Assembly (NCBI RefSeq): GCF_044324785.1 | Contig: NZ_CP172127.1 | DNA: 64,000 bases | Origin: Escherichia coli | Lineage (GTDB): Bacteria; Pseudomonadota; Gammaproteobacteria; Enterobacterales; Enterobacteriaceae | Reading direction: 5' to 3' (one strand) | Translations under genes and position numbers: made by a program | In this document: positions 1-64,000 of the stretch, piece by piece | Layout of the letters: every line of letters starts with the position of its first letter | Numbering within the stretch: the first letter of the stretch is position 1 | Notes under the pieces: generated by a model | The model's input: the letters and a program-made list of their open reading frames with translations, nothing else | What the model was told of the DNA's origin: nothing | Database searches by the model: none

Positions 1-495
1 GCGGTGGTTGAAGGTCTGGAAGGATCGTTAAACGTACCGGTTAGCGAAACGGTGATGTGGACTAATAACATCACTTATATGCTGAAGAGTGAAAACAAAA
101 CCACGGGCGACCGTTTGTCGATCATCCCGGAGTATACGTTGAACTCAACGCTGAGCTGGCAGGCACGGGAAGATTTGTCGATGCAAACAACCTTCACCTG
201 GTACGGCAAGCAGCAGCCGAAGAAGTACAACTATAAAGGTCAGCCAGCGGTTGGACCGGAAACCAAAGAAATCAGCCCGTACAGCATTGTTGGCCTGAGC
301 GCGACCTGGGATGTAACGAAGAATGTCAGTCTGACCGGCGGCGTGGACAACCTGTTCGACAAACGTTTGTGGCGTGCGGGTAATGCCCAGACCACAGGCG
401 ATCTGGCAGGAGCCAACTATATCGCCGGTGCCGGGGCATATACCTATAACGAGCCGGGACGTACGTGGTATATGAGCGTAAACACTCACTTCTGA
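1..495 (+). CDS. fepA: Ferrienterobactin TonB-dependent outer-membrane receptor FepA, C-terminal fragment (gene starts upstream of window)
   Basis: ORF 4..495 is open to the window edge; translation ends ...GRTWYMSVNTHF, typical TonB-dependent receptor C-terminal barrel with terminal aromatic residue; followed by entD as in the E. coli ent/fep cluster. Confidence 0.8.
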   Translation, partial: AVVEGLEGSLNVPVSETVMWTNNITYMLKSENKTTGDRLSIIPEYTLNSTLSWQAREDLSMQTTFTWYGKQQPKKYNYKGQPAVGPETKEISPYSIVGLSATWDVTKNVSLTGGVDNLFDKRLWRAGNAQTTGDLAGANYIAGAGAYTYNEPGRTWYMSVNTHF

Positions 496-506
496 TGCTA
501 ACGCTT

Positions 507-529
507 CCTCCCCCGATATTTGGGGGAGG
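507..529 (+). terminator. GC-rich hairpin (CCTCCCCC-loop-GGGGGAGG) between fepA and entD; possible attenuator/terminator
   Basis: Perfect 8-bp inverted repeat seen directly in sequence 12 nt after the fepA stop; no strong U-tract, so only a weak terminator. Confidence 0.3.
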
Positions 530-544
530 AATAATATAGTTGAC

Positions 545-1165
545 ATGAAAACTACGCATACCGCCCTCCCCTTTGCCGGACATACGCTGCATTTTGTTGA
601 GTTCGATCCGGCGAGTTTTCGCGAGCAGGATTTACTCTGGCTGCCACACTACGCACAACTGCAACACGCTGGACGTAAACGTAAAACAGAGCATTTAGCT
701 GGACGAATCGCTGCTGTTTATGCCTTGCGGGAATATGGCTATAAATATGTGCCCGCTATCGGCGAGCTACGCCAACCTGTGTGGCCTGCGGAGGTATACG
801 GCAGTATTAGCCACTGCGGGACTACGGCATTAGCCGTGGTATCTCGTCAACCGATTGGCATTGATATCGAAGAGATTTTCTCTGTACAAACCGCAAGAGA
901 ATTGACAGACAACATTATTACACCAGCAGAACACGAGCGACTCGCAGAATGCGGTTTAACCTTTTCTCTGGCGCTAACACTGGCATTTTCCGCCAAAGAG
1001 AGCGCATTTAAGGCATCGGAGAGACAAACTGATGCAGGATTTCTGGATTATCAGATAATTAGCTGGAATAAACAGCAGATCATCATTCGACTAGAGGATG
1101 AGCAGTTTGCTGTGCACTGGCAGATAAAAGAAAAAATAGTCATAACGCTGTGCCAACACGATTAA
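545..1165 (+). CDS. entD: Enterobactin synthase phosphopantetheinyl transferase EntD
   Basis: 206-aa ORF immediately downstream of fepA; sequence recognised as EntD (4'-phosphopantetheinyl transferase family). Confidence 0.8.
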   Translation: MKTTHTALPFAGHTLHFVEFDPASFREQDLLWLPHYAQLQHAGRKRKTEHLAGRIAAVYALREYGYKYVPAIGELRQPVWPAEVYGSISHCGTTALAVVSRQPIGIDIEEIFSVQTARELTDNIITPAEHERLAECGLTFSLALTLAFSAKESAFKASERQTDAGFLDYQIISWNKQQIIIRLEDEQFAVHWQIKEKIVITLCQHD

Positions 1166-1286
1166 TTGACGACATCTGGTACGATTCGCCCGCAGCCATC
1201 ACCGACCACGGGCGAAAGTGTAAAGCAGGTGCCTTACCACCCTGACCTGACAACCGGATATGCGGGGATTACTCCCCGCACAACGG

Positions 1287-1439
1287 CTACTTCTTCGGTT
1301 CGTAAGCGAGAACAGCCTTAAACTCAATATTACGTTCCTTCACCGTAAACTCACACAGCGAGTCTCCGACCAGAAGCGTAAATCCCAGTACCGTCAAACA
1401 CAGCACTATGACTGCCACAAGGGCATATTTCGTCAGCAT
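1287..1439 (-). CDS. hokE: Hok-family type I toxin (HokE-like), copy 1, 50 aa
   Basis: C-terminal 50 aa of ORF 1287..1583(-): [50 protein letters not shown]; single TM helix, conserved Hok-family Cys; longer in-frame upstream ORF resembles the overlapping mok arrangement. Confidence 0.75.
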
Positions 1440-1788
1440 GTTTATATTGCCTCCATGCGAAGAAGGGACTACCATCCAAATTGTCTGGTTTGGAGTGGCA
1501 GCCCCAGGGTTGATAGAAATATCTCCTGGGGCTTCATCTTTCCAGACCTCAGAGTAAACCTGAAACCGGAAAGCTTCAGGCACCCGCCGTTATCTTACCC
1601 TTCCTTAGCAAAATATCTGTTTATTTATACAGTGAGTCCTGTTTCGGACTTCTGTCGGCAAAACTCATCATTGCTCTTAAAACGAAATCGCCCGCAGCCA
1701 TTGCTGACCGCGGGCGAAAGTGTAAAACAGGTGCCTTACCACCCTAACCTGACAACCGGATATGCGGGGATTACTCCCCGCACAACGG

Positions 1789-1941
1789 CTACTTCTTCGG
1801 TTCGTAAGCGAGAACAGCCTTAAACTCAATATTACGTTCCTTCACCGTAAACTCACACAGCGAGTCTCCGACCAGAAGCGTAAATCCCAGCACCGTCAAA
1901 CACAGCACTATGACTGCCGCAAGGGCATATTTCGTCAGCAT
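1789..1941 (-). CDS. hokE: Hok-family type I toxin (HokE-like), copy 2, 50 aa (V8A relative to copy 1)
   Basis: C-terminal 50 aa of ORF 1789..1977(-): [50 protein letters not shown]; lies in the second copy of the tandem repeat. Confidence 0.7.
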
Positions 1942-2375
1942 GTTTATATTGCCTCCATGCGAAGAAGGGACTACCATCCAAATTGTTTGGGTTTGGAGTG
2001 GCAGCCCCAGGGTTGATAGAAATATCGTCCTGGGGCTTCATCTTTCCAGACCTCAGAGTAAACCTGAAACCGGAAAGCTTCAGACACCCGCCGTTATCTT
2101 ACCCTTCCTTAGCAAAATAGCTGTTTATTTATACAGTAAGTCCTGTTTCGGACTTCTCAATCCTCATTTGATCAACTGAAGCTGAACCCGTTTTTTTCTG
2201 CATGCCTCAATCGTCAAAATTCTTCGCCACCAGTCCGCACTGCCATAACTTGTCATATTGCAAAATGTAGCCAATTTGCTTCAGTCACCATCACCAAAAA
2301 AAAGAAACATTCCAGAACTTCCGCATCTCGCCCAGTCGCTCCCACTTCTATACTGAATAGAAAACGCCAACATAA

Positions 2376-3503
<1,128 letters not shown>

Positions 3504-3568
3504 GCCGGGAATTGCCTTACAGAAGAATATCCCTGACAATGGTGTTTTAACTTACATTTAACAATGTT

Positions 3569-3817
3569 ATGAAACACCCTTTAGAAACCTTGACCACCGC
3601 AGCAGGCATTTTGCTGATGGCTTTCCTTTCTTGCCTGCTGCTGCCCGCCCCCGCACTGGGGCTGACGCTGGCACAAAAACTGGTGACCATGTTCCATCTG
3701 ATGGATCTTAGCCAGCTTTACACTTTATTGTTTTGTCTGTGGTTTTTAGTGCTGGGCGCTATTGAGTATTTTGTTCTGCGCTTTATCTGGCGACGCTGGT
3801 TCTCGCTGGCGGATTAA
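3569..3817 (+). CDS. ybdJ: Small inner-membrane protein YbdJ (DUF1158)
   Basis: 82-aa hydrophobic ORF between ybdK and ybdF, same length and order as K-12. Confidence 0.65.
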
Positions 3818-3881
3818 ACGTCGATTATCGCCGTACTTCGCGGCATACTTTGCTTATTCTCCTTCGCCTAAAGGAACGTTT

Positions 3882-4250
3882 ATGGATAAGCAATCACTGC
3901 ACGAAACGGCGAAACGCCTGGCCCTTGAGTTACCCTTTGTCGAGCTTTGCTGGCCTTTTGGCCCGGAGTTCGATGTTTTTAAAATTGGCGGCAAGATTTT
4001 TATGCTGTCGTCAGAGCTGCGCGGCGTCCCCTTTATCAATCTGAAGTCCGATCCACAAAAATCCCTGTTAAATCAGCAAATATACCCGAGCATCAAGCCA
4101 GGGTATCACATGAATAAAAAGCACTGGATTTCAGTGTATCCCGGCGAGGAAATCTCCGAAGCGTTACTTAGCGATCTGATCAACGATTCGTGGAATCTGG
4201 TGGTTGATGGTCTGGCTAAACGCGATCAAAAAAGAGTGCGTCCAGGCTAA
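3882..4250 (+). CDS. ybdF: Conserved protein YbdF (DUF419)
   Basis: ORF 3762..4250; internal ATG at 3882 preceded by AAGGAA gives 122 aa ([12 protein letters not shown]...), matching K-12 YbdF length. Confidence 0.65.
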
Positions 4251-4343
4251 AGCGGAAATCTATAGCGCATTTTTCTCGCTTACCATTTCTCGTTGAACCT
4301 TGTAATCTGCTGGCACGCAAAATTACTTTCACATGGAGTCTTT

Positions 4344-4997
4344 ATGGATATCATTTCTGTCGCCTTAAAGCGTCATTCCACTAAGGCATTTGATGCCAGC
4401 AAAAAACTTACCCCGGAACAGGCCGAGCAGATCAAAACTCTCCTGCAATACAGCCCATCCAGTACCAACTCCCAGCCGTGGCATTTTATTGTTGCCAGCA
4501 CGGAAGAAGGTAAAGCGCGTGTTGCCAAATCCGCTGCCGGTAATTACGTGTTCAACGAGCGTAAAATGCTTGATGCCTCGCACGTCGTGGTGTTCTGTGC
4601 AAAAACCGCGATGGACGATGCCTGGCTGAAGCTGGTTGTTGACCAGGAAGATGCCGATGGCCGCTTTGCCACGCCAGAAGCGAAAGCCGCGAACGATAAA
4701 GGTCGCAAGTTCTTCGCTGATATGCACCGTAAAGATCTGCATGATGATGCGCAGTGGATGGCAAAACAGGTTTATCTCAACGTCGGTAACTTCCTGCTCG
4801 GCGTGGCGGCTCTGGGTCTGGACGCGGTACCCATCGAAGGTTTTGACGCCGCCATCCTCGATGAAGAATTTGGTCTGAAAGAGAAAGGCTACACCAGTCT
4901 GGTGGTTGTTCCGGTAGGTCATCACAGCGTTGAAGATTTTAACGCTACGCTGCCGAAATCTCGTCTGCCGCAAAACATCACCTTAACCGAAGTGTAA
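4344..4997 (+). CDS. nfsB: Oxygen-insensitive NAD(P)H nitroreductase NfsB
   Basis: ATG at 4344 preceded by GGAG; 217 aa [31 protein letters not shown]..., recognised as NfsB. Confidence 0.85.
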
Positions 4998-5005
4998 TTC
5001 TCTCT

Positions 5006-5023
5006 TGCCGGGCATCTGCCCGG
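5006..5023 (+). terminator. Hairpin GCCGGGCA-TCTGCCCGGC downstream of nfsB; likely terminator
   Basis: Inverted repeat seen 9 nt after the nfsB stop, followed by TATTTCCCC. Confidence 0.4.
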
Positions 5024-5056
5024 CTATTTCCCCTCAGATTCTCCTGATTTGCATAA

Positions 5057-6352
<1,296 letters not shown>

Positions 6353-6360
6353 TTAAAAAA

Positions 6361-6390
6361 ACCGCTCTCATCGAATGGATGAGAGCGGAC
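6361..6390. terminator. Bidirectional hairpin (CCGCTCTCATC-GAATG-GATGAGAGCGG) between convergent ybdG and pheP
   Basis: 11-bp perfect inverted repeat seen in sequence between two convergent genes, flanked by A-run and T-run. Confidence 0.5.
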
Positions 6391-6419
6391 ATCGTTTTGT
6401 CGGATGTAGCGTGAATGCC

Positions 6420-7796
6420 TTATTTCCGACGCAGCGTTTTAAATGCTACAAACAGGAATACAATCCACACCGGCAGCAGAATCGCTGACAAGCGCATATC
6501 ATCCATCGTGCACATCAGCAGCAAAATCATGCCGAGGAAAGCGATGCAGAGATAGTTGCCGAACGGATAGAGCAGCGCCTTAAACTGTGTTTCACGTCCC
6601 TGACGTCGCATCGCCGCGCGAAAACGCAGATGCGCCAGGCAGATCATAATCCAGTTCAATAGCAGCGTTGCTACCACCAGCGCCATCAGCAGACCAAACG
6701 CTTTTTGCGGCAGCAGATAGTTGATTAACACCACCAGCGAAGTGATGGCTCCGGAAAGCATCAGCGAGTTAATCGGCACACCGCGACGGCTGACGCGAGT
6801 CAAAAACTTCGGCGCATTACCCTGCACAGAAAGGCCAAACAGCATGCGGCTGTTAGAGTAAACCCCGCTGTTATACACTGACAGCGATGCTACCAGAATG
6901 ACGAAGTTCAGCGCAGAAGCTACCACGTTGCTGTCGAGATTATGGAAAATCATCACAAACGGGCTACTGTTGGATTTCACTTCCACCCACGGATAGAGCG
7001 CCAGTAAAACCACCAGTGAACCGATGTAAAACAGCAGGATGCGATACACCACCTGATTTACCGCTTTTGGAATGCTTTTTTCCGGATCGCGCGCTTCAGC
7101 GGCAGTAATCCCAATCAGCTCCAGACCGCCGAAGGAGAACATAATTACCGCCAGCGACAAAATCAGCCCATTCCAGCCGGTGGCGAAGAAACCACCGTAG
7201 CGCCAGAGGTTGTCGATACTGGCTTTCTCGCCGCCGTGACCAGAAAACAGCAGCCACAGGCCAAAGCCGATCATACCGATGATTGCCAGCACTTTAATCA
7301 GCGCAAACCAGAACTCGGTTTCGCCATATAAGCGCACGTTCACCAGGTTAACGGCGTTGATGATAATAAAGAAGGCGGCAGCCCAAATCCACGTTGGAAC
7401 ATCCGGGAACCAGTACTGCATATAGATGCCCGCAGCGGTCAGCTCTGCCATTCCCACCAGCACGAACATTACCCAGTAGTTCCAGCCAGAGAGGAAGCCC
7501 GCAAACGGTCCCCAGTATTTATAGGCAAAGTGGGCAAATGAACCGGATACCGGCTCTTCGACCACCATCTCGCCGAGCTGGCGCATAATCAGGAAAGCGA
7601 TGATCCCGGCGACGCCGTAGCCCAGCAATACAGCCGGACCCGCCATCTGAATCGCCGGGCCAATGCCAAGAAACAGACCAGTACCAATTGCGCCACCCAG
7701 CGCAATCAGTTGAATATGACGGTTATGTAATCCGCGATGAAGCGTCGGCTCTTGATTCGACGCAGTATCTTCCGATACGGTTGACGCGTTTTTCAC
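6420..7796 (-). CDS. pheP: Phenylalanine-specific permease PheP (APC family)
   Basis: ORF 6420..7832(-); GTG at 7796 gives 458 aa VKNASTVSEDTASNQEPTLHRGLHNRHIQ..., matching PheP. Confidence 0.8.
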   Translation of the reverse strand: MKNASTVSEDTASNQEPTLHRGLHNRHIQLIALGGAIGTGLFLGIGPAIQMAGPAVLLGYGVAGIIAFLIMRQLGEMVVEEPVSGSFAHFAYKYWGPFAGFLSGWNYWVMFVLVGMAELTAAGIYMQYWFPDVPTWIWAAAFFIIINAVNLVNVRLYGETEFWFALIKVLAIIGMIGFGLWLLFSGHGGEKASIDNLWRYGGFFATGWNGLILSLAVIMFSFGGLELIGITAAEARDPEKSIPKAVNQVVYRILLFYIGSLVVLLALYPWVEVKSNSSPFVMIFHNLDSNVVASALNFVILVASLSVYNSGVYSNSRMLFGLSVQGNAPKFLTRVSRRGVPINSLMLSGAITSLVVLINYLLPQKAFGLLMALVVATLLLNWIMICLAHLRFRAAMRRQGRETQFKALLYPFGNYLCIAFLGMILLLMCTMDDMRLSAILLPVWIVFLFVAFKTLRRK

Positions 7797-7897
7797 GCCT
7801 TTCCCCTGTGTGTCTTTTTTGTTGAGGGGCACCTTTTAACATTTAGTGCCCATCGTCGCAAGACACAATCCACACGGTTAAACCGGGTATCCTGCTT

Positions 7898-10800
7898 TTA
7901 TTTACGTACCCGATGTCGGTGCAGCCACATCAGCTTATACGCCGCCGGGATAATAAACAGCGACAGCAAAGGCGCGGTGATCATGCCGCCAATCATCGGC
8001 GCGGCAATCCGGCTCATCACCTCTGAACCTGCTCCCGTCCCCCACAGAATCGGCAGCAGACCGGCGATAATCACCGCCACCGTCATCGCTTTCGGGCGCA
8101 CGCGCAGGACCGCGCCGTGATATAACGCCTCATCCAGCTTCTGCTCACTGAATGTTTGCGGATTATTCAACGACGGCTCGGCCTCTATAGCGTGACGTAA
8201 ATACATCAGCATCACCACGCCAAATTCGGCGGCGACCCCGGCAAGGGCGATAAAGCCGGTGCCCGTTGCCACAGAAAGATGAAAGCCCATCCACCACAGC
8301 AACCAGATTCCGCCCACCAGCGCAAACGGTACGCTGCTGATAATCAGCAACGCTTCGCCCACCCGACGGAACGCCAGATACAACAGCACGAAGATGATCA
8401 TCAACGTCATCGGCACCATGAGTTTCAGCTTATGGTTGGCGCGCTCCAGTAGCTCGAACTGCCCGGAGAATGCCACGCTGGTACCCGGTTTTAACTGCAC
8501 TTTTTCAGCTATCGCTTTTTGCAGATCGTGAACCACCGACACCATGTCACGATCGCGGGCATCGATATAAATCCAGCTCGTCGGGCGCGCATTCTCGGTT
8601 TTCAGCATCGACGGTCCGGTAGAGACTTTAACGTCAGCCACGTCTGCCAGGGTGATTTGCTGCTTCATCGGCGTCAGAATCGGCAACTGGCGCAACGCCT
8701 GCGGACTATCGCGCCAGCTTTGCGGATAACGCAGATTAATTGGATAACGGGCAATCCCTTCCACCGTTTCGCCAACCATCGCCCCGCCCACCGCAGAAGT
8801 CACAAACAATTGCACATCTGCCACCGTCATACCGTAACGCGCGGCTTTTTCACGGTTAATCTCAACGTTGATATAGCGCCCACCTTCCAGACGCTCGGCA
8901 AGCGCAGAAGCTACGCCTGGCACCGTTCGCGCCACTTCTTCAATTTGCTCCGCCATCGCGTCGATATCCGCCAGCACAGTGCCGGAAACTTTAATGCCGA
9001 TGGGGCTTTTAATGCCAGTCGAGAGCATATCAATACGGTTACGAATTGGCGGCACCCACAGATTCGCCAGCCCCGGCAGCCGCACGGTGTTATCCAGTTC
9101 CTCGATGATTTTGTCCATCGTCATGCCAGGCCGCCACTGATCTTGTGGCTTAAGCTGGATAGTCGTTTCTACCATCTCCAGTGGAGCTGAATCGGTGGCG
9201 GTTTCCGCTTTCCCGGTTTTGCCAAATACCCGCGCCACTTCCGGTACGCTCATAATCAGCTTGTCGGTTTTTTGCAGCATGCTCGCCGCCTCTGCTGCGG
9301 AAATCCCCGGCAGCGTCGATGGCATATACAACAAGTCGCCTTCATTGATCTGCGGTAAAAATTCCCCGCCAACTTTATTGAGCGGCCAGAGAACCGTCAG
9401 CACCGAAAGCGCTGCCACCAACAGCGTGGTTTTCGGCCAGTGCAGTACTTTCAGCAACAGCGGATGATAAACACGAATCAAAAAGCGATTGAGCGGGTTA
9501 CTGCTTTCCGGCGGAATTTTGCCACGGATCCAGTAGCCCATCAGGATCGGGATCACTACGATCGCCAGTAGCGCCGCGCCCGCCATCGCATAGGTTTTGG
9601 TGAACGCCAGCGGGCCAAACAGACGACCTTCCTGCCCTTCCAGGGTGAAGATCGGGATAAACGACAGCGTGATAATCAGCAGACTGATAAACAGCGCCGG
9701 CCCCACTTCAACAGATGCATCGGTGATCACCTGCCAGCGCGTTTTATTATCCAGCGTGGCGTCAGGATGCTGGTGCTGCCACTCTTCCAGCCGTTTATGC
9801 GCATTCTCGATCATGACGATAGCGGCATCGACCATCGCCCCGACGGCAATCGCAATACCGCCCAGCGACATAATATTGGCGTTCAGTCCCTGAAAGTGCA
9901 TGACAATAAAAGCAATACACAACCCCAGCGGCAACGAAATAATCGCCACCAGCGCCGAGCGCACATGCCAGAGAAACAGCGCACAGACTACCGCCACCAC
10001 AATAAACTCTTCCAGCAACTTGCCGCTGAGGTTGTCGATGGCGCGGTCAATGAGCTGACTGCGATCGTATGTTGTAACTATCTCCACGCCTTCCGGCAGA
10101 CTGCTTTTCAGCGTTTCCAGTTTGTCCTTCACGGCGGCGATCACTTCACGGGCGTTTTTGCCGGAACGCAGGATCACCACCCCGCCCGCCACTTCGCCTT
10201 CGCCGTTCAGTTCGGCAATGCCCCGGCGCATCTCCGGGCCAACCTGGACCTTCGCAACATCACGCAGATAAACGGGCACGCCATTTTCACTGGCTTTTAA
10301 AACGATGTGATTAAAGTCGTCAAGCGTTTGCAGATAGCCGCTGGCGCGCACCATATATTCCGCTTCCGCCAGTTCGATCGACGAACCGCCCGCTTCCTGG
10401 TTTGAAGCATCCAGCGCGCTTTTTACTTCGGCGAGACTGATGCCATACTGCGCCAGGCGCTGAGGATCGATAACCACCTGATACTCTTTCACCACACCGC
10501 CCACCGACGCCACTTCCGCAACGTCAGGGATGGTTTTTAGCTCATATTTGAGAAACCAGTCCTGCAATGAGCGTAAATCGGCCAGATCGTGCTTACCGCT
10601 GCGATCCACCAGTGCATATTCATAGATCCAGCCAACACCCGTGGCATCTGGCCCCAGCTCGGCGCTGACTCCCGCAGGCAGCTTACCCTGTACCTGGTTG
10701 AGGTACTCCAGCACCCGCGAGCGCGCCCAGTATGGATCGGTGCCATCTTCGAAAATAACATACACATAAGAGTCGCCAAACTGCGAGAAACCACGCACAG

Positions 10801-11041
10801 TCTTCGCGCCAGGCACCGACAACATCGTGGTGGTTAGCGGATAAGTCACCTGATTTTCAACGATTTGCGGTGCCTGACCGGGATAGCTGGTTTTAATAAT
10901 CACCTGCACATCGGAGAGATCCGGCAGCGCATCCACTGGCGTGTTAATGATGGTCCAGGTGCCCCAGATACTCAGAAACAACGCGCCCATCAGCACCAGA
11001 AAACGGTTCGCCACCGAGCGACGAATAATCCATTCAATCAT
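7898..11041 (-). CDS. cusA: Cu(I)/Ag(I) efflux RND transporter CusA
   Basis: 1047-aa RND pump ORF; recognised sequence; follows cusB and cusF. Confidence 0.9.
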
Positions 11042-11052
11042 TGGTTATTCCC

Positions 11053-12276
11053 TCAATGCGCATGGGTAGCACTTTCAGAGCGCATCCGCTCCAGTGCGCC
11101 AGAAATATTGGCTTCGGAATCAATCAGGAACAGGCCGCTGGAAACCACCTTTTCACCTTCCGCCAGACCAGAGCGTAACGCGGTGACGCCTTGCGATGCC
11201 TGGAAAACGGCAACGCGTTTCGGTACAAAGCGCCCGTCGGCATCAACGGTAATCACCCGCTGTTCGTTGCCGGTATCAATCAGCGCCTGTGACGGAATGA
11301 GCAGCATCGGTTCGCTAGCGGTATTGAGTTGCAACCAGGCGTTCATTCCCGGTTTTAGCGCCTCGTCGGCGTTGTCGACTTCCAGACGCAGCTGCAGCGT
11401 GCGGGTCGCGGCATCCACGCCGGGTAGCAGGGTCCATTTGCGAATGGTGAGTGTTTTATCCGGTCGCGCCGGAACGGTGAGCGTAAACTGCGGGGCATCT
11501 TTCACCAGCCAGGCGATGGACTCCGGGATCGCTGCAGTGACCCACACCGGGTCCATACCCTGAATTTTCGCGACCACGTTATCTTTGGCGATATTCATAC
11601 CCGCACGCAGATCAAACGCGGTGATCACGCCATCAATGGGCGCTTTGAGCGTAAAGCGAGTCTGGATTTTTTGCGTGGCGATCAGGCGGCGAATATCCGC
11701 CTCCGGCATTCCCGCCAGTCTCAGCCGCTCAAGAATGCCTTCAGTCTGGGTCGCCGTACCGCCGGTTTCGCGCAGCAGTAAATACTCACTCTGCGCTTCC
11801 ACCCAGTCGGGAATGGTCAGGTCGAGAAGCGGCGCGCCCTTTTGCACTTTATCGCCCACGGTAAGCGGATACACCTTGTCGATAAACCCGGCGGCGCGGG
11901 CCTGCACAATGGCATACTGATACTCGTTGTAACTGACATTCGCCGGGAAACTCTGGGCAAAAGTCAGCGGCCCGCGCGTGACGGTAGCCGTTTTCACCCC
12001 CAGATTCTGCGTCTGAGTCGGGTCAATGCGCACACCAGACGCAGAACTCTCTTCATCGGCATATTTCGGCACCAGATCCATATCCATAAACGGCGATTTA
12101 CCTGGTTTATCGAACCGCGTATTGGGATACATCGGGTCGTACCAGAATAAGACTTTACGTTCTGCGGTCGACGTTTTTTCTGCGGGCAGTTCAGCCCGGT
12201 CAAACCAGGTAAAACCTGCCGCAGAAATAATACCGCCCGCGATCATGCTGCCGATAATAAGCGCGATTTTTTTCAT
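11053..12276 (-). CDS. cusB: Cu(I)/Ag(I) efflux membrane fusion protein CusB
   Basis: 407-aa ORF between cusF and cusA; MFP family. Confidence 0.9.
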   Translation of the reverse strand: MKKIALIIGSMIAGGIISAAGFTWFDRAELPAEKTSTAERKVLFWYDPMYPNTRFDKPGKSPFMDMDLVPKYADEESSASGVRIDPTQTQNLGVKTATVTRGPLTFAQSFPANVSYNEYQYAIVQARAAGFIDKVYPLTVGDKVQKGAPLLDLTIPDWVEAQSEYLLLRETGGTATQTEGILERLRLAGMPEADIRRLIATQKIQTRFTLKAPIDGVITAFDLRAGMNIAKDNVVAKIQGMDPVWVTAAIPESIAWLVKDAPQFTLTVPARPDKTLTIRKWTLLPGVDAATRTLQLRLEVDNADEALKPGMNAWLQLNTASEPMLLIPSQALIDTGNEQRVITVDADGRFVPKRVAVFQASQGVTALRSGLAEGEKVVSSGLFLIDSEANISGALERMRSESATHAH

Positions 12277-12291
12277 CTCATTAAACCTGGG

Positions 12292-12624
12292 TTACTGGCT
12301 GACTTTAATATCTTGTAATAAAGAAAGGCTGCCCTGCTGGACAAAATTAAACGCCACTTTGTCGCCGGTTTTAATTTCACTCATTTTCGTCTGCGGGGTG
12401 ATAGTAAAGCGCATGGTCATCTCCGGCCAGTTCACGGCAGCAATCGGATCGTGATGGATGGTGATTTTTTTGCTTTCCAGATCAACACCTTTTACCACGC
12501 CAGTGGCGCTAATAACCTGCGGTTGTACTTCGCTCATGGTTTCATGATGATGTTCGTTAGCCTGGGCATTAAAGCCAATAACGGTAAACAGACTGAACAT
12601 TGCGACTTGCAGTGCTTTTTTCAT
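12292..12624 (-). CDS. cusF: Periplasmic Cu(I)/Ag(I) metallochaperone CusF
   Basis: 110-aa ORF with signal peptide and His-rich region (ANEHHHETMSE). Confidence 0.9.
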   Translation of the reverse strand: MKKALQVAMFSLFTVIGFNAQANEHHHETMSEVQPQVISATGVVKGVDLESKKITIHHDPIAAVNWPEMTMRFTITPQTKMSEIKTGDKVAFNFVQQGSLSLLQDIKVSQ

Positions 12625-12647
12625 TTATTCTCTCCTGGAGTTAAAAA

Positions 12648-14030
12648 TTATTGCTGCCAACCGCCGCCTAAGGCGGTATATAAAGAAATTTCGTTAACCT
12701 GACGGGCATAATTCAGGTCAAGTAAAGTTTGTCGGGTTGCAAATAAAGAACGCTCAGCATCCAGCACTTCCAGATAACTTACCGCGCCGTGCTGATATAA
12801 TGCCCGCGCCCGTTGCAAAGTAATTTGCAGCGACGCCAGATAACGCTGCTGGGCGCTAATTTGATCGTTCAGGCTTTGACGTAATGCCAGCGCATCTGCC
12901 ACTTCTTTAAAGGCGTTCTGGATTTTCTGTTCATAATTCACCACCGACTGCTGCTGGCGAATTTCGGCGATATCCAGATTGGCCTGGTTACGTCCGGCAT
13001 TAAAAATGGGGATCTCAATTTTGGGTATAAAATTCCACATCCCGCTGCTGGCGTTAAATAATGACGACAGATCGCTGCTGGCGGTTGATATTCCGCTGGT
13101 CAGGCTTATAGATGGGAAAAATGCCGCGCGTGCGGCCCCAATATTGGCATTAGCCGCCATTAACGCGTGTTCAGCTTCCATAATATCCGGGCGCTGCAAT
13201 AAGATTTGCGACGACAAGCCCGCCGGTAATTGAACGCTTTGCAGGCTGTCGCTGTTTACTGTCTGCGCTTGCGGCAGCTTGCCGTAGCTTCCCAATAACA
13301 GTTGCAATGCATTATTCGCCTGCGCCAGTTCCCCCTGACGTTTAGCGATGTCGCTGCGGGTACTTTCAATCACCCCGCGAGCCTGTTCCAGCGCCAGAAC
13401 ATTACTGCTACCTGTCAACAGTTGTTTTTCGACAAACGCATATGACTGCTGATAATTACGCAGCGTTTCTTCGGCTATTTGCAATTGCGCATACGCCAGC
13501 TGCTGATTGAAATAGCTTTGCGCGACATTAGAAACCAGCAGAATATGCACCGCGCGCTGGGCTTCCTCAGTGGCTAAATAATTTTGTCGTTCGGCTTCGC
13601 TCATGTTCTTTAAGCGACCGAAAAAATCGAGATCAAAGCTGGCGTTAAGGCCGGTCGAGAACTCCCGCGTCGTGGCTGAATCGCCTTTAAGATTGCCGCT
13701 CCAGCTGCCGCTGCCCTCGCCATTGAGCTGTGGGTAGCGGTCGGCATCGGTCAGACGATATTGCGCCCGCGCTTCCTGCACTTTCAGCGTCGCCATGCGC
13801 AAATCCCGGTTATTCACCAGCGCCTCGCTAATCAGCATCTTCACCTGGTTATCAACAAAAAAGGTGCGCCAGCCCGCGTTCTGGTAGTTATCTGCTGCGT
13901 TAACCAGGCCGTTCTGGTTGAGTGAGAACTGCTGCGGCACGGGCATTGCCGGGCGCTGATAATCCGGTGCCAGTGAACAACCGGTTAGCGCAAGGGCCAC
14001 ACAAAATGGCAGAAGTTTACAAGGAGACAT
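12648..14030 (-). CDS. cusC: Cu(I)/Ag(I) efflux outer-membrane factor CusC
   Basis: 460-aa ORF starting MSPCKLLPFCVALALTGC (lipobox); OMF family; first gene of cusCFBA. Confidence 0.9.
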   Translation of the reverse strand: MSPCKLLPFCVALALTGCSLAPDYQRPAMPVPQQFSLNQNGLVNAADNYQNAGWRTFFVDNQVKMLISEALVNNRDLRMATLKVQEARAQYRLTDADRYPQLNGEGSGSWSGNLKGDSATTREFSTGLNASFDLDFFGRLKNMSEAERQNYLATEEAQRAVHILLVSNVAQSYFNQQLAYAQLQIAEETLRNYQQSYAFVEKQLLTGSSNVLALEQARGVIESTRSDIAKRQGELAQANNALQLLLGSYGKLPQAQTVNSDSLQSVQLPAGLSSQILLQRPDIMEAEHALMAANANIGAARAAFFPSISLTSGISTASSDLSSLFNASSGMWNFIPKIEIPIFNAGRNQANLDIAEIRQQQSVVNYEQKIQNAFKEVADALALRQSLNDQISAQQRYLASLQITLQRARALYQHGAVSYLEVLDAERSLFATRQTLLDLNYARQVNEISLYTALGGGWQQ

Positions 14031-14099
14031 AGGCTCATAATTTCTGGTGATTTTATGCCGCCAACTTTACTCGCCAGGCTCTGATTTTCCGGTGACAGG

Positions 14100-14121
14100 A
14101 AAATGACAAAATTGTCATTTT
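14100..14121. promoter_or_regulatory. CusR box (AAAATGACAAAATTGTCATTTT) in the divergent cusC/cusR promoter region
   Basis: Perfect palindrome seen in the 156-bp cusC-cusR intergenic region; matches the known CusR operator as I recall it. Confidence 0.75.
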
Positions 14122-14186
14122 GCCAATAAGCGATTGCCATCTGATCCCGCTACTCTAGAATTGCCCGGGCAACATGCGGAGGAAAT

Positions 14187-14870
14187 ATGAAACTGTTGAT
14201 TGTCGAAGATGAAAAGAAAACCGGAGAATACTTGACCAAAGGGTTAACCGAAGCCGGTTTTGTGGTCGATTTGGCCGACAATGGGCTGAATGGCTACCAT
14301 CTGGCGATGACCGGTGATTATGACCTGATAATCCTCGATATTATGCTGCCGGACGTGAACGGCTGGGATATCGTGCGCATGTTGCGCTCCGCCAATAAAG
14401 GGATGCCGATTCTGTTGCTTACCGCGCTTGGCACCATTGAACATCGCGTCAAGGGGCTGGAGTTGGGGGCCGATGACTATCTGGTGAAGCCGTTCGCTTT
14501 TGCTGAACTGCTGGCGCGGGTGCGCACTCTCCTGCGGCGCGGGGCGGCGGTGATTATCGAAAGTCAGTTTCAGGTTGCCGATCTGATGGTCGATCTCGTC
14601 AGCCGCAAAGTCACCCGCAGCGGCACGCGCATCACTCTGACCAGTAAAGAATTTACTCTGCTGGAGTTTTTCCTTCGCCATCAGGGCGAAGTGCTGCCCC
14701 GCTCGCTTATCGCCTCGCAGGTATGGGACATGAATTTCGACAGCGACACTAACGCCATTGATGTGGCGGTGAAGCGGCTACGCGGCAAAATCGACAACGA
14801 CTTTGAGCCGAAGCTGATTCAAACCGTGCGCGGCGTGGGTTACATGCTTGAGGTGCCGGATGGTCAGTAA
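14187..14870 (+). CDS. cusR: Copper-responsive two-component response regulator CusR (OmpR family)
   Basis: 227-aa [23 protein letters not shown]..., receiver plus winged-helix domains. Confidence 0.9.
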
Positions 14871-16308
14871 GCCATTTCAGCGCCCGTTTTCGCTGGCAAC
14901 CCGCCTGACCTTTTTTATCAGCCTGGCCACCATCGCGGCGTTTTTCGCCTTTGCATGGATCATGATCCACTCAGTAAAAGTGCATTTTGCCGAGCAGGAT
15001 ATTAATGATTTAAAAGAGATTAGCGCCACACTCAAGCGCGTTCTTAATCATCCCGAAGAGACACAAGCCCGACGCTTAATGACGCTGGAAGATATCGTCA
15101 GTGGTTATTCCAACGTGTTGATTTCCCTGGCAGATAGCCACGGTAAAACGGTATATCACTCCCCCGGTGCGCCCGATATCCGCGAGTTTGCACGTGATGC
15201 CATACCCGATAAAGACGCGCGGGGCGGCGAGGTGTATCTCCTTTCCGGCCCGACAATGATGATGCCGGGCCACGGTCACGGGCATATGGAACACAGCAAC
15301 TGGCGGATGATTAACTTGCCGATTGGCCCGTTGGTGGACGGCAAACCGATTTATACGCTCTACATCGCGCTTTCGATCGATTTTCATCTTCATTACATAA
15401 ATGATTTGATGAATAAACTTATTATGACCGCATCGATCATCAGCATCCTGATCGTCTTTATCGTGCTATTGGCGGTACATAAAGGTCACGCGCCGATCCG
15501 CAGCGTCAGCCGTCAAATCCAGAATATCACCTCGAAAGATCTCGACGTTCGCCTTGACCCGCAGACCGTGCCGATTGAGCTGGAACAGTTGGTACTGTCG
15601 TTCAACCATATGATCGAGCGTATTGAGGATGTCTTTACCCGCCAGTCCAATTTCTCAGCGGATATCGCCCACGAAATTCGTACACCAATTACGAATCTCA
15701 TAACGCAAACGGAAATCGCCCTCAGCCAGTCGCGCAGCCAGAAGGAGCTGGAAGATGTGCTCTACTCTAATCTCGAAGAGCTGACGCGAATGGCGAAAAT
15801 GGTCAGCGATATGTTGTTTCTCGCCCAGGCCGATAACAACCAGTTAATCCCCGAAAAGAAAATGCTCAACCTGGCGGATGAAGTCGGCAAAGTGTTCGAT
15901 TTTTTCGAGGCGTTAGCGGAAGATCGCGGCGTGGAGTTGCGGTTTGTTGGTGACGAGTGTCAGGTTGCGGGCGATCCGCTGATGTTGCGTCGGGCGTTAA
16001 GCAACCTGCTTTCGAACGCCCTGCGTTATACGCCACCCGGAGAGGCAATTGTTGTGCGCTGCCAGACGGTCGATCACCAGGTGCAAGTTACCGTCGAAAA
16101 CCCCGGTACGCCCATTGCGCCCGAGCACTTACCGCGATTGTTTGACCGTTTCTATCGCGTTGACCCCTCCCGTCAGCGAAAAGGCGAAGGTAGCGGCATT
16201 GGTCTGGCGATAGTGAAATCGATAGTTGTCGCGCATAAAGGCACGGTTGCGGTAACGTCAGATGCGCGGGGGACAAGGTTTATGATCAAACTACCGGAGA
16301 AAGGTTAA
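14860..16308 (+). CDS. cusS: Copper-sensing histidine kinase CusS
   Basis: ORF 14848..16308; ATG at 14860 ([19 protein letters not shown]...) overlaps the cusR stop; two TM segments, HAMP/HisKA/HATPase_c. Confidence 0.85.
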
Positions 16309-17051
16309 TTAGTTAGTTCAAACTCAAAGAGTGATGTATCGCCTTCTGTTATTATTTATCAATAAAACAGGGAAGACCTTATTGGTCGTCTGAAATCGAA
16401 GGTTATTCATTTTCGGATATTTACGAGATATTTAGATATGCAATTTAATCAAATTCGTGTTTCTACCAATTGTAGAGCACAATGCTATTACTAAATTTTC
16501 ATCACTATAAAAGAATCGGCTATAATATAAAGCGCAGTCAGGCATCATTAATCTCTATATTATTCACACAATCTATTTATCAAGTGAATTTGATAAATTC
16601 CTAATTTAAAATATTCACTATTAAGCCAGCGTCTAACGACGTTAAGATGGCAATGTGCAGATCATGTTATCAGGGTGGGGCGGTAGCGTATATTCCTTAT
16701 ACAAACCATCATTCATTTCAATAATATTTATTGAGTTATTTATTATTGTGAATAAAAAGACATTACAAATATTGGTTTAACTTTGCATATCAGGTGTTTT
16801 TTTGTTACTCGATGTAATATACGAGCCTGTCCTTAATAACATCGTGAACCCGTCAGTTGAGTTTGTGATTATTTTGTTGACTCAACAGCCCCCCGTTTCT
16901 CTGAAGTAAAATCCCGGACAAAATTCTCACATAACCATGACACTTTTCTGATATTCCCCGGTAACGCCTGAAGCCGGCCCGCTTATCTCATTACCCGACA
17001 TGTTGTACATGCAATATGTGCGGATTATTATTCATTTTCACGGAGGTTGCT

Positions 17052-18953
17052 ATGTCAACCGGATTACGTTTCACACTGGAAGTGGACGGCCTGCCACCGG
17101 ACGCTTTTGCGGTGGTCTCCTTTCATCTCACCCAGTCACTCTCTTCACTTTTTTCCCTAGACCTTTCTCTGGTCAGTCAGCAGGTTCTCTCCCTTGAATT
17201 TGCGCAGGTGCTGGACAAAATGGCCTACCTGACGGTATGGCAGGGCGATGACGTACAGCGCCGGGTGAAAGGCGTGGTGACCTGGTTTGAACTCGGGGAG
17301 AACGACAAAAACCAGATGCTGTACAGCATGAAGGTGCGCCCGCCGCTGTGGCGGGCAGGACTGCGTCAGAACTTCCGTATCTTCCAGAACGAGGACATCA
17401 GAAGCATCCTCGGCACCATACTGCAGGAAAACGACGTCACGGAGTGGAGCCCGCTGTTCAGCGAGCCGCATCCTTCCCGTGAGTTTTGTGTCCAGTACGG
17501 TGAAACCGATTACGACTTTCTCTGCCGGATGGCAGCGGAGGAAGGCATCTTCTTCTATGAGGAGCACGCGCAGAAAAGTACCGACCAGAGTCTGGTGCTG
17601 TGCGACACGGTCCGCTATCTGCCGGAGTCCTTTGAAATCCCCTGGAACCCGAACACCCGTACCGAGGTGAGCACCCTCTGCATCAGCCAGTTCCGCTACA
17701 GCGCACAAATCCGTCCTTCCTCCGTGGTGACCAAAGACTACACCTTTAAACGCCCCGGCTGGGCCGGGCGTTTTGACCAGGAAGGCCAGCATCAGGATTA
17801 CCAGCGCACACAGTATGAAGTGTATGACTGGCCGGGGCGTTTCAAGAGCGCCCACGGGCAGAACTTTGCCCGCTGGCAGATGGACGGCTGGCGAAACAAC
17901 GCAGAAACCGCGCGGGGAATGAGCCGCTCGCCGGAGATATGGCCGGGACGGCGAATTGTGCTGACGGAGCATCCGCAGGCGAACCTGAACCGGGAATGGC
18001 AGGTGGTGGCGAGCGAACTGCACGGCGAACAGCCGCAGGCGGTGCCGGGACGGCGGGGCGCGGGGACGGCGCTGGAGAACCAGTTTGTGGTAATCCCGGC
18101 AGACCGGACGTGGCGGCCACAGCCGAAGCCAAAGCCGTCAGTGGACGGTCCACAGAGCGCCGTCGTGACGGGGCCTGCGGGAGAGGAAATCTTCTGCGAC
18201 GAGCATGGCCGGGTGCGGGTGAAATTCAACTGGGACCGCTATAACCCGGCCAACCAGGACAGCTCGTGCTGGATACGGGTGGCGCAGGCGTGGGCGGGGC
18301 CGGGATTTGGCAACCTGGCGATACCGCGCGTGGGTCAGGAGGTCATTGTGGACTTCCTCAACGGCGACCCAGACCAGCCCATCATCATGGGCCGCACCTA
18401 TCACCAGGAAAACCGCACCCCCGGCAGCCTGCCGGGAACGAAGACGCAGATGACCATCCGCTCCAAAACATATATGGGCAGCGGGTTTAACGAGCTGAAG
18501 TTTGACGATGCAACAGGGAAAGAACAGGTCTACATCCACGCGCAGAAGAACATGGATACCGAGGTGCTCAACGACCGTACCACCACCGTAAAACACGATC
18601 ACCGCGAAACCGTAAAAAATGACCAGACGGTCACGATCCAGGAAGGTAACCGCCTTCTTACGGTGGCAAAAGGCCACAAAATCACAGGCGTACTAAAAGG
18701 GTCCTTATCTGAGGATGTCTTTCAGGACAGAGGCACGATTGCCGGTTCAGTGCATGTTGACGCTGTAAACAATGGTGGCGAAGGCGACGGTATACAGGCT
18801 TATACGGCGATTAAGCAAATTATGCTGGCCGTGGAGGAAAGCAAAATTGCGCTGACGCCGGATGGCATTCAGCTACAGGTCGGGGAATCGACGGTAATCA
18901 GGCTGTCGAAGGATGGCATCACCATCGTGGGCAGTTCTGTTTTCATCAACTGA
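17052..18953 (+). CDS. vgrG: Type VI secretion spike protein VgrG (Rhs-element-associated)
   Basis: ATG at 17052 after GGAGG; 633 aa MSTGLRFTLEVDGLPPDAFAVV... with gp27-like N-terminal and gp5-like beta-helix regions; directly upstream of DUF1795 and rhs genes. Confidence 0.8.
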   Translation: MSTGLRFTLEVDGLPPDAFAVVSFHLTQSLSSLFSLDLSLVSQQVLSLEFAQVLDKMAYLTVWQGDDVQRRVKGVVTWFELGENDKNQMLYSMKVRPPLWRAGLRQNFRIFQNEDIRSILGTILQENDVTEWSPLFSEPHPSREFCVQYGETDYDFLCRMAAEEGIFFYEEHAQKSTDQSLVLCDTVRYLPESFEIPWNPNTRTEVSTLCISQFRYSAQIRPSSVVTKDYTFKRPGWAGRFDQEGQHQDYQRTQYEVYDWPGRFKSAHGQNFARWQMDGWRNNAETARGMSRSPEIWPGRRIVLTEHPQANLNREWQVVASELHGEQPQAVPGRRGAGTALENQFVVIPADRTWRPQPKPKPSVDGPQSAVVTGPAGEEIFCDEHGRVRVKFNWDRYNPANQDSSCWIRVAQAWAGPGFGNLAIPRVGQEVIVDFLNGDPDQPIIMGRTYHQENRTPGSLPGTKTQMTIRSKTYMGSGFNELKFDDATGKEQVYIHAQKNMDTEVLNDRTTTVKHDHRETVKNDQTVTIQEGNRLLTVAKGHKITGVLKGSLSEDVFQDRGTIAGSVHVDAVNNGGEGDGIQAYTAIKQIMLAVEESKIALTPDGIQLQVGESTVIRLSKDGITIVGSSVFIN

Positions 18954-18980
18954 TTCACTCAGATTAACAGGGAGTATTTT

Positions 18981-19442
18981 ATGCAGTTCACTTTTAATGA
19001 AGGTCATATTCAGCTGCCATCGCAATGGCAGGATCAGTCGATGCAGGTCCTGGTGTCCACAGATAACAGTGGCATCAACCTGGTCATTACCCGCGAACCC
19101 GTTCCACAGGGAACCCTGACACCAGAACTGTACCAGGAAACGCTGGCGCTGTACCAGGGCAAACTTGATGGGTACACCGAACATGCCTGCCGGGAAATCA
19201 CTCTGGCAGAGGCCCCGGCCTGGCTGCTGGATTATTCCTGGAACGGTCCGGAAGATGAAGGGAATCAGGGGCGGATTAGCCAGATAGCCGTATTCCAGCG
19301 GCGTGGAGATACGCTGCTGACCTTCACTTTCAGCACCTCCTTATCCCTGAAGAACAGTCAAAAGACGATGCTGCTGGAGGTGATAAAGAGCTTCACCCCG
19401 TTGCCACCGGAGAATGACATCCAAAAGGACCAGCCGCGCTGA
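18981..19442 (+). CDS. DUF1795-family (EagR-like) effector-associated chaperone
   Basis: 153-aa ORF between vgrG and a prePAAR-containing rhs gene, the canonical position of Eag chaperones; assignment is by size and context. Confidence 0.55.
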   Translation: MQFTFNEGHIQLPSQWQDQSMQVLVSTDNSGINLVITREPVPQGTLTPELYQETLALYQGKLDGYTEHACREITLAEAPAWLLDYSWNGPEDEGNQGRISQIAVFQRRGDTLLTFTFSTSLSLKNSQKTMLLEVIKSFTPLPPENDIQKDQPR

Positions 19443-19461
19443 CATAAACGAGGGATAACAC

Positions 19462-22400
19462 ATGAGTGAAGGACCAGGCGGGCCACAGGGAGCGACCGCA
19501 GGCGGTACGCTGGCAATGCGAATGCTGTCACAGCAGGCGATGGTCGCCAGCCAGATGAAACGGGCAGCCAACGACAAAGCCATTGCACAGATGTTGGCAT
19601 CAAAAAAGTCTGGCCCCCCCGCCGCCAGGCTGGGCGATGAAATTCAGCACAAGAGTTTTTTGGGGGCGCTGGCAGGGGCCGTGCTGGGGGCGATAGTGAC
19701 CATCGCAGAAGGTTGCCTGATTATCGCCGCCTGTGCCACCGGCCCTTATGCGCTGGTTCTGGTGCCTGCGCTGATGTATGCCAGCTATAAGGCGAGTGAT
19801 TATGTGGAGGAGAAACAGAACCAGCTTGAATCCTGGATAAACAGCTTTTGTGACAAGGACGGGGCCATCAATACTGGTTCTAAAAATGTAAACATTAACG
19901 GAAAGCCCGCTGCCAGGGCCGCCGTCACACTTCCCCCTCCTCCCCTGACTGAAGCAATACCCTCTCCACCACAGGGGGAACCTTCATGGGGGGATATTGC
20001 CACTGACCTGCTTGAATCGGCAGCGGAAAAAGCAGTGCCACTGGCGAAGGCCTGGGGGAACGCTGTTATCACCCTGACGGACAGCAATGCCAGTTTTATG
20101 GATCGCTTATGTGCAGGCACATCGCTTCTGTTTCCCTACGGCCCGGTATTAATGGAGTTTGCCACCATGGTGGGCGGGCGTGGCGAAATCAAAAAAGACG
20201 TGGATTTCCCGGAAGCCGGTGAAGACACGGCGCTCTGCGACAAGGAGACTAAACCGCCGAGGATAGCCCAGGGCAGCAGCAACGTCTTCATCAACAATCA
20301 GCCTGCCGCGCGCAAGGGCGACAAACTGGAGTGCAGCGCGGCAATCGTGGAAGGTTCGCCGGACGTCTTTATTGGGGGTGAGCAGGTCACCTATCTGGAT
20401 ATCCAGCCGGAGTTCCCGCCGTGGCAGAGAATGATCCTGGGGGGAATAACGATAGCCAGCTATCTTCTGCCGCCAGCGGGACTGCTGGGAAAAATGAAGA
20501 ATCTGGCGAGACTCGGCAAACTGGGAAACCTGCTGGGGAAAAGCGGGAAGCTGCTGGGCGCAAAACTCGGCGCATTGCTGAGCAGAACAAAAAATGCCCT
20601 GAAAAATACGTATAACGTCCTGAAAAAGTTTATCAAAGATCCGGTTGACCCGGTAACCGGCGCGTACTGCGACGAACGTACCGACTTCACCCTGGGCCAG
20701 ACCCTCCCCCTCTCCTTCACCCGTTTCCACAGTTCTGTACTGCCACTGCATGGCCTGACGGGCGTGGGCTGGAGCGACTCCTGGAGCGAATACGCCTGGG
20801 TGCGTGAACAGGGAAACCGGGTGGATATCATCAGCCAGGGAGCCACGCTGTACTTTGCCTTCGACGGAGACAGTGATACGGCGGTTAACCCGTATCACGC
20901 CCAGTATATCCTGCGCCGCCGCGACGATTACCTGGAGCTGTTCGACCGTGATGCCCTGAGCAGCCGCTTCTTTTATGACGCCTTTCCGGGAATGCGCCTG
21001 CGCCACCAGGTGACCGGCGATACCAATGATGACCGCCTGGCACACAGCCCCGGTGACCGGATGTACATGCTGGGCGGAATGAGTGACACCGCCAGCAACC
21101 GCATCACGTTTGAGCGCGACAGTCAGTACCGGATCACGGGTGTCAGTCACACCGACGGGATCCGGCTTAAACTGACGTACCACGCCAGCGGCTACCTGAA
21201 AGCCATTCACCGCACGGATAACGGCATACAGACGCTGGCGACCTACGAACAGGACGAACGGGGACGGCTGACAGAAGCGGATGCGCGGCTGGACTACCAC
21301 CTGTTTTATGAGTACGACGATGCGGACCGGATCATCCGCTGGTCCGATAACGACCAGACGTGGAGCCGTTTCACCTACGATGCACAGGGCCGGTGCGTGA
21401 CCGTCACCGGGGCGGAAGGCTATTACAACGCCACGCTGGACTATGGTGACGGCTGCACTTCCGTGACGGACGGCAAGGGCATTCACCGTTATTACTATGA
21501 TCCTGACGGCAATATCCTGCGGGAAGACGCGCCGGACGGCAGTACCACCACGTATGAATGGGATGAATTCCATCACCTGCTGGCCCGCCACTCCCCTGCC
21601 GGACGGGTGGAGAAATTTGAATACAACGCCGTACACGGTCAGTTAAGCCGTTACACGGCGGCAGACGGCGCGGTGTGGCAGTACCGCTATGATGAGCGCG
21701 GCCTGCTCAGCAACATCACCGACCCTGCCGGGCAGACGTGGACACAGCAGTGTGATGAACGCGGCCTGCCGGTAAGTCTGGTGTCGCCACAGGGCGAAGA
21801 GACCCGGCTGGCGTACACGCCACAGGGGCTGCTGTCGGGGATATTCCGCCAGGATGAACGGCGTCTGGGCATAGAGTACGACCACCACAACCGGCCGGAA
21901 ACACTCACCGACGTGATGGGCCGTGAACACCACACCGAATACAGCGGTCACGACCTGCCGGTGAAGATGCGCGGCCCCGGCGGTCAGTCAGTGCGGTTAC
22001 AGTGGCAGCAGCACCATAAACTGAGTGGCCTTGAGCGGGCAGGAACCGGCGCGGAAGGATTCCGCTACGACCGCCACGGCAACCTGCTGGCGTACACGGA
22101 CGGTAACGGCGTTGTCTGGACAATGGAATACGGCCCGTTCGATTTGCCGGTGGCGCGAACGGACGGTGAAGGCCACCGCTGGCAGTACCGCTACGATAAA
22201 GACACGCTGCAACTGACAGAAGTCATCAATCCGCAGGGTGAGTCATACCGTTATATTCTCGACAACTGTGGCCGGGTGACGGAAGAGCGTGACTGGGGCG
22301 GCGTGGTCTGGCGTTACCGCTATGACGCCGATGGCCTGTGTACCGCCAGGGTTAACGGCCTGGAGGAAACTATCCTCTACAGCCGGGACGCCGCAGGCCG

Positions 22401-24324
22401 CCTGGCAGAAGTCATCACCCCGGAAGGCAAAACGCAGTATGCGTATGACAAATCCGGCAGGCTGACGGGTATCTTCAGCCCGGACGGCACATCACAGCGC
22501 ACCGGCTACGACGAACGCGGGCGGGTGAATGTCACCACTCAGGGCAGACGGGCCATTGAGTACCACCACCCCGATGAACACACCGTTATCCGCTGTATCC
22601 TGCCACCGGAAGATGAACGCGACAGACACCCCGGTGAATCCCTGCTGAAAACCACCTACCGCTACAACGCCGCCGGAGAACTGACGGAGGTTATCCTGCC
22701 GGGGGATGAGACGCTGACGTTCAGCCGTGATGAGGCAGGACGTGAAGTGCTCCGGCACAGTAACCGGGGTTTTGCCTGTGAACAGGGCTGGAATGCAGCC
22801 GGTCAGCTTACCAGCCAGCGCGCCGGATTTTTCCCGGCGGAAGCCACATGGGGCGGACTGCTCCCCTCACTGGTGCGGGAGTACCGTTACGACAGCGCGG
22901 GCAATGTGTCGGCTGTCACCAGCCGGGAAGACTACGGACGGGAAACACGGCGGGAGTACCGGCTGGACCGGAACGGCCAGGTCACAACGGTGACAGCCTC
23001 AGGCACCGGGCTGGGCTATGGCGAAGGCGACGAGACTTATGGCTATGACAGCTGCGGCTACCTGAAGGCGCAGTCTGCGGGCAGGCACCGGATAAGTGAA
23101 GAGACTGACCAGTATGCCGGAGGCCACCGGCTGAAACAGGCCGGAAACACGCAGTATGACTATGACGCCGCAGGCCGGATGGTCAGCCGCACCAGACACC
23201 GTGACGGCTACCGCCCGGAAACAGAGCGGTTCCGGTGGGACAGCCGGGACCAGCTGACCGGGTATTGCAGCGCACAGGGGGAGCAGTGGGAATACCGCCA
23301 CGACGCCAGCGGCAGGCGGACGGAAAAACGCTGCGACCGGAAGAAAATCCGTTTTACGTACCTGTGGGACGGCGACAATATTGCGGAAATCCGGGAATAC
23401 CGCGATGATAAACTGTACAGCGTACGGCACCTGGTGTTTAACGGCTTTGAGCTGGTAAGCCAGCAGTGCAGCCGGGTACGGCAGGCGCATCCGTCCGTGG
23501 CCCCGCAGTGGGTGACGCGAACGAATTATGCGGTGAGCGACCTGACAGGCCGCCCGCTGATGCTCTTTAACAGTGAAGGTAAAACCGTCTGGCGGCCGGG
23601 ACAGACCAGCCTGTGGGGGCTGGCACTCAGCCTGCCCGCAGACACCGGCTACCCGGACCCGCGCGGGGAACTGGACCCGGAAGCCCCCCCCGGCCTGCTG
23701 TATGCGGGACAGTGGCAGGATACGGAATCGGGGCTGTGCTATAACCGGTTCCGGTATTACGAGCCGGAAACCGGAATGTACCTGGTGAGTGATCCGCTGG
23801 GGTTGCAGGGAGGTGAGCAGACTTACCGGTATGTGCCTAATCCTTGTGGGTATGTTGATCCGCTGGGGCTGGCAAAAACCAGTATTATAAAATCTTCTAC
23901 AGGCAAAATCCCACAAGGGTTAACAAAAAGCGAATTTGAGATTTTTTCAAAAAAATTAAAGGATGTATTAGCCCGAGAGGGAATCTCGACAGAGAATGTG
24001 TTTGTACATGGCAGTAGAGCCAGAGGAGATGCTGTATCAGGTGTTTCAGATATTGATATAAAAGTGATCCTTAGTGATAAAGATTTTGGTGCCTTTGCAG
24101 CAAGACGTATTGCTGAGTCCTCAGGAAGGACTCGAAATTTAATCAGGAAGGCCGTTGCTAAAAATCAAAAAATAAATTCAAGAGGAATTTCTAAAACTTT
24201 TGAATCTACTGTATGGGATGAGGTTTTCACTACCTTACCAAAAGGTGAGTTTTCAAGCATTCAAGTTTCTGTTATGACCAAAACTTCACCATTCAACACT
24301 AATCCGAGTATTATATTACCATGA
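19462..24324 (+). CDS. rhs: Rhs-family polymorphic toxin: prePAAR motif + TM helices + PAAR domain + YD-repeat shell + DPxGL boundary + 150-aa C-terminal nucleotidyltransferase-like toxin domain
   Basis: 1620-aa ORF; N-terminal AARLGDEIQH (AARxxDxxxH prePAAR) then hydrophobic helices; PAAR region GSSNVFINNQPAARKGDKLECSAAIVEGSPDVFIGG; many YD repeats; core ends VSDPLGLQGGEQTYRYVPNPCGYVDPLGL; C-terminal domain is much more AT-rich and contains VHGSRARGDAVSGVSDIDIKV. Confidence 0.9.
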   Translation: MSEGPGGPQGATAGGTLAMRMLSQQAMVASQMKRAANDKAIAQMLASKKSGPPAARLGDEIQHKSFLGALAGAVLGAIVTIAEGCLIIAACATGPYALVLVPALMYASYKASDYVEEKQNQLESWINSFCDKDGAINTGSKNVNINGKPAARAAVTLPPPPLTEAIPSPPQGEPSWGDIATDLLESAAEKAVPLAKAWGNAVITLTDSNASFMDRLCAGTSLLFPYGPVLMEFATMVGGRGEIKKDVDFPEAGEDTALCDKETKPPRIAQGSSNVFINNQPAARKGDKLECSAAIVEGSPDVFIGGEQVTYLDIQPEFPPWQRMILGGITIASYLLPPAGLLGKMKNLARLGKLGNLLGKSGKLLGAKLGALLSRTKNALKNTYNVLKKFIKDPVDPVTGAYCDERTDFTLGQTLPLSFTRFHSSVLPLHGLTGVGWSDSWSEYAWVREQGNRVDIISQGATLYFAFDGDSDTAVNPYHAQYILRRRDDYLELFDRDALSSRFFYDAFPGMRLRHQVTGDTNDDRLAHSPGDRMYMLGGMSDTASNRITFERDSQYRITGVSHTDGIRLKLTYHASGYLKAIHRTDNGIQTLATYEQDERGRLTEADARLDYHLFYEYDDADRIIRWSDNDQTWSRFTYDAQGRCVTVTGAEGYYNATLDYGDGCTSVTDGKGIHRYYYDPDGNILREDAPDGSTTTYEWDEFHHLLARHSPAGRVEKFEYNAVHGQLSRYTAADGAVWQYRYDERGLLSNITDPAGQTWTQQCDERGLPVSLVSPQGEETRLAYTPQGLLSGIFRQDERRLGIEYDHHNRPETLTDVMGREHHTEYSGHDLPVKMRGPGGQSVRLQWQQHHKLSGLERAGTGAEGFRYDRHGNLLAYTDGNGVVWTMEYGPFDLPVARTDGEGHRWQYRYDKDTLQLTEVINPQGESYRYILDNCGRVTEERDWGGVVWRYRYDADGLCTARVNGLEETILYSRDAAGRLAEVITPEGKTQYAYDKSGRLTGIFSPDGTSQRTGYDERGRVNVTTQGRRAIEYHHPDEHTVIRCILPPEDERDRHPGESLLKTTYRYNAAGELTEVILPGDETLTFSRDEAGREVLRHSNRGFACEQGWNAAGQLTSQRAGFFPAEATWGGLLPSLVREYRYDSAGNVSAVTSREDYGRETRREYRLDRNGQVTTVTASGTGLGYGEGDETYGYDSCGYLKAQSAGRHRISEETDQYAGGHRLKQAGNTQYDYDAAGRMVSRTRHRDGYRPETERFRWDSRDQLTGYCSAQGEQWEYRHDASGRRTEKRCDRKKIRFTYLWDGDNIAEIREYRDDKLYSVRHLVFNGFELVSQQCSRVRQAHPSVAPQWVTRTNYAVSDLTGRPLMLFNSEGKTVWRPGQTSLWGLALSLPADTGYPDPRGELDPEAPPGLLYAGQWQDTESGLCYNRFRYYEPETGMYLVSDPLGLQGGEQTYRYVPNPCGYVDPLGLAKTSIIKSSTGKIPQGLTKSEFEIFSKKLKDVLAREGISTENVFVHGSRARGDAVSGVSDIDIKVILSDKDFGAFAARRIAESSGRTRNLIRKAVAKNQKINSRGISKTFESTVWDEVFTTLPKGEFSSIQVSVMTKTSPFNTNPSIILP

Positions 24325-24671
24325 AGAAAAAAGATATTAGATTTGCAATATCCATTAACTCCAACTTAAGTAAGATAGAATTAATGGAAAAAATTAAAAA
24401 TATAATCCCAGGGCTTATTGAAATAACTTCCAGTGCATTAAGAGAAGAAAAAAACATGGTAGTTATTGAAGAAAATGATCTTTATGACCCTATAAAAGCA
24501 GAGGGAGCTGATGGATGGATGTATTATAAATTCATATTATCCATATTCCCATTAAAGGGAGTGGAAACAACATTAGAATATCAACGGGAATTATCTTTTC
24601 TTTTCTTAAAGAAAATAAAAGATGCGGGCCTGTTGGGTGAACTTATATGCGAGGATGATTTTCATGACTGA
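24321..24671 (+). CDS. Putative cognate immunity protein (RhsI) for the Rhs C-terminal toxin
   Basis: 116-aa AT-rich ORF whose ATG overlaps the rhs stop (ATGA); position and composition typical of Rhs immunity genes; no recognisable domain. Confidence 0.6.
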   Translation: MKKKDIRFAISINSNLSKIELMEKIKNIIPGLIEITSSALREEKNMVVIEENDLYDPIKAEGADGWMYYKFILSIFPLKGVETTLEYQRELSFLFLKKIKDAGLLGELICEDDFHD

Positions 24672-24729
24672 TGACCTCTACATATATCCTCAGTTCGTGG
24701 CTGGTATTACATGATCTGACAGGGAAAGA

Positions 24730-24883
24730 TCGTGGCGAAATCAAAAAAGACGTGGATTTCCCGGAAGCCGGTGAGGACACGGCGCTCTGCGACAAGGAGA
24801 ACAAACCACCGAGGATAGCCCAGGGCAGCAGCAACGTCTTCATCAACAATCAGCCTGCCGCACGCAAAGGGGACAAACTGCAG
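24730..24883 (+). pseudogene. Displaced 154-bp fragment of the rhs PAAR-encoding region
   Basis: Near-identical to main rhs 20177-20329 (GEIKKDVDFPEAGEDTALCDKE.KPPRIAQGSSNVFINNQPAARKGDKL); preceded by CAGGGAAAGATC at 24718-24729 and truncated by the IS left end at 24881. Confidence 0.8.
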
Positions 24884-26171
24884 GGAAAGATCACGTAACG
24901 CTGCTTTTTTGTACTAAATAATTCGCATTTTATGTTTAAAAATTGAGATATTCCTCATTACCTAAAGCTGTTTTTTATTGCTTATACATGATCAAATACT
25001 CCTTACATAATTAAGGAGAACAAAATGGAACTTAAAAAATTGATGGAACATATTTCTGTTATCCCCGATTACAGACAAGCATGGAAAGTAGAACATAAAT
25101 TGTCAGATATTCTACTGTTGACTATTTGCGCCGTCATTTGTGGTGCAGAAGGCTGGGAAGATATAGAGGATTTTGGTGAAACACATCTCGATTTTTTGAA
25201 GCAATATGGTGATTTTGAAAATGGTATTCCTGTCCACGATACCATTGCCAGAGTTGTATCCTGTATCAGTCCTGCAAAATTTCACGAGTGCTTTATTAAC
25301 TGGATGCGAGATTGCCATACTTCAGATGATAAAGACGTTATTGCAATCGATGGAAAAACACTCCGGCATTCTTATGACAAGAGTCGCCGCAGGGGAGCGA
25401 TTCATGTCATTAGTGCGTTCTCAACAATGCACAGTCTGGTCATCGGACAGATCAGGACGGATGAGAAATCTAATGAGATTACAGCTATCCCAGAACTTCT
25501 TAACATGCTGGATATTAAAGGAAAAATCATCACAACTGATGCGATGGGTTGCCAGAAAGATATTGCAGAGAAGATACAAAAACAGGGCGGTGATTATTTA
25601 TTCGCTGTAAAAGGAAATCAGGGGCGGCTTAATAAAGCCTTTGAGGAAAAATTCCCACTGAAAGAATTAAATAATCCAGAGCATGATAGTTACGCAATTA
25701 GTGAAAAGAGTCACGGCAGAGAAGAAATCCGACTTCATATTGTTTGCGATGTCCCTGATGAACTTATTGATTTCACGTTTGAATGGAAAGGGCTGAAGAA
25801 ATTATGCATAGCAGTCTCCTTTCGCTCAATAATAGCAGAGCAAAAGAAAGAGCCAGAAATGACGGTCAGATATTATATCAGTTCTGCTGATTTAAACACA
25901 GAAAAGTTCGCCACAGCAATCCGAAACCACTGGCACGTGGAGAATAAGCTGCACTGGCGTCTGGATGTGGTAATGAATGAAGACGACTGCAAAATAAGAA
26001 GAGGAAATGCAGCAGAATTATTTTCAGGGATACGGCACATCGCTATTAATATTTTGACGAATGATAAGGTATTCAAGGCAGGGTTAAGACGTAAGATACG
26101 AAAAGCAGCTATGGACAGAAACTACATGGCGTCAGTCCTTGCGGGGAGCGGGCTTTCGTAATCTTTCCCTG
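24881..26171 (+). mobile_element. ISAs1-family insertion sequence (Rhs H-repeat element), copy 1, ~1.29 kb
   Basis: Terminal inverted repeats CAGGGAAAGAT... (left) and ...ATCTTTCCCTG (right); contains a 378-aa transposase ORF; second copy at 31026-32315. Confidence 0.8.
25025..26161 (+). CDS. ISAs1-family transposase (H-repeat-associated protein, YhhI/YdcC/YbfD-like)
   Basis: 378-aa [40 protein letters not shown]...; recognised as the H-rpt protein family of Rhs elements. Confidence 0.85.
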
Positions 26172-26174
26172 GAC

Positions 26175-26396
26175 ATGACGATTATTGTTCGTTCAAATCC
26201 GAGTAAAGCCGCTATTCTTGAAGAATTTTTACATGGTACACAAGAGAAACTAGGAATAGCTGAAAAATTAGGACGTTATGGACTAGGGAGTGCAGAAACG
26301 CACGTTAAGGATTTCATGATAAGACACAAAAAAATGCTTGGGTTATCTGATGAGGATGTAGCAATACTCAAAATATTGAAAGACAAGGGGTTGTGA
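26175..26396 (+). CDS. Hypothetical small protein (73 aa from MTIIV...); possibly the remnant C-terminus of a toxin domain truncated by the IS
   Basis: ORF 26139..26396 continues in frame across the IS right end; first ATG after the IS at 26175; AT-rich; stop overlaps next ORF start (ATGA). Confidence 0.3.
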   Translation: MTIIVRSNPSKAAILEEFLHGTQEKLGIAEKLGRYGLGSAETHVKDFMIRHKKMLGLSDEDVAILKILKDKGL

Positions 26397-26683
26397 TGAA
26401 TATAATTCTGCCGATAAAAGATATATTTATTATTGCGGGAAACATAGTTTTTAGCGTTTTATACAATGAACATATTGAGTTCCCATGCCGCTGCCAATTA
26501 CTATCTTCAAATTCTGAAGTTATGCAAGAGTTATATATTGAAAAAGAGTTATTTATTAAACGCACTACAGAAAATGATTGTCGTGCTTTAGTGTTAAGAG
26601 GAACATTGGAATACTTATTTGATGAAATTATTGCTGGCGATTGTGCATTGGCCTTATTACAAAAAGAAATAAAAAAAGATTAA
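26393..26683 (+). CDS. Hypothetical AT-rich protein, candidate orphan immunity protein
   Basis: 96-aa ORF translationally coupled to the upstream ORF by ATGA overlap; very AT-rich; no recognisable domain. Confidence 0.35.
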   Translation: MMNIILPIKDIFIIAGNIVFSVLYNEHIEFPCRCQLLSSNSEVMQELYIEKELFIKRTTENDCRALVLRGTLEYLFDEIIAGDCALALLQKEIKKD

Positions 26684-26895
26684 TCCAATATGTAGAACTG
26701 GACAATACCCATCTTTTAACAATGAACTTCGTAATTTTTATCTTAGAAATAATGCTACATTATATGAGGTATATCATGAAGTAATTCATGCCAAGCAATT
26801 TGCGAAAATATTTCTATCGGAGGTGCTGATGCACCATCTAATATGAGACTTATGGATATAATGACACATACAACTCATCATAAATATTACAGGCC

Positions 26896-27264
26896 TTGGG
26901 AATGATAAATAAAATAGTGAAAAAAATGTTGGTTTCATATAGCCCTAAGAAACCGGAGTCTAGGGGCGGGGATTTTGTTATTCCGTTGTTTTTTAATGAG
27001 AAAGTTTCTTTTTTTAGCATAAAAAGTGGCAAGCCAGTGCGATATGGTCTTATGGTATTTACAGGGAAAGTAATTACCATAGATGATATTCTTAGTAAAG
27101 TTCGTTTTCCTGATGTTATGAATGAGCAAAATATTCAACCGTTAATTGACTTTATTAATAACATTAGCGATTTTAAAATAGGGGATGTTATTGAAATTGA
27201 TGATAATGGTAAATTGAAAGTTGTGCCAAAATCAGCAGGACACCCTGTGAGTAAATTGCCATGA
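26896..27264 (+). CDS. Hypothetical AT-rich protein, candidate orphan immunity protein
   Basis: 122-aa ORF immediately upstream of the orphan rhs fragment; AT-rich; no recognisable domain. Confidence 0.35.
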   Translation: MGMINKIVKKMLVSYSPKKPESRGGDFVIPLFFNEKVSFFSIKSGKPVRYGLMVFTGKVITIDDILSKVRFPDVMNEQNIQPLIDFINNISDFKIGDVIEIDDNGKLKVVPKSAGHPVSKLP

Positions 27265-27289
27265 TACTTAAGGGGCCTGATTTTCTGTT

Positions 27290-30051
27290 TTTGCCAGTGG
27301 GACGAATACCATCACCTGCTGGCGAGGCTGTCTCCGGCAGGACGGCTGGAAAAGTTTGACTATCATCTGACACTCGGTCAGTTAAGCCGTTACACGGCGG
27401 CAGACGGCGCGGAGTGGCAGTACCGCTATGATGAGCGCGGCCTGCTCAGCAACATCACCGACCCTGCCGGGCAGACGTGGACACAGCAGTGCGATGAACG
27501 CGGCCTGCCGGTGAGTCTGGTGTCGCCACAGGGCGAAGAGACCCGGCTGGCGTACACCGCTCAGGGGCTGCTGTCGGGGATATTCCGCCAGGATGAACGG
27601 CGTCTGGGCATAGAGTACGACCACCACAACCGGCCGGAAACACTCACCGACGTGATGGGCCGTGAACACCACACCGAATACAGCGGTCACGACCTGCCGG
27701 TGAAGATGCGCGGCCCCGGCGGTCAGTCAGTGCGCTTACAGTGGCAGCAGCACCATAAACTGAGCGGCATTGAACGTGCTGGAACCGGCGCGGAAGGATT
27801 TCGCTATGACCGCCACGGCAACCTGCTGGCCTGGACGGACGGCAACGGTGTTGACTGGACAATGGAATACGGCCCGTTTGATTTGCCGGTGGCGCGAACG
27901 GACGGTGAAGGCCACCGCTGGCAGTACCGCTACGATAAAGACACGCTGCAACTGACAGAAGTCATCAATCCGCAGGGCGAGTCATACCGTTATATTCTCG
28001 ACAACTGTGGGCGGGTGACGGAAGAGCATGACTGGGGCGGCGTGGTCTGGCGTTACCGCTATGACGCCGATGGTCTGTGTACCGCCAGGGTTAACGGCCT
28101 GGAGGAAACCATCCTCTACAGCCGGGACGCCGCAGGCCGCCTGGCAGAAGTCATCACCCCGGAAGGGAAAACGCAGTATGCGTATGACAAATCCGGCAGG
28201 CTGACGGGTATCTTCAGCCCGGACGGCACATCACAGCGCACCGGCTACGACGAACGCGGGCGGGTGAATGTCACCACTCAGGGCCGACGGGCCATTGAAT
28301 ACCACCACCCCGATGAACACACCGTCATCCGCTGTATCCTGCCACCGGAAGATGAACGCGACAGACACCCCGGTGAATCCCTGCTGAAAACCACCTACCG
28401 CTACAACGCCGCCGGAGAACTGACGGAGGTTATCCTGCCGGGGGATGAGACGCTGACGTTCAGCCGTGATGAGGCAGGACGTGAAGTGCTCCGGCACAGT
28501 AACCGGGGTTTTGCCTGTGAACAGGGCTGGAATGCAGCCGGTCAGCTTACCAGCCAGCGCGCCGGATTTTTCCCGGCGGAAGCCACATGGGGCGGACTGC
28601 TCCCCTCACTGGTGCGGGAGTACCGTTACGACAGCGCGGGCAATGTGTCGGCTGTCACCAGCCGGGAAGACTACGGACGGGAAACACGGCGGGAGTACCG
28701 GCTGGACCGGAACGGCCAGGTCACAACGGTGACAGCCTCAGGCACCGGGCTGGGCTATGGCGAAGGCGACGAGACTTATGGCTATGACAGCTGCGGCTAC
28801 CTGAAGGCGCAGTCTGCGGGCAGGCACCGGATAAGTGAAGAGACTGACCAGTATGCCGGAGGCCACCGGCTGAAACAGGCCGGAAACACGCAGTATGACT
28901 ATGACGCCGCAGGCCGGATGGTCAGCCGCACCAGACACCGTGACGGCTACCGCCCGGAAACAGAGCGGTTCCGGTGGGACAGCCGGGACCAGCTGACCGG
29001 GTATTGCAGCGCACAGGGGGAGCAGTGGGAATACCGCCACGACGCCAGCGGCAGGCGGACGGAAAAACGCTGCGACCGGAAGAAAATCCGTTTTACGTAC
29101 CTGTGGGACGGCGACAATATTGCGGAAATCCGGGAATACCGCGATGATAAACTGTACAGCGTACGGCACCTGGTGTTTAACGGCTTTGAGCTGGTAAGCC
29201 AGCAGTGCAGCCGGGTACGGCAGGCGCATCCGTCCGTGGCCCCGCAGTGGGTGACGCGAACGAATTATGCGGTGAGCGACCTGACAGGCCGCCCGCTGAT
29301 GCTCTTTAACAGTGAAGGTAAAACCGTCTGGCGGCCGGGACAGACCAGCCTGTGGGGGCTGGCACTCAGCCTGCCCGCAGACACCGACTACCCGGACCCG
29401 CGCGGGGAGCTGGACCCGGAAGCCGACCCCGGCCTGCTGTATGCAGGACAGTGGCAGGATACGGAATCAGGGCTGTGCTATAACCGGTTCCGGTACTACG
29501 AGCCGGAAACCGGAATGTACCTGGTGAGTGATCCGCTGGGGTTGCAGGGGGGTGAGCAGACTTACCGGTATGTGCCGAATCCTTTAAGATATAAAGATTT
29601 CTATGGGCTTAGTAAGAGTTCAATAATAACGAGAGGAAAGAATGCTGGTCATGGCTATGCAGCCAGCGTTACACCTGGAGGCAAAGGTACGGTGTTGGCT
29701 GGTCACGGAGGATCAAAATTTGGCGATAAAATGATTATACCAGAAGGCGTATCGATAACGATGCCGAGAGATGGTATTAAAATATCAGATATGACTGGAA
29801 AATTACTGGAATCTGGTAATGTGGATGATATAATTAAAGCTGCAAGTAATAATCCTCGTGTAGCTAGCGATCTTGAAGGTTGGGTTACTTATTTGCCCGG
29901 CACTGAAATCCCTGATTATATTTTAAAACCACCCACCAATCTTAACATACTGGAAAATTCAGTAACGGTGAACACTTCAACTTATTTATCTCAAATGGTA
30001 AATGCTGGTCAAGGTAATGTAATCTGGGCTGCATGCACCGAATTTTTTTAA
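27290..30051 (+). pseudogene. rhs: Orphan rhs module: 3' part of the rhs core (no in-frame start; reading frame opens at 27255) fused to an alternative ~155-aa C-terminal toxin domain
   Basis: Homology to main rhs begins ~27290 (main 21565) and is near-identical from 27385; frame has a stop at 27252-27254 and no ATG until 27511; core ends ...DPLGLQGGEQTYRYVPNP then diverges (LRYKDFYGLSKSSIITRGKNAGHGYAAS...). Confidence 0.8.
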
Positions 30052-30065
30052 CGCGGGGTAATCGT

Positions 30066-30548
30066 ATGTATTTTAAAGATGATACTGACTATACATATTT
30101 CCTTCCTAATGAATATTTTTTACACGGGGTGAAAAATGTGGGCTGGATAGACAGAGAACACCCCTTCACAAAAGGGATTAGTGACGCTGAATTTATTGAA
30201 AAGTTAAAAGCAATAATTCTAACAGAGAATGAAGCAACTTGTTTTTCAGTTAATAAAATAAGAGGATTTCACAAATGTAATTTTTGCAATAGTGAAATGA
30301 TAACAATAACCGATGGAAGAAAAAAAGGATACCTTGGCATGAGTGAAATATGGATTCCATCCATCCACCATAATGAGTATTACGCGTTTCCTTCATTAAT
30401 TTTCCATTATATAACATCTCACATGTATAGACCACCAGAGGACTTTATTGTATCTGTTTTAAACTTGAATTTAAGCGAGAGTTTTTGCGCTCAAAACATA
30501 TATGACAATAAAATTAAGGAATTAAAAATAGACTTCTGGTTTCGTTAA
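30066..30548 (+). CDS. Putative immunity protein for the orphan Rhs C-terminal domain
   Basis: ATG at 30066, 15 bp after the orphan rhs stop; 160 aa, AT-rich, contains CNFCN and His-rich segment; no recognisable domain. Confidence 0.5.
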   Translation: MYFKDDTDYTYFLPNEYFLHGVKNVGWIDREHPFTKGISDAEFIEKLKAIILTENEATCFSVNKIRGFHKCNFCNSEMITITDGRKKGYLGMSEIWIPSIHHNEYYAFPSLIFHYITSHMYRPPEDFIVSVLNLNLSESFCAQNIYDNKIKELKIDFWFR

Positions 30549-30567
30549 AGCTGGTAATTTAACTTAT

Positions 30568-30660
30568 CGGGAATACCGCTATGATGGCAGTTTCAGACGG
30601 ACGGAGAAATGCTGTCAGCAAAAAGACTTCCGCTTCGCGTATCTGTGGGGCATGGGGATA
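30568..30660 (+). pseudogene. Short fragment of a divergent rhs core 3' region
   Basis: Translates to EYRYDGSFRRTEKCCQQKDFRFAYLWG, resembling but not identical to the resident core EYRHDASGRRTEKRCDRKKIRFTYLWDG. Confidence 0.5.
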
Positions 30661-30726
30661 ATTTATCTTCATCAATTGATATATTGATTAATGGCAAGGA
30701 GGCCATTGAAATTCCGTAAGGCCAAC

Positions 30727-30912
30727 TTGATATGACGCCTGGCACACAGCCCCGGTGACCGGATGTATATGCTGGGCGGGATGAGCGACACCGCCAGCAA
30801 CCGCATCACGTTTGAGCGCGACAGCCAGTACCGGATCACGGGTGTCAGTCACACCGACGGGATCCGGCTTAAACTGACGTACCACGCCAGCGGCTACCTG
30901 AAAGCCATTCAC
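30727..30912 (+). pseudogene. Rhs core fragment (copy of main rhs ~21040-21225) truncated by an IS left end
   Basis: Encodes RLAHSPGDRMYMLGGMSDTASNRITFERDSQYRITGVSHTDGIRLKLTYHASGYLKAIHR, near-identical to the main rhs; followed by CAGGGAAAGATCACG at 30915. Confidence 0.8.
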
Positions 30913-30914
30913 CG

Positions 30915-31025
30915 CAGGGAAAGATCACGTAACGCTGCTTTTTTGTACTAAGCAATTCGCATTTTATGTTCAGTATTTGAGATACTCCTTATAACACAAA
31001 CCTGTTTTTCATAGCTTATATATGT
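30915..31025 (+). repeat. Partial duplicate of the ISAs1 left end (~110 bp) upstream of the complete copy 2
   Basis: CAGGGAAAGATCACGTAACGCTGCTTTTTTGTACTAA... matches the IS left end, then a second left end begins at 31026. Confidence 0.7.
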
Positions 31026-32315
31026 AGGAAAAGATCACGTAACGCTCCTTTTTTGTACTAAATAATTCGCATTTTATGTTTAAAAATTGAGATATTCCTC
31101 ATTACCTAAAGCTGTTTTTTATTGCTTACACATGATCAAATACTCCTTACATAATTAAGGATAACAAAATGTAACTTAAAAAATTGATGGAACATATTTC
31201 TATTATCCCCGATTACAGACAAGCCTGGAAAGTGGAACATAAATTATCGGATATTCTACTGTTGACTATTTGTGCCGTTATTTCGGGTGCAGAAGGTTGG
31301 GAAGATATAGAGGATTTTGGGGAAACACATCTCGATTTTTTAAAACAATATGGTGATTTTGAAAATGGTATTCCTGTTCACGATACCATTGCCAGAGTTG
31401 TATCCTGTATCAGCCCTGCAAAATTTCACGAGTGCTTTATTAACTGGATGCGAGATTGCCATACTTCAGATGATAAAGACGTCATCGCAATTGATGGAAA
31501 AACACTCCGGCATTCTTATGGCAAGAGTCGCCGCAGGGGAGCGATTCATGTCATTAGTGCGTTCTCAACAATGCACAGTCTGGTCATCGGACAGATCAGG
31601 ACGGATGAGAAATCCAATGAAATTACAGCTATCCCTGAACTTCTTAACATGCTGGATATTAAAGGAAAAATCATCACAACTGATGCAATGGGTTGCCAGA
31701 AAGATATTGCAGAGAAGATACAAAAACAGGGCGGTGATTATTTATTCGCTGTAAAAGGAAATCAGGGGCGGCTTAATAAAGCCTTTGAGGAAAAATTTCC
31801 ACTGAAAGAATTAAATAATCCAGAGCATGACAGTTACGCCATTAGTGAAAAGAGTCACGACAGAGAAGAAATCCGTCTTCATATTGTTTGCGATGTCCCT
31901 GATGAACTTATTGATTTCACGTTTGAATGGAAAGGACTGAAGAAATTATGCGTGGCAGTCTCCTTTCGGTCAATAATAGCAGAACAAAAGAAAGAGCCAG
32001 AAATGACGGTCAGATATTATATCAGTTCTGCTGATTTAACCGCAGAGAAGTTCGCCACAGCAATCCGAAACCACTGGCACGTGGAGAATAAGCTGCACTG
32101 GCGTCTGGACGTGGTAATGAATGAAGACGACTGCAAAATAAGAAGAGGAAATGCAGCAGAATTATTTTCAGGGATACGGCACATCGCTATTAATATTTTG
32201 ACGAATGATAAGGTATTCAAGGCAGGGTTAAGACGTAAGATGCGAAAAGCAGCCATGGACAGAAACTATCTCGCGTCAGTCCTTGCTGGGAGCGGGCTTT
32301 CGTAATCTTTCCCTG
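31026..32315 (+). mobile_element. ISAs1-family insertion sequence (H-repeat element), copy 2, direct orientation relative to copy 1
   Basis: Same terminal sequences as copy 1 (left GGAAAAGATCACG, right ATCTTTCCCTG); transposase ORF inside. Confidence 0.8.
31187..32305 (+). CDS. ISAs1-family transposase (H-repeat protein), copy 2
   Basis: 372 aa from ATG 31187; the upstream ATG of copy 1 is followed here by TAA (ATGTAA), so this copy starts at the internal Met; a few substitutions relative to copy 1. Confidence 0.8.
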
Positions 32316-32502
32316 CGTTAACCGCCCCTCCTTGACACCACGCTTTTGTCTACATTCTACGCAAACGGCAACTTTTATAACCAGTGTAAAAATAACGTGC
32401 CGCAATAGTCATACCTATTAATGGTAAAAAGCTGTCACAATTCATAAAAAACCTTAATATACGCCACCCTAAACATAACCAGCGTTAATGTAAGGTTTTT
32501 GT

Positions 32503-34740
32503 GTGGACTGGCTTCTTGATGTTTTTGCTACCTGGCTCTACGGCTTAAAAGTAATCGCGATAACGTTAGCGGTCATCATGTTCATCAGCGGGCTGGACGA
32601 TTTTTTTATTGATGTCGTCTACTGGGTACGCCGCATTAAACGCAAGTTGAGTGTTTATCGCCGCTACCCGCGAATGAGTTACCGCGAACTGTATAAACCA
32701 GATGAAAAACCGTTAGCGATTATGGTTCCGGCGTGGAATGAAACGGGCGTCATCGGCAATATGGCCGAGCTGGCGGCGACCACGCTCGACTATGAAAACT
32801 ATCATATCTTTGTTGGCACCTACCCCAACGACCCCGATACTCAGCGTGATGTTGACGAAGTGTGCGCTCGCTTCCCAAACGTGCATAAGGTAGTCTGCGC
32901 GCGTCCTGGCCCCACCAGCAAAGCCGACTGCCTGAACAACGTGCTGGACGCCATCACCCAGTTTGAGCGTAGCGCCAATTTCGCTTTCGCTGGTTTTATT
33001 CTGCATGACGCCGAAGACGTAATTTCACCGATGGAATTGCGTTTGTTCAACTATCTGGTCGAGCGTAAAGATCTGATTCAGATCCCGGTATACCCATTCG
33101 AACGCGAATGGACGCACTTCACCAGCATGACTTACATTGATGAGTTTTCAGAACTGCATGGCAAAGATGTTCCGGTGCGTGAAGCCCTCGCCGGACAGGT
33201 GCCCAGCGCAGGCGTCGGCACCTGTTTCAGCCGCCGCGCCGTGACCGCACTGTTAGCTGACGGTGACGGTATTGCTTTCGACGTGCAGAGTCTTACTGAA
33301 GATTACGACATTGGTTTCCGCCTGAAAGAAAAAGGTATGACGGAAATTTTTGTCCGTTTTCCGGTGGTGGACGAAGCCAAAGAACGCGAGCAGCGTAAAT
33401 TTTTACAGCACGCGCGGACGTCAAACATGATCTGCGTGCGCGAATATTTCCCTGATACCTTTTCGACTGCGGTTCGACAAAAATCTCGCTGGATCATCGG
33501 CATTGTTTTCCAGGGCTTTAAAACCCATAAATGGACCTCCAGCCTGACGCTGAACTACTTTCTCTGGCGCGACCGCAAAGGGGCAATCAGTAACTTTGTC
33601 AGCTTCCTCGCGATGCTGGTGATGATCCAGCTTTTGCTGTTACTGGCGTATGAAAGTTTGTGGCCCGATGCCTGGCATTTCCTTTCTATTTTCAGCGGCA
33701 GCGCATGGTTAATGACCCTGCTGTGGCTAAACTTTGGTTTGATGGTTAACCGCATCGTGCAGCGGGTGATTTTTGTCACTGGCTACTACGGTCTGACGCA
33801 GGGGCTGCTATCTGTCCTGCGTCTTTTCTGGGGCAACCTGATTAACTTCATGGCCAACTGGCGCGCGTTAAAACAGGTACTTCAACACGGCGATCCACGT
33901 CGCGTCGCGTGGGATAAAACAACGCATGACTTCCCCAGCGTGACTGGCGATACCCGCTCGTTGCGCCCGTTAGGCCAAATTCTGCTGGAAAATCAGGTCA
34001 TCACTGAAGAACAACTCGATACAGCACTGCGTAATCGCGTCGAAGGTCTACGCCTGGGCGGTTCAATGCTGATGCAGGGGCTGATTAGCGCCGAACAGCT
34101 GGCACAGGCGCTGGCAGAGCAAAACGGCGTGGCGTGGGAGTCGATCGACGCCTGGCAGATCCCTTCATCACTGATTGCCGAAATGCCGGCCTCCGTGGCG
34201 CTGCATTATGCAGTGCTGCCGCTGCGTCTGGAAAATGATGAGTTAATTGTCGGCAGTGAAGATGGTATTGACCCGGTTTCGCTGGCGGCCCTGACGCGTA
34301 AAGTCGGACGCAAAGTGCGTTACGTCATTGTTCTGCGCGGACAAATTGTCACGGGGTTACGTCACTGGTATGCACGCCGACGCGGTCACGATCCGCGGGC
34401 AATGTTGTACAATGCGGTTCAGCATCAGTGGCTCACGGAACAGCAGGCCGGTGAAATCTGGCGGCAATATGTGCCGCATCAGTTCCTGTTCGCCGAAATA
34501 CTGACCACGCTCGGTCATATTAATCGTTCAGCAATTAACGTGTTGTTATTGCGCCATGAACGCAGTTCTCTGCCGCTCGGCAAGTTTTTGGTCACCGAAG
34601 GCGTTATCAGCCAGGAAACGTTGGATCGCGTCCTGACAATTCAACGCGAATTACAAGTTTCGATGCAATCACTATTACTCAAAGCAGGTTTAAACACAGA
34701 ACAGGTTGCGCAACTGGAGTCCGAAAATGAAGGAGAATAA
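32503..34740 (+). CDS. nfrB: Bacteriophage N4 adsorption protein B (inner-membrane glycosyltransferase family 2, c-di-GMP binding)
   Basis: 745-aa ORF beginning at GTG 32503 (MDWLLDVFATWLYGLKV...); recognised as NfrB. Confidence 0.85.
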   Translation: MDWLLDVFATWLYGLKVIAITLAVIMFISGLDDFFIDVVYWVRRIKRKLSVYRRYPRMSYRELYKPDEKPLAIMVPAWNETGVIGNMAELAATTLDYENYHIFVGTYPNDPDTQRDVDEVCARFPNVHKVVCARPGPTSKADCLNNVLDAITQFERSANFAFAGFILHDAEDVISPMELRLFNYLVERKDLIQIPVYPFEREWTHFTSMTYIDEFSELHGKDVPVREALAGQVPSAGVGTCFSRRAVTALLADGDGIAFDVQSLTEDYDIGFRLKEKGMTEIFVRFPVVDEAKEREQRKFLQHARTSNMICVREYFPDTFSTAVRQKSRWIIGIVFQGFKTHKWTSSLTLNYFLWRDRKGAISNFVSFLAMLVMIQLLLLLAYESLWPDAWHFLSIFSGSAWLMTLLWLNFGLMVNRIVQRVIFVTGYYGLTQGLLSVLRLFWGNLINFMANWRALKQVLQHGDPRRVAWDKTTHDFPSVTGDTRSLRPLGQILLENQVITEEQLDTALRNRVEGLRLGGSMLMQGLISAEQLAQALAEQNGVAWESIDAWQIPSSLIAEMPASVALHYAVLPLRLENDELIVGSEDGIDPVSLAALTRKVGRKVRYVIVLRGQIVTGLRHWYARRRGHDPRAMLYNAVQHQWLTEQQAGEIWRQYVPHQFLFAEILTTLGHINRSAINVLLLRHERSSLPLGKFLVTEGVISQETLDRVLTIQRELQVSMQSLLLKAGLNTEQVAQLESENEGE

Positions 34741-37699
34741 CCTTAATCGCGTCATCGGATGGTCTGGTTTACTGCTGACGTCTTTATTGAGTACCAGCGC
34801 ACTCGCAGACAATATCGACACCAGCGCAGAAGAGCTGGGGCTGAGCGATTATCGCCATTTTGTTATTTATCCCCGTCTCGATAAGGCGCTGAAGGCACAG
34901 AAAAATAACGACGAAGCAACCGCCATCCGCGAATTTGAATATATACACCAGCAGGTGCCGGATAATATTCCGCTGACTTTATACCTTGCGGAAGCCTATC
35001 GCCATTTTGGTCATGATGCCCGGGCGCGGCTGTTGCTTGAGGATCAACTGAAACGTCATCCAGGAGATGCCCGACTTGAGCGCAGTCTGGCGGCTATTCC
35101 AGTTGAAGTGAAAAGCGTTACGACTGTTGAAGAACTGCTTGCCCAGCAAAAATCGTGCGACGCTGCGCCGACCCTGCGTTGTCGCAGTGAAGTCGGGCAG
35201 AATGCCCTGCGGCTGGCACAATTACCTGTCGCCAGAGCGCAACTGAACGATGCGACGTTTGCTGCATCGCCGGAAGGAAAAACGCTGCGAACCGATCTGC
35301 TGCAACGCGCAATCTACCTGAAACAATGGTCCCAGGCAGATACGCTATACAATGAAGCACGCCAGCAGAACACATTAAGCGCGGCAGAACGCCGTCAGTG
35401 GTTTGACGTGCTTCTTGCCGGGCAGCTGGACGATCGGATCCTGGCGCTGCAATCACAGGGGATCTTCACCGATCCGCAGTCATATATTACTTACGCGACC
35501 GCGCTGGCTTATCGTGGCGAAAAAGCACGCCTCCAGCGTTATCTCATTGAAAATAAGCCGCTGTTTACCACGGACGTACAAGAGAAAAGTTGGCTCTATC
35601 TGTTATCTAAATACAGCGTCAACCCCGTTCAGGCGTTGGCGAATTATACGGTACAGTTTGCCGATAACCGCCAGTATGTTGTTGGCGCGACGCTACCGGT
35701 GCTGTTAAAAGAAGGTCAGTACGACGCAGCGCAAAAACTGCTCGCCACCCTCCCCGCCAATGAAATGCTTGAGGAGCGTTATACCGTTAGCGTAGCGACC
35801 CATAACAAGGCTGAAGCTCTGCGTCTGGCACGATTGCTGTATCAGCAAGAACCGGCAAATCTTACCCGCCTGGATCAACTGACCTGGCAACTGATGCAGA
35901 ACGAGCAGTCACGCGAAGCTGCCGATTTATTGCTGCAACGCTATCCTTTCCAGGGCGATGCGCGTGTCAGCCAGACTTTAATGGCGCGACTGGCGTCTCT
36001 GCTGGAAAGTCATCCTTACCTGGCAACTCCGGCGAAAGTGGCAATTTTATCGAAACCCTTACCGCTGGCAGAGCAACGTCAGTGGCAAAGTCAGTTGCCG
36101 GGTATTGCAGATAATTGCCCGGCAATAGTTCGCTTGCTGGGCGATATGTCGCCTTCCTACGATGCCGCCGCCTGGAACCGTCTGGCAAAGTGTTATCGGG
36201 ACACGCTACCCGGTGTGGCGTTGTATGCATGGCTTCAGGCCGAACAACGACAACCGAACGCCTGGCAACATCGTGCGGTAGCCTATCAGGCGTATCAGGT
36301 TGAAGACTACGCCACCGCACTGGCGGCCTGGCAGAAAATCAGTCTTCACGACATGAGCAATGAGGATCTGCTTGCTGCTGCCAATACCGCCCAGGCGGCA
36401 GGAAATGGTGCGGCTCGCGATCGCTGGCTTCAGCAGGCAGAACAACGTGGGCTGGGAAACAATGCCCTCTACTGGTGGCTGCATGCGCAACGTTACATTC
36501 CTGGTCAGCCGGAACTCGCACTGAACGATCTCACGCGCTCAATCAATATTGCGCCTTCTGCCAACGCTTACGTTGCGCGGGCGACAATTTATCGCCAACG
36601 TCATAATGTCCCGGCGGCGGTGAGTGATTTGCGCGCCGCTCTGGAACTGGAACCGAATAATAGCAACACCCAGGCAGCGCTTGGTTACGCCTTGTGGGAT
36701 AGCGGTGATATCGCACAGTCGCGGGAAATGCTCGAACAGGCGCATAAAGGGCTACCGGACGATCCGGCACTTATCCGACAACTGGCCTACGTGAACCAGC
36801 GTCTGGATGACATGCCTGCGACGCAGCACTACGCCCGGCTGGTGATTGATGACATTGATAATCAGGCGCTGATAACCCCACTGACCCCAGAGCAAAATCA
36901 GCAACGCTTCAATTTCCGCCGTCTGCATGAGGAGGTCGGTCGCCGCTGGACGTTCAGTTTCGATTCTTCTATCGGCTTGCGTTCCGGCGCAATGAGTACC
37001 GCTAACAATAATGTCGGCGGCGCAGCACCAGGGAAAAGCTATCGTAGCTACGGGCAACTGGAAGCCGAGTACCGCATCGGACGCAATATGCTGCTGGAAG
37101 GCGACCTGCTCTCGGTTTACAGCCGCGTATTTGCCGATACCGGAGAAAACGGGGTGATGATGCCGGTGAAAAATCCGATGTCCGGCACCGGTCTGCGCTG
37201 GAAGCCGCTGCGCGATCAGATCTTTTTCCTCGCCGTCGAACAGCAGTTGCCGCTGAACGGGCAAAATGGCGCATCCGATACCATGCTGCGCGCCAGCGCC
37301 TCATTCTTTAATGGCGGCAAATACAGCGACGAATGGCACCCGAACGGTTCAGGCTGGTTTGCCCAAAACCTGTACCTCGATGCGGCGCAATATGTCCGCC
37401 AGGATATTCAGGCGTGGACGGCAGACTATCGCGTAAGCTGGCATCAGAAGGTGGCGAACGGACAGACTATTGAGCCTTACGCTCACGTTCAGGACAACGG
37501 TTATCGTGATAAAGGCACTCAGGGCGCGCAGCTTGGCGGTGTCGGGGTCCGCTGGAATATCTGGACCGGCGAGACGCACTACGACGCCTGGCCGCACAAA
37601 GTCAGTCTCGGCATCGAATATCAACATACCTTTAAGGCGATTAATCAACGTAACGGAGAGCGCAACAACGCGTTTCTCACCATCGGAGTGCACTGGTAA
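34727..37699 (+). CDS. nfrA: Bacteriophage N4 adsorption protein A (outer-membrane TPR-repeat protein)
   Basis: ATG at 34727 (MKENNLNRVIGWSGLLLTS...) overlapping the nfrB stop; 990 aa. Confidence 0.85.
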   Translation: MKENNLNRVIGWSGLLLTSLLSTSALADNIDTSAEELGLSDYRHFVIYPRLDKALKAQKNNDEATAIREFEYIHQQVPDNIPLTLYLAEAYRHFGHDARARLLLEDQLKRHPGDARLERSLAAIPVEVKSVTTVEELLAQQKSCDAAPTLRCRSEVGQNALRLAQLPVARAQLNDATFAASPEGKTLRTDLLQRAIYLKQWSQADTLYNEARQQNTLSAAERRQWFDVLLAGQLDDRILALQSQGIFTDPQSYITYATALAYRGEKARLQRYLIENKPLFTTDVQEKSWLYLLSKYSVNPVQALANYTVQFADNRQYVVGATLPVLLKEGQYDAAQKLLATLPANEMLEERYTVSVATHNKAEALRLARLLYQQEPANLTRLDQLTWQLMQNEQSREAADLLLQRYPFQGDARVSQTLMARLASLLESHPYLATPAKVAILSKPLPLAEQRQWQSQLPGIADNCPAIVRLLGDMSPSYDAAAWNRLAKCYRDTLPGVALYAWLQAEQRQPNAWQHRAVAYQAYQVEDYATALAAWQKISLHDMSNEDLLAAANTAQAAGNGAARDRWLQQAEQRGLGNNALYWWLHAQRYIPGQPELALNDLTRSINIAPSANAYVARATIYRQRHNVPAAVSDLRAALELEPNNSNTQAALGYALWDSGDIAQSREMLEQAHKGLPDDPALIRQLAYVNQRLDDMPATQHYARLVIDDIDNQALITPLTPEQNQQRFNFRRLHEEVGRRWTFSFDSSIGLRSGAMSTANNNVGGAAPGKSYRSYGQLEAEYRIGRNMLLEGDLLSVYSRVFADTGENGVMMPVKNPMSGTGLRWKPLRDQIFFLAVEQQLPLNGQNGASDTMLRASASFFNGGKYSDEWHPNGSGWFAQNLYLDAAQYVRQDIQAWTADYRVSWHQKVANGQTIEPYAHVQDNGYRDKGTQGAQLGGVGVRWNIWTGETHYDAWPHKVSLGIEYQHTFKAINQRNGERNNAFLTIGVHW

Positions 37700-38590
37700 A
37701 TGCGTAAGTTCATTTTCGTATTGCTGACACTGCTTTTGGTCAGCCCTTTTTCCTTTGCGATGAAAGGTATTATCTGGCAACCACAAAACCGTGATAGTCA
37801 GGTTACCGATACCCAGTGGCAGGGGCTGATGAGTCAGTTACGTTTGCAAGGCTTCGATACCCTGGTTTTGCAATGGACCCGTTACGGCGATGCATTCACC
37901 CAGCCAGAACAGCGCGCGTTATTGTTTAAGCGTGCCGCAGCTGCGCAACAGGCTGGCCTGAAGCTGATTGTCGGGCTGAACGCCGATCCGGAATTTTTTA
38001 TACACCAGAAACAGTCATCCGCGGCGCTGGAAAGCTATCTTAATCGCCTGCTGGCTGCCGATCTCCAGCAAGCCAGATTATGGAGCGCCGCGCCTGGCGT
38101 AACGCCGGATGGCTGGTACATCAGCGCGGAAATTGACGACCTGAACTGGCGTAGCGAAGCCGCCCGTCAGCCTTTGCTAACATGGTTAAACAACGCGCAG
38201 CGGCTGATTAGCGATGTTTCAGCAAAACCGGTTTATATCAGTAGTTTTTTCGCCGGAAACATGTCGCCCGATGGCTATCGCCAACTGCTGGAACACGTTA
38301 AAGCAACCGGCGTTAATGTCTGGGTACAGGATGGCAGCGGCGTGGATAAACTTACTGCTGAACAGCGTGAACGTTATCTACAGGCCAGCGCCGATTGCCA
38401 AAGCTCCGCCCCAGCAAGCGGCATTGTTTATGAACTGTTTGTCGCCGGCAAAGGCAAAACCTTTACAGCGAAACCGAAACCGGATGCAGAGATCGCCTCG
38501 CTGTTAGCGAAACGTTCCTCTTGCGGTAAAGACACGCTCTATTTCTCTCTGCGCTATTTGCCCGTCGCACACGGCATTCTCGAGTATTAA
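37700..38590 (+). CDS. ybcH: Conserved secreted protein YbcH (DUF4434)
   Basis: 296-aa ORF with signal peptide, starts one base after the nfrA stop; K-12 order nfrA-ybcH-envY. Confidence 0.75.
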   Translation: MRKFIFVLLTLLLVSPFSFAMKGIIWQPQNRDSQVTDTQWQGLMSQLRLQGFDTLVLQWTRYGDAFTQPEQRALLFKRAAAAQQAGLKLIVGLNADPEFFIHQKQSSAALESYLNRLLAADLQQARLWSAAPGVTPDGWYISAEIDDLNWRSEAARQPLLTWLNNAQRLISDVSAKPVYISSFFAGNMSPDGYRQLLEHVKATGVNVWVQDGSGVDKLTAEQRERYLQASADCQSSAPASGIVYELFVAGKGKTFTAKPKPDAEIASLLAKRSSCGKDTLYFSLRYLPVAHGILEY

Positions 38591-38600
38591 ATCCCTTCCA

Positions 38601-38627
38601 GGTAAGTCGGGTACGACCTGACTTACC
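38601..38627 (+). terminator. Hairpin GGTAAGTCGGGT-ACG-ACCTGACTTACC downstream of ybcH
   Basis: Inverted repeat seen 10 nt after the ybcH stop; weak U-tract. Confidence 0.35.
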
Positions 38628-38772
38628 ACTTTCGCTCTCGTCAGAATTCCATCAAGATTAATTGCTAAAAAGCATGCTAAAGAAAGAAGATCGTTATCGG
38701 CGAACGGGCCGATCACTCATGCAGGAAGCATAGATCCTTTGAGCGGAGTTTCTGATATCTGAGGAGTGCGAA

Positions 38773-39534
38773 ATGCAATTGAGCAGCAGTGAACCTTGCG
38801 TGGTGATCCTGACCGAAAAAGAGGTAGAGGTAAGCGTTAATAACCATGCCACGTTTACCCTTCCGAAAAATTACCTGGCCGCCTTCGCGTGCAACAATAA
38901 CGTCATTGAACTCTCAACGTTAAATCACGTATTAATCACCCACATCAACCGCAACATCATCAACGATTATCTGTTGTTTTTAAATAAGAACTTAACCTGT
39001 GTAAAGCCCTGGTCGCGGCTGGCTACCCCGGTTATCGCTTGTCATAGCCGTACACCGGAAGTGTTCCGGCTAGCCGCCAACCACAGCAAGCAGCAACCCA
39101 GCAAACCCTGCGAAGCGGAGTTGACGCGCGCATTGCTTTTTACCGTATTGTCTAACTTTCTTGAGCAATCGCGGTTTATTGCCCTACTGATGTATATCTT
39201 ACGCAGCAGCGTCCGCGACAGCGTCTGCCGCATTATTCAAAGCGATATTCAGCATTACTGGAATCTGCGAATTGTCGCCAGTTCGCTATGTTTAAGCCCC
39301 AGCCTGCTCAAAAAGAAATTAAAAAACGAAAATACCAGCTATAGCCAGATTGTCACAGAGTGTCGTATGCGTTACGCCGTACAGATGTTATTGATGGATA
39401 ACAAAAATATCACTCAGGTAGCGCAATTATGTGGCTATAGCAGCACGTCGTACTTTATCTCTGTTTTTAAGGCGTTTTACGGCCTGACACCGTTGAATTA
39501 TCTCGCCAAACAGCGACAAAAAGTGATGTGGTGA
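38773..39534 (+). CDS. envY: AraC-family porin thermoregulatory transcriptional regulator EnvY
   Basis: 253-aa ORF with C-terminal AraC-type HTH; recognised as EnvY. Confidence 0.8.
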   Translation: MQLSSSEPCVVILTEKEVEVSVNNHATFTLPKNYLAAFACNNNVIELSTLNHVLITHINRNIINDYLLFLNKNLTCVKPWSRLATPVIACHSRTPEVFRLAANHSKQQPSKPCEAELTRALLFTVLSNFLEQSRFIALLMYILRSSVRDSVCRIIQSDIQHYWNLRIVASSLCLSPSLLKKKLKNENTSYSQIVTECRMRYAVQMLLMDNKNITQVAQLCGYSSTSYFISVFKAFYGLTPLNYLAKQRQKVMW

Positions 39535-39579
39535 AGGGCAAAGCGGAAACGGATAAGACGGGCATAAATGAAGAAGAAA

Positions 39580-39624
39580 TGGCGCGCCCTGCAGGATTCG
39601 AACCTGCGGCCCACGACTTAGAAG
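39580..39624 (-). tRNA. argU: 3'-terminal 45 nt of tRNA-Arg(UCU) argU (anticodon loop through CCA): prophage attachment-site remnant (attR-like), not a complete tRNA
   Basis: Reverse complement reads CTTCTAAGTCGTGGGCCGCAGGTTCGAATCCTGCAGGGCGCGCCA, matching the 3' part of argU as I recall it; upstream sequence does not continue the tRNA. Confidence 0.7.
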
Positions 39625-40046
39625 TTCCTAGAACGACATTTTAAGTCAACAACTTACCGCGCCATCTCTGCGCTCACACGTCCCACTACCTCAAAACATG
39701 TAAAGCCTTGCAAGCCATTGTGAGGCCTTATGTGTCTCAGTTTTGTCCCTCTTTTTTGTACCAAAAAACATAGCAATTGAGGATAAACCTCATGCTATTT
39801 TCGCTTATATGCCTCTAAAGGCATGGCGCTTAAATAGATAAAAACACCACAAAAGCATAAAAAACCACACAGTAAAACCGCAACATAAAACAATAACAGA
39901 TAATTAAACCAAAAACAGATAGCGCATTGTGATAATCATTCAATACTAAACAAAATATAAACAGTGGAGCAATATGTAATTGACTCATTAAGTTAGATAT
40001 AAAAAATACATATTCAATCATTAAAACGATTGAATGGAGAACTTTT

Positions 40047-41000
40047 ATGCGGGCGAAACTTCTGGGAATAGTCCTGACAACCCCTATTGCGATCAGCTCT
40101 TTTGCTTCTACCGAGACTATATCGTTTACTCCTGACAACATAAATGCGGACATTAGTCTTGGAACTCTGAGCGGAAAAACAAAAGAGCGCGTTTATCTAG
40201 CTGAAGAAGGAGGCCGAAAAGTCAGTCAACTCGACTGGAAATTCAATAACGCTGCAATTATTAAAGGTGCAATTAATTGGGATTTGATGCCCCAGATATC
40301 TATTGGGGCTGCGGGCTGGACTACTCTCGGCAGCCGGGGTGGCAATATGGTCGATCAGGACTGGATGGATTCCAGTAACCCCGGAACCTGGACAGATGAA
40401 AGTAGGCACCCTGATACACAACTCAATTATGCTAACGAATTTGATCTGAATATCAAAGGCTGGCTCCTCAACGAACCCAATTACCGCCTGGGACTCATGG
40501 CCGGATATCAGGAAAGCCGTTATAGCTTTACAGCCAGAGGTGGTTCCTATATCTACAGTTCTGAGGAGGGATTCAGAGATGATATCGGCTCCTTCCCGAA
40601 TGGAGAAAGAGCAATCGGCTACAAACAACGTTTTAAAATGCCCTACATTGGCTTGACTGGAAGTTATCGTTATGAAGATTTTGAACTCGGTGGCACATTT
40701 AAATACAGCGGCTGGGTGGAATCATCTGATAACGATGAACACTATGACCCGGGAAAAAGAATCACTTATCGCAGTAAGGTCAAAGACCAAAATTACTATT
40801 CTGTTGCAGTCAATGCAGGTTATTACGTAACACCTAACGCAAAAGTTTATGTTGAAGGCGCATGGAATCGGGTTACGAATAAAAAAGGTAATACTTCACT
40901 TTATGATCACAATGATAACACTTCAGACTACAGCAAAAATGGTGCAGGCATAGAAAACTATAACTTCATCACTACTGCTGGTCTTAAGTACACCTTTTAA
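40047..41000 (+). CDS. ompT: Outer-membrane protease OmpT (omptin family)
   Basis: 317-aa ORF MRAKLLGIVLTTPIAISSFA...; recognised as OmpT. Confidence 0.9.
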   Translation: MRAKLLGIVLTTPIAISSFASTETISFTPDNINADISLGTLSGKTKERVYLAEEGGRKVSQLDWKFNNAAIIKGAINWDLMPQISIGAAGWTTLGSRGGNMVDQDWMDSSNPGTWTDESRHPDTQLNYANEFDLNIKGWLLNEPNYRLGLMAGYQESRYSFTARGGSYIYSSEEGFRDDIGSFPNGERAIGYKQRFKMPYIGLTGSYRYEDFELGGTFKYSGWVESSDNDEHYDPGKRITYRSKVKDQNYYSVAVNAGYYVTPNAKVYVEGAWNRVTNKKGNTSLYDHNDNTSDYSKNGAGIENYNFITTAGLKYTF

Positions 41001-41230
41001 CAACGTTAAATAGATTTTCTCCCCGGTGGTATTGTATCGCCCCGGGGAATTTGTTTACCGTTAAGAGCAACAATATCCCCTAAACTTGTAAGCATTTAAC
41101 CTGCCTCCTAACGTGTAAGCTCTTACCACAACACTAGACTCAATATATTCAAATTCGCTATGCCGTGACATCATTTAACACCTTGTAATTCATCGCCATA
41201 ATTGATTTAATTCACAAATAAAACTATAAC

Positions 41231-41899
41231 ATGGTGAAATTGATGAAAAAAAACACAGATGATGGGGCTAAAATTTACACACCACTTACCCTAAAGCTTT
41301 ATGACTGGTGGGTTTTGGGAGTATCAAATCGGCTTGCATGGGGATGTCCTACAAAGGAACACCTTCTTCCACACTTTCTGGAACATTTAGGTAACAACCA
41401 TCTGGATATTGGTGTTGGAACTGGGTTTTACCTTACTCACGTACCTGAGAGTAGTCTGATATCTTTAATGGATTTGAACGAAGCTAGCCTGAACGCGGCA
41501 TCTACAAGGGCTGGGGAATCAAAAATTAAACATAAAATTAGCCATGATGTTTTTGAACCTTATCCCGCGGCGTTACATGGCCAATTTGATTCCATTTCCA
41601 TGTTTTACCTTCTTCACTGCCTGCCTGGAAATATATCTACAAAAAGCTGTGTAATACGCAATGCGGCGCAGGCCTTAACTGACGATGGAACTCTATACGG
41701 AGCCACAATTCTTGGCGATGGAGTTGTGCACAATAGCTTCGGTCAAAAACTGATGCGCATTTACAATCAGAAAGGCATCTTTTCAAACACAAAAGATTCC
41801 GAAGAAGGCTTAACACATATACTCTCAGAGCATTTCGAGAATGTTAAAACCAAGGTTCAAGGTACTGTAGTAATGTTTTCCGCTTCAGGGAAAAAATAG
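41231..41899 (+). CDS. Class I SAM-dependent methyltransferase (intact counterpart of the K-12 DLP12 ybcY pseudogene, by position)
   Basis: 222-aa ORF with glycine-rich SAM-binding motif DIGVGTGFY; ybcY assignment is from context only. Confidence 0.55.
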   Translation: MVKLMKKNTDDGAKIYTPLTLKLYDWWVLGVSNRLAWGCPTKEHLLPHFLEHLGNNHLDIGVGTGFYLTHVPESSLISLMDLNEASLNAASTRAGESKIKHKISHDVFEPYPAALHGQFDSISMFYLLHCLPGNISTKSCVIRNAAQALTDDGTLYGATILGDGVVHNSFGQKLMRIYNQKGIFSNTKDSEEGLTHILSEHFENVKTKVQGTVVMFSASGKK

Positions 41900-42403
41900 C
41901 ATCCAACCGCAGCACGTTCTTGCATACGCCGTGTCTGCGGTTTAATTTTCACTCTCAAATATTGTAGTTAAGTACAATCATGATTCTTTGGACTATATAA
42001 ATTTTCTTGTAATTAGTTCTTTAGCCGAAATTTTAAAACAATTATTTATTCAAGGGATGGACTCTATTAGGAACTATCTCAAAAACATGAATAACCACCA
42101 TCTTACGATTGAATTATTTTACAGAGTATTCTTATTGAGAAAAACAACAGCAGGTACACCAAATAATATAGAAATGTAAATTTAGGTTCATTAATCTTTT
42201 GAGTTACAACCTAAACTTTCCGTTAATCACTAAGATATCAATAGATTATACTCACTGAGCGCACGTTTTTTACAATTATTATTTCTCACATCAAAATGCG
42301 CATACCAATCTGTTATTTGACACTTTCTTATTTGTTACTAGAGTTAATTGGGTGCTGACAAGGCACATGTTATTTACAATTTGAAAATCAGAGGAGAAAT
42401 GAT

Positions 42404-42586
42404 ATGACCGAACATCGTGGCGGTGCAGGTAATTTCGCTGAAGATCGACAAAAAGCTTCTGACGCTGGTCGTAAAGGCGGCCAACATAGTGGCGGTAATT
42501 TTAAAAACGATCCACAAAGAGCATCAGAAGCAGGGAAAAAAGGTGGTCAGAATAGCCATGGTGGCGGCCGTAAATCTGACTCTTAA
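42404..42586 (+). CDS. KGG-repeat general stress protein (YciG/YmdF family)
   Basis: 60-aa ORF with repeated RKGGQ.SGGNF / KKGGQNSHGG motifs. Confidence 0.6.
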   Translation: MTEHRGGAGNFAEDRQKASDAGRKGGQHSGGNFKNDPQRASEAGKKGGQNSHGGGRKSDS

Positions 42587-42616
42587 TTTATTACCCCCTA
42601 CATTCGTGAATAACTG

Positions 42617-42638
42617 AAGCTAACTGCGAGCCTACGGG
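42617..42638 (+). promoter_or_regulatory. Intercistronic hairpin (CTGCGAGCC-TAC-GGGCTCGCAG) between the yciG-like and yciF-like genes
   Basis: Perfect 9-bp inverted repeat seen in sequence; no U-tract, so more likely an mRNA-stabilising or processing structure than a terminator. Confidence 0.4.
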
Positions 42639-42658
42639 CTCGCAGTGAAAACTCTGGA

Positions 42659-43165
42659 GTGATTATGCAAATTAAATCTGTTGAAGATATCTTCATCCAC
42701 TTATTATCGGATACATACAGCGCTGAGAAACAACTAACAAAGGCACTGTCTAAACTTAGTCGCTCTGCATATAGTGATAAATTAACCGCTGCTTTTCAGT
42801 CACATCTTGATGAGACACATGGTCAAATTGAACGCATCGATCAGGTTGTTGATTCTGAAGATGGTCTTAAATTGAAAAGAATTAAGTGTGCCGCAATGGA
42901 AGGACTTATCGAAGAGGCGAATGAGGTAATTGAAAGCACTGATAAAAATGAAGTACGTGATGCAGCATTGATTGCTGCAGCACAAAAAGTAGAGCACTAT
43001 GAAATTGCCAGTTATGGCACTTTGGTAACACTCGCTGAGCAATTAGGATATAAAAAAGCGGCTAAACTCCTGAAAGAAACACTGGAAGAGGAAAAAGCTA
43101 CTGATGTCAAATTAACAGATCTGGCATTTAATAACGTTAATAAAAAAGCTCAGGATAACTCCTGA
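42659..43165 (+). CDS. Ferritin-like DUF892 protein (YciF-like)
   Basis: 168-aa ORF containing SVEDIFIHLLSDTYSAEKQLTKAL, resembling YciF. Confidence 0.65.
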   Translation: MIMQIKSVEDIFIHLLSDTYSAEKQLTKALSKLSRSAYSDKLTAAFQSHLDETHGQIERIDQVVDSEDGLKLKRIKCAAMEGLIEEANEVIESTDKNEVRDAALIAAAQKVEHYEIASYGTLVTLAEQLGYKKAAKLLKETLEEEKATDVKLTDLAFNNVNKKAQDNS

Positions 43166-43201
43166 ACTATAGACTTCAATTTCTTTTAGGATAAACAGAT
43201 T

Positions 43202-43708
43202 ATGAATAGAATTGAACATTACCATGACTGGCTTCGTGATGCACATGCGATGGAGAAACAAGCTGAAAAAATGCTTGAGTCTATGGCCAGCCGGATAGAA
43301 AACTATCCAGAGTTACGTTCCAGAATTGAGCAGCACATTAGCGAAACAAAGAACCAGCTTTCACAGCTTGAAAGCATACTTGATCGTAATAATATTTCGC
43401 GCTCTGTCATTAAAGACTCTATGAGTCAAATGGCCGCGTTTGGGCAATCCATTGGTGGAATTTTTCCATCTGATGAAATTGTCAAAGGTTCGATCAGTGG
43501 CTATGTGTTCGAACAATTTGAAATTGCGTGTTACACATCTCTTCTCGCAGCAGCCAAAAATGCGGGTGATACAGCCTCAGTACCCATTATTGAAGCAATT
43601 CTTAATGAAGAAAAACAAATGGCTGAATGGCTTCTTAACCATATTCCTGACACCACTGAACAATTCATGGTCAGATCTGAAATTGATGGAGTTGAAGCCA
43701 AAAAATAA
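43202..43708 (+). CDS. Ferritin-like DUF892 protein (YciE-like)
   Basis: 168-aa ORF paralogous to the upstream gene (WLRDAHAMEKQAEKMLE...); same operon. Confidence 0.65.
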   Translation: MNRIEHYHDWLRDAHAMEKQAEKMLESMASRIENYPELRSRIEQHISETKNQLSQLESILDRNNISRSVIKDSMSQMAAFGQSIGGIFPSDEIVKGSISGYVFEQFEIACYTSLLAAAKNAGDTASVPIIEAILNEEKQMAEWLLNHIPDTTEQFMVRSEIDGVEAKK

Positions 43709-43726
43709 TTCTTTTGAGGAGGCATT

Positions 43727-44617
43727 ATGTTTAGACACGTGAAAAAACTTCAATATACAGTACGTGTAAGTGAGCCAAACCCAGGCTTGGCTAATCTACT
43801 TTTAGAACAATTCGGCGGGCCACAGGGTGAGCTTGCAGCAGCATGCCGATACTTCACTCAAGGCTTAAGTGATGAAGATGCAGGCCGAAGGGATATGCTG
43901 ATGGACATAGCAACAGAAGAACTAAGTCATCTCGAAATTATTGGTTCTCTTGTTGGTATGCTCAACAAAGGTGCAAAAGGAGCACTTGCTGAAGGAACTG
44001 AGAATGAAGCTGAGCTTTACCGTTCCTTAACTCAAAATGGCAATGACAGCCATATAACTTCTCTCCTCTACGGAGGAGGCCCAGCATTAACTAATTCAGC
44101 TGGAGTACCCTGGACTGCAGCTTATGTTGATACTATTGGCGAAGTCACGGCCGATCTTCGTTCAAATATTGCAGCTGAAGCTCGGGCAAAGATCATTTAC
44201 GAACGTCTCATTAATGTTACTGATGATCCTGGAGTAAAAGACACTCTGGCATTTTTAATGACCAGGGAAGCAGCACACATGCTTTCATTTGAAAAAGCAT
44301 TACATTCAATTCGTAACACCTTTCCACCAGGGAAATTACCACCAATTGAGAAATACAAAAACGTATATTACAACATGTCAGAAGGTGAAGACGTCAGAGG
44401 TAGTTGGAACAGTGATGAAAACTTTGACTATGTTTCCGATCCAGTTCCAGCGGTTGACGGTGGGGATGGGAAGGCCTCGATAAATCTTTCGACCAAGCAA
44501 GAAGCTATGATAAAAGCTATGGCAACAAGGTTGAAATCCCATGAAGACATCAATCCTGTCACTGGCGCTGAGCTTGCTGAAGGAGAACCACAAACAAAGA
44601 TAAATAGTAAAAACTAA
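43727..44617 (+). CDS. Non-haem manganese catalase (KatN-like)
   Basis: 296-aa ORF with Mn-catalase-like segments (EELSHLEIIG, ARAKIIYERLI, REAAHMLSFEKAL); operon structure mirrors Salmonella yciGFE-katN. Confidence 0.65.
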   Translation: MFRHVKKLQYTVRVSEPNPGLANLLLEQFGGPQGELAAACRYFTQGLSDEDAGRRDMLMDIATEELSHLEIIGSLVGMLNKGAKGALAEGTENEAELYRSLTQNGNDSHITSLLYGGGPALTNSAGVPWTAAYVDTIGEVTADLRSNIAAEARAKIIYERLINVTDDPGVKDTLAFLMTREAAHMLSFEKALHSIRNTFPPGKLPPIEKYKNVYYNMSEGEDVRGSWNSDENFDYVSDPVPAVDGGDGKASINLSTKQEAMIKAMATRLKSHEDINPVTGAELAEGEPQTKINSKN

Positions 44618-44707
44618 TTATCTTCTGGTATTTAGCTATCCCTCATAAGTTAATTGCCGCTGAGATATCCTAAGCTCTAGCCTCTGAAAATACATTTATA
44701 TTTCGAA

Positions 44708-44736
44708 GCCCGCGATATTTTAAGCGGGCTTTTATT
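44708..44736. terminator. Rho-independent terminator (GCCCGC-loop-GCGGGC + TTTTATTTT) between the convergent catalase operon and tfa
   Basis: Hairpin plus U-tract on the + strand after the catalase stop; sits 1 nt from the tfa stop on the other strand. Confidence 0.6.
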
Positions 44737-45318
44737 TTAAACTTCTGGTATTACAGGCCACTCAATATCAGGTGCAGTTGATGTATCAACACGGTTCAGC
44801 AACACCCGATACTTCTTCCAGGCTTCCAGCAACGAGTTTTCTTCCTCCGTTGCGATCTCCAGATCTACAGCATCCTGAAGTGGCGCAATATGCTCACTGG
44901 CTACCTGCATCAGGCTGTTTTTTGTTTCTTCCACCTCCCGGATCCGGAACAGTTTTTCTGCTTCTGCATCTTTCACCCAGGCTGTGCCGTTCCACTTCTG
45001 AAACTCCCCTTCCGGCGATAACCAGGTAACATTTTCCGGTAACGGACCGAGTTCAGAAATAAATAACGCGTCCCCTGACGCTACGTCATAAACCGTTTTA
45101 CCCCGATGATCTTCAACGAGATGCCACGATGCCTCATCACTGTTGAAAACAGCCACGAAGCCTGCCGGAATATCTGGCGGTGCAATATCGGTACTGTTTG
45201 CTGGCAGACCTGTATGAGGCGGAATATATGCATCACCTTCACCAATAAATTCATTAGTTCCGGCCAGCAGATTATAAATTTTTATGGTCCGTGGTTGTTC
45301 ACTCATTCTGAATGCCAT
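44737..45318 (-). CDS. tfa: Tail fibre assembly protein Tfa (lambda-type)
   Basis: 193-aa [37 protein letters not shown]..., recognised as lambda Tfa; downstream of stf. Confidence 0.85.
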
Positions 45319-48300
45319 TATGCAAGCCTCACAATATAGTTAAATGCGATGTTTTTGACGGTGTTTTCCGCGTTACCAGCAGCGTTAACGGTGATGGTGT
45401 GTCCATGTGAACCAATTGCAACGGAGTGCGTGTGTGCACCAATACCGACAGTATGTGCATGTGCGCCTGCGCTTGCAGCAGTGCCGGACAGCGAGTGGGT
45501 ATGAGCACCATCTGATGATGTCTTCCCTGCATTACGAGTCTGGCCACTACCGCTTGTTGTGCTCATAATCCCCGCGCTTAGATTTGAAATCGCGGTATAA
45601 CCATTAGGGAAAATGCTCGTGTTCGTGCCACCAAATGCACCGGAACTCTTGTGTTGGTGCGCACCGGCACTATTTGCAGTCCCGCTAATACTATGGGTAT
45701 GCGCCCCGGTGTTATTCGTGGATTTGGTTCCGTAATCAAACGACGATGTGTTTTTCGTCCCCAAATCCGTACTGGATGCGCTGGCGCTGTGGGTGTGCGA
45801 TTTAATGCCGTCCTGTTCCTGAGACAATACGGCCCGACCACTGGCAGGTTTGCCCTTAATCGTCCAGCCACGCATATCAGGGATCACGCCTGACGGATAA
45901 GCGGCTGCAAGTTTCGGGTAAGCAGATTTGTCAAAAGTCTGCCCCTGCATCAGGGCATAACCAGACGGAACGGTATCTGATGGCCACGGGATTGGTGCGC
46001 CGACTGGGTAGCTTTCTGGTGGAAGATTTTTCGAGGTATAAACTTCTGCCCAGTCTTCCTCAAAACCATAACCGTCTCTTGAAGAACGGTAGAACAGACC
46101 ACCATTTCTGTAATGCGCCTTCATCTGCAAGGTCCGGCAACTTCCGACTCCGGTATAGAAGTTAACCAGAATATAGCTGTCGCCAGAGCGGGTGACATTG
46201 TAAGCGCCTGATTCGGCATTCCAGGGAACGCCACCATCCGCATCGGCATATGTATCCGTTGCCCTTCTGGCAAAAGCAGCCACATGCGCGGCGGTTAAAG
46301 TAATATCTTTGGAACCATCAAACTCAACACCAGAAACCAGTCTTGGCGTTTGTAGCTTTGTTGCTGTTAATGCATTACCGTTCAGACTTGCGGACAGTTT
46401 GGTTCCAATAACCAGTTCGCCGGTTGCGTTATCAATAGCAAACGGTCTTAATGTATTCCAGCCACCATAAACATCACCTTGATTGGTAAGCAGCAGGTAA
46501 GTTTTAGCGCCATCATTACGCCATAATGCACCATACTCCCCACCTATCATTCGAATCTGATTACCACCACGCGCTACAATTTCGTCTGTGGCAAAAAGTT
46601 TTTTGCACGACAAGTTATCGTTAACGATTAACGAATGAGACTCATAAAAACCACGCCCACTCTTAAAATCAAGGATAACGTCCGCCGCGATACATTCAGT
46701 CGCTGGATTTGTTGCCCCAAACTTATAGGTCGTATCATTAACAATGAGATCAGCACCAGGTGCGGATATTGACAGGCCATCTTCGATAAACGCAAAAACA
46801 GGGAAAGCAGCGCCATCAACATAGAACACAGAGCGCAAATCATCGCCCTTATTACTCATCATTATTGAGTGGATGGCTCGTTCATTGTTTTGATATTGCC
46901 AGAACATTCCATAAGCATAACGCCCCCTGTAAGTCCAGCCACCAGGCATAACAAATCCGTTAAACTCGCAGTTATTCATCGGATCGCCTGCGGTTCGCGT
47001 TGCCGTGGTGATAATGACCCTTGATGCCAGTTCGCTTACTGAGCCAGCAGAACGCATAACAACAACAGGGTAATATTTTCCAGATGTTGCACCTGCAGGA
47101 GCGTTAACCAGCACATAACGCATACCACGCTTATCAGCAAAGTCTGTTTTACTGACCGCGTTAATGTTGTTCAGGAAGCGTCCCTTATCGGGTATATCAG
47201 CGCCGTTCTGGTCTTTCTGCAGACGTTTCTCTGCATTGTCATAGGCTGATTTTACTGCCTTTGGCGTTGCCGCCAGCGTTTCAGACGTACTGTTGGTCGC
47301 ACTGCTGAGCTGTACTATCCCCTTTTTCGTCGTGCTCGCATCCTCAAGCGCCACGGCGGATGCAATATCCTCTGCCCGTTTTGCCGCTGTCTCGGCGCGC
47401 GTTGCCGCGGATTCCGCCGTACTTTTGCTCTGTGCTGCCGCCGTCGCACTGCCAGCTGCCTCTGTCGCCTTCGTGGATGCTGTCGTGGCGCTGCCCTTCG
47501 CTGCGGACGCTTGTCTGGTCGCCTCATCTTTTGAAGCAGACGCCGATGATGCCGATGACGCCGCCGAACTGGCGGACGATGCGGCAGCCGTTTTTGAGGA
47601 TTCTGCGCTGGTTTCCGACGCTTTCGCGTTCGTCTCGGATGTCTTCGCTGCGGATGCAGACCTCTCTGCTACCGCAGCCTGTTCAGTGGCTTCGCCAGCC
47701 TTCGTTGTGGCTGCTGAGGCGGCCGATGCTGCGCTTTCTGCCGATTTCCCGGCGGTGGTGGCACTGGCTGCGGCCTCCTCCGCTTTGGCTGACGCCTCTC
47801 GGGCTGATGATGCAGCGGTAGTTTCTGAACCTGCCGCAGCTGAGGCGCTCTGTTCCGCTGCCGTTTCAGAAGACCTGGCGTTTGTCTCGGACGTTTTTGC
47901 CGCCTTCGCAGAATTTGCTGCCGCCGTTGCCGAGGAAGCTGCACTACCGGCGCTTGATAATGCGTTCGTTTCTGATGATTTTGCCGCCTCTTTTGAAGCC
48001 GCCGCATCCCTGGCTGAGGTGGTAGCTTCTGACGCCTTTGTGGTCGCGGTGGATGCAGAAGTGGCTGCTAATTGTTGTGACGCTGCCGCATTCGTTTCTG
48101 ACGTTTTCGCCGCACCGGCACTGGTAGCCGCCGCGCTTTTTGAGGACTCTGCAGCGGCAGCACTTTTTGATGCCTCAGAGGCTTTTGCTGATGCCGTTCC
48201 TGCGCTGGAAAAAGCCTCCTGAGCCGACGTCGCGGCCTGTCCGGCTGACGTGCTGGCTGCGCGTGCTGAGTCTGCAGCATCAGTCGCATGGGTTGCCGCC

Positions 48301-48725
48301 TCACGGGCAGATGTGCTGGCATCGCTGGCTGACTTCTTCGCGGCTGCCGTGTTCTGTGCCACTGCGGACGCGTTACGCGCCACCTCTTCCACCATCAGTT
48401 CAAAACGGCGCAGTGCCTCCGGACGGGCATCCTCCTCCGTCATGGCACCGAGAAAATCATTCAGCGTACCGGGTTGAGAATCTTCATACACGGTGATGGT
48501 CCCGGCATGTGACGGCGGGAAGCCTTCCACCAACAGAATAACGCTGTACTGACCGTACTCAACGTCCATGCTGTAACGCCCGGCTTCATCCGGATTTTCT
48601 GAGGCCAGTGTGTTCACCACCACCGTGGTGCTGTTACGTTTTGCTTTCAGCTGGATTGTGCAGTTCTGTACCGGTTTTCCTGTGCCGTCTTTCAGTACAC
48701 CTGAAATCTTTACTGCCATATTCAC
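45318..48725 (-). CDS. stf: Side tail fibre protein Stf (lambda-type) with long Ala/Ser/Thr-rich repeat region
   Basis: 1135-aa ORF; N-terminus [30 protein letters not shown] matches lambda Stf; ~370 residues of tail-fibre repeats; conserved C-terminal region. Confidence 0.85.
47285..48395 (-). repeat. Low-complexity tail-fibre repeat array within stf
   Basis: Encoded protein is almost entirely A/S/T/E/K repeats; the GC-rich repeats generate long spurious antisense ORFs (e.g. 47293..48222 +). Confidence 0.7.
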
Positions 48726-48727
48726 CC

Positions 48728-48760
48728 CACAAAAAAGCCCGCCAGAACCGGCGGGCTGTC
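48728..48760 (-). terminator. Rho-independent terminator downstream of lom (minus strand)
   Basis: Minus strand reads GCCCGCCGGTTCTGGCGGGC followed by TTTTTTGTGGGG. Confidence 0.6.
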
Positions 48761-48783
48761 ATAACACTGTGTTACCTGGCTAA

Positions 48784-49383
48784 TCAGAACTTATAACCGA
48801 CGCCCACGATGAAACCGGCAGTGCGCCAGTCGCCACTGCCGGAGCCTTCATAAGCAATATCAATAGCCACGGATTCGGTCGGGTTAAACTGCACGCCAGC
48901 TCCCCACGCCAGAGAGGTGTTACTGTGGCGAGCGTCATCACTTCCGGTCAGCACGTCGTGCGTTTTTCCCTTGTTGTCAGTTACGCGGAGATAATCCCCG
49001 GAAAAAGTCGACACACGGCTGTAAGCCACGCCTGCCATCGCATACGCGCTGAACCATTCATTCACGCGTACAGACGGCCCCGCCATCACGCTGAACCAGC
49101 GGTTACGAACGGAATCTTCATGCCAGCGGGTATCGCTGTAATGGGTCAGCTGGCGATTCTTGTCTCCTGCATAGCTGAAAGACGTCACCATCCCCAGTGT
49201 GTCCGTAAACTCATAACGGTATTTCACGTTAATCCCGTTCAGATCATCGCTGCCGGGAACGTTCGTCGAGACATGAAGATACCCTGCGCTCAGCGTGGAC
49301 TGATGTTCAGACGCCCATGCAGGCGCACCGGATACGGCCAGACAAATGGCTGCGGACAAAATGGCGGCATAAAGTTTACGCAT
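48784..49383 (-). CDS. lom: Outer-membrane protein Lom (Ail/Lom family)
   Basis: 199-aa ORF with signal peptide and beta-barrel pattern, ends with terminal F; position between J and stf as in lambda. Confidence 0.85.
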   Translation of the reverse strand: MRKLYAAILSAAICLAVSGAPAWASEHQSTLSAGYLHVSTNVPGSDDLNGINVKYRYEFTDTLGMVTSFSYAGDKNRQLTHYSDTRWHEDSVRNRWFSVMAGPSVRVNEWFSAYAMAGVAYSRVSTFSGDYLRVTDNKGKTHDVLTGSDDARHSNTSLAWGAGVQFNPTESVAIDIAYEGSGSGDWRTAGFIVGVGYKF

Positions 49384-49407
49384 AATTACCTCTCGCTTTT
49401 CTGCAAT

Positions 49408-49435
49408 AAAAAAGGCACCATTTCTGGTGCCCTTA
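49408..49435 (-). terminator. Hairpin + U-tract downstream of J (minus strand)
   Basis: Minus strand reads GGCACCAGAAATGGTGCC followed by TTTTTTATT. Confidence 0.5.
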
Positions 49436-49452
49436 TATGTGTTATAACAATT

Positions 49453-52400
49453 TCAACGAATACTGATGCCGGAAGCGGCTTTTTTGGTCACAATCACCGT
49501 ACAGTCGGTGATATTACCTGCCCACTGATTGCCTTTATGGAAAACCTTAAACTCCAGAGTGACGCTTCCCCTGCCACTAGGCATATCAATAACCGCACTG
49601 TAGCTACCGGGAATGGCCCCTTTAGTTTCTCTGGATGCGATTAATACACCGTTTTTGCGAACTTCAAAACCATAACCCGTGTATCTTGTACCTCCCGGGT
49701 TATTACCACTTCCCGGATCGCTATACGCTATTCCGTTAAAGATAATGGGCGGAATAATGATTTGACGGTCAAAGTTATGATCATCGCTGATGGTGACTGT
49801 AACCGTCCCGTTTGGTGTTTCCGTGTTACCCCACGTACCAGCCTGTTTCGGAAATGATTTGGATACAGCTTTAACGAAGTCACCTCTGACCTGAGTCGCC
49901 TCCAGCATGCCCTTAATCGTACAGTTCTGGTTAATCGTGACATTGTTGAGCGTTCCTGAGTTCGCATTCACACTACCACTGATATCCGCATTTTTAGCGG
50001 TCAGCTTTCCGTCTGATGTCAGGGAAAATACCGGAGGACTGCCACCGCTGGTAATGGTGGGGGCTGTCAGGCGCTTCAGGAACACGTCGTTCATGAATAT
50101 CTGGTTGCCCTGCGCCACAAACATCGGCGTTTCATTCCCGTTTGCCGGGTCAATAAACGCGATACGGTTAGCGGCAACCAGAAACTGGCTCAGCTTGCCT
50201 TCCTCCGTGTCCTCCATGCTGAGGCCAATACCCGCGACATAATGTTTGCCGTCTTTGGTCTGCTCAATTTTGACGCCCCACATGGCATTCCATTTATCGT
50301 TAGCGTCCTTCCACTCTTTCGAAAACTCATCCAGTCTGCTGGCGTTATCCTCCGTCAGATCAACTTTTTCCAGCAGCGCTTTACCGAGATGGGATTCGGT
50401 TATCTTGCCTTTGAAAAAATCCAGGTAACCTTCCGCATCATCGCTCGCCCGACCGACGGCCTCCACGAATGCCGATTTGCCAACGGTGTTCACACTGCGG
50501 ATATAAAAGTAATAATCATGGCCCGGTTTGATATTGATACTGGCGGCTATCCAGTACAGCGCCGTACCAAGATAGCGGGCTGTGGTTTCAACCTGCCTGA
50601 TATCGGTAATCCGCTTTTCCGAGAACCAGAACTCAAACTGTACCGTCGGGTCATAAACGGCAAGATGCGGCGTGGCGGTTATCTGAAAATAGCCCGGCGT
50701 CAGCTCAATCCTCGACGGTGCTGCCGGTGCGGCAATCCGGAACGATACCGACGCCGGATCGCCCTGCTGCCCCCACGCATTTACCGCCCGGACTGTCAGC
50801 CTGTAGTTCCCCAGCGCCAGTTGCGTGAAGCGGTATGTGGTTTCCGTCGTCCGGGCCGTGCTGACCAGCCGCTCACTGCCGTCATCCGCTGTTACGGTCA
50901 GACGGAGCAGGAAGCTCACGCCCTTCACCACCTTCGGCGTGTCCCAGCGCGCCAGCACCTGATATTCCCCGCTGTCTGCGGTGACTTCGGCGGTCAGGTG
51001 CTGCACCGCTGGCGGCGTGACACCATTCACCGTGCCGCTCTGGTCGCCGTCAAAGTGCGCCCCGTTATCCACGATGGCTTCTTTTTCCGGTACATGCTGC
51101 ACGGCAGTGATGGCATACGTGCCGTCATCGTTCTCACGGATACTCACACAGCGGAACAGGCGCTGACGCAACGTCGGCAACTTCAGCCCCCACACACTGT
51201 ATTCTGCAACGCCGTCAGGAACCCGGTTCACTTTCACCTTAAGTCCGTCGGTGACGGACTGAACCTCCACGCTGACCGGATTACCACTTCCGTCAACCAG
51301 GCTTATCAGCGTGGTACCGGAGGATGGCAGCGTGATTTCACGGTCGAGCGTCAGCGTCCGGGTCTGGCTGTTCACCGCCAGCACGCGACCACCGGTGCTG
51401 ATACCGGCATAGTCATCATCGCAGATTTCAATGACATCGCCCGGTACATGGCGAAGCCCTTCAGCACCCACGCTGAAATCCACGGTCTGCGTCTCCAGCA
51501 GTTCCGTTTTAATCAGCCACAGCCCGGCGCGGTGTGCCTGCCCCCGGCTGGTACAGCCAAAGGCATCCATCTTCGTGACATTACGACCGTAACGGGCAAT
51601 GGCCTGCGTATCTTCAACAAGCTCTGTCGCCGTCTCCCAGCCGTTGTTCGGGTCAATCCAGTTCACCTCAACGGCATTATGGCGGTCCTTCAGGGCGCTG
51701 AAGCTGTAGCGGAACGGCGCGCCATCATCCGGCATCACCACATTACTGCGGTTATAGGTCCACACCTTATCTGATGGTCGGTCCTGCACGAACGTCAGCG
51801 TCTGCCCGTTCCATACCGGCATACAGCGCATCGCCGAGCAGAAATCACTGAGCACATCCCACGCCTTACGCTGCGTGGTCAGGTAGGCATTACAGGTGAT
51901 GCGCGGCTCCGTGCCGCCAAAACCGTCCGGCACTGACTGGTCGCAGTACTGGCCGATGACATACAGCGCCCATTTATCCACATCCGCCGCACCAAGACGT
52001 TTCCCCATGCCGTAGCGCGGGTGGGTCAGCATATCCCACAGACACCAGGCCGGGTTGTTGCTGTATGCCGGCTTAAACGTTCCGTCACAGATACCGCTGT
52101 ATTGCCGCGTCTGCGGGTTATAGTTCGACGGCACCTGCAGAATGCGCCCGCGAAGATGATAATTACGGCTCACCTGCTGGCTGCCGAACTGCTCCGAGTC
52201 CACCTGCACGCCGACCAGTGCCGTGTTCGGGTAGCACTGTTTCACATCGATGATTTCGGTGTATGACGACCAGAGCGTTTTGTTCTGCAGCTGGTCTGTG
52301 GTGCTGTCCGGCGTCATCCTGCGCATCCGGATATTAAACGGGCGCGGCGGCAGGCTACCCACCACCACCGAGGCCAGATACTGCGAGGTGGTTTTGCCCT

Positions 52401-52866
52401 TAATGGTGATGTCTTTTTCCGTCACCCAGCCACCGTTACGTTGTATCTGAACCAGCAGACGGACTTCCGACGGATTCCTGTCACCCTTTGAGGTGGTTTC
52501 CACCAGTGCCTGTACACCGAAGGTAAAGCGCAGACGGTCGATGTTTGCAGACGTAATGGTGCGGGTGATCGGCGTGTCATATTTCACTTCCGTACCCAGC
52601 ACCGTCTCGGAGCCGGAGGATTCAAACCCCTCCGGCGGTGTCTGCTCCTGCTCACCGGCACGGAACACCACCGTGACACCGGAGATGTTGGTATTCCCCT
52701 CAGTGTCCAGCACCGGCGTACTGTTCAGCAGCACGCTTTTTAATCCATCCACCGGACCTTCAACCGGCCCTTCGCTGATGGCATCGATCACACTCAGCAA
52801 CTGCGTGGACTTCAGGTTGTCCTTCGCTTCGCGCGGGGTATGCCCCTTACTGCTTCCTTTACCCAT
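49453..52866 (-). CDS. J: Tail tip host-specificity protein J (central tail fibre)
   Basis: 1137-aa [40 protein letters not shown]..., recognised as lambda gpJ. Confidence 0.9.
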
Positions 52867-52926
52867 TCCTCACGCTCCATAAATGACAAAACCGCCCGCA
52901 GGCGGTTTCACATAAAACATTTTGCA

Positions 52927-53598
52927 TCAGCAACCAATCACCACAACCTGACCACCGTCCCCTTCGTCTGCCGTGCTGATCTCCTGAGAAACCACGCGTG
53001 ACCCCACGCGCATTTCCCCGTACAGAACAGGCAGAACATTGCCCTGGGCAACCATGTTATCCAGTGAGGAGAAATAGGTGTTCTGCTTACCGTTATCCGT
53101 TGTCTGTATACGGGGAGTTCTGGCTTTCGGTGCCAGCATCTGCGCCACACCACCGAGCACCATACTGGCACCGAGAGAAAACAGGATGCCGGTCATACCA
53201 CCGGCCCCAATGGCTGCCCCCCATGCTGCAAGGGTGGCTCCGGCGGTAAAGAATGATCCGGCAATGGCGGCAGCCCCCAGGACAATCTGGAATACGCCAC
53301 CTGACTTGGCCCCGGCGACTCTGGGAACAATATGAATTACAGCGCCATCAGGCAGAGTCTCATGTAACTGCGCCGTTAACCCGGACGTGCTGACGTCCCG
53401 CCCGGCAATCCGTACCTGATACCAGCCGTCGCTCAGTTTCTGACGAAACGCCGGGAGCTGTGTGGCCAGTGCCCGGATGGCTTCAGCCCCCGTTTTCACA
53501 CGAAGGTCGATGCGGCGACCAAATCGTTGTAAATCCCCGTAAAGGCAGATGCGCGCCATGCCCGGTGACGCCAGAGGGAGTGTGTGCGTCGCAGCCAT
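52927..53598 (-). CDS. I: Tail assembly protein I
   Basis: 223-aa ORF with Gly/Ala-rich hydrophobic C-terminal half, lambda gpI-like; overlaps K by ~100 bp. Confidence 0.85.
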   Translation of the reverse strand: MAATHTLPLASPGMARICLYGDLQRFGRRIDLRVKTGAEAIRALATQLPAFRQKLSDGWYQVRIAGRDVSTSGLTAQLHETLPDGAVIHIVPRVAGAKSGGVFQIVLGAAAIAGSFFTAGATLAAWGAAIGAGGMTGILFSLGASMVLGGVAQMLAPKARTPRIQTTDNGKQNTYFSSLDNMVAQGNVLPVLYGEMRVGSRVVSQEISTADEGDGGQVVVIGC

Positions 53599-54239
53599 TT
53601 GTCGGTGTACCTCTCTCGTTTGCTCAGTTGTTCAGGAATATGGTGCAGCAGCTCGCCGTCGCCGCAGTAAATTGCGGCGTGATTCGGCACTGATGAACCA
53701 AAACAGCACAGCAGCACATCGCCCGGCTGTGCCGCTGACAACGGCACCTGATACAGCCCCGTCGCCTCCAGATTATCCAGATAGAGATTCTGGCCGTTAC
53801 GCCACCAGTCATCCTCACGATGAAAGTCCGGCATCTCAATCCCCGCCAGATGATAAGCATCCCGGAACAGTGTGTAACAGTCCGTCACACCGTGCTCAAA
53901 GCGCCGCCCGGTGAGATGCGGCACACAGCGGAACTTATGAATCGTCCCCCGGCAGACCAGCCACCACGGCAAATCACTCTGCACCTGCAGCCGCCGGTCG
54001 GCCTCACTCAGCCAGGGCAGACCACCGGGGTGGCTGTGGACCAGCGCCACAATCTCACCCTGCATTTCTGCCTGCAGCCAGTCTTCCGGCGACATACGGA
54101 AATACGCCTCCGGCTCACCGGAGATATTCACGCAGGGGAAATATCTTTCCCCCTCCGGCGTGCTTACCACGAAGCCGCACGACTCCGCTGGCGCACATCG
54201 CCGGGCGTGCGCCAGAATCGCTGATTCTGTCTGTGTCAT
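53496..54239 (-). CDS. K: Tail assembly protein K (MPN/JAB + NlpC/P60 domains)
   Basis: 247-aa ORF with HSHP JAB-like motif and NlpC/P60-like C-terminal region; lambda gpK-like. Confidence 0.85.
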   Translation of the reverse strand: MTQTESAILAHARRCAPAESCGFVVSTPEGERYFPCVNISGEPEAYFRMSPEDWLQAEMQGEIVALVHSHPGGLPWLSEADRRLQVQSDLPWWLVCRGTIHKFRCVPHLTGRRFEHGVTDCYTLFRDAYHLAGIEMPDFHREDDWWRNGQNLYLDNLEATGLYQVPLSAAQPGDVLLCCFGSSVPNHAAIYCGDGELLHHIPEQLSKRERYTDKWLRRTHSLWRHRAWRASAFTGIYNDLVAASTFV

Positions 54240-54244
54240 GGGAT

Positions 54245-54943
54245 TTACTGCGAAAGTTTGTTAATGGAAAGGAAGCCGCCAAAGTTGCCGACGTTATTGC
54301 GGAACTTACAACCGCTCAGGCATTTGCTGCATTTATCCTTCGTGATATCGGACGTTGGCTGGTCATATTCATCCGCGACAGCCGGACCGCTATAACCGCA
54401 CTCGTCACCGCGATAGGTCCAGGTGCAGGTGTTGGCCAGCATGATACGTCCCGGAAAAACAGCGCCATCCGTTTCCGTCGGCGTGGACAGTACAAAGGAG
54501 GCACTCACCGCGCTCAGTTCGCTGCACTGCTCAATGCGCCAGCGGCTGATCACCTCCTGCTCCGGATCGGCGTAACTGTTTCCGTTGACGAAGTTCACCG
54601 CATCCAGAAAACGGGCGTAAACCTTACGCCGGACCACCGTTCCGCCGACCAGACTCTGCATATCTTCCGCCATCCCGGTGACCATACCGTACAGGTTAGA
54701 AACCGTCAGCGTGGGGCGCGTACTGGTGCCTTTGCCATTCAGTTCAAAACCGCTCCCCTGAATGGGATACGGCTGATACTGTCGCCCCTGCCAGGTGACC
54801 GGCTCACCTTTTTCGTTCTGCTCATTACAGAAAAAATAACGTTCTCCACCGACCTCTGTCAGGTCGATTTCCCAGAGCACCACGCTGGCCGACTGCTCCG
54901 CACGGGTGCATTCATTCAGTGTTTCCTGCCGGATATCCTGCAT
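54245..54943 (-). CDS. L: Minor tail protein L
   Basis: 232-aa ORF MQDIRQETLNECTRAEQSASVVLWEIDL..., lambda gpL-like. Confidence 0.85.
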   Translation of the reverse strand: MQDIRQETLNECTRAEQSASVVLWEIDLTEVGGERYFFCNEQNEKGEPVTWQGRQYQPYPIQGSGFELNGKGTSTRPTLTVSNLYGMVTGMAEDMQSLVGGTVVRRKVYARFLDAVNFVNGNSYADPEQEVISRWRIEQCSELSAVSASFVLSTPTETDGAVFPGRIMLANTCTWTYRGDECGYSGPAVADEYDQPTSDITKDKCSKCLSGCKFRNNVGNFGGFLSINKLSQ

Positions 54944-55272
54944 CAGTTCACCACCTGTTCAAACTCTGCGCTGAACTCAACACGCAGCATACTGACCCGC
55001 GACGACCATTTTGCGCAGGTCACCTTTATCTGCCGCCACTCATAAGGCGGCGTCCACAGAAAGGATTTCCAGCCCCCGTGCTCTTCCAGAAACGACTCCA
55101 GTACCGTGGCCTCCTCACGGGGGACAGAAAGCGTCACGCTGTACGTTTTCAGGTTGGCATTCAGCCCGGCAGGCGCTCGCTGAGAATAGCCATCACCAAA
55201 GCGCACCTTTCTTACAGAAGGGACCGAAGCCACATCCATACCGGGTTTCACTTTCCAGCGGAAGGTCTTCAT
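54943..55272 (-). CDS. M: Minor tail protein M
   Basis: 109-aa ORF MKTFRWKVKPGMDVASVPSVRKVRFGDGYSQ..., lambda gpM-like. Confidence 0.85.
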   Translation of the reverse strand: MKTFRWKVKPGMDVASVPSVRKVRFGDGYSQRAPAGLNANLKTYSVTLSVPREEATVLESFLEEHGGWKSFLWTPPYEWRQIKVTCAKWSSRVSMLRVEFSAEFEQVVN

Positions 55273-57830
55273 CGTCCACCTCCGGAGAACAGGCCACCAT
55301 CACGCATCTGTGTCTGAATTTCATCACGGGCACCCTTGCGGGCCATGTCATACACCGCCTTCAGAGCAGCCGGACCTATCTGCCCGTTCGTGCCGTCGTT
55401 GTTAATCACCACATGGTTATTCTGCTCAAACGTCCCGGACGCCTGCGACCGGCTGTCTGCCATGCTGCCAGGTGTACCGACATAACCGCCGGTGGCATAG
55501 CCGCGCATCAGCCGGTAAAGATTCCCCACGCCAATCCGGCTGGTTGCCTCCTTCGTGAAGACAAACTCACCACGGTGAACAATCCCCGCTGGCTCATATT
55601 TGCCGCCGGTTCCCGTAAATCCTCCGGTTGCAAAATGGAATTTCGCCGCAGCGGCCTGAATGGCTGTACCGCCTGACGCGGATGCGCCGCCACCAACAGC
55701 CCCGCCAATGGCGCTGCCGATACTCCCGACAATCCCCACCATTGCCTGCTTAAGCAGAATTTCTGTCATCATGGACAGCACGGAACGGGTGAAGCTGCGC
55801 CAGTTCTGCTCACTGCCGGTCAGCATCGCCGCCATATTCTGTGCAATACCATCAAAGGTCTGCGTGGCTGCACTTTTTACCTGCGACATACTGTCCGTGG
55901 CGCTCTCTTCCCACTCACTCCAGCCGGACTTCAGGCCTGCCATCCAGTTCCCGCGAAGCTGGTCTTCAGCCGCCCAGGTCTTTTTCTGCTCTGACATGAC
56001 GTTATTCAGCGCCAGCGGATTATCGCCATACTGTTCCTTCAGGCGCTGTTCCGTGGCTTCCCGTTCTGCCTGCCGGTCAGTCAGCCCCCGGCTTTTCGCA
56101 TCAATGGCGGCCCGTTTTGCCCGTTGCTGCTGTGCGAATTTATCCGCCTGCTGCGCCAGCGCGTTCAGGCGCTCCTGATACGTAACCTTGTCGCCAAGTG
56201 CAGCCAGCTGGCGTTTGTACTCCAGCGTCTCATCTTTATGCGCCAGCAGGGATTTCTCCTGTGCAGACAGCTGGCGACGTTGCGCCGCCTCCTCCAGTAC
56301 CGCGAACTGACTCTCCGCCTTCCACAAATCCCGGCGCTGCTGGCTGATTTTCTCATTTGCTCCGGCATGCTTCTCCAGCGTCCGGAGTTCTGCCTGAAGC
56401 GTCAGCAGGGCAGCATGAGCACTGTCTTCCTGACGATCGCCCGCAGACACCTTCACGCCGGACTGTTTCGGCTTTTTCAGCGTCGCTTCATAATCCTTTT
56501 TCGCCGCCGCCATCAGCGTGTTGTAATCCGCCTGCAGGATTTTCCCGTCTTTCAGTGCCTTGTTCAGTTCTTCCTGACGGGCGGTATATTTCTCCAGCGG
56601 CGTCTGCAGCCGTTCGTAAGCCTTCTGCGCCTCTTCGGTATATTTCAGCCGTGACGCTTCGGTATCGCTCTGCTGCTGCGCATTTTTGTCCTGTTGAGTC
56701 TGCTGCTCAGCCTTCTTTCGGGCGGCTTCAAGCGCAAGACGGGCCTTTTCACGATCATCCCAGTAACGCGCCCGCGCTTCATCGTTAACAAAATAATCAT
56801 CCTTGCGCAGATTCCAGATGTCGTCTGCTTTCTTATACGCAGCCTCTGCCTTAATCAGCATCTCCTGCGCGGTATCAGGACGACCAATATCCAGCACCGC
56901 ATCCCACATGGATTTGAATGCCCGCGCAGTCCTGTCTGCCCAGGTCTCCAGCGTGCCCATGTTCTCTTTCAGGCGGCGGGTCTGGTCATCAAACCCTTTC
57001 GTTGCGGCCTCGTTCGCCGCCTGCAATGCCCCGGCTTCATCGCCGGAACGCTGCAACTGAGCAACATACGCAATCTGCTCCGCCGTCACGTTATGGAACT
57101 GGCGAGCCATCGCCGTCAGCCCCGACGTCGGGTCTGTGGTCAGCTTCCCGAAGGCTTCAGCGACCTTGTCCACCTCCACGCCGGATGCAGAGGAGAAACG
57201 CGCCACACTCTGGCTGATGGACGCAATCTGAGCCTCACCGCTTACCCCCGCCTTAACCAGTGCGCTGAGTGACTCGCTGGTCTGGTTAAACGTCAGCCCT
57301 GCCGCCTGCCCGGCTCTGGACAGGACCAGCATACGATCTGCCGTCAGTCCCGCCTGATTGCCGGAAAGGACCAGCGTTTTGTTGAAATCGGACAGGGTTG
57401 AGTTGCCCTGATACCAGGCATACGCCAGCGCACCGGTCGCCACCGCCAGCGAGGTGGCCCCCACCATCGGCAGGGTGATCGCACCGGCAAGCCCCCTGAA
57501 CATGGGGATCATCCCGCCGAAGGAGTCCTTCACCTGCCCCCCCTGTTGCAGCAGGATCAGCCACGGACTTTGCCCGCCTGCAAGCTGCGTGGCCACGTCG
57601 GTGAACTGTGCAGGCAGCATACGCATGGCGGCTTTATACTGCCCGACGGAAATCCCCGCTTTCTGTGCAGCCAGCGCCTGTCGGCTCAGCGACTGTTCAA
57701 CGACTGCCGCTGTTTTTTTCGCATCACTTTCCGTACCGGAAAAATGACGCCTGACTCTGGCCATCTGCTCGTCAAATCTGGCCGCATCCAGACTCAAATC
57801 AACGACCAGATCGCCTACCGGTTCAGCCAT
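55269..57830 (-). CDS. H: Tail tape-measure protein H
   Basis: 853-aa ORF, coiled-coil-rich with Gly-rich C-terminal region; lambda gpH-like by sequence and position. Confidence 0.9.
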   Translation of the reverse strand: MAEPVGDLVVDLSLDAARFDEQMARVRRHFSGTESDAKKTAAVVEQSLSRQALAAQKAGISVGQYKAAMRMLPAQFTDVATQLAGGQSPWLILLQQGGQVKDSFGGMIPMFRGLAGAITLPMVGATSLAVATGALAYAWYQGNSTLSDFNKTLVLSGNQAGLTADRMLVLSRAGQAAGLTFNQTSESLSALVKAGVSGEAQIASISQSVARFSSASGVEVDKVAEAFGKLTTDPTSGLTAMARQFHNVTAEQIAYVAQLQRSGDEAGALQAANEAATKGFDDQTRRLKENMGTLETWADRTARAFKSMWDAVLDIGRPDTAQEMLIKAEAAYKKADDIWNLRKDDYFVNDEARARYWDDREKARLALEAARKKAEQQTQQDKNAQQQSDTEASRLKYTEEAQKAYERLQTPLEKYTARQEELNKALKDGKILQADYNTLMAAAKKDYEATLKKPKQSGVKVSAGDRQEDSAHAALLTLQAELRTLEKHAGANEKISQQRRDLWKAESQFAVLEEAAQRRQLSAQEKSLLAHKDETLEYKRQLAALGDKVTYQERLNALAQQADKFAQQQRAKRAAIDAKSRGLTDRQAEREATEQRLKEQYGDNPLALNNVMSEQKKTWAAEDQLRGNWMAGLKSGWSEWEESATDSMSQVKSAATQTFDGIAQNMAAMLTGSEQNWRSFTRSVLSMMTEILLKQAMVGIVGSIGSAIGGAVGGGASASGGTAIQAAAAKFHFATGGFTGTGGKYEPAGIVHRGEFVFTKEATSRIGVGNLYRLMRGYATGGYVGTPGSMADSRSQASGTFEQNNHVVINNDGTNGQIGPAALKAVYDMARKGARDEIQTQMRDGGLFSGGGR

Positions 57831-58661
57831 ACCGGACTCCTCCTGCGATCCCTTCTGATACTGTCATCAGCATTACGTCATCCTCCGTCATGTCCGCCAC
57901 ATCCGGGGAAGCGGGGATAACTTCATTCCCGTCCGGGCCAAAGCGGACACCTCCGGCAAGCCCTGCCGCTTTCTGCATCAGCACATCATCTTCAGGCTCT
58001 TCGTCAGCCTCGCGCCGGTTCAGCAGACTGAAATCCAGCGGATGCATATCCGGATCGCTGAAAAACAGGCTGAGCACGGTGTACGTCAGCCCGGAAAAGT
58101 GCATATCCAGCAGAACATCATGAAAATAATGGGTACTGTAAAAGCGGTGCCAGTCGGCATACTCCGTGGATGACATCCCGGCAAGCATGGCACGCCAGTC
58201 GGGTCGCCCCATCTCACGCGCCAGTTTCAGGGCAAAACTCAGCTCACCGTCGAACACTTTCCCGCAGAAACAGGCTCTGCGGGCCCGGCGTCCTCTGTCT
58301 GTTCAGGGGCATTATTCACCACAAACTCATACATACCAGACAGCCGGTACACCACGTTTTCAGCATGAGAAATTGCCTCCGTGGGCCAGGTGGTAAGCAC
58401 TTCCTGCTCAATCTGTTTAACGGCTTCATTCATGGACGGCATCTGCGTCTTCTGCGGATGGTTATGCCACAGGGACATCGCCACCAGAAACGCGCCGGTT
58501 CTGATGGCGTCTTCCACAGTAAACTTCCGGTTGCTGTCTGACTCCGCCTGTTCTGCCTGCCGTTTCATCAGGGCGAGATGCTCAATGCGCTGCAGGGCTG
58601 ACAGTTCAGAAAGCGTGACGGTCACACCGTTATGTTCAAATGATTCGGTTTTCAGGAACAT
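57823..58661 (-). CDS. G-T: Tail assembly chaperone G-T fusion produced by programmed -1 ribosomal frameshift
   Basis: G frame (58239..58661) and overlapping -1 frame ORF (57823..58257); slippery heptamer G GGA AAG at 58257..58263 (minus strand) in the last codons of G, as in lambda. Confidence 0.75.
58239..58661 (-). CDS. G: Tail assembly chaperone G
   Basis: 140-aa ORF MFLKTESFEHNGVTVTLSELSALQRIEHLALMKRQ..., lambda gpG. Confidence 0.85.
   Translation of the reverse strand: MFLKTESFEHNGVTVTLSELSALQRIEHLALMKRQAEQAESDSNRKFTVEDAIRTGAFLVAMSLWHNHPQKTQMPSMNEAVKQIEQEVLTTWPTEAISHAENVVYRLSGMYEFVVNNAPEQTEDAGPAEPVSAGKCSTVS
58257..58263 (-). promoter_or_regulatory. Programmed -1 frameshift slippery site GGGAAAG (G/G-T)
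   Basis: Heptamer in X XXY YYZ register of the G frame (codons GCG GGA AAG), 6 codons before the G stop. Confidence 0.7.
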
Positions 58662-58676
58662 CGCTGACTCTCCGGA

Positions 58677-59417
58677 TTAACTGGCGGTGACGGTAATTTC
58701 TGCAACCGCAGCAAACTCACCATTACCGGATACAACCGGAATGTTGACCTTGCCTGCAGCAACGCCGTTCACGGTGATGGTCATACCACTGACCGACACG
58801 GTGGCTTTTGTTTTATCCGCAGACACCGCACGAAAGCTCTTGTCGGTTACGCCCTCCGGCTGGAAGGCCACGGTCAGCGTGGTGCTCTGCCCTTTCACCA
58901 CCGAGGTGCTGGCAGGCGTCACGGTCATGCCGGTTGCCGCTGTTACCGTGCTGCGATCTTCTGCCATCGACGGACGTCCCACATTGGTGACTTTCACCGT
59001 GCGGGTGATCACTTCCTTCGCCGTCACCGCCTTACCGATACTGCTGACCCAGCCACGGAACACATCGACCGTGCCGTTCGGGAAGCGGATTTTATAGGCA
59101 CGGGTATCGCCTTCATTAAACCACGCCAGCAGCGCCTGCTGCCCCTGCTCTCCGGGCATCCACGCCAGCGTGAAGCTGGTATCTCCGGCAGATTTCTGCC
59201 CCTGCCCGGTCGCAGTCCAGTCTGCATCTTCATCATCGAGATAGCTGTCGTCATAGGACTCAGCGGTCAGTTCGCCGGGCGTCAGGTCTTTAACTTTTGC
59301 CAGACGCGACCAGTCAACGTCTGAAAGCGGATTCGCATAAGGGTCACCGCTCCCCTTATAAACCCACAGGGTGGTCCCGGCACCTTTCACCGGCATTGTA
59401 GGATTTGGTACAGGCAT
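58677..59417 (-). CDS. V: Major tail tube protein V (with C-terminal Ig-like Big_2 domain)
   Basis: ORF 58677..59447; ATG at 59417 gives 246 aa [31 protein letters not shown]..., lambda gpV. Confidence 0.9.
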
Positions 59418-59424
59418 AGCGTCC

Positions 59425-59820
59425 TCACATTTCATAGGTAATGACATAAGTCAGATCGGCTGAACTCCACAGGCCCGCATCATCGTCGCGCCGGTAGTCA
59501 TAGCCGCTGGCCACCATACTGGTGATCAAATCTGACAGTGCCGGGATATCGCTCATCACCGGATAAATCCGGGACTCCATCCACGCATCCAGCTCTGAAT
59601 CCGGCACCTGAGCAGGCAGGAAAACTTCGATATGCAGCTCCGCCTGCCAGGTATCGCTGTCCAGCTCTTCGCCCGTGTATTCAGCGCCGGTGAGATAAAC
59701 GGCAACTGCCGGAAAATCCGCCTCATCAAAAACAGCGGGGCGACCATCAAAAAACGTCGCCCCGGTGTCATGCTTCTCCAGTGCATCCAGTACGGCTGCA
59801 CGGAGTTCAGTATGTTTCAT
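59425..59820 (-). CDS. U: Tail terminator protein U
   Basis: 131-aa [36 protein letters not shown]..., lambda gpU. Confidence 0.9.
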
Positions 59821-60395
59821 CGCTTTATTACCATCCTCAGTTGATGCTGCAGCGCATAGCCCAGCTCTTTCGGAAGACGTTCACGCCGTATCCGCTCAAT
59901 ATTTTGTTTAAACGCCGTGGTCAGCGGCTCCGCCATCGGGATTTTCACCACATCAATGGGGTAACGGTTTTTCCCGGCCACACGCTGCATGACATGCCAC
60001 CGGCCATTTTTCAGTTGCTGAATAAACGCGCCGGGAATACGACGGTTACCCACCACAAGCACGCTGCCGCCACCTTTCAGGGATGAACGCTGCCCCTTTT
60101 TACGACGCCTGCGGCGCGAAAGGACAACCCGCGCATTACCCAGCTTGATTACGGGCAAATCCCCCCGGTTAACTTTGATTCTGGCCTGCGGATTTTTGAC
60201 CGTGGCCCTTTTCAGCCTGGCCCTTTCCTTTACCAGTTTCCGGCGTACCTTTGTCTCACGGGCAACCTGTGACGCCGACTGCGATATCGCGGATGAAGCA
60301 ACGCGGTTAATGGCCATTGCGGCGGCACCAGGCACCGCCGTTTTGCTGATACGGCTGAGGTTTTCAACGGCCTGCTCAAGACCTTTTATGGCCAT
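59817..60395 (-). CDS. Z: Tail completion protein Z
   Basis: 192-aa ORF MAIKGLEQAVENLSRISKTAVPGAAAMAINR..., lambda gpZ. Confidence 0.85.
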   Translation of the reverse strand: MAIKGLEQAVENLSRISKTAVPGAAAMAINRVASSAISQSASQVARETKVRRKLVKERARLKRATVKNPQARIKVNRGDLPVIKLGNARVVLSRRRRRKKGQRSSLKGGGSVLVVGNRRIPGAFIQQLKNGRWHVMQRVAGKNRYPIDVVKIPMAEPLTTAFKQNIERIRRERLPKELGYALQHQLRMVIKR

Positions 60396-60406
60396 ACATC
60401 CCCCTT

Positions 60407-60760
60407 TCAGCGGCGACGGTTAACGGCAGGCGGTACGCCCCGTCCAAGCCAGAGATGACAACTTCCGCCATCATCCGGCGAAACCCGATCTACCCAGAAA
60501 TTTTCCTCACCGATGGTCAGCGTGTCTCCACGCCGCAGCTGCCGCACCTCATCAGTCCGGACAAACAGGGACGGGCTGGAGCCTTCAACGCGCACGCCCT
60601 GTCCGGCATAGCTGATATTTTCAGGGTCATCAAAAACACCACGTATCACCGCACCTGACTGCTCACCGGATGTAATGGTGGCTGACGTTCCCATGTACCC
60701 GCGTATCGTTTCATCGGCGCGGGCAATGGCAGCATCGAACAGGTTATCGAAATCAGCCAC
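60407..60760 (-). CDS. FII: Head-tail joining protein FII
   Basis: 117-aa ORF MADFDNLFDAAIARADETIRGYMGTSATITSG..., lambda gpFII. Confidence 0.85.
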   Translation of the reverse strand: MADFDNLFDAAIARADETIRGYMGTSATITSGEQSGAVIRGVFDDPENISYAGQGVRVEGSSPSLFVRTDEVRQLRRGDTLTIGEENFWVDRVSPDDGGSCHLWLGRGVPPAVNRRR

Positions 60761-60771
60761 AGCGCCTCCCG

Positions 60772-61170
60772 TTATTGCATTCTGGCCAGGCCGCGCTCTG
60801 TCATTTCGGCTGCCACACCGGCAGAGACACGAAACGCCGTTCCCGGCAGCACAAATGCCACAGGTTCATCCCGCGTGGCGTGAAGTGCATCAGTATGCAG
60901 CTTCACCAGTGCCACGACCGTGACCAGTTCAGACGTATCCAGAATCACGGTATCCGGCTGCGCTGATCCCACCTCATTTTCATGTCCGGTCAGCACATTT
61001 TCCCGGCTGAGAGGGGTGTCCTGACCGGCAGTTTCATCCGTGTCATCAAGCTCCTCTTTCAGCTCTGCCACACGGAGCGCCAGTTCTTCTTTCGTCCCCG
61101 TCAGGCTGACATCACGGTTCAGTTGTTCACCCAGCGAGCGGAGACGGGCAATCAGTTCATCTTTCGTCAT
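60772..61170 (-). CDS. FI: DNA packaging protein FI
   Basis: ORF 60772..61209; ATG at 61170 gives 132 aa MTKDELIARLRSLGEQLNRDVSLTGTKEELALRVAELKEE..., lambda gpFI. Confidence 0.85.
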   Translation of the reverse strand: MTKDELIARLRSLGEQLNRDVSLTGTKEELALRVAELKEELDDTDETAGQDTPLSRENVLTGHENEVGSAQPDTVILDTSELVTVVALVKLHTDALHATRDEPVAFVLPGTAFRVSAGVAAEMTERGLARMQ

Positions 61171-61211
61171 GGACTCCTCCACAGAGAAACAATGGCCCCG
61201 AAGGGCCATGA

Positions 61212-62237
61212 TTACGCCAGTTGTACGGACACGAACTCATCAGGGTCAGCCAGCAGCATCAGCGGTGCTGACTGAATCATGGTGAACTCACGCGCCGGAT
61301 CGCCGGTGGTCACCCAGTTTTTCGGGTAACGGGCAGAGGCGTTAATGCCTTCGCGCTGTGCGTCCGCATCCTGAATGCAGCCATAGGTGCGCAGACCGCG
61401 TGCCTGAGTGTTCCCCAGCACCATCGTGTTGTCCGGCAGGAAGTTCTTTTTGACGCCGTTTTCCACGTACTGTCCGGAATACACGACGATGGCCACATCG
61501 CCATACATCCCCTTATAGGACACCGCTTTGCCCAGGTCTTTCACCGCTGTCTCCAGCTCGGAATTAGAGCCACGACGGGTATCCAGCTTCTCCTTGACGG
61601 CTTTGAAGGAACGGAACAGCGCCCAGCCTTTCGGATCGAACACGATGATATTCACCACACCGCTGGCGTTCAGCGCGTAGGCTTCGATATCGTCGGTCGG
61701 GTCATACGTGGACTTGTCACGCTTGCTCCACTCCGTGCCGCCGGACTGCGTGATGTTATTCTCCTCACTGCGGCCCATATCCACCTCAACCGGATCGAAG
61801 GCTTCACCGGTCATGGTGTATTTGCCCTTAAGCACGGCAGAAACTGCCTGCATCTCTTCGACCTGAGCAATGGCCAGCTCTTCGTCACGCATGTTCTGCA
61901 TGATGATGCGACGGCGGCGGTAAGCCGGGTCCGCCAGATTCTGCGGATCTTCATCCGGCAGGCGACGCAGGGTCATCTGCGGATTCACTTCATGCTTCGG
62001 CTTGACATATCCCGGCGTAAATTCAGAGGTGGAGCCGCCACGGGAACGGATAACCTCACCGGAAACAATCGGCGAAACGTACAGCGCCATGTTTACCAGT
62101 CCCGGAATTTGTGAGAGATAGACTTTCTCCGTGGTGAAGGGATAGCTCTCACGGAAAAAGAGACGCAGAAACAGCGGATCAAACTTAAATTTCTGCTCAT
62201 TTGCCGCCAGCAGTTGGGCGGTTGTGTACATCGACAT
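61212..62237 (-). CDS. E: Major capsid protein E
   Basis: ORF 61212..62264; ATG at 62237 gives 341 aa MSMYTTAQLLAANEQKFKFDPLFLRLFFRESYPF..., lambda gpE. Confidence 0.9.
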   Translation of the reverse strand: MSMYTTAQLLAANEQKFKFDPLFLRLFFRESYPFTTEKVYLSQIPGLVNMALYVSPIVSGEVIRSRGGSTSEFTPGYVKPKHEVNPQMTLRRLPDEDPQNLADPAYRRRRIIMQNMRDEELAIAQVEEMQAVSAVLKGKYTMTGEAFDPVEVDMGRSEENNITQSGGTEWSKRDKSTYDPTDDIEAYALNASGVVNIIVFDPKGWALFRSFKAVKEKLDTRRGSNSELETAVKDLGKAVSYKGMYGDVAIVVYSGQYVENGVKKNFLPDNTMVLGNTQARGLRTYGCIQDADAQREGINASARYPKNWVTTGDPAREFTMIQSAPLMLLADPDEFVSVQLA

Positions 62238-62292
62238 AAAAAAATCCCGTAAAAAAAGCCGCACAGGCGGCCTTTAGTGATGAAGGGTAAAG

Positions 62293-62625
62293 TTAAACGA
62301 TGCTGATTGCCGTTCCGGCAAACGCGGTCCGTTTTTTCGTCTCGTCGCTGGCAGCCTCCGGCCAGAGCACATCCTCATAACGGAACGTGCCGGACTTGTA
62401 GAACGTCAGCGTGGTGCTGGTCTGGTCAGCAGCAACCGCAAGAATGCCAACGGCAGCACCGTCGGTGGTGCCATCCCACGCAACCAGCTTACGGCTGGAG
62501 GTGTCCAGCATCAGCGGGGTCATTGCAGGCGCTTTCGCACTCAATCCGCCGGGCGCGGTTGCGGTATGAGCCGGGTCACTGTTGCCCTGCGGCTGGTAAT
62601 GGGTAAAGGTTTCTTTGCTCGTCAT
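62293..62625 (-). CDS. D: Head decoration protein D
   Basis: ATG at 62625 gives 110 aa [41 protein letters not shown]..., lambda gpD. Confidence 0.9.
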
Positions 62626-62634
62626 AAACATCCC

Positions 62635-63954
62635 TTACACTGGTGTGTTCAGCAAATCGTTAACGGCATCAGATGCCGGGTTACCTGCAGCCAGCGGTGC
62701 CGGTGCCCCCTGCATCAGACGATCCAGCGCAGTGTCACTGCGCGCCTGTGCACTCTGTGGTGCTGCGGCCAGAATGCGGCGGGCCGTTTTCACGGTCATA
62801 CCGGGGGTTTCTGCCAGCACGCGTGCCTGTTCTTCGCGTCCGTGAGCCTCCTCACAGTTGAGGATCCCCATAATGCGGCTGTTTTCTGCCGCAACCGCTG
62901 CGGTGATCTGCGCGTTCACGTCCGGCTGCGCCGCGCTGGCGTTCTCGCCCTCCGTCGCTGGCACCACGTCAGTAACGTCAGCCTGCGAAGCAGTGGCTGA
63001 AACAGTTGTTGATTGAGTCTCTTTGGTCATTCGCCCTCCTGAGAGACGGGATTTACGTGCAACCAGTGCATCACGCATGACGGTGATCGCATCGGTGCTG
63101 TTAACAAGTTCATCAGCCAGTCCGGCATCAATGGCCTCCTGACCGCTGTACACTGCAGCCTCGGTATCCAGCACAGCCTGCACGGACAGGCCGGTATATG
63201 CCGACACCTTCTGCGCAAACATCTGGCGGGTTGCGTCCATCCGGGACTGCAGTGTCTCCCGGACGTCATCCGGAAGATGGCTGTAGGGGTTGCCATCCAC
63301 CTTATGGCTGCCGCTGTAAATCAGCGTGATTTCCACACCCTGTTTCTCCAGCGCAGCACCGTAATTACTGTGAGCCATCATGACGCCGATGGAGCCTGTC
63401 CGGGCGGTCTGCGTGACCAGACGCCGGGAGGCGGCACTGGCAAGCAACTGACCTGCACTGCAGTTCATGTCGTTGGCAAGCGCCCATACCGGTTTTATGT
63501 CACGCACACGGGCGATGATGTCAGCGCAGTCAAATGCCCCCGCCACCATCCCGCCGGGCGTGTCCATATCGAGCAGAATGCCGTCCACCATCGGATCGCT
63601 GGCAGCCTGTTGCAGACGGGCGATAATGCCGTTGTAACCGGTCATCCCCGAGTACGGCTGCAGCGCCCGCGTCCGGCTGACCAGCGTGCCGGACACCGGC
63701 AGCACGGCGATGCCGTTCATGACCTGATAACTGCGGGCCTGTCGTGGTCCGTCATCATCACCGGATAATGCCAGCGTCGCGAGTGCCTCCTGGGCAGTCA
63801 GGCTGTCGCCGGACACCGCATCCGTCAGGCTGCTGATCCCAAGCTGGCCTGCAAGCGCACAAAAGAAAACCCGCGCATAGGCGGGTTCAAGCATCAGCGG
63901 CTCATTAAAGGCCATGCTGGCAATATGCGGGAGATTACGCAGCTCTGCTGTCAC
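62635..63954 (-). CDS. C: Head protease / scaffold protein C (Nu3 nested in frame)
   Basis: ORF 62635..63993; GTG at 63954 gives 439 aa VTAELRNLPHIASMAFNEPLMLEPAYARVFFCALAG..., lambda gpC (ClpP-like S49 peptidase); the 3' end of the upstream portal gene B presumably runs off the window. Confidence 0.85.
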   Translation of the reverse strand: MTAELRNLPHIASMAFNEPLMLEPAYARVFFCALAGQLGISSLTDAVSGDSLTAQEALATLALSGDDDGPRQARSYQVMNGIAVLPVSGTLVSRTRALQPYSGMTGYNGIIARLQQAASDPMVDGILLDMDTPGGMVAGAFDCADIIARVRDIKPVWALANDMNCSAGQLLASAASRRLVTQTARTGSIGVMMAHSNYGAALEKQGVEITLIYSGSHKVDGNPYSHLPDDVRETLQSRMDATRQMFAQKVSAYTGLSVQAVLDTEAAVYSGQEAIDAGLADELVNSTDAITVMRDALVARKSRLSGGRMTKETQSTTVSATASQADVTDVVPATEGENASAAQPDVNAQITAAVAAENSRIMGILNCEEAHGREEQARVLAETPGMTVKTARRILAAAPQSAQARSDTALDRLMQGAPAPLAAGNPASDAVNDLLNTPV

Positions 63955-64000
63955 TCTTCTCCTCCTCTGTTGATTGTCGCAGCCCGGATTCAAATGCTGC

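Follow-up and report, generated by a model that had tools for sequence, protein, structure and literature searches.

The 64,000-nucleotide stretch of DNA analyzed here (the window) contains the known Escherichia coli cusS-nfrB vgrG/PAAR-Rhs type VI effector island, and the segment in question is its distal half. It is an ordinary locus of an already described kind, in which old insertion sequences (ISs) lie among leftover toxin/immunity pieces at the island end. We propose that orphan modules accumulated in the island, that independent, old H-repeat/ISEc1 elements became embedded among them, and that IS-associated deletions left stubs behind, a reading to which we give a probability of about 0.78. 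Past IS-associated deletion is well supported, in part by a chimeric IS in O26:H11; current mobility is not.

The identity of the locus rests on the annotation of strain N3 and its collinearity with the window. Earlier catalogues list the site under Rhs locus 4, nfrB-cusS (PMC2935791), and under region b0570-b0569 (PMC3032704); unlike the window, K-12 has an empty site (PMC3032704). Strain PAR also has no island between cusS and nfrB. The features of the window are as follows.

17016-18953, + strand: vgrG, the T6SS spike and first island gene (ORF; VgrG in the annotation of collinear N3)
18981-19442, + strand: DcrB-related (Eag-type) adaptor gene (ORF; N3 annotation), without an NCBIfam match
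19462-24324, + strand: main PAAR-Rhs effector gene, 1620 aa, nucleotidyltransferase-like C-terminal domain (profile matches)
22588-23647, + strand: 1060-bp tract perfectly identical to orphan rhs 28327-29386 (run length)
24321-24671, + strand: 116-aa ORF that overlaps the stop codon of rhs, a putative cognate immunity gene (hypothetical in N3)
24720-24731, + strand: 12-nt ISAs1 left-terminus remnant CAGGGAAAGATC (exact 12/12 match), joined to rhs nucleotide 718
24731-24880, + strand: PAAR-region stub, 150 nt, left from the 5' end of an earlier N-truncated orphan rhs
24881-26171, + strand: IS copy 1, ISAs1 family, H-rpt/ISEc1-like, 1291 bp
26172-26396, + strand: small orphan ORF resembling WP_000889443, of which the 3' part remains (first 36 nt missing)
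26393-26683, + strand: small ORF, 96 aa, WP_001021473-like, putative immunity gene (ORF)
26712-27264, + strand: zincin-like toxin fragment (26712-26810) and the next small ORF (26902-27264)
27265-30051, + strand: orphan rhs with a main-like core and a distinct Stv-like C-terminal domain (YD repeats, Rhs_assc_core)
30033-30548, + strand: putative immunity gene of the orphan rhs (ORF; N3 annotates 30066-30548, WP_224482396)
30560-30735, + strand: junk with a short 3' piece of an rhs core and the 3' end of a SUKH-3 immunity gene
30736-30914, + strand: rhs core stub, 179 nt, left from the 5' end of a further, earlier orphan rhs
30915-31024, + strand: 110-nt left-end stub from one more ISAs1 element, the third and a divergent one; its CAGGGAAAGATC terminus is intact
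31025-32315, + strand: IS copy 2, ISAs1 family, 1291 bp, decayed
32316-32360, + strand: the island's last 45 nt, followed by the core-genome nfrB upstream region

The main rhs matches YD repeats (E 3e-71) and Rhs_assc_core (E 1e-18), its C-terminus matches PF01909 (E 3.5e-6), and its PAAR domain match (E 7e-11) falls under the curated cut-off. Profile searches returned no family match for the putative immunity ORFs at 24321-24671, 26393-26683, and 30033-30548. The DNA between the IS copies, correctly anticipated as a toxin/immunity segment of ~4.85 kb, comprises 4853 bp (26172-31024) of orphan toxin/immunity remnants. Matches of 99.6% to its first ORF begin exactly at 26172 in many genomes; the intact version in E. 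coli C starts 36 nt upstream, and the protein is annotated as intact in ET490. The zincin-like label was carried over from the N3 annotation by a constant offset, and the small ORF that follows is a predicted ORF. The orphan rhs has no N-terminus or start signals at 27265-30051, and its C-terminal domain matches PF21527 (E 1.7e-12). Its core is homologous to the main gene from ~21559 (blastn), with 97.4% identity across 2289 nt and weaker homology starting near 27265. Window positions 30640-30920 are 95% identical to O26:H11, where they correspond to a SUKH-3 gene end and an rhs fragment.

As originally predicted, two ISAs1/H-repeat copies lie in direct orientation on the same strand; both proteins match the NF033564 ISAs1 transposase over its full length (E 5e-125 and 1e-123). 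Their gapless alignment has 49 mismatches in 1291 positions (96.2% identity; dS 0.15, dN/dS 0.08), pointing to old divergence, and the longest identical run is 131 bp. The copies are not recent duplicates; we read them as two independent, long-diverged elements. Copy 1 encodes an intact 378-aa transposase (25025-26161), and among 5426 complete genomes no allele at least 99% identical to it was found except at the same site in N3, the best match outside N3 being 97.8%. Its transposase and ends are intact, yet it carries no sign of recent movement. Copy 2 looks like a decayed relic today: its left terminus is TAGGAAAAGATC (C1T, G5A), not CAGGGAAAGATC, and it has a stop at codon 2 (E2*), the difference of ATGTAA from ATGGAA in copy 1 that had already been noticed. 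The changes E2*, D118G, and G231D are private to copy 2 among the 10 IS copies compared. Copy 2 is also a mosaic, copy 1-like in its left 100 nt and nearer to the AR_0067 nfrB-proximal IS in the remainder. The two copies had been described as having the same ends, which the mutated left terminus of copy 2 limits to the right ends and the 110-nt stub; the coordinates of copy 1 (24881-26171) held, and the start of copy 2 moves from 31026 to 31025. The outer ends of the pair, left at 24881 and right at 32315, are intact. Each copy abuts a truncated rhs stub on its left and unrelated DNA on its right. No target-site duplication was found at copy 1, at copy 2, or around the composite that they form. 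The main rhs of ET490 carries a simple ISEc1 insertion with a 10-bp target-site duplication, GCTGCTCCCC, so the family has transposed into rhs.

The two rhs stubs resemble the main gene, as had been predicted: the PAAR stub corresponds to main rhs 20179-20328 (143/150 identical, 95.3%) and the core stub, whose limits shift from 30727-30912 to 30736-30914, to 21034-21212 (175/179, 97.8%). The further claim that they are pieces of the resident rhs did not survive comparison with other strains. The PAAR stub has 7/150 mismatches against the resident rhs and 4-5/150 against the rhs of other strains, and the core stub has 4/179 and 2-3/179, respectively; moreover, the left junctions are common to lineages with longer versions of the fragments. 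The PAAR fragment of AR_0067 is 300 nt, against 150 in the window, and the core fragment of O26:H11 is ~330 nt with the same left junction as the window. The orphan rhs copies from which the stubs come are longer or intact in other lineages. These comparisons show that both rhs fragments beside the IS left ends are what remains of the 5' ends of older N-truncated orphan rhs copies. At least six further junctions of rhs with an IS left end occur at the locus in nine other genomes. The 12-mer preceding the PAAR stub was correctly recognized, although it lies at 24720-24731 and not at 24718-24729. With at most one mismatch allowed, CAGGGAAAGATC occurs six times in the window against 0.25 expected, and is therefore not due to chance; five of the six matches coincide with an IS terminus or with one of the two stubs. 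The junction of the 12 nt with rhs is conserved in L006, L009, and L010, and in 90-9280 and GB089 (L009/L010) it is followed by ~3.7 kb of rhs homology, annotated as pseudogenes of 3.8-4.1 kb. A chimeric query running from the end of the immunity gene through the 12 nt into continuing rhs aligned without a break to at least 17 genomes among the matches listed. The 12-nt terminus may mark where a tandem duplication was joined, or it may stem from a deletion inside an older IS.

The partial left end predicted before copy 2 (~110 bp) is 110 nt long (30915-31024) and 86% identical to copy 1. Across the nine other IS left ends sampled, among them the AR_0067 stub (itself 93% identical to copy 1), its identity ranges from 76% to 86%; with the left end of the O26 IS it shares 83%. 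An IS adjoins nfrB in 2481 of the 5426 complete genomes, including O157:H7 and O26:H11. Among full-length junction matches in a 30-row spread sample, every one except N3 has a 67-70-nt spacer after the IS right end; this spacer before the nfrB side is missing from the window, N3, and AR_0067. Compared with the L005 copy, the O26:H11 nfrB-side IS differs at 29 positions within its first 200 nt and at 3 over the other 1091, which makes it a clear chimera bearing the footprint of an IS-by-IS crossover. Such mosaic copies show that the IS undergoes homologous crossing-over within its own sequence.

Strain N3 is the only one of 5426 complete genomes with the architecture of the window. The two are identical rightwards from ~23000, except for a gene-conversion tract, and 1-3% diverged leftwards, indicating that flanking recombination occurs at the locus. 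No deletion or transposed derivative was found in the 5426 genomes, from which the composite and its predicted deletion product were also absent save for the identical arrangement in N3. As only two genomes, the window and N3, have this architecture, the statistical power behind "no structural variation" is close to nil.

We envisage that an ISAs1 element inserted into an older orphan rhs and that the stretch separating it from an IS copy or target downstream was subsequently lost, through either IS-by-IS homologous recombination or transposase-mediated adjacent deletion; the junctions of the window itself fit either route. What remained would be a stub followed by an IS and unrelated DNA, lacking a target-site duplication. 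Copy 1 would mark ~11.5 kb lost relative to an arrangement like that of 90-9280. The 110-nt stub and copy 2 are best read as an IS nested in another IS at nucleotide 110, which may then have recombined with the resident nfrB-proximal IS. Insertion followed by deletion is inferred, not observed: no intermediate was found that has an IS at rhs position 20328 or 21212 and still retains the rest of rhs beyond it. Whole modules could also have arrived ready-made by horizontal transfer and homologous recombination.

The original prediction invoked repeated IS-mediated or homologous rearrangement, and as history this is borne out by the missing duplications, the stub-abutting left ends, and the O26:H11 chimera; the evidence does not extend to recent or current events. 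That both ISs are active now, that the rhs fragments were recently cut from the resident rhs, and that the pair deletes or moves the 4.85-kb block as a composite transposon is very unlikely. The intact transposase and termini of copy 1, the intact outer ends, and the ET490 insertion would suit such activity, and since the copies are direct repeats their recombination would delete 6144 bp. Against it, the fragments are no nearer to the resident rhs than to those of other strains and their junctions are shared by distant lineages, the copies differ at 49 sites (dS 0.15), copy 2 has its mutated terminus and codon-2 stop, the composite is unflanked by a duplication, neither it nor its deletion product exists in the 5426 genomes beyond N3's identical arrangement, and those genomes hold no near-identical second copy of copy 1. 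Transposition of H-rpt has likewise not been observed according to the literature (PMC3032704). The prediction had named inactive relics and a lack of structural variation among isolates as grounds against itself; with copies this diverged, copy 2 decayed, and no derivatives in 5426 genomes, current deletion or mobilization by the pair finds no support, and "currently mobile" fails on the two genomes available.

We hold it as a tentative possibility that the transposase itself made the junctions, by intramolecular transposition and adjacent deletion from one IS end instead of RecA-mediated IS recombination. This would account for the 67-70 nt missing right beside the nfrB-proximal IS in the window, N3, and AR_0067, for stubs that are both ~150 nt shorter than their counterparts (150 versus 300 nt; 179 versus ~330 nt) with an IS left end at each new boundary, and for the lack of duplications, which adjacent deletions do not leave. 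However, the ISs at the shorter and longer junctions are of different sequence types, so sliding of one and the same element is not shown, and the mosaic copies speak for homologous crossovers within the IS. To our knowledge, ISAs1 transposition chemistry has not been characterized. A passive role for the ISs, with the shuffling due to homologous recombination of rhs cores ("C-terminal displacement"), module import, and occasional illegitimate deletion, is unlikely. It draws on a published displacement model (PMC2935791), on gene conversion between main and orphan cores in the window lineage, on the window/N3 recombination block that ends inside the rhs core, and on orphan modules common to several lineages in changed order. 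It leaves unexplained that both stub breakpoints coincide with IS termini to the nucleotide, that at least six other rhs junctions with an IS left end exist in nine other genomes at this one locus, and that IS copies are chimeric.

IS-associated deletion in an accumulating orphan array, the reading that we prefer, fits known systems. The copies resemble H-rpt/ISEc1 in length (1291 bp), single 378-aa transposase ORF, CAGGG... terminal inverted repeats, and position at the distal Rhs-element end amid core fragments, and RefSeq calls the N3 counterparts "ISAs1 family" or "ISAs1-like element ISEc1 family" transposases. Partial tandem H-rpt copies reportedly occur in K-12 RhsC. The window differs in that copy 1 is a private allele and copy 2 has inactivating changes. 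Rhs locus 4 (Jackson et al. 2009, PMC2935791) and rhsW3 of E. coli W (PMC3032704) occupy the same chromosomal site, and Rhs locus 4 shares the order vgrG, DcrB-related, rhs, immunity, orphan "C-terminal tips," IS, and nfrB; among the other complete genomes, the module order of the window and its second IS (copy 1) are found only in N3. In the Salmonella group D2 O-antigen cluster, an H-repeat remnant at a junction was taken as the agent of rearrangement (PMC3715488). There too an ISAs1-family element or remnant lies exactly between unrelated DNA segments, although locus and gene content are different and two clusters were joined, whereas part of an array would have been deleted in the window.

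Salmonella Typhimurium similarly has a main rhs followed by an N-truncated orphan with its own toxin/immunity pair, and through the core that both share, a deletion can join the orphan toxin onto the main gene (Koskiniemi et al. 2014, PMC3967940). By comparison, the tract shared in the window includes 1060 identical bp. Its main and orphan genes are separated by an IS, the PAAR stub, and two additional remnants, and only gene conversion, not the deletion, was detected. The window orphan can be told from that of N3 at 43 sites, and at 43 of these 43 it has the main-gene allele, a pattern that demonstrates lineage-specific gene conversion from main to orphan, the source of the 1060-bp tract. Because this perfect repeat spans 1060 bp, against 131 bp for the longest IS run, it is the better recombination substrate. 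The likeliest next rearrangement is a RecA-mediated exchange in which the main rhs core pairs with that of the orphan, and not one IS copy with the other, and main-by-orphan rhs recombination has precedent (PMC3967940).

In the window, an E. coli island separates cusS from nfrB, at ~16270–32360, bounds that follow from strain PAR, in which cusS and nfrB adjoin without the island. Jackson et al. list this locus as Rhs locus 4, nfrB-cusS (PMC2935791); in E. coli W it is catalogued as b0570-b0569 (rhsW3; PMC3032704). The window is collinear across 28.4 kb (11178–39624) with strain N3 (NZ_CP031609), which is the only other complete genome with the exact window architecture and whose RefSeq annotation shows the same features. 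The features are as follows.

17016–18953: vgrG (RefSeq annotation of collinear N3)
18981–19442: DcrB-related adaptor gene (RefSeq annotation of collinear N3)
19462–24324: main PAAR-Rhs gene, with YD repeats, Rhs-associated core, and nucleotidyltransferase-like C-terminus
24321–24671: small ORF overlapping the main rhs
24731–24880: PAAR stub
24881–26171: ISAs1-type element, copy 1
27265–30051: orphan rhs, N-truncated core and C-terminus
30736–30914: core stub
30915–31024: partial IS left end (110-nt stub)
31025–32315: ISAs1-type element, copy 2
32503: start of nfrB

The main rhs has the YD-repeat shell and the core, including the PxxxxDPxGL region, of a T6SS PAAR-Rhs effector (TIGR01643, E 3e-71; TIGR03696, E 1e-18), followed by a variable toxin domain that matches a nucleotidyltransferase fold (PF01909, E 3.5e-6). 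Its PAAR model match (42 bits, E 7e-11) falls short of the curated cut-off, 124, and no T6SS core genes were found within the 64-kb window. The orphan rhs has the layout of an orphan rhs/immunity cassette. It shares its core with the main gene (97.4% identity across 2289 nt) but ends in a distinct C-terminal domain (PF21527, Stv-like), and a 171-aa ORF, the putative immunity gene, lies 3′ of it. As an NCBIfam search returned no family for any small ORF in the region, immunity roles are putative and assigned by position only. Across 24300–32600, a scan counted 18 promoter-like sites (16.6 expected) and zero plus-strand terminators, numbers that are no evidence either way on IS read-through driving the orphan immunity genes.

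The original prediction held that two direct ISAs1-type copies with the same ends bracket the orphan cassettes. Both elements are real, and each is 1291 bp long, in keeping with the family (about 1.2–1.3 kb, terminal inverted repeats starting CAGGG), though copy 2 begins at 31025 rather than 31026. Both match the single-ORF transposase model NF033564 over its full profile (1–314/314), at E 4.8e-125 for copy 1 and 1.3e-123 for copy 2 (from Met7). The left terminus, CAGGGAAAGATC, matches the right terminus on the other strand, CAGGGAAAGATT, at 11/12 positions. Identity of the ends holds for the right ends and for the 110-nt partial left end, which is present as described, but not for the left terminus of copy 2, which carries two substitutions and reads TAGGAAAAGATC. 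The copy of CAGGGAAAGATC preceding the PAAR stub was likewise found, shifted slightly to 24720–24731, and is not a chance match: at ≤1 mismatch, this 12-mer has six matches in the window against 0.25 expected, and five of the six sit at an IS terminus or at one of the two stubs.

Pairwise alignment of the two copies gave 49 differing positions and no indel, among them the predicted ATGGAA versus ATGTAA difference at codon 2; the longest identical run is 131 bp. With dS at 0.15 and dN/dS at 0.08, the two separated while still functional, well before they were brought together, and neither was made from the other at this locus. When both were compared with eight other IS copies of the same locus from other strains, copy 2 alone among the 10 carried E2*, D118G, and G231D. 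In copy 1 the 378-aa ORF and both termini are intact, and its allele was matched at ≥99% among 5426 complete genomes only in N3, at the same site (next best, 97.8%).

A simple insertion of this family is seen in strain ET490, where ISEc1 lies inside the main rhs (5752–7042 of the extracted locus) in rhs orientation. It has a perfect target-site duplication of 10 bp, GCTGCTCCCC, on its two sides, and the gene resumes after it. This is the form of a simple insertion, and it shows that the ISEc1 family has transposed into rhs. Target-site duplications were sought at copy 1, at copy 2, and around the 110-nt stub plus copy 2, and were absent at all three; given ET490, their absence marks secondary rearrangement and not non-membership of ISAs1. 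Each IS left end in the window abuts an rhs stub, and each right end abuts unrelated DNA, namely a small orphan ORF lacking its first 36 nt (copy 1) and the nfrB upstream region (copy 2). All of the window IS junctions are therefore products of secondary rearrangement. Nor do the two copies form a composite transposon, as the outer ends are intact but lack a flanking duplication, and the unit occurs at one site only, in the window and N3.

The two rhs fragments had been taken as truncated pieces of the main rhs. Both do match it, the PAAR stub at 20179–20328 (143/150 identical) and the core stub at 21034–21212 (175/179 identical). A recent origin from the resident gene was not borne out, however, with the resident mismatching at 7/150 and 4/179 positions versus 4–5/150 and 2–3/179 for the rhs genes of several other strains. 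The junction of immunity gene, 12-mer, and PAAR piece is common to 110 genomes, whose 300-nt PAAR piece terminates in an 86–87-nt IS left-end stub. A synthetic query joining the immunity gene end and the 12-mer to continuing rhs sequence gave a one-piece match in at least 17 genomes. An N-truncated rhs with its own toxin and immunity gene follows the identical junction in strains 90-9280 and GB089; these rhs copies are homologous to the main gene over ~3.7 kb and are annotated as pseudogenes of 3.8–4.1 kb. The core stub, together with its left context, is found again in an O26:H11 genome, where the stub is ~330 nt and ends at a full IS. The left junctions of both stubs are thus older than the window lineage, and the longer counterparts behind the same junctions elsewhere show that each fragment is what remains of the 5′ end of an orphan rhs that was once long. 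Compared with the layout in 90-9280, copy 1 stands in place of ~11.5 kb, and window positions 26172–26784 are 99% identical to the 90-9280 sequence directly past that gap. Both stubs are ~150 nt shorter than their counterparts (150 versus 300 nt, AR_0067 locus 10092–10391; 179 versus ~330 nt, O26:H11 locus 9049–9380), a similar step that may be coincidence.

The proposal that this history was IS-associated is supported by chimeric and mosaic IS copies, by the lack of a spacer, and by recurrent rhs|IS junctions. The nfrB-proximal IS of O26:H11 (9380–10670), compared with that of NZ_CM135829.1 (10860–12150), differs at 29 positions within its first 200 nt and at 3 in the other 1091, and is a chimera left by a crossover within the element. 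Copy 2, too, is a mosaic: over its first 100 nt it resembles copy 1 (3 differences), and beyond that it is closer to the nfrB-proximal IS of AR_0067. An IS adjoins nfrB in 2481 genomes, or 46% of the 5426 complete E. coli genomes searched. In a 30-row spread sample, every full-length junction match except N3 had a 67–70-nt spacer after the IS right end, running CCTGCTCACCTCC...CACTATGA up to CGTTAACC (12151–12218 in locus L003, 12151–12221 in NZ_CM135829.1). The window (32315/32316), N3, and AR_0067 are without it, through either an IS-adjacent deletion or a separate insertion. Across ten genomes, this one locus has rhs joined to an IS left end at eight or more different positions, always in rhs orientation.

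The 110-nt stub followed by copy 2 would be most simply explained by one IS nested in another, with later recombination with the resident nfrB-proximal IS. The stub is 86% identical to copy 1 and 83% to copy 2. We also considered it as a remnant of the common nfrB-proximal IS, a reading set aside on its 76–85% identity to the sampled nfrB-proximal left ends. For the window junctions as a whole, RecA-mediated IS × IS recombination and transposase-mediated adjacent deletion cannot be separated here.

Present mobility of the IS-bracketed unit, the other part of the original prediction, found no support in the genomes searched: neither a deletion derivative nor a copy at another site was detected. 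Junction searches able to detect a deletion product joining PAAR stub, IS, and nfrB found none, and no near-identical second copy of copy 1 was present elsewhere in the 5426 genomes. No H-rpt transposition has been observed according to the literature (PMC3032704), and a mobilome preprint mentions ISAs1 only as having no circles detected in K-12.

The rhs genes themselves offer a better substrate. The window and N3 are identical over ~23000–39600 apart from a tract in the orphan rhs core and are 1–3% diverged over 12000–23000 (cus operon, vgrG, 5′ rhs), a contrast that implies a recombination breakpoint within the rhs core. At the orphan sites that differ between the two genomes, the window has its own main rhs allele at 43/43, which is lineage-specific gene conversion from main to orphan. 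The conversion left a perfect direct repeat of 1060 bp, at 22588–23647 in the main rhs and 28327–29386 in the orphan rhs. Set against the 131-bp longest run shared by the IS copies, the rhs repeats are therefore the better deletion substrate. The likely next rearrangement in the window strain is thus a main × orphan rhs fusion, with IS-mediated excision less likely. Such a deletion would fuse the main gene to the orphan Stv-like C-terminus, switching the delivered toxin, and would remove the current toxin/immunity pair together with IS copy 1. Fusion of main and orphan rhs by recombination has been shown experimentally in Salmonella (PMC3967940), and the predicted event would be of the same kind.

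We also asked how the IS left terminus is placed in species-representative genomes, a side scan that yielded 23 unique left flanks, most of them belonging to other Escherichia species or to metagenome-bin contigs that are E. coli-like. Between 2 and 4 of the 23 abut rhs coding sequence: two were confirmed by BLAST against annotated genomes, and two further flanks gave sub-threshold YD-repeat matches only. Searches of the flanks by blastn and default tblastn against the Rhs of this clade found no matches, and relaxed tblastn, translation, and a YD-repeat HMM gave only sub-threshold hits (E 0.01–0.09), so that rhs enrichment at IS left flanks is suggestive only. IS fragments abut or lie just upstream of the left end in at least 3 of the 23, and in up to 6 when nearby fragments are counted. 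Four contigs of the scan carry a partial IS fragment before a left terminus.

L037, 1681–2097: 381-nt stub, new left end directly after
L013, ~4585–4656: ~35-nt stub
L025, left end at 2496: 78-nt stub ~175 nt upstream
L031: IS nucleotides 1095–1210

The stub-plus-IS layout of the window is therefore a recurring pattern for this ISAs1/H-rpt element. Purifying selection maintains the transposase, with dN/dS at 0.04–0.5 and mostly <0.25, even at the fixed nfrB-adjacent site. Taken with the rhs|IS junctions, the rhs flanks, and the IS-next-to-IS flanks, this could mean that ISAs1/H-rpt preferentially inserts or is retained in rhs coding sequence (in rhs orientation) and in its own copies, and is the main pruner of orphan arrays, but we regard that as improbable. 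The side scan fits an old H-rpt/Rhs association, to which a target or retention bias would be a low-probability addition.

H-repeat elements within Rhs elements were reportedly described in Hill laboratory papers of 1993–94. Those papers, PMC3032704, and PMC2935791 make H-repeat/ISEc1 in Rhs elements long familiar, along with partial tandem copies, neighbouring core fragments, and orphan "tips", and an H-repeat remnant has been found at a recombination junction in Salmonella (PMC3715488). With N3 annotated alike, the original prediction thus correctly describes a locus of a kind already known, and nothing fundamental is altered by it. As a worked example, the locus shows the trimming and reshuffling of orphan toxin/immunity arrays in Rhs islands, and it cautions against taking IS-flanked stubs as recent events; the practically useful point is the likely next rearrangement of the window strain.

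K-12 is without the cusS-nfrB Rhs island (PMC3032704), yet the 4.83-Mb record NZ_CM135829.1, labelled strain DH5alpha, carries it, so that label may be wrong. Outside the island, window 1186–2157 is a ~500-bp tandem duplication (97–98% identical) that corresponds to a pair of hokE toxin genes in the N3 annotation. Collinearity with N3 stops at 39624, within the N3 tRNA-Arg gene between envY and fimZ, and ARAGORN found zero tRNA genes in the window. From ~39624 to 64000 lie lambdoid prophage genes (tail fibre/assembly, J-like central tail fibre, tape measure, major head, protease/portal), so that in the window a prophage, absent from N3, is integrated at this tRNA site.

Follow-up and report, generated by a model that had tools for sequence, protein, structure and literature searches.

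Stacked relics of Rhs C-terminal toxins and two predicted orphan immunity genes beside an ISAs1-family element in Escherichia coli N3

The DNA analysed here (the window) is a 64,000-nucleotide stretch from E. coli strain N3 which carries a vgrG–PAAR-rhs island adjoining nfrBA. The locus is a T6SS-linked vgrG–PAAR-rhs locus, with vgrG, a DcrB-like gene and Rhs annotated upstream by PGAP. Within it, the block at 26172-27289 has a GC content of 0.329, where the flanking rhs cores have 0.60-0.62, and is the lowest-GC 1118-bp stretch anywhere in the window; the AT-richness claimed for it in a sequence-only reading is thus confirmed. That reading had listed three small ORFs, all of which are present on the + strand, but it had missed two further toxin fragments between the second and the third. 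The features of the block and its flanks are given below.

24731-24880, + strand: part of the PAAR domain of an rhs gene, bordering the IS on the left; it lies in an ORF at 24671-24898 with RGEIKKDVDFPEAGEDTALCDKENKPPRIAQGSSNVFINNQPAARKGDKL, matching the PAAR region of the main Rhs
24881-26171, + strand: ISAs1-family IS (H-repeat type) with 25-nt inverted repeats; transposase at 25025-26161, PGAP 'ISAs1 family transposase'
26172-26396, + strand: ORF1, 3' remnant of Rhs C-terminal toxin-1 (residues ~60-133 of 133), abutting the right inverted repeat of the IS
26393-26683, + strand: ORF2 (96 aa), intact predicted immunity gene cognate to toxin-1, orphan in N3; its start overlaps the toxin stop
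26709-26810, + strand: internal 34-codon fragment of a Tox-MPTase4 (zincin, HEVIH) Rhs toxin; PGAP 'zincin-like metallopeptidase toxin' pseudogene
26809-26905, + strand: final 31 codons, with the stop, of a putative HNH-type Rhs C-terminal toxin (…ISIGGADAPSNMRLMDIMTHTTHHKYYRPWE, then the stop), without the HVDH catalytic part
26902-27264, + strand: ORF3, intact predicted immunity gene cognate to the HNH toxin, orphan in N3; ATGA overlap with the toxin stop (26902-26905)
27290-30051, + strand: orphan fragment of an rhs core, with a C-terminal toxin of its own, the right flank; GC up to ~0.62, rhs-core sequence (WDEYHHLLARLSPAGR…) from ~27290

ORF1 appears in the mechanical list as 26139-26396 (85 aa) and was called by PGAP at 26175-26396. 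In tblastn it matched, at 100% identity, residues 59-133 of the toxin domain at the C-terminus of the S51 Rhs, a 1603-aa protein with an intact toxin-1. ORF1 is therefore, as had been supposed, the remnant of a C-terminal toxin, with the IS at its truncated end, and comprises the last 74-75 codons of the ~133-aa toxin-1. The DNA alignment of N3 to S51 and to E. coli C begins right after the IS end, at 26172. In S51, toxin-1 follows the Rhs cleavage motif PxxxxDPxGL (…YVPNPLRWIDPLGL, then NKGASL…KDKGL and the stop). The N3 remnant retains the EEFLH motif (26220-26234), and the N-terminal beta-sheet half is missing. Among 558 E. coli carriers the toxin-1 gene is frameshifted in 538, through a G5-to-G4 change in a G-run; the 20 E. 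coli genomes with G5 (S51 and 19 others) have it intact and keep an uninterrupted Rhs. A frameshift of E. coli C at an A-run before the stop (GGAAAAGAC) was also considered and was rejected, since the 15 reconstructed residues aligned badly with homologues; the true shift in that strain is the G5-to-G4 change, 60 nt upstream of the A-run.

The coupling of ORF1 to ORF2 by an overlap was verified, and the intact S51 Rhs ORF likewise ends 1 nt into ORF2. The overlap is not of the ATGA type that had been described: the junction TTGTGATGAAT gives GTGA with a GTG start or TGATG with an ATG start, and the literal ATGA lies at the HNH remnant/ORF3 junction. E. coli proteins 97-99% identical to ORF2 exist, the gene is intact in ~550 genomes including those with a frameshifted toxin-1, and the N3 product has two amino-acid changes relative to the common allele. 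A search for homologues behind toxins elsewhere, proposed as a check of the sequence-only reading, found ORF2-type small genes directly downstream of toxin-1 homologues in four unrelated contigs (L007-L010). These were aligned to ORF2 by hhalign with a probability of 82% and an E-value of 1.1e-5 over 83 columns, at an identity of only 18-28%. Since related small genes stand behind toxin-1 homologues in four unrelated bacteria, ORF2 is predicted to be the cognate immunity gene. With toxin-1 frameshifted in so many of its carriers, selection for ORF2 immunity may be weak.

Two scraps of toxin genes lie between ORF2 and ORF3. The first, a piece of a Tox-MPTase4 (PF15640) toxin, aligns at 79% identity with residues 64-97 of the toxin domain of the S51 orphan Rhs, a domain that matches Pfam PF15640 at 8e-34. 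This scrap is joined at a 2-bp microhomology to the HNH scrap, which reproduces residues 111-141 of the S792 toxin domain at 100% identity; the homology of N3 DNA to S792 and PS2C begins at ~26809. In S792, the HNH toxin follows the Rhs cleavage motif (…YVPNPNEYIDPLGL, then ATCPII…RPWE and the stop), and HVDHIVP…N…H…HH is visible in it, of which the N3 window keeps only the part after DH. PGAP names the PS2C gene 'HNH endonuclease signature motif containing protein', and the intact toxin matches Pfam weakly (HNH, i-E 1.8e-3; HNH_5, 0.037). Like HNH/EndoVII polymorphic toxins, the intact homologue has the HVDH…N…H…HH spacing, comes after the Rhs DPxGL motif and overlaps an immunity gene. It was placed in no named Tox-HNH subfamily; its Pfam HNH match is marginal, and the window holds the last 31 residues only.

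ORF3 was listed mechanically as 26896-27264 (122 aa) and by PGAP as 26902-27264 (120 aa), and belongs to another cassette than ORF1/ORF2. Its homologue in S792 overlaps the HNH toxin stop in the same arrangement; that in PS2C is again found behind the HNH toxin, where a 1-nt insertion shortens the annotated gene. In a more distant genome (L011/L012), a 49%-identical homologue follows a 75%-identical HNH toxin domain. This position at the stop of an Rhs toxin of the HNH type, seen both in two further E. coli strains and in a more distant genome, supports the earlier suggestion that ORF3 is an immunity candidate. Its distant relatives P0151 and P0156 adjoin no recognisable toxin, and an immunity role of this type is therefore supported for the close clade only. 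The ORF3 family comprises 120 representatives, the gene is carried by 3 of 5426 genomes, and its AlphaFold2 model has a pLDDT of 89.7. The junction of ORF3 with the orphan rhs is common to N3, S792 and PS2C.

ORF2 and ORF3 are thus each a small gene behind a toxin, overlapping its stop, as in Rhs toxin/immunity cassettes, and the same order recurs in L007-L012. The intact homologous cassettes of other E. coli strains support the reading of the ORFs as toxin remnant and immunity genes. That no domain had been recognised in the three ORFs agrees with our scans, in which neither ORF2 nor ORF3 nor toxin-1 matched Pfam, NCBIfam, PADLOC or PHROGs.

The element on the left is an ISAs1-family element, with a family transposase and terminal inverted repeats at 24881-24905 (CAGGGAAAGATCA...) and 26147-26171 (...ATCTTTCCCTG) that are 25 nt long and 80% complementary. 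Its ends match those of a second copy in the window and of the E. coli C copy, and the three copies agree. The toxin had been thought to be cut by the insertion. The remnant does end at the IS, but a simple insertion into the toxin was rejected because this copy showed no target-site duplication, the left flank is a PAAR fragment (PGAP 'PAAR domain-containing protein, incomplete') and both junctions are seen in N3 alone. Similarly, the ORF1 frame does stay open across the right end for ~11 codons, but that stretch is IS and not toxin. It is likely that the 5' half of toxin-1 and its parent rhs gene were lost through a rearrangement associated with this element.

In order to place toxin-1 among known domains, we compared it with sequence and structure collections. 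Homologues found with the first reconstruction across the frameshift as query were 50-65% identical over 93-99% of the 133-residue domain, and up to 70% identical when compared with the intact S51 domain. In AFDB, pyocin-S, RHS, DUF4280 (PAAR-like), WXG100, LysM and pre-toxin-TG proteins carry them at the C-terminal end. Across 60 sequences, E76 and E77 are invariant and H80 is at least 90% conserved. The AlphaFold2 model (pLDDT 88) has a zincin fold whose beta-sheet needs residues 20-65; with this sheet, an active-site helix and a ligand helix, toxin-1 has the zincin-like metallopeptidase fold at the superfamily level. The Pfam scan used the frameshift-spanning reconstruction, in which 16 residues upstream of the motifs differ from the S51 domain, while those against NCBIfam, PADLOC and PHROGs were run with the intact S51 domain. 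The precomputed Pfam entry of the homologues was '-', and neither a PDB sequence search nor Foldseek against PDB gave a match.

The closest comparison is with Tox-MPTase4 (PF15640; Zhang et al. 2012, PMC3482391), whose signature is F[DN], [RK], HExxH (PMC3482391). Toxin-1 shares with it the zincin fold, the kinds of carrier protein and the in-register motifs R-x-N, xExxH-x-x-Q and E-x-H-V. The alignment by hhalign of the toxin-1 profile to a single MPTase4 sequence was in the expected register (EEFLH against YHEVIH) with an E-value of only 0.014, and the relationship therefore rests mainly on structure. Unlike Tox-MPTase4, toxin-1 has an invariant Glu where the first zinc-binding His would stand (EEFLH, not HEVIH) and an unrelated immunity gene; it falls outside the PF15640 family, giving no profile match and having EEFLH instead of HExxH. 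In the literature, no paper was found to mention the protein accessions or an EExxH zincin motif. We consider it an evenly balanced proposition that toxin-1 represents an unannotated polymorphic-toxin clade derived from the Tox-MPTase4/zincin fold, in which the first zinc-ligand His is always Glu (EExxH…E-x-H), spread over Proteobacteria, Bacteroidota, Fusobacteriota and Firmicutes, where its carriers include Rhs, pyocin-S, PAAR-like and WXG100 proteins, and accompanied by a ~90-aa immunity family of its own that includes ORF2, and that the ORF3 family (~125 aa) is likewise new, serving the HNH toxin clade. If this is true, the altered ligand set of the EExxH clade would imply a different metal or non-canonical chemistry.

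Within the sensitivity of BLAST, ORF1 with ORF2 and the HNH 3' end with ORF3 each occupy a single place in N3. A full-length toxin-1 or HNH toxin was not found there by BLAST, nor is N3 among the 20 intact-G5 genomes, and ORF2 and ORF3 are therefore orphan immunity genes. The comparisons establish the identity and boundaries of every piece and the toxin/immunity order in the intact strains. Taken together, it is very probable that the block consists of stacked relics of successive Rhs C-terminal toxin replacements and an IS-linked rearrangement, with two cassettes whose ORF2 and ORF3 are predicted orphan immunity genes. The first would be the 3' 74-75 codons of the zincin-fold toxin-1 with intact ORF2, the second the last 31 codons of the putative HNH nuclease toxin with intact ORF3, and the 34-codon Tox-MPTase4 scrap would sit between the two. 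The three toxin pieces cannot yield an active toxin; each has no delivery domain and an incomplete catalytic core. ORF2 is predicted to bind and neutralise toxin-1, and ORF3 the HNH toxin, when these are injected via the T6SS by rival E. coli, and both may still work as orphan immunity proteins; they may owe their transcription to read-through out of the upstream rhs operon or the IS.

With the same identities, the block could instead be inert debris, in which ORF2 and ORF3 are silent, have stayed intact merely through recent rearrangement and give no protection. We regard this as possible though rather unlikely. It would agree with the promoter scan, which returned 6 sites where 5.9 were expected and so did no better than on shuffled sequence, and with a terminator search that found none. 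The divergence of N3 from other strains is ~1% and apparently uniform over coding and non-coding parts, the IS junctions unique to N3 point to a recent event, and the rarity of ORF3 fits as well. Against it, ORF2 and ORF3 are full length while all three neighbouring toxin pieces are truncated, and ORF2 has remained intact in its many carriers even where the toxin is frameshifted. All genes moreover share the orientation of the upstream rhs operon and of the IS transposase, which makes transcription by read-through possible.

It is very improbable that ORF1 is an autonomous small gene, for example that of the 86-aa 'hypothetical protein' WP_000889443.1, even though PGAP has an 86-aa CDS in ~540 genomes and similar products of ~85 aa are annotated in Lysobacter/Marilutibacter and Xanthomonas. 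The 86-aa ORF stems from the single G5-to-G4 frameshift in an Rhs toxin domain that is uninterrupted in 20 genomes; homologues in other phyla span the whole domain of 125-130 aa, including the region upstream of the 86-aa start, part of which is needed for the modelled beta-sheet; and in N3 the IS removes 12 more codons. Slightly less probable still is a silent reservoir that could be re-attached to the main rhs by homologous recombination, switching its toxin as in the orphan rhs modules of Salmonella. Recombination can activate orphan Rhs toxin modules (PMC3150448, PMC7043789), and the downstream orphan rhs at 27290-30051 retains core homology, but every toxin piece within 26172-27289 is incomplete and lacks rhs-core sequence in front of it, with ORF1 abutting the IS and the HNH scrap the MPTase4 scrap. 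Chance open frames, for which one could cite that AT-rich DNA has few GC-rich stop-free constraints and that the ORFs lack database matches, are refuted by strong homologues with conserved columns for all three, by the confident AlphaFold2 models of toxin-1 and ORF3 and by a gene order kept in distant taxa.

Read as stacked relics, the locus is of an ordinary kind for rhs, namely displaced Rhs tips, and would not surprise a specialist. Displaced rhs tip arrays (Jackson et al. 2009, PMC2935791) and orphan rhs-CT/rhsI toxin/immunity modules (Poole et al. 2011, PMC3150448) are known, and as in these the block has AT-rich tips with small immunity genes downstream of a GC-rich rhs core, older tips pushed downstream by newer ones, and IS elements interspersed. 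Unlike typical orphan tips, those of N3 are more eroded, have no core homology and retain toxins of only 75, 34 and 31 codons; one boundary is the end of an ISAs1-family element and not a core-recombination joint. Orphan immunity arrays have been described at T6SS effector loci in auxiliary clusters of Vibrio cholerae (Kirchberger et al. 2017, PMC5361080), where, as here, immunity genes are kept after the effector was displaced or lost and the cognate toxin is absent from the genome. That system is not Rhs, and protection of N3 by ORF2 and ORF3 is a prediction.

The block is a worked example of how rhs loci pile up layered relics while immunity genes persist. It also points to a directly testable, unannotated zincin-like putative toxin family with EExxH and to two unannotated predicted immunity families. 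For annotation, names can now be given to five pieces that were 'hypothetical' or unannotated, of which three are pseudogene fragments of toxins and two are orphan immunity genes, and the 86-aa 'hypothetical protein' of more than 500 E. coli genomes is the frameshift product of an Rhs toxin.

The locus is of an ordinary, well-understood kind. Its PGAP annotation was taken from the E. coli N3 chromosome NZ_CP031609.1, which is 100% identical to the window, and the features run in the following order.

First genes of the locus: vgrG, then a DcrB-related gene, then the PAAR-Rhs gene (PGAP)
19462-24324: PAAR-Rhs gene, with an AT-rich C-terminal tip and a small gene 3' of the tip (PGAP)
Between that small gene and the transposase: PAAR-domain fragment (PGAP)
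25025-26161: ISAs1-family transposase (PGAP)
26139..26396: ORF1, mechanical frame (ORF list)
26393..26683: ORF2 (ORF list)
26712-26810: zincin-like toxin pseudogene (PGAP)
26896..27264: ORF3, mechanical frame (ORF list)
Directly after the block: orphan rhs fragment with its own tip and small gene (PGAP)
After the orphan rhs: further rhs fragment, ISEc1 copy, nfrB/nfrA, in this order (PGAP)

The sequence-only reading had placed three ORFs, possibly toxin fragments or immunity genes, in an AT-rich block (26172-27289) between the IS and the orphan rhs. All three are present in the ORF list, and the GC content of the block is 0.329, while the flanking rhs cores have 0.604 and 0.617; a GC scan showed it to be the most AT-rich 1118-bp stretch anywhere in the 64-kb window. 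The toxin-fragment/immunity reading is supported, and sharpened, by the anatomy of the block and by intact cassettes in other strains: the block is made of five pieces out of three toxin families, an exact anatomy that counts as a modest new point.

A segment 99% identical to 26172-26784 was found in >500 complete E. coli genomes, and in E. coli C it directly follows the main Rhs gene of the same vgrG island. The Rhs frame of E. coli C ends 35 codons past DPLGL, and an 86-aa "hypothetical protein" begins just downstream in the other frame; joined, the two frames give a 133-aa sequence, toxin-1, of which Agaribacter, Bordetella, Myxococcales and metagenomes have homologues at 50-65% identity, with 93-99% of the sequence covered. 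The frameshift site as first placed in E. coli C was rejected on account of poor alignment with these homologues, and one added G in the run CTCATGGGG(G)TTGAG gave a perfect match to the toxin-1 family consensus. With a junction-specific 35-nt query, the five-G allele was found in 20 genomes and the four-G allele in 538; the site lies at 7870-7885 of the E. coli C contig (L002) and 6001-6035 of the E. coli S51 contig (L004), and is absent from the window. In S51 the five-G allele encodes one unbroken 1603-aa Rhs with the C-terminus …KILKDKGL*, and the final base of this stop codon is the first base of ORF2. PGAP names the downstream piece in the 538 four-G genomes as the 86-aa hypothetical protein WP_000889443.1, which is a frameshift artefact of an Rhs toxin, again a modest new point.

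In a three-way DNA alignment N3 matches S51 and E. coli C from GACATGACG on, directly after the IS end, and by tblastn ORF1 is 100% identical to residues 59-133 of the toxin-1 domain, which is intact in S51. ORF1 is therefore the C-terminal 56% of the toxin, as had been proposed. The remnant retains the EEFLH helix (26220-26234); without residues 1-58, where most of the beta-sheet lies, and without a carrier, it cannot act as a toxin. Versions of toxin-1 comprising only the C-terminal ~85 aa were also seen in Lysobacter/Marilutibacter and Xanthomonas (P0081, P0087); in the alignment they begin (MQAEANV…) where the 86-aa product of E. coli does, which suggests recurrent truncation or frameshift in other genera.

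The inverted repeats of the IS are at 24881-24905 and 26147-26171, and three copies of it (N3, a second in the window, and E. coli C) diverge precisely outside CAGGGAAAGATCA… and …ATCTTTCCCTG. Since these agree, the right end is at 26171, and the block does start directly after it at 26172. The frame of ORF1 was also said to run across this end; it is open for 11 codons inside the IS, but these codons are coincidental and not toxin. That ORF1 is a toxin remnant at an IS end likewise stands, but a simple insertion that cut toxin-1 is ruled out: the left flank is a 150-nt piece of an rhs PAAR region, the right flank is mid-toxin, and a search for a direct repeat flanking the N3 IS found none. 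Both 80-nt IS junction probes matched N3 alone among 5426 genomes. A strain-specific, IS-associated rearrangement took away the 5' half of toxin-1 together with the rhs gene it belonged to; judged from this one genome, either a deletion or a recombination event involving two IS copies could lie behind it. Left of the IS, a 75-codon ORF (24671-24898) begins on the last base of the stop codon of the main Rhs immunity gene (24671) and carries a PAAR-domain fragment stopping precisely at the left inverted repeat, which is evidence that an rhs 5' region had been rearranged earlier.

In order to classify toxin-1, we searched Pfam (with the first frameshift-spanning reconstruction as query), NCBIfam, PADLOC, PHROG and PDB sequences, and found no match. 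Its AlphaFold2 model (60-sequence alignment) was confident, with a pLDDT of 88 and a pTM of 0.81. Foldseek against AFDB50 returned true homologues that form the C-terminal ends of proteins with the labels S-type pyocin, RHS repeat, DUF4280, WXG100 target, LysM and pre-toxin TG, all classic polymorphic-toxin carriers, and, at E ~5e-5 and TM ~0.7, proteins labelled Tox-MPTase4, phage head-morphogenesis or polyvalent, and ImmA/IrrE. The invariant motif LEEFLHGTQ, on the long central helix of the model, is in register with YHEVIHAKQ of an E. coli Tox-MPTase4 toxin (hhalign E 0.014, a weak, single-sequence comparison), and the alignment extends upstream over R-x-N and downstream over E-x-H-V. On the strength of the model we conclude that toxin-1 has a predicted zincin fold, and it is probably a distant sister of Tox-MPTase4. 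It differs from that family in having no match to the family profile and in carrying an invariant Glu in place of the first His of HExxH, and any peptidase activity is putative.

The full-length ORF2 of N3 differs at two amino-acid positions from the common allele WP_001021473.1, and its close relatives are almost all in E. coli. Its coupling to ORF1 was misread as ATGA: the junction TTGTGATGAAT is a GTGA or TGATG overlap, and the literal ATGA sits upstream of ORF3. The surroundings of toxin-1 homologues were examined in four unrelated sources, and in each a gene 87-96 codons long begins no more than a few bases from the toxin stop.

L007 478-741: small gene after toxin-1 homologue
L008 3592-3873: small gene after toxin-1 homologue
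L009 4970-5260: small gene after toxin-1 homologue
L010 5819-6091: small gene after toxin-1 homologue

Two of these four loci are visible toxin/immunity arrays, one with Tsi6 and EndoU and the other with DUF4926. The four proteins are clearly akin to each other and colinear with ORF2 at 18-28% identity; profile-profile comparison gave a probability of 82% (E 1.1e-5, 83 columns). Because of its position, size and weak but consistent homology, ORF2, earlier listed as an uncharacterised immunity candidate, is the predicted cognate immunity gene of toxin-1. In E. coli W444 (L003 2076-2465) an extra A in a poly-A run at the 3' end of ORF2 lengthens the protein from 95-96 to 129 aa; either a homopolymer mutation or an error in sequencing could explain it.

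Two scraps lie between ORF2 and ORF3. The pseudogene at 26712-26810 (translation …PSFNNELRNFYLRNNATLYEVYHEVIHAKQFAKI) shares 79% identity with the C-terminal domain of the S51 orphan Rhs over residues 64-97 of that domain, which matches Pfam Tox-MPTase4 at 8e-34. S51 and E. coli C carry this scrap only as far as YHEV and diverge beyond; N3 therefore retains 24 nt more of an older MPTase4 tip. From ~26809 frame and family change, and the translation …SIGGADAPSNMRLMDIMTHTTHHKYYRPWE* matches, with 100% identity, the last part of an Rhs C-terminal domain intact in E. coli DETEC-S792 and PS2Canimalfeces12 (PGAP "HNH endonuclease signature motif containing protein"; Pfam HNH marginal at 1.8e-3). The two scraps meet at a TA microhomology, which indicates illegitimate recombination. 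Past the YHEV cut, E. coli C (L002 8613-9280) and S51 (L004 6754-7420) carry other small AT-rich ORFs (MGDNGIVLVIRSS…, MITKSSILIEYKDK…), which may be remnants of additional toxins or immunity genes.

The ATG of ORF3 overlaps the TGA of the HNH toxin as ATGA (26902-26905). The ORF3 segment is present in 3/5426 complete genomes, and its junction with the orphan rhs at ~27290 is common to all three E. coli strains that have it. A word-indexed homologue search gave one cluster and exhaustive phmmer 120 representatives, none of them with a Pfam or PDB relative. The family (~125 aa) has conserved TKKxLV, DFLVP, KSGK…YG.VVFTG and FKIGNV motifs, and the AlphaFold2 model of ORF3 is confident (pLDDT 89.7). 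ORF3 pairs with the HNH Rhs toxin in DETEC-S792 and PS2Canimalfeces12, as befits the immunity candidate it was taken for, and its closest relative (49% identity) sits behind an orphan Rhs-type domain 75% identical to that toxin, downstream of a full PAAR-Rhs and that Rhs's own immunity gene. By sequence this is the same toxin/immunity pairing, the immunity partner diverging faster, as expected. No recognisable toxin adjoined the distant family members at the loci examined, and an immunity role is therefore supported only for the close clade; within it, ORF3 is a predicted HNH-toxin immunity gene. One 2551-aa protein (P0149) contains 10 separate stretches resembling ORF3 residues 21-67, a repeated ORF3-like beta subdomain. 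In PS2Canimalfeces12 (L005 7488-10491) the orphan rhs after ORF3 bears a frameshifted toxin-1 tip and ORF2 at its 3' end, and N3's two cassettes are therefore in opposite order there.

N3 has a single copy of ORF1 with ORF2 and a single copy of the HNH-3'/ORF3 segment, so neither cognate toxin is encoded in full, and the predicted immunity genes ORF2 and ORF3 are orphans. Protection against competitors' toxins has been proposed for orphan immunity arrays elsewhere (PMC5361080). Two points count against working immunity here: a promoter/terminator scan gave no signal beyond chance, so expression would hang on read-through, and toxin-1 is frameshifted in most E. coli carriers, so the threat met by ORF2 may be rare. 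The best-supported working model is that toxin-1 and the HNH toxin, when competing E. coli deliver them, would be neutralised by ORF2 and ORF3, and that the toxin scraps would be non-functional by-products of C-terminal tip displacement (cf. PMC2935791, PMC3150448). The block probably adds, as a modest new point, an unannotated zincin-derived toxin family with an EExxH motif and two unannotated immunity families.

On either side of the block, two annotations deserve mention. PGAP treats the main Rhs (19462-24324) as frameshifted, with a 'nucleotidyltransferase domain' CDS split off, whereas the ORF list has one unbroken 1620-aa PAAR-Rhs ORF with that domain at its end. The orphan rhs ends (29600-30548) in an AT-rich C-terminal domain, called 'putative adhesin' by PGAP, followed by a 171-aa ORF, presumably another toxin/immunity pair.

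Follow-up and report, generated by a model that had tools for sequence, protein, structure and literature searches.

The locus raises the question of why a second, start-less rhs sequence lies downstream of an intact PAAR-Rhs gene, and what is encoded by its divergent C-terminal tip (CT) and the small open reading frame (ORF) that follows. The window, by which we mean the whole 64,000-nt stretch of Escherichia coli DNA that was analysed (contig NZ_CP172127.1), carries a vgrG / DcrB-like / PAAR-Rhs island between cusS and nfrB. In N3, a near-identical strain, RefSeq annotates VgrG and a DcrB-related gene ahead of the main rhs gene. The CT of the main gene itself (23846-24324) has a nucleotidyltransferase fold and matches PF01909. 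Coordinates of the features are collected in Table 1.

Table 1. Features of the main rhs gene, the orphan block and their surroundings (window positions)
Feature	Position	Strand	Basis
Main PAAR-Rhs gene, intact, 1620 aa, recombination partner	19462..24324	+	ORF; PAAR domain NF033420
ISAs1-family (H-rpt) element, upstream copy	24879..26171	+	378-aa ORF, N3 annotation
Unrelated AT-rich ORF, 122 aa	26896..27264	+	sequence, ORF list; no NCBIfam match
In-frame junction, 11 codons, YLRGLIFCFCQ	27265..27297	+	no homology to main rhs (codon-by-codon comparison)
Orphan rhs core fragment, YD repeats and Rhs-associated core	27298..29583	+	762 codons = main 21559-23844, no start codon
DPLGL core-end motif	29530..29544	+	direct sequence reading; identical in main copy
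Stv-family C-terminal domain, 155 aa + stop	29584..30051	+	Pfam PF21527 match
14-nt spacer, GGGG Shine-Dalgarno-like run at 30055-30058	30052..30065	+	sequence
DUF7919 gene, 160 aa, predicted cytoplasmic immunity protein for Stv	30066..30548	+	PF25535 match, ATG start
Two rhs core scraps, 30549-30660 (diverged core end) and 30732-30920 (= main 21029-21218)	30549..30920	+	translation, blastn
ISAs1-like ISEc1 element, downstream copy	31023..32315	+	N3 annotation

By blastn, positions 27298-29584 align with 21559-23845 of the main rhs gene (97.4% identity over 2,289 columns, offset 5739, both on the + strand), so the repeat that the original prediction had placed from ~27290 and ~21565 onward is real within slightly different limits. 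Ungapped comparison of the two copies gave 62 mismatches in 2,287 nt (97.3% identity) and, with the junction left out, 37 synonymous and 16 non-synonymous codon differences. The homology begins at codon 700 of the main gene, other E. coli genomes likewise match only from 27298 onward, and the fragment retains the Rhs signatures TIGR01643 and TIGR03696, both above cut-off (for TIGR03696 60.2 bits at residues 721-782, cut-off 32.5 bits). Identity is high overall, as had been claimed for the part after 27385, but it is not uniform, the copy being a mosaic with 78% in 27298-27400, 98% in 27401-27764, 87% in 27765-27865 and not a single mismatch over 1,060 nt (28327-29386). At 29584 the homology stops and the GC content falls from ~62% to ~37%, the remainder of the frame being the divergent, AT-rich CT of 155 residues (29584-30048, stop at 30049-30051) that had been predicted and whose sequence had been quoted exactly.

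The 929 codons of the orphan frame (27265-30051) are uninterrupted, and TGA 27262-27264, which doubles as the stop of the unrelated upstream ORF, closes the frame on its upstream side. The TAA at 27252-27254, formerly taken for the closing stop, lies in another frame, and 27511, formerly given as the first in-frame ATG, is a GTG and the first start-type codon of the frame, the first ATG following at 27655. No Shine-Dalgarno sequence was found at any candidate start of the frame, and the block lacks an N-terminal delivery region (PAAR etc.) as well as a usable translation start. Readthrough of the shared stop codon from ORF 26896-27264 was considered as a source of a start and rejected as a coincidence of frame, for which the chance is one in three, since this ORF is an unrelated AT-rich gene. 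The lack of delivery region and start, the 2.3-kb homology in the same orientation, a core ending in DPLGL, the divergent CT and the small ORF behind it all argue that the block is, as originally proposed, a displaced orphan rhs-CT/immunity module, a reading that we consider very probable on sequence grounds.

Orphan rhs architectures of this sort are a known kind of element. For Rhs/TcC proteins the C-terminal cleavage role of the core-end motif is established, and DPLGL is by analogy the expected autoproteolysis site at which the CT would be released from the Rhs cage after re-arming. The block resembles rhs-CT(orphan)/rhsI(orphan) of Salmonella Typhimurium LT2 (STM0292; PMC3967940, PMC7043789), where a full-length T6SS rhs gene is likewise followed, in the same orientation, by a start-less rhs fragment that shares the core up to DPxGL and continues into a different CT with its own immunity gene; homologous recombination with the main gene brings the LT2 orphan back into use (PMC3967940). 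It differs from the LT2 module in that the shared homology comprises 2,287 bp at 97% instead of 522 bp at 95%, that the CT belongs to the Stv family, that the internal P2 promoter of Salmonella is not conserved, and that main and orphan copy are separated by ISAs1 elements and by scraps of other modules, so that a deletion product would lose 5.7 kb. The Rhs elements of E. coli K-12 contain core extensions, downstream ORFs and H-rpt (ISAs1-family) elements, and the island shares with them a GC-rich core with AT-rich tips, displaced tips and small ORFs stacked downstream, and embedded H-rpt/ISAs1 elements. Unlike the K-12 rhsA-E loci, however, it represents the vgrG-linked PAAR-Rhs lineage at cusS-nfrB, and its orphan core is unusually long. 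The C-terminal displacement model for Rhs was reportedly put forward by Jackson et al. in 2009.

The CT had been described as having no motif that could be assigned. A Pfam search, in contrast, matched it to Stv (PF21527, E 1.7e-12, 48.5 bits, model positions 2-121 of 121), and an exhaustive homologue search with the CT yielded 389 representative homologues, as compared to 5 proteins from a word-indexed search with the CT alone. In the alignment His41 (29704-29706, in AGHGG) is present in 89/89 sequences, Gly42 and Gly144 are invariant, and Cys151 (30034-30036, in WAAC) is found in 87/89. In nearly all of the 88 homologues with full coverage, at most ~10 residues separate the end of the Stv domain from the protein C-terminus (≤5 residues in 70, tails of 12-29 residues in four). 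An AF2 model of the CT (pLDDT 91) has strands 37-39 and 144-149 directly before the His and the Cys, so that the motifs TVLAGHG and NVIWAAC, each following a hydrophobic block/β-strand, reproduce the motif pattern of clan CD. This pattern (His-Gly ... Ala-Cys after a hydrophobic block/β-strand) was reportedly defined by Chen et al. in 1998. As clan CD cysteine peptidases for comparison we used caspases, the Peptidase C80 CPD of MARTX/TcdB and the 'Tox-Caspase' of Zhang et al. 2012 (PMC3482391). With a His-Cys spacer of 109 residues in Stv versus ~40-50 in clan CD, the peptidase reading rests on motif logic; our best guess, which we hold tentatively and at somewhat less than even confidence, is that Stv may be a cysteine-dependent hydrolase that uses His41/Cys151 and acts in the cytoplasm. 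Searches of PDB sequences by phmmer and with profiles of Stv and DUF7919 returned nothing meaningful, and neither the CT and the immunity protein nor the small ORFs nearby matched a family in NCBIfam.

A preprint on Stv in Shigella (10.1101/2022.08.23.504947) puts Stv forward as a toxin whose His and Cys would form a caspase/CPD-like dyad, links it to the epidemiological success of Shigella lineages without assigning a function, and describes Rhs-Stv architectures. The orphan CT shares with the Stv family, to which the Shigella pSTV protein belongs, the full-length HMM match, the extreme C-terminal position and the conserved His and Cys. The Shigella protein is, in contrast, encoded by a stand-alone gene on a 2.7-kb plasmid with no partner reported, whereas here Stv forms an Rhs tip followed by DUF7919. 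Shigella stv was not found in the plasmid collection by tblastn from the CT at E values up to 5, being too distant. RefSeq labels such proteins 'putative adhesin', and the AlphaFold screen of the preprint pointed to fimbrial partners; Stv might accordingly be seen as an adhesin or host-directed factor to which DUF7919 is unrelated. We regard this as highly improbable, as the adhesin name was never validated according to the same preprint, Stv always occupies the position of a polymorphic-toxin tip, behind a delivery region of the Rhs or FHA/DUF637 type, a gene for the same small cytoplasmic protein follows it in 11 of 12 loci, and the 'adhesin' coding sequence annotated in N3, beginning only at Met50 of the CT, is an artefact.

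The small protein encoded by 30066-30548 had been correctly predicted as an ORF of 160 residues, although it begins 14 nt and not 15 bp after the stop of the CT. Pfam assigns it to DUF7919 (PF25535, E 4.1e-34, 117.9 bits, model positions 1-125 of 126), so the claim that toxin and immunity protein are both functionally unassigned was half right: named families exist for both, and for Stv a role as toxin has been proposed. DUF7919 carries a conserved CxxC...HxxxxH signature with the invariant residues C71, C74, H114 and H119, and the AF2 model of the protein has a pLDDT of 95. Neither a signal peptide nor a transmembrane or hydrophobic segment was detected, the maximum Kyte-Doolittle value over 19 residues being 0.99. 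The DUF7919 profile search returned 115 clusters; the three most distant members examined stand alone, and DUF7919 also occurs alone in Actinobacteria and Acidobacteria.

DUF7919 is encoded by the next gene 3' of Stv in 11 of the 12 loci examined, namely in the window, Superficieibacter, two FHA/DUF637 proteins, two giant Rhs proteins, Enterovibrio, two Ralstonia megaplasmids, a Streptomyces plasmid and one metagenomic stand-alone protein. The paired Stv domains thus reside on Rhs, FHA/CdiA-type and stand-alone proteins in a range from Proteobacteria to Streptomyces. Because of this adjacency, Stv and DUF7919 are likely a cognate toxin-immunity pair. Stv may not always need an immunity protein, since DUF7919 is absent from the one exceptional locus (L016) and the Shigella stv plasmid is reported to have no gene for a partner. 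The Shigella preprint is silent on a DUF7919 partnership, the word 'immunity' occurring 0 times in its text (10.1101/2022.08.23.504947), and in the literature searched there was no mention of the Stv-DUF7919 adjacency or of the 57 toxin-less E. coli derivatives, the recombinant strain and the 1,060-nt identical tract described here. An immunity protein can itself be an enzyme, as is the ADP-ribosylhydrolase Tri1. By analogy, one could imagine a widespread toxin-immunity family in which Stv is a His-Cys enzyme with a fold unlike solved structures and the strongly conserved DUF7919, more than a passive plug, binds zinc through its CxxC...HxxxxH signature, perhaps enzymatically reversing or intercepting the modification made by the toxin, but we hold this more far-reaching version to be improbable. 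Delivery in such a family would be by T6SS Rhs, T5SS/CDI-type and other carriers.

The orphan pair might also be expressed in place, with a promoter within the rhs core driving Stv CT and DUF7919 as a type II toxin-antitoxin pair that modulates growth of the producer. Main and orphan CTs of Salmonella rhs provide a precedent, P2-like promoters have been reported in E. coli rhs genes (PMC7043789), the immunity gene needs some source of transcription, and promoter-like hexamers are present in the AT-rich CT at 29825-29853 and 29893-29922. At the position of Salmonella P2, however, the orphan reads CAGGAT/TATAAC versus TTGACG/TACAAT, and a sigma-70 scan gave 11 sites versus 8.0 ± 2.9 in shuffled sequence, i.e. 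no excess. No ATG, GTG or TTG occurs between DPLGL and His41, and the only Met of the CT, residue 50, is located downstream of this His. We therefore consider an internal toxin-antitoxin module very unlikely.

As a whole, the block is best explained as a silent Stv/DUF7919 orphan cassette that could be re-armed, which we think is probably correct. The 1,060-nt tract without mismatch has P<1e-5 under uniformly placed mismatches and indicates, at the level of sequence, recent gene conversion between orphan and main gene. In strain OkiPb01684 the main rhs gene runs through the orphan core directly into a deleted Stv tail, corresponding to a main-by-orphan recombinant, and recombination between the two copies is supported indirectly. 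Among 5,426 complete E. coli genomes 58 contain the DUF7919 gene, only one of them with the whole CT; the matches of the other 57 all begin at window position 29956. All three toxin-less genomes examined in detail have the deletion junction 28300|29956, the 1.66-kb deletion being out-of-frame and removing His41 together with most of the CT. These 57 genomes would thus carry a deleted derivative of the same orphan that has lost the toxin and kept the immunity gene. Strain N3 is the only full-length carrier besides the window, and its orphan is annotated as frameshifted.

With 57 of 58 carriers having lost the toxin, the module is mostly decaying in E. coli, and the toxin half in the window might likewise be a non-functional leftover of C-terminal displacement that is never to be used again, the only selected function being that of DUF7919 as a stand-alone defensive immunity gene. 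The missing start codon, Shine-Dalgarno sequence and promoter, the frameshift annotated in N3 and, as signs of ongoing erosion, the rhs scraps and the ISAs1 copies that surround the orphan fit this idea. In the window, however, the frame is intact over its whole length, all conserved Stv residues are present, the identical tract implies that exchange of sequence with the main gene continues, and such orphans are redeployable in Salmonella (PMC3967940), so that we consider a decaying relic unlikely, albeit less so than the adhesin and internal-promoter explanations.

For the re-armable cassette the following course can be proposed. The orphan toxin would not be made on its own, and the DUF7919 gene would be the part in current use, protecting against Stv-armed competitors. 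RecA-type recombination or gene conversion over the 2.3-kb repeat may exchange the nucleotidyltransferase CT of the main gene for Stv. Since the main immunity gene would be lost in a simple main-by-orphan crossover, productive re-arming probably depends on an earlier duplication that spares it; re-arming based on duplication has been shown in Salmonella, where rhs orphans are redeployable by homologous recombination (PMC3967940). The chimeric PAAR-Rhs protein would be loaded on VgrG via the DcrB/Eag-like chaperone and fired by a T6SS, whereupon a cut after DPLGL would free a Stv domain of ~170 residues in the target cytoplasm. The activity of Stv there would be that of a cysteine-dependent hydrolase, a peptidase or amidase being the likeliest, with a hydrophobic β-strand leading up to each of His41 and Cys151 as in clan CD enzymes, and DUF7919 would neutralise Stv through binding. 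The locus thus gives the uncharacterised Stv a likely cognate immunity protein, turning the function of Stv into a question of expression and rescue and offering a complex for structural work. The 57 carriers are a clear natural example of toxin loss with retention of the antidote, and the locus is a good system for measuring toxin swapping, given its natural recombinant, its gene-conversion tract and a 2.3-kb homology of unusual length.

Other remnants surround the block. The annotation of N3 contains a fragment of a zincin-like metallopeptidase toxin just upstream of ORF 26896-27264, which is probably the immunity gene of this older displaced toxin remnant. The two ISAs1 copies bracket the orphan block in direct orientation and are 96.2% identical. 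Judging from their sequence, the rhs scraps next to the downstream copy are the putative stump of a third orphan cut by the IS element, and in strains L002 and L004 a 2.8-kb orphan carries on where these scraps lie in the window.

Window positions 27298-29584 align in blastn with 21559-23845 of the intact main rhs gene at 97.4% identity, confirming, with minor coordinate corrections, the original prediction that the orphan repeats this gene. Both the YD repeats and the Rhs-associated core of the orphan score above the NCBIfam cut-offs. Its frame stays open for 929 codons, beginning at 27265 and ending with the TAA at 30049-30051, and nothing in the main gene corresponds to codons 1-11 (27265-27297). 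A stop at 27252-27254 had been held to close the frame, but that TAA is out of frame; the true closure is the TGA at 27262-27264, where an unrelated AT-rich ORF (26896-27264), by chance in the frame of the orphan, ends as well. Similarly, the codon at 27511, read earlier as the first in-frame ATG, is a GTG and the first start-type codon of the frame, the first ATG being located at 27655, and no Shine-Dalgarno sequence was found at either of them. At the boundary between core and C-terminal domain (CT) the GC content drops from ~62% to ~37%, and the CT and the following 160-aa ORF are positioned as predicted.

Features of the rhs island in the window
Feature	Position	Strand	Remarks
Main rhs gene	19462-24324	+	intact, 1620 aa
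116-aa ORF	24321-24671		overlaps the stop codon of the main gene
ISAs1-family copies (ISAs1/ISEc1, H-rpt)	24879-26171, 31023-32315		direct orientation, 96.2% identical
Small AT-rich ORFs	26139-26396, 26393-26683, 26896-27264
DPLGL motif of the orphan	29530-29544		same sequence as in the main copy
Orphan CT	29584-30048		stop codon TAA 30049-30051
Downstream ORF	30066-30548		14 nt past the CT stop; GGGG ahead of the start
rhs core scraps after the downstream ORF	30549-30660, 30732-30920		diverged core end; main 21029-21218

Both the CT and the downstream ORF had been left unassigned. The Pfam search proposed for the CT returned a full-length match to Stv (PF21527, E 1.7e-12, model positions 2-121 of 121) and the ORF is a full-length DUF7919 protein (PF25535, E 4e-34), so that both families can now be named, Stv itself being functionally uncharacterised. 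The orphan is an Rhs module of a known kind whose tip comes from an already named family. An exhaustive search gave 389 representative Stv homologues of the CT, with carrier proteins ranging from ~140 aa to 3,827 aa, and in nearly all of the 88 full-coverage matches Stv ends within ~10 residues of the protein C-terminus. His41-Gly42 and Gly144 never vary, Trp148-Ala-Ala-Cys151 hardly does, and conservation is also strong at Glu76 and Asp69. In the confident AlphaFold2 model of the CT (pLDDT 91) β-strands end directly ahead of His41 and Cys151. As the two conserved motifs each follow a β-strand, Stv shows the His-Gly/Ala-Cys logic of clan CD, although about twice the usual number of residues separates its His from its Cys. 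This likeness is one of motifs: neither a Foldseek search of the CT model against the PDB, nor the Stv profile against PDB sequences, nor hhalign against caspase-3 gave a match. Most likely, Stv is a Cys-dependent hydrolase that is predicted to be neutralised by DUF7919 in kin cells.

DUF7919 directly follows Stv in 11 of the 12 loci examined, namely in the window, in Superficieibacter, behind two FHA/DUF637 (CdiA-type) proteins, two giant Rhs proteins (2,500 and 3,827 aa) and an Enterovibrio protein, on two Ralstonia megaplasmids and a Streptomyces anulatus plasmid, and next to a metagenomic stand-alone Stv; a single locus (L016) has no adjoining DUF7919. This near-universal partnership is at odds with the founding stv, reported without a partner on a 2,689-bp Shigella plasmid that carries stv, mobA and rop only and 'no addiction systems' (10.1101/2022.08.23.504947); immunity is nowhere mentioned in that preprint. 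The three most distant DUF7919 members examined, including those of Kitasatospora and Blastocatellia, have no adjoining Stv; they may be stand-alone immunity genes, or the family may serve in something other than immunity. Eight residues (D5, G26, W27, C71, H114, H119, Y121 and P123) are the same in all of 58 DUF7919 sequences compared, and two more, C74 and E94, in nearly all, a pattern that suggests a CxxC...HxxxxH metal site; the AlphaFold2 model is very confident (pLDDT 95). Since DUF7919 has no hydrophobic segment it is predicted to be cytoplasmic, which in turn places the target of the toxin in the cytoplasm.

The best-supported reading remains that of the original prediction, i.e. a silent spare toxin tip accompanied by a live immunity gene. 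A recombined, chimeric PAAR-Rhs protein would be delivered via a T6SS, and its cleavage at DPLGL would free Stv into the target cytoplasm. For the Salmonella LT2 orphan a repeat of 522 bp suffices (PMC3967940), whereas the repeat here is 2.3 kb and thus four times longer. Internal, toxin-antitoxin-like expression of Stv and DUF7919 inside the producer, for which the Salmonella rhs P2 promoter provides a precedent (PMC7043789), is not favoured, however, as the P2 hexamers are not conserved in the orphan, the stretch from DPLGL to His41 contains no start codon, and the sole Met of the CT is residue 50. In strain N3 a RefSeq 'putative adhesin' CDS (14731-15051 of the N3 locus, window 29731-30051) begins at this very Met50, without His41, and is therefore an annotation artefact; 107-aa 'putative adhesin' entries from Superficieibacter and Salmonella look like similar truncated calls on orphan tips.

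The 62 ungapped mismatches between main gene and orphan are distributed very unevenly. The two copies agree at 78% of positions in 27298-27400 and at 87% in 27765-27865, and 28327-29386 is an unbroken match of 1,060 nt; no run as long arose when as many mismatches were placed at random 100,000 times. This mosaic is the mark of gene conversion or recombination among rhs copies. With the junction excluded, codon differences are 37 synonymous versus 16 non-synonymous, a bias possibly inherited from a full-gene past and therefore no proof of selection in place.

The DNA of CT and immunity gene matches 58 of 5,426 complete E. coli genomes and is whole in N3 only; in the remaining 57 the match begins at 29956. 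The three loci aligned (OkiPb01684, B19 and 25-06685) have one common junction, which joins core position 28300 to 29956 out of frame with AAT microhomology and removes 1.66 kb, including His41 and ~124 of the 155 CT codons, while DUF7919 is intact. The deletion strains therefore carry a derivative of exactly this orphan, having lost the toxin and kept the immunity. In OkiPb01684 the main rhs gene runs unbroken to core position 22559, followed by the same junction and DUF7919, so main gene and orphan have recombined naturally there, with a dead product. Like the Stv-DUF7919 pairing, this natural deletion and recombination series is a useful addition and no surprise.

The window is E. coli chromosomal DNA, and N3 is also the closest match to window 27000-30700 (98.8%) among these genomes. 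In N3 the block is flanked by cusS and nfrB and annotated as VgrG, a DcrB-related protein, a PAAR/RHS protein, small ORFs, ISAs1 transposases and RHS fragments. The main gene product contains a PAAR domain and its CT has a nucleotidyltransferase fold (PF01909, E 3e-6; motif GSRARG...DIDIKV). The 116-aa ORF matches no family; together with the main CT it forms a second, uncharacterised putative toxin/immunity pair (23846-24671) on the same island. The two ISAs1-family copies flank the orphan block, each with an rhs scrap ahead of it; if these copies recombined, the orphan toxin and DUF7919 would be lost in one excision. Behind the main immunity gene a 150-nt copy of the main PAAR region (24731-24880, corresponding to 20179-20328, 95%) abuts the ISAs1-family element and looks like the scar of an earlier rearrangement. 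The region 26139-27264, in which N3 has an annotated zincin-like metallopeptidase toxin fragment and whose part 26172-26777 is 99% identical to ORFs after a different orphan in OkiPb01684, consists of remnants of at least one further displaced toxin/immunity module. In OkiPb01684 and 25-06685 a third orphan of 2.8 kb continues from the site at 30549-30920, which in the window is cut by ISEc1.

Follow-up and report, generated by a model that had tools for sequence, protein, structure and literature searches.

Among the closest relatives of the locus analysed here, DLP12 is a cryptic prophage of Escherichia coli K-12 occupying the argU site (Lindsey et al. 1989). The kind of element is already known, since the K-12 RefSeq record (feature 564755..586056) has ompT inside DLP12, ompT is carried beside attP by isolated phages (ev243, Kati and PhiR26_1) and the katN operon has been published on a lambdoid prophage. 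The ompT phages are of the argU type and comprise ev243 (Nesevirus ev243, NC_049955), 2G7b, Kati (PP925833), Turner, PhiR26_1 (PV340555), PhiR30_1 and PhiR29_1. An omptin, given as 'SopA outer membrane protease', is reported on two lambda-type gut phages that the article leaves unnamed (Mathieu et al. 2020, PMC6969025). KatN (Z1921) of E. coli O157:H7 is described as a T6SS-secreted manganese catalase encoded by prophage CP-933X, which the authors call cryptic (Wan et al. 2017, PMC5363993); as to expression, the paper reports only a regulation of katN by RpoS, OxyR and H-NS.

We analysed a 64,000-nt stretch of E. coli DNA (hereafter the window), in which positions 39580-64000 very probably constitute the right arm of a full-length, DLP12-type lambda-like prophage inserted at argU (Table 1). 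Its one mildly new point is that ompT and the katN operon occur together on a prophage that seems fit for packaging.

The sequence at 39580-39624, TGGCGCGCCCTGCAGGATTCGAACCTGCGGCCCACGACTTAGAAG, when reverse-complemented, equals without a mismatch the 3'-terminal 45 nt of the argU tRNA-Arg(UCU) in the annotations of strains A17 and K-12, and it occurs as a single copy in the window. ARAGORN found no complete tRNA in the window, indicating that this segment is a tRNA fragment; nor is there any tRNA in 39625-40046. The 45-nt core is identical to the attP core of phage Kati and to the argU cores at both ends of K-12 DLP12, where ompT likewise lies just inside attR and adjoins envY. Sequence identity to DLP12 across 39580-41050 was 97.4%. 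When attP of phage Kati, attL of strain A17 and attR of the window were compared, the three sites had this core in common and their flanks were exchanged exactly as site-specific integration predicts. Similarity to the isolated phages starts exactly at 39580, and similarity to the unoccupied argU site of strain N3 (99.95%) stops exactly at 39624, which places ompT within the insertion. N3, the closest chromosomal match (99.3% over 19.6 kb), has an envY-argU-fimZ arrangement without a prophage. Of 5426 complete E. coli genomes, 2520 matched a reconstructed fimZ-argU-envY site without ompT along 80% or more of its length, as one unbroken piece in each match listed. The original prediction, which had recognised the 3' part of argU between envY and ompT, interpreted it as an attR core and placed ompT within the prophage, is borne out by these data, and the orientation of the fragment fits attR. 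Integration duplicates the 45-nt core, and the copy at 39580-39624 corresponds to the displaced original end of the tRNA, marking attR. The locus shows that ompT, often taken as a core E. coli gene, arrives on a lambda-type phage; nearly half of the complete genomes lack it at argU-envY.

Table 1 Features of the prophage right arm and its chromosomal border. Positions are those of the window.
Feature	Position	Strand	Evidence and remarks
envY	38773-39534		left of the core
attR core (argU 3' 45 nt, reverse complement)	39580..39624	.	CCA end toward envY, anticodon side toward ompT
Phage-side arm of attachment site and ompT upstream region	39625..40046	+	colinear with Kati 5981-6403 and K-12 DLP12
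ompT, omptin outer-membrane protease (cargo)	40047..41000	+	NCBIfam NF008222, 707 bits (cutoff 537)
Class I SAM-dependent methyltransferase, intact homologue of K-12 pseudogene ybcY (cargo)	41231..41899	+	Pfam methyltransferase domains
yciG-like, KGG repeats	42404-42586	+	ORF; PF10685 (KGG) from precomputed Pfam in near-identical contig L029
yciF-like, DUF892 ferritin-like	42659-43165	+	Pfam DUF892, E 3.5e-54; PF05974 precomputed in L029
yciE-like, DUF892 ferritin-like	43202-43708	+	PF05974 (DUF892), precomputed in near-identical contig L029
katN, manganese catalase, last gene of yciG-yciF-yciE-katN operon	43727..44617	+	Pfam Mn_catalase, E 6e-87
tfa, tail fibre assembly	44737-45318	-	PHROG 105; 94% protein identity to lambda Tfa
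stf, side tail fibre, 1133 aa, mosaic	45318-48719	-	PHROG 295; lambda-like in part only
lom, Ail/Lom outer-membrane protein	48784..49383	-	PHROG 108, full length; 47% protein identity to lambda Lom
J, central tail fibre/host-specificity protein	49453..52866	-	PHROG 31; 89% protein identity to lambda J
I, K, L, M, tail tip	52927..55272	-	PHROG 32, 30, 18, 14; 99.5-100% protein identity to lambda
H, tape measure protein	55269..57830	-	PHROG 24; 99.8% protein identity to lambda H
T, tail assembly chaperone	57823-58257	-	100% identical to lambda T protein
Slip site GGGAAAG, predicted -1 frameshift giving G-T	58257-58263	-	15 nt before G stop codon
G, tail assembly chaperone	58239-58661	-	100% identical to lambda G protein
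V (major tail protein), U (tail terminator), Z	58677..60395	-	PHROG 41, 37, 27; 99.5-100% protein identity to lambda
FII, FI, E (major capsid protein), D (decoration protein)	60407..62625	-	PHROG 82, 92, 6020, 49; all four 100% lambda protein identity
C/Nu3, S49 head protease and nested scaffold protein	62635..63954	-	PHROG 53, 8399; 99.5% protein identity to lambda C
B (portal), 3' end, cut by window end	63935..64000	-	colinear with lambda 4372-4437

The segment from 44.7 to 64.0 kb contains the full lambda late operon from tfa to C on the minus strand, in the order tfa, stf, lom, J, I, K, L, M, H, T, G, V, U, Z, FII, FI, E, D, C, followed by the last 66 nt of B. Each of the 19 late genes is complete and has a full-length PHROG match, and 12 of the encoded proteins show 100% identity to those of lambda. 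The window follows lambda (NC_001416) in its gene order from C to tfa, in its gene overlaps and in the G-T slip site; DNA identity reaches 99.1% over 14.1 kb, and only about 12 nucleotide differences were counted over the 10.9 kb between 53.1 and 64.0 kb. Lambda differs from the window-type prophage in lom, stf, the C-terminus of J and the immunity region, and it integrates between gal and bio using a different integrase, whereas the element studied here is found at argU. After induction, the late operon would be transcribed from a Q-controlled late promoter, and G-T would be produced by -1 frameshifting at GGGAAAG. A late operon with lambda gene order, overlaps and G-T site had been predicted, along with a head and tail module intact unlike that of K-12 DLP12, and both expectations agree with what was found: K-12 runs from tfaD straight to a gene A stub and lacks the approximately 22 kb from gene A to tfa (head and tail genes), which are undeleted in the window form, as well as approximately 8 kb of the early-left region. 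DLP12 also has IS3 and IS5 insertions, and appY and tfaX where the window has the katN operon; ompT, ybcY and tfa are common to both at 97% DNA identity. The locus is a clean, undeleted DLP12 reference that reveals what K-12 has lost; its practical value is modest.

Since the window ends inside B, the left arm was taken from contigs of other isolates that are 99.98-100% identical to it where they overlap (0-2 mismatches per 10-23 kb). The resulting composite is a 49.9-kb prophage with two copies of the core 49,927 bp apart, ending in IntD followed by an intact argU tRNA-Arg(tct). In contig L056, int (387 aa) lies at 12158-13321 and tRNA-Arg(tct) at 13337-13413, and the same arrangement is present in A17 and SCU-104. 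An int gene next to an intact argU, expected at the prophage's opposite end, was thereby located in near-identical isolates, the window itself stopping at 64000. The composite has lysis, replication and immunity genes; among the genes called in it are S, R, Rz, Q, O, P, cI, cro, exo, bet, gam and int. A full-length B continues in contigs L015 and L038, and the first 60 nt of lambda (cos) are matched exactly in L015; Nu1, A, W and B of the composite and L015 are 100% identical in protein to those of lambda. These four genes are intact in three of the four near-identical isolates examined; isolate L018 has a Q558-stop in terminase A, so that the clone, at least in part, has started to decay. The composite shares Q-ylcG-rusA-ybcO-ninE-ybcN-ybcM-ybcL-ybcK-emrE-ren with DLP12 (98.8% over 6.3 kb), its Q gene being homologous to the DLP12 marker quuD, and its int-argU region is 99.4% identical to that of K-12. 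Judging from these overlaps, the window's own genome probably has the same left arm.

The ompT-carrying argU phages match the window from the first base of the core via ompT, ybcY and tfa to C, with 96-97.5% identity over 72-85% of the region. In Kati and ev243, int, attP and ompT are contiguous, as read directly from the genomes, and ybcY and tfa are contiguous with them; OmpT is annotated in the ev243 RefSeq record. The PhiR26_1 record is in prophage order and has int and ompT at opposite ends. These phages differ from the window-type prophage in their early regions, and the place of the katN operon is taken in them by appY, an alpha/beta hydrolase or a DNA invertase. Among complete E. coli genomes, approximately 885 of 5426 matched at least 80% of a 25-kb query made of the prophage part and 579 bases of flank. 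The closest prophage match, in A17, is 99.1% identical although its chromosomal flank is only 95-98% identical, implying horizontal movement. In the index of the assembly collection, an exact match to the side tail fibre protein occurs in 255 blocks.

Could the junction be an artefact, produced by a tRNA-like sequence matching by chance or by an assembly that fused laboratory lambda to a DLP12 remnant? With 99.9% identity of the head genes to reference lambda, and only 2 mismatches against NC_001416 in the window's final 3 kb, contamination might be suspected. Yet a 45/45 match never arises in shuffled sequence (0 matches in 100 shuffles, even with 3 mismatches tolerated), J, lom and stf are unlike lambda but contiguous with both flanks, and the same junctions occur in independent assemblies (99.1% identity in A17, 99.99% in L029 and L030); we consider such an artefact extremely improbable. 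It is also very unlikely, if slightly less so, that ompT and its neighbours form a separate, older and unpackaged island at argU that merely abuts the lambda-like prophage. Such an island could account for a GC content and a strand that differ between cargo and late operon, and for cargo that varies among relatives (appY, alpha/beta hydrolase, DNA invertase or katN). It is hard to reconcile with the single core copy in the window, none lying between cargo and tfa, with the contiguity of int, attP, ompT, ybcY and tfa in Kati and ev243, or with empty-site genomes that are wholly without ompT.

That the prophage, for all its intact appearance, is functionally cryptic in the manner of K-12 DLP12 is a substantial possibility, although we give it less than an even chance. 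Point mutations or regulatory defects outside the window would then prevent excision or particle formation, and the element would persist only by vertical inheritance, carrying ompT and katN along. The nonsense codon in terminase A of L018, a truncated helix-turn-helix gene fragment annotated by PGAP next to int in A17 and SCU-104, the absence of the katN operon from isolated phages and the 255 blocks with the exact side tail fibre protein, which fit clonal vertical spread, all point in this direction. Pointing the other way, the late genes in the window are all full length and nearly identical to those of lambda, Nu1, A, W and B are intact in most of the isolates examined, the closest chromosomal relative (N3) has an empty site, and the A17 prophage is closer to the window than is its flank. 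Moreover, phages with the same int, att and ompT layout are plaque-forming or were isolated as phages.

The full-length prophage at argU could, on this evidence, excise, be packaged from cos and carry ompT and katN to a new host; its 49.9 kb are close to the upper packaging limit of lambda. We propose only tentatively, as a reading less likely than not, that it is an inducible lambda-type phage which, through lysogenic conversion at argU, passes ompT together with the complete yciGFE-katN operon from one E. coli strain to another. If active, the phage could be of importance to how protease-mediated and oxidative-stress resistance traits spread, yciGFE-katN being an oxidative-stress module and KatN a reported T6SS effector. 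If transfer were demonstrated, it would be the first case of a phage-borne katN, given that the yciGFE-katN operon is absent from every sequenced phage in a 50,697-record collection and that the O157:H7 copy is on a prophage called cryptic.

The cargo region (39.6-44.7 kb) has a GC content of 37-44%, as compared with 56-61% in the late operon, and is on the opposite strand. Its AT-rich passenger genes adjoin attR in place of the lambda b region, in which lambda has ea47, ea31 and ea59. OmpT is identical to K-12 OmpT at 315 of 317 residues, and the methyltransferase gene region displays 97-98% DNA identity to the ybcY regions of K-12, Kati and PhiR26_1. Ahead of the manganese catalase gene come those for a KGG-repeat protein and two DUF892 proteins, the composition of a yciGFE-katN operon, and annotation in A17 and O157:H7 also backs the yciGFE gene names; against the NCBIfam Bacillus-type equivalog, katN scored 167, below the cutoff of 350. 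The cluster is 97% identical in DNA to an O157:H7 locus, which we equate with the Z1921-Z1924/KatN operon of CP-933X from its matching gene content and prophage setting. In O157:H7 the cluster likewise adjoins tfa, with ompT and the ybcY methyltransferase nearby; unlike the element in the window, its prophage is located near minE, lacks the argU core and is split by an IS66-family element. The opposite orientation and lower GC of the cargo suggest that its genes may be expressed in the lysogen from promoters of their own. Promoter-like sites were no commoner than in shuffled sequence, and terminator-like sites were commoner (11 versus 4.8).

The 45-nt sequence between envY and ompT, TGGCGCGCCCTGCAGGATTCGAACCTGCGGCCCACGACTTAGAAG, matched exactly, in reverse complement, the final 45 nt of argU, the tRNA-Arg(UCU) gene as annotated in strain A17 and in K-12. 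It occurred only once in the window, and 100 shuffles gave 0 matches even when 3 mismatches were allowed. ARAGORN found no complete tRNA in the window, indicating that 39580-39624 is a tRNA fragment. The location and identity given to it in the original prediction, with envY on its left and ompT on its right, were correct. Alignment of the junctions revealed how the flanks of this core change partners. In the isolated phage Kati (attP), the core separates the int-side flank from TTCCTAGAACGAC..., which leads to ompT; in strain A17 (attL), the same int-side flank is followed by the core and the 5' half of argU; in the window (attR), the envY-side flank is followed by the core and by TTCCTAGAACGAC... 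as in Kati, leading to ompT. At the sequence level, this exchange is the pattern expected when an element integrates site-specifically at the 3' end of a tRNA gene, in agreement with the proposal that the fragment is an attR core.

Features of the attachment region, cargo and late operon, and of the left flank
Feature	Position	Strand	Remark
Rhs-type toxin gene fragments and ISAs1/ISEc1 transposase	27600-32320		left of nfrB
envY	38773-39534		left of core
argU 3' fragment (core)	39580-39624		45 nt
Segment equivalent to 'tRNA-Pro' of phage Kati	39591-39674		L005 5936-6019 in the Kati record
ompT	40047-41000	+	right of core
Class I SAM methyltransferase		+	intact homologue of K-12 pseudogene ybcY
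Four-gene cluster		+	yciG-like (KGG repeats), yciF-like and yciE-like (both DUF892), manganese catalase
Rfam IS009 (RF02111)	44777-44975	-	full-length match, in 3' part of tfa
tfa, stf, lom, J, I, K, L, M, H, T, G, V, U, Z, FII, FI, E, D, C		-	full-length PHROG matches
G-T slip site GGGAAAG	58257-58263	-	
E	61212-62237	-	intact
B, last 66 nt		-	at window end

The window resembled phages Kati and PhiR26_1 and K-12 DLP12 from exactly 39580 onwards, and resembled strain N3 (99.95%), in which the site is unoccupied, up to exactly 39624. For the chromosomal flank, N3 was the best match among complete genomes (99.3% over 19.6 kb); it carries envY, tRNA-Arg and fimZ consecutively and lacks both the prophage and ompT. 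Of 5426 complete E. coli genomes, 2520 matched a reconstructed empty site, fimZ-argU-envY, across 80% or more of its length, and it was unbroken, at 99.9% identity, among the matches listed, HS and ATCC 8739 included. The sharp boundaries, together with the ompT-free empty sites, indicated that ompT belongs to the insertion, as had been predicted. In RefSeq, the K-12 'cryptic prophage DLP12' begins at position 33 of argU and ends between ompT and envY, so that the attachment logic and the placement of ompT within the prophage were already on record. The neighbouring envY gene, immediately outside attR, encodes an AraC-family regulator and has a GC content (44-50%) below that of its neighbours. 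It adjoins argU in the empty-site strains and lies outside this insertion; it resembles prophage regulators such as appY and may be the remnant of an older event.

Gene calls, PHROG matches and the sequence itself confirmed the anticipated layout, in which cargo genes on the + strand are followed by a lambda-type late operon with its G-T slip site on the - strand. The head and tail module was intact as proposed, every late gene in the window being full length and none disrupted. Twelve late proteins were 100% identical to their lambda (NC_001416) counterparts, and C, Z, H and K showed 99.5-99.8% protein identity; the corresponding values were 94% for Tfa, 89% for J and 47% for Lom, and Stf was a 1133-aa mosaic. 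Only ~12 nt differed from lambda across 53.1-64.0 kb, and this near-identity of the head and tail shaft to the laboratory phage is notable. The IS009 match scored 227.9 bits against a gathering threshold of 117; this RNA family may have been built on conserved prophage coding sequence. In several near-identical prophages, gene E was split by an inserted element (L014 11718-20731; L020 20340-20960; L035 19023-20135) encoding an integrase, AlpA, a D5-type primase, SSB, its own capsid-E homologue and a decoration-protein homologue. The element looks like a capsid-encoding phage satellite, and its presence probably accounts for spans of 35 kb and 'DNA primase' labels among some matches in the complete-genome comparison.

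The part of the prophage beyond the window was reconstructed from near-identical draft assemblies, found by exact-protein look-up and chained through contig overlaps. Common proteins (DUF1722, a 44-aa ORF and a 106-aa ORF) led to unrelated mosaic prophages, and near-identical contigs were reached via rarer variants (terminase A with A379S, an exo variant) or by luck. Compared with the window, L029 had 2 mismatches in 23.4 kb, nfrA-envY flank included, L030 had 2 in 19.1 kb and L015 had 0 in 11.4 kb; the three evidently represent the same clone as the window. L038 and L029 were one contig, L044 was identical to L038 over 11 kb, and L055, L056 and L058 differed from L044 by 1-2 nt in 10.5 kb. 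The resulting composite has the 45-nt core at either end, 49,927 bp apart. GCA_044082275.1 (contig DBADRX010000020.1, positions 51,208-103,958) is a near-identical stand-in for the source assembly past 64000. With gene names assigned by us from gene calls, C is followed by B, W, A, Nu1, cos, ylcI, bor, Rz, R, S, a DUF1722 gene, blc and Q; then by ylcG, rusA, ybcO, ninE, ybcN, ylcH, ybcM, ybcL, ybcK, ylcJ, emrE and ren; and then by P, O, a ydaT-like gene, cro, cI, two small ORFs, kil, gam, bet, exo and four small ORFs. The last gene before int is a 56-aa ORF, 96% identical to the pre-int ORF of phage Kati and possibly Xis. After int come tRNA-Arg(tct), detected by ARAGORN, and fimZ. All the components expected past 64000 (B, W, A, Nu1, cos, lysis genes, cro/cI and int) were thus present in the composite of near-identical isolates, as was the intact argU sought beside int at the far end. 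The first 60 nt of lambda were matched exactly at cos in a near-identical contig, and Nu1, A, W and B in L015 showed 100% protein identity to lambda. In L018 (GCA_027565415.1), whose 9.7 kb of overlap with the window was 100% identical, a C-to-T change at locus position 7965 created a stop at codon 558 of the terminase large subunit A, ~6 kb past the window end; terminase A was intact in three other near-identical isolates.

Compared with the composite, K-12 DLP12 has kept five blocks: ompT with ybcY; a 5' stub of gene A with nohD; the lysis genes; Q to emrE and ren (98.8% identity); and int with argU (99.4% identity). It has lost ~22 kb comprising the head and tail genes and, in the early-left region, a further ~8 kb. 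These deletions indicated that the element in the window is an undeleted DLP12.

Contamination with laboratory lambda could account for the near-identity of the late genes, but was rejected because the same near-identity in the head and tail shaft is shared by other natural prophages such as that of A17. A tandem second element at argU was considered since a k=31 contig starting within the core runs for 71.4 kb, and was rejected because the composite puts the second core 49.9 kb away. This Logan contig (ERR10376341_114; L030, L015) starts at the equivalent of window position 39595, its first 30 nt being the end of the core, and is longer than the 49.9-kb prophage. By contig-coordinate arithmetic, its far end and that of a long contig from a second assembly are ~480 bp apart or less, some 21.4-21.9 kb past argU. 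It is likely that the assembler passed attL and stopped at a shared chromosomal repeat, a better explanation than a tandem element.

A tRNA-like gene in the phage-side arm was also rejected: ARAGORN found none, and the fold was no better than that of shuffled sequence (z = -0.46). In the GenBank record of Kati, a 'tRNA-Pro' spans the attP core and phage-side arm; the Rfam tRNA score over the equivalent window segment was weak (24.8 bits, below threshold), and the annotation is probably an error arising from the argU fragment. Among species-representative genomes, the junction between core and phage-side arm was found in a sole contig (L009 136-175; JAIJJM010000316.1, 3,563 bp), labelled as a MAG of the actinobacterium Collinsella sp. 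and almost certainly a mis-binned E. coli phage fragment. An attP-specific 69-mer had no match in IMG/VR.

Such undeleted forms are common: of the 5426 complete E. coli genomes, 885 matched 80% or more of a 25-kb query made up of the prophage part and 579 bases of flank, the closest being A17 (99.1%). The window's own genome is in neither this set nor the one-per-species genomes, in which a window-specific 66-mer had no match. A17 and SCU-104 hold complete prophages bounded by argU and int; that of A17 (46,060 bp) is colinear with phage Kati, which covers 88% of it. Isolated phages matching from the core through ompT were Kati, Turner, PhiR26_1, PhiR30_1, PhiR29_1, ev243 and 2G7b. The probable source of the PhiR phages is the panel that Brenes and Laub 2025 derived from ECOR. 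The RefSeq annotation of ev243 names an 'omptin family outer membrane protease OmpT', and an omptin labelled SopA has been described on two lambda-type gut phages, left unnamed (Mathieu et al. 2020, PMC6969025). Across genomes (loci L019-L059), the same late and lysis module was joined to widely differing early regions. Inserts between P and ybcN varied (NACHT, SIR2, BstA, HEPN, a large invasin-like gene, or emrE-ybcK), which fits a known defence and cargo hotspot of lambdoid phages.

The GC content of the cargo region was 37-44% versus 56-61% for the late operon. Its OmpT shared 315 of 317 residues with K-12 OmpT. In 380 of 5426 complete E. coli genomes the catalase cluster was matched across 80% or more of its length, and it adjoined a tail fibre assembly gene in every listed match that covers it. 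The matches included O157:H7, in which a prophage next to minE carries the cluster close to ompT. Its gene content and setting match those of the published yciGFE-katN operon (Z1921-Z1924) of prophage CP-933X. KatN has been reported as a T6SS-secreted catalase regulated by RpoS, OxyR and H-NS (PMC5363993). In related phages the position of the katN cluster holds appY, an alpha/beta hydrolase or an invertase, and the only close KatN protein matches in phage records were two unannotated contigs of 1.6-2.2 kb.

Collectively, the element is a full-length DLP12/lambda-type prophage with ompT as cargo, of an ordinary and already described kind. The presence of the katN cluster on such a prophage is mildly unusual, none of 50,697 phage genome records carrying it, and the sole mildly novel point would be that this katN-carrying version is an active phage. 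What the sequence shows is a lambda-type genome in integrated form, its att junctions exact and its late operon intact. From established lambda biology, we infer that it would be excised by IntD at the 45-nt cores, that late transcription would depend on Q, that G-T would be made by frameshifting, and that the 49.9-kb genome would be packaged from cos. This size is ~103% of the length of lambda, close to the upper packaging limit. In the lysogen, ompT and the katN operon would be expressed from their own promoters; a consensus scan found promoter-like sites no commoner than in shuffled sequence and thus has no bearing on this step.

On the chromosomal side, the region of Rhs-type toxin gene fragments and transposase left of nfrB matched A17 at only 95-97%, with gaps, versus 98.2% from nfrB through envY. 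This seems to be a variable patch of toxin genes and insertion sequences that has no connection with the prophage.

Follow-up and report, generated by a model that had tools for sequence, protein, structure and literature searches.

The yciGFE-katN operon of Salmonella enterica, reportedly described by Robbe-Saule et al. in 2001 and by Beraud et al. in 2010, is dependent on RpoS and repressed by H-NS, and it is treated in the literature as a chromosomal locus and not as part of a prophage. E. coli K-12 has a related chromosomal locus, yciGFE (b1259-b1257), which lies between trpA and ompW and has no katN. In E. coli O157:H7 EDL933 the genes Z1921 (KatN), Z1922, Z1923 and Z1924 are found on the cryptic prophage CP-933X, or O-island 52 (Sakai ECs_1652), and were named an operon homologous to Salmonella yciGFEkatN (PMC5363993). 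Z1922-Z1924, annotated as CP-933X genes, show 35- to 137-fold RpoS dependence in EDL933 (PMC2907692). For transcription of EHEC katN, RpoS is essential, OxyR has a promoting effect and an hns mutant shows a 450-fold increase; the KatN protein contributes to H2O2 resistance and to survival in macrophages (PMC5363993).

The locus considered here is located in a stretch of 64,000 nucleotides of E. coli DNA, referred to below as the window. Judged by its sequence, the module is already known: it is the one that earlier work on E. coli O157:H7 reported and examined experimentally (KatN, Z1921-Z1924). The initial annotation gave the content of the locus correctly but missed its identity with the published EHEC katN locus. 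The nucleotide identity with the O157:H7 module is 96.9% over 2808 bp, and the proteins YciG, YciF, YciE and KatN are 100, 100, 99 and 99% identical (the first and the last compared with strain SS52, whose KatN counterpart is the KatN/Z1921/ECs_1652 of the literature; PMC5363993 for Z1921-Z1924). The two copies share the core promoter and are both flanked by a methyltransferase gene and by tfa-stf-lom-J, one at each end. However, the prophage in the window is integrated at argU/DLP12, where its att core is clean; neither the alpha/beta-hydrolase gene nor the ISEc8 copy that SS52 has between ompT and the methyltransferase gene is present, and the distal part of the upstream regulatory DNA is allelically different, with about 84% identity.

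The Salmonella operon has the same four genes in the same order, and its promoter and yciG-yciF hairpin are homologous to those here, but the protein identities are only 88, 80, 82 and 84%. The K-12 chromosomal locus has paralogous yciG, yciF and yciE genes with the same promoter architecture and hairpin. Its nucleotide identity with the module is 73.9% over 1343 bp (93, 80 and 88% for the proteins), and it belongs to the core genome, with 4729 of 5426 genomes carrying it against 381 for the prophage copy. The right end of K-12 DLP12 (tfaD-ybcY-tfaX-appY-ompT-attR) and phage 2G7b (LR595866) share the att core, ompT, methyltransferase and tfa backbone with the window at 97-98% identity. Where the window has the 2.8-kb module, they have an empty site of 29 bp (DLP12) or 35 bp (2G7b). 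Between ompT and the methyltransferase gene, K-12 has appY and tfaX, and 2G7b has a hydrolase gene plus tfa fragments.

The region is the cargo end ('b region') of a lambda-like prophage integrated at the tRNA gene argU (DLP12 site), with two independent accessory units. The insert is self-contained, a second and diverged version of the yciGFE(katN) general-stress locus of enterobacteria. We assign a probability of roughly 0.88 to this reading as a whole.

Prophage setting and extent of the module

The features that define the setting are as follows.
39580-39624, minus strand: att core, 45 nt identical to the 3' end of tRNA-Arg(UCU) argU; prophage/chromosome border on the b-region side
40047-41000, plus strand: ompT (omptin protease), phage b-region cargo; Omptin profile 5.5e-130
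41231-41899, plus strand: class I SAM-dependent methyltransferase, an intact homologue of the K-12 pseudogene ybcY; separate cargo gene
41905-41942, plus strand: terminator-like hairpin 3' of the methyltransferase gene, arms AACCGCAG/CTGCGGTT, then TTTAATTTT
41947-44754, plus strand: yciGFE-katN module, 2808 bp, an insertion relative to K-12 DLP12 and phage 2G7b
44737-45318, minus strand: tfa, tail fibre assembly protein; Caudo_TAP 1.2e-43

The anatomy, boundaries and homology of the region were computed. The 45-mer at 39580-39624 corresponds to the final 45 nt of K-12 argU and is identical to the DLP12 core of K-12, where RefSeq annotates DLP12 from argU position 33 to the matching fragment. 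In the isolated phage 2G7b this 45-mer follows int directly and is attP; an Rfam scan gives a partial, sub-threshold tRNA match at 39591-39674. The gene order of 2G7b is int-attP-ompT-...-methyltransferase-tail fibre, and window positions 39578-41154 are 98% identical to positions 2455-4033 of 2G7b, which adjoin the 2G7b integrase. The att core lies to the left of ompT, and the tail genes begin at 44737. Because the att boundary is to the left of ompT, the five plus-strand genes between ompT and tfa, found as open reading frames where the initial annotation had placed them, lie inside the prophage, as it had proposed. It was also right that the module and tfa are convergent (plus and minus strand). 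The window contains the b-region end of the prophage, the int/attL end being beyond it. A vgrG-PAAR-Rhs island is located at 17-32 kb of the same window.

The hairpin at 41905-41942 (-18.1 kcal/mol, z = -4.1) is the last stretch shared with the empty-site phages. Homology with K-12 and 2G7b stops at 41940-41946 and resumes at 44755, and the insertion point and boundaries of the module can be defined to within a few bases. The GC content of the module is 0.39, against 0.53-0.56 for the tail genes, and its promoter, its yciG-yciF hairpin and its terminator are all inside the insert. Two traits of a moron are seen: a position between the att boundary and the structural genes, and absence from otherwise collinear relatives together with a promoter and terminator of its own. 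Inspection of the junctions revealed no target-site duplication, IS end or integrase; they look like ordinary mosaic recombination joints.

Genes of the operon

The module contains four genes on one strand, separated by gaps of 78, 36 and 18 nt.
42404-42586, plus strand: yciG-like KGG-repeat general stress protein, 60 aa; PF10685 KGG 1.1e-16, two repeats
42665-43165, plus strand: yciF-like DUF892 ferritin-like protein, 166 aa; PF05974 3.2e-54
43202-43708, plus strand: yciE-like DUF892 ferritin-like protein, 168 aa; PF05974 2.2e-50
43727-44617, plus strand: katN, manganese (non-haem) catalase, 296 aa; PF05067 Mn_catalase 5.4e-87

The initial assignments to the KGG, DUF892 (twice) and Mn-catalase families agree with the Pfam profiles, with matches far above threshold. 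The YciG-like protein scores 61.1 bits against a cut-off of 20.4 and has the tandem repeats of the KGG family. The YciF-like and YciE-like proteins belong to DUF892 (183.7 and 171.2 bits, cut-off 23.7) and match the PDB structures 2GS4 (E. coli YciF, 1.3e-82) and 3OGH (YciE, 1.2e-96), respectively. The start of yciF is taken as ATG 42665, following the annotation of the 99.9%-identical strain SCU-104; an alternative GTG is present at 42659.

KatN is a member of the Mn catalase family, matching the profile over residues 1-270 with 291.8 bits (cut-off 27). Its score against the NCBIfam equivalog model 'ManCatBAC' is 167, below the cut-off of 350, which places the predicted protein outside this narrower subgroup. 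Matches to Mn catalases in the PDB range from 4e-47 to 1e-15, with 6J42 and 4R42 at about 1e-47 and 1JKU at 4.7e-35. The di-metal ligand pattern E35, E65-x2-H68, E151, E181-x2-H184, of the four-helix-bundle type, aligns with conserved positions of 6J42 and 4R42 (Anabaena KatB for the latter), and the ligand assignment rests on published structures. In the L. plantarum enzyme (1JKU) the five ligands are numbered E35, E66, H69, E148 and H181.

The order yciG-yciF-yciE-katN is found in about 30 enterobacterial species representatives, including the chromosomes of Salmonella, Enterobacter, Klebsiella, Leclercia and Phytobacter. The gene content and order had been compared with the Salmonella operon, and the comparison holds for Salmonella and extends to the chromosomes of many other Enterobacteriaceae.

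Promoter, hairpin and terminator

Three signals are recognised in the module.
42317-42344, plus strand: predicted yciG-type promoter, TTGACA, 16-nt spacer, TAGAGT; 10 of 12 matches, the best promoter-like site of the region
42623-42646, plus strand: RNA hairpin between yciG and yciF, perfect 10-bp stem, UACG loop, U-run absent here
44705-44739, plus strand: the operon's intrinsic terminator, a G+C-rich stem of 9 bp with a 10-nt loop and a U-run; abuts the tfa stop codon

The promoter has C at -13 and TAA 3' of the -10 element and is sigma-S-like; from this site we infer a transcription start near 42351. A block of TTTGAC, 16-17 nt and CTAnnnTTAA is conserved in nine aligned yciG upstream loci, and the elements TTTGAC and CTA..TTAA can be aligned to the sequence upstream of yciG in K-12, Salmonella, Enterobacter, Klebsiella, Leclercia, Lelliottia and Phytobacter. 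The regulatory region of the module has 29% GC. Positions 42290-42403 are almost invariant between the window and O157:H7, while the distal part, from about 41980 to 42290, has only about 80-85% identity to the O157 allele. Given this divergence, the fine regulation could differ from that in O157. An open reading frame of 63 codons at 41988-42179 was treated as non-coding, since it has no Pfam match and sits in the most variable upstream part.

The hairpin between yciG and yciF has a folding energy of -21.2 kcal/mol (z = -4.6) and recurs at the same place in 13 orthologous loci, where three core pairs and two loop-proximal pairs are changed on both sides in a compensatory manner. This conservation was computed as well; the hairpin is an ancestral feature of yciGFE loci and not peculiar to the prophage copy. 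An Rfam scan found no known RNA family over the hairpin or the 5' UTR. The 9-bp inverted repeat proposed initially at 42617-42638 does exist, with the true site at 42623-42646 and a stem of 10 bp. As to its role, we infer that the hairpin probably stabilises or partially terminates the transcript, so that yciG would be more abundant than the distal genes; in this copy, where the U-run is absent, such a role is conjectural.

After the terminator stem (44705-44713 with 44724-44732) comes TTTTATTTTA, overlapping the stop codon of tfa at 44737-44739; on the plus strand the hairpin has an energy of -16.0 kcal/mol (z = -4.2). It lies inside the inserted module and is 98.5-100% conserved across all module copies. 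The U-run is found on the plus strand only (UUUUAUUUUA). Because the minus-strand hairpin is followed by UCGAAAUAUAAA, with no U-run, it is not convincing as a terminator of tfa; the bidirectional terminator first proposed at 44708-44736 is good for the plus strand only. The module side of the junction supplies the last six codons of tfa (44737-44754), the homology break being at 44754/44755, and the C-terminus of the protein is EWPVIPEV compared with EWPTNPVRE in K-12 TfaD. Terminator-like sites inside coding regions (7, with 3.2 +/- 1.9 expected) were treated as chance occurrences.

The module brings its own AT-rich regulatory region, sigma-S-type promoter, hairpin and terminator, and is read convergently with the tail genes. 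With genes 99-100% identical and an identical core promoter, the RpoS, OxyR and H-NS regulation and the catalase function published for O157:H7 may be expected to apply here. H-NS would keep the module silent while the lysogen grows, and RNA polymerase containing RpoS, helped by OxyR, would transcribe it in stationary phase or under stress. The host would obtain an extra set of YciG, YciF and YciE together with a haem-independent dimanganese catalase that removes H2O2. The proposal of an RpoS-type, oxidative-stress operon has experimental support from the 99-100% identical O157:H7 genes (PMC2907692, PMC5363993), the published work from which the regulation and the peroxide and macrophage phenotypes are taken.

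Alternative readings and occurrence

The adjacency of the five genes on the same strand could be taken to indicate a single operon including the methyltransferase gene, but this is hardly credible. The gap of 504 bp holds the stable hairpin followed by T's at 41905-41942, the yciG promoter is retained in species without such a methyltransferase, and each unit occurs without the other: the methyltransferase in K-12 and many phages, the module in Ec-U11. The methyltransferase protein (Methyltransf_12 3.8e-09 in Pfam, also Methyltransf_23/25/11; phrog_2132 7.9e-157) is 100% identical in phage 2G7b, and its gene adjoins tfa in about a dozen isolated lambdoid phages without the module. It is independent, older phage cargo outside the stress operon, with a sigma-70-like site of its own at 41175-41202 and its terminator-like hairpin. 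Another reading, which we consider unlikely, is that the module is a fixed chromosomal islet in decayed or defective prophage DNA, spread by recombination between related prophages and not by virions. About 50,700 phage records, searched at the DNA and the protein level, contained no complete isolated phage genome with the module; what matched was the flanking methyltransferase and tfa sequence, together with short records of unannotated fragments that have a Salmonella-like katN (84%). In the relatives 2G7b, ev243 and the PhiR phages the methyltransferase gene is directly beside tfa, the O157:H7 copy is in a prophage full of IS elements that is termed cryptic in the literature, and the adjoining tail genes in Ec-U11 are pseudogenes. 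However, the head and tail genes of the window, between 44.7 and 64 kb, are long intact open reading frames, nine IMG/VR predicted viral contigs carry the module, and it occupies several different sites in the chromosome, with tfa joined to it each time.

KatN might also act mainly as a type VI effector, secreted to detoxify the ROS of host cells, instead of as a cytoplasmic stress enzyme. EHEC KatN was reported to be secreted in a T6SS-dependent manner and translocated into macrophages (PMC5363993; restated in PMC12981562), and the window has the vgrG-PAAR-Rhs island. This is distinctly improbable as the main role: Pfam gives no recognisable T6SS effector domain or adaptor in KatN, katN is co-transcribed with cytoplasmic stress proteins, its orthologues are in the same operon across many species irrespective of T6SS, and an EHEC katN mutant was not attenuated in mice (PMC5363993). 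A still more doubtful extension of the stress-locus reading is that the prophage itself benefits, the catalase operon lowering H2O2 in stressed lysogens, damping SOS induction and stabilising lysogeny, and that the yciG-yciF hairpin is a processing or attenuation element setting the ratio of YciG to YciFE-KatN.

For the preferred reading, a second general-stress locus carried as prophage cargo, E. coli lysogens would acquire from the module, under RpoS control, a haem-independent catalase and a further YciGFE set; in EHEC the module contributes to peroxide resistance and macrophage survival (PMC5363993). The finding is correct but ordinary and raises no new question. A modest addition is that isolates without an EHEC label carry this module on a prophage integrated at argU/DLP12. 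The genomes closest to the window are from isolates of a healthy student, an otter, bovine faeces and baboons, none of them EHEC, and the module is therefore not restricted to pathogenic strains, contrary to an earlier suggestion.

The module occurs in 381 of 5426 complete E. coli genomes (full-length in 380), and in every copy among the matches listed tfa lies under its right-hand end. Besides the DLP12 site it is found at ydfJ in Ec-U11 and at a rearranged CP-933X-type locus in O157:H7 SS52. A scan of KatN relatives with one genome per species gave none close enough to name a donor, the best matches being only 86-87% identical (Phytobacter, Kosakonia), with Salmonella at 84%. YciE is closest to that of E. 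coli K-12 (88%), and an Escherichia-related source of the module is possible.

Genes between ompT and tfa and the prophage boundary

The six-frame ORF list contains five plus-strand genes between ompT (40047-41000) and the minus-strand tfa gene (44737-45318), at the coordinates of the initial annotation.

41231-41899, +, class I SAM-dependent methyltransferase (Pfam Methyltransf_12, 3.8e-09, plus related class I SAM methyltransferase models)
42404-42586, +, yciG-like gene (Pfam KGG, 1.1e-16, two repeats)
start ATG 42665, +, yciF-like gene (Pfam DUF892, 3.2e-54)
43202-43708, +, yciE-like gene (Pfam DUF892, 2.2e-50)
43727-44617, +, katN, manganese catalase (Pfam Mn_catalase, 5.4e-87, 291.8 bits against a cut-off of 27)

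For the yciF-like ORF the Pfam scan was begun at GTG 42659, and the start was assigned to ATG 42665. The manganese catalase, DUF892 and KGG assignments made initially are all supported by these profile matches. The YciF-like and YciE-like proteins match the solved structures of E. coli YciF (2GS4, 1.3e-82) and YciE (3OGH, 1.2e-96), respectively. KatN matches solved manganese catalases (6J42/4R42, about 1e-47; 1JKU, 4.7e-35), and the di-metal ligand pattern E35, E65-x2-H68, E151, E181-x2-H184 is present.

The proposed likeness to the Salmonella yciGFE-katN operon in gene content and order holds. With one genome taken per species, katN immediately follows yciG-yciF-yciE in, among others, Salmonella, Enterobacter, Klebsiella, Leclercia, Lelliottia and Phytobacter. 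KatN from these loci is 81-87% identical to the window copy (84% in Salmonella), and no donor species for the module can be named in this one-genome-per-species scan. The chromosomal yciGFE genes of K-12 share 73.9% DNA identity with the module, and their YciG, YciF and YciE proteins are 93, 80 and 88% identical. Since a K-12-type locus occurs in 4729 of 5426 complete E. coli genomes (megablast), the prophage copy is normally a second yciGFE copy, with katN added. In about 13% of the 5426 genomes the K-12-type locus is absent or diverged, and several of the top matches carry IS1 or IS5 insertions within it.

The 3'-terminal 45 nt of the tRNA-Arg gene argU recur as an exact copy at 39580-39624 (-), directly after envY. 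The feature that RefSeq annotates in K-12 as "cryptic prophage DLP12" starts at argU position 33 (45 nt left) and ends at exactly the corresponding argU fragment, between ompT and envY. Phage 2G7b (LR595866), a lambdoid phage that has been isolated, carries the same 45-mer immediately behind its integrase gene, so that it is attP in this phage; it is followed there by ompT, an alpha/beta hydrolase gene, tfa fragments, the methyltransferase and tail-fibre genes. Because the 45-mer is both the DLP12 end in K-12 and the attP of 2G7b, 39580-39624 is the att boundary on the b-region side. This boundary is left of ompT, placing the stress operon within the prophage, as had been suggested. Prophage DNA begins with ompT and continues on the right to 64000 or beyond, with tail genes and further long minus-strand ORFs continuing to that position, and the integrase end is beyond the window. 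The region is 99.9% identical to E. coli strains SCU-104, A17 and OkiPb01694; the order annotated in SCU-104 is cusRS-nfrBA-ybcH-envY-ompT-methyltransferase-general stress protein-two ferritin-like proteins-Mn catalase-tfa-tail fibre-lom-gpJ.

The module as a discrete insert

Identity to K-12 DLP12 and to phage 2G7b is 97-98% across the methyltransferase (41144/41148-41940/41946, BLAST), and homology to both resumes at 44755, into tfa. Between the two homology ends there are 2808 bp in the window, compared with 29 bp in K-12 and 35 bp in 2G7b. The left joint of this 2808-bp module (41947-44754) is located just past a hairpin with trailing T's that comes after the methyltransferase gene (41905-41942; -18.1 kcal/mol). 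The right joint is located 18 nt inside tfa, and thus the last six tfa codons and the operon terminator are inserted DNA; the C-terminus of tfa is EWPVIPEV in the window and EWPTNPVRE in K-12. The joints were inspected for repeats and mobile-element ends, and none were found.

The methyltransferase belongs to phrog_2132, a PHROG without an assigned function, and its K-12 counterpart ybcY is a pseudogene. In about 12 isolated lambdoid phages (2G7b, ev243, PhiR26_1 and others) the methyltransferase adjoins tfa and the module is absent. The reverse is seen in the ydfJ prophage of strain Ec-U11, where the module is present and the methyltransferase missing. Because each occurs without the other, the methyltransferase is an older, independent cargo of the lambdoid phage family, outside the module. 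The initial view of these genes as prophage cargo is retained, with the methyltransferase removed from the operon.

A second variable cargo position, 41051-41147, separates ompT from the methyltransferase, as comparison with phage 2G7b (4034-6000) and with L004 (6903-8634) shows. It contains 97 bp in the window, appY plus tfaX in K-12, the alpha/beta hydrolase plus tfa fragments in 2G7b, and a hydrolase plus ISEc8 in O157:H7.

Promoter, hairpin and terminator sequences

The best-scoring promoter-like site upstream of yciG has the following elements.

42317-42322, +, TTGACA (-35)
42339-42344, +, TAGAGT (-10), after a 16-nt spacer

A C is found immediately upstream of the predicted -10 element and TAA after it, an arrangement favoured by sigma-S. 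In an alignment of nine loci, this block (invariant TTTGAC, then CTA...TTAA) is the only conserved element in the 200 nt upstream of yciG. The low GC content (29%) of the 457-bp region upstream of yciG fits the reported H-NS silencing.

The core promoter, coding regions and terminator are 97-100% identical between the window and O157:H7, and the sequence from about 42290 to the yciG start codon is virtually identical. The identity is about 80-85% at 41980-42290 (9035-9340 in L005, the locus carrying the O157:H7 allele), which may be due to recombination of this patch or to relaxed constraint where H-NS probably binds. A small hairpin, GTGCTGACAAGGCAC, at 42352-42366, at the predicted transcription start and 5' UTR of yciG, is invariant across E. 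coli module alleles and has no obvious conservation in other species.

The inverted repeat noticed between yciG and yciF exists, at 42623-42646 rather than 42617-42638, with a perfect 10-bp stem instead of 9 bp and a UACG loop (-21.2 kcal/mol, z = -4.6); none of the shuffled sequences folds as stably. Hairpins related to it in sequence are found at the same position in all orthologous loci examined, and in a 13-sequence alignment 5 of 11 pairs have changed on both sides with pairing kept. In Salmonella, Klebsiella and Phytobacter a T-run comes after the hairpin and gives it the appearance of an attenuating terminator; neither holds for the window and K-12 copies. A putative role of the hairpin in differential expression is plausible.

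The operon terminator is a 9-bp G+C-rich hairpin at 44705-44732 (+) followed by UUUUAUUUUA (-16.0 kcal/mol, z = -4.2). It had been described as bidirectional, which is correct for the plus strand only: on the minus (tfa) strand no U-run follows the hairpin. An Rfam match to RF02111 "IS009" at 44777-44975 (-) (227.9 bits, gathering score 117) falls wholly within the tfa reading frame and on the same strand. The 3' portion of lambdoid tfa genes, a pseudogene region in K-12, is apparently what this model describes, and not an independent small RNA.

The O157:H7 counterpart and distribution

The module is present in 381 of the 5426 complete E. coli genomes, and in 344 of the 381 one match alone spans 80% or more of a query that takes in both the methyltransferase and tfa flanks. 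Module-positive genomes were sampled evenly along the match ranking, and most of those sampled are O157:H7, with 96.9% nucleotide identity. The O157:H7 strain SS52 and SCU-104 share RefSeq protein accessions for YciG, YciF, YciE and the methyltransferase; YciG, YciF, YciE and KatN of SS52 are 100, 100, 99 and 99% identical to those of the window (tblastn).

In EDL933 the counterparts are Z1924-Z1921 of prophage CP-933X / O-island 52. RpoS dependence of 35-, 64- and 137-fold was reported for Z1922, Z1923 and Z1924, respectively, by Dong and Schellhorn (PMC2907692). Wan et al. (PMC5363993) named Z1921 KatN (84% identical to Salmonella KatN), described katN and z1922-z1924 as an operon homologous to yciGFEkatN on CP-933X, and considered that this location implies horizontal acquisition. 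In EHEC, RpoS is essential for katN transcription, OxyR promotes it, and an hns mutation raises it more than 450-fold; KatN contributes to growth under H2O2 and to macrophage survival, and its T6SS-dependent secretion was reported (Wan et al., PMC5363993). These findings are restated in later papers, and the Sakai name is ECs_1652. Because EDL933 Z1921-Z1924 are published, PHROGs families exist for all five proteins and RefSeq annotates all five routinely, a prophage-borne yciGFE-katN is already known, and its finding in the window is correct but a rediscovery.

The module occupies several chromosomal sites: argU in the window, the ydfJ prophage in Ec-U11 and a rearranged, IS-laden locus in O157. 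The closest relatives of the window copy came from a healthy student, an otter, bovine faeces and baboons, and these sources qualify the published remark that katN is absent from non-pathogenic strains. No complete isolated phage genome with the module was found in the phage collection searched, and the only carriers among viral records are predicted prophage contigs in IMG/VR. By position the module is prophage cargo, and its transfer in virions is only putative.

An island of about 16 kb (16309-32502), absent from K-12 and from SCU-104, which is near-identical elsewhere, is located between cusS and nfrB and is a type VI vgrG-rhs effector island.

17016-18953, VgrG
18981-19442, DcrB-like protein
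19462-24324, PAAR-Rhs protein, 1620 aa, nucleotidyltransferase-like C-terminal tip
25025-26161 and 31184-32305, two ISAs1/H-repeat transposases
27511-30051, orphan Rhs fragment, Stv-domain tip
30033-30548, DUF7919 protein, possibly an immunity protein

About 10 kb separate this island from the prophage that carries katN, the product of which is reported to be T6SS-secreted in EHEC.
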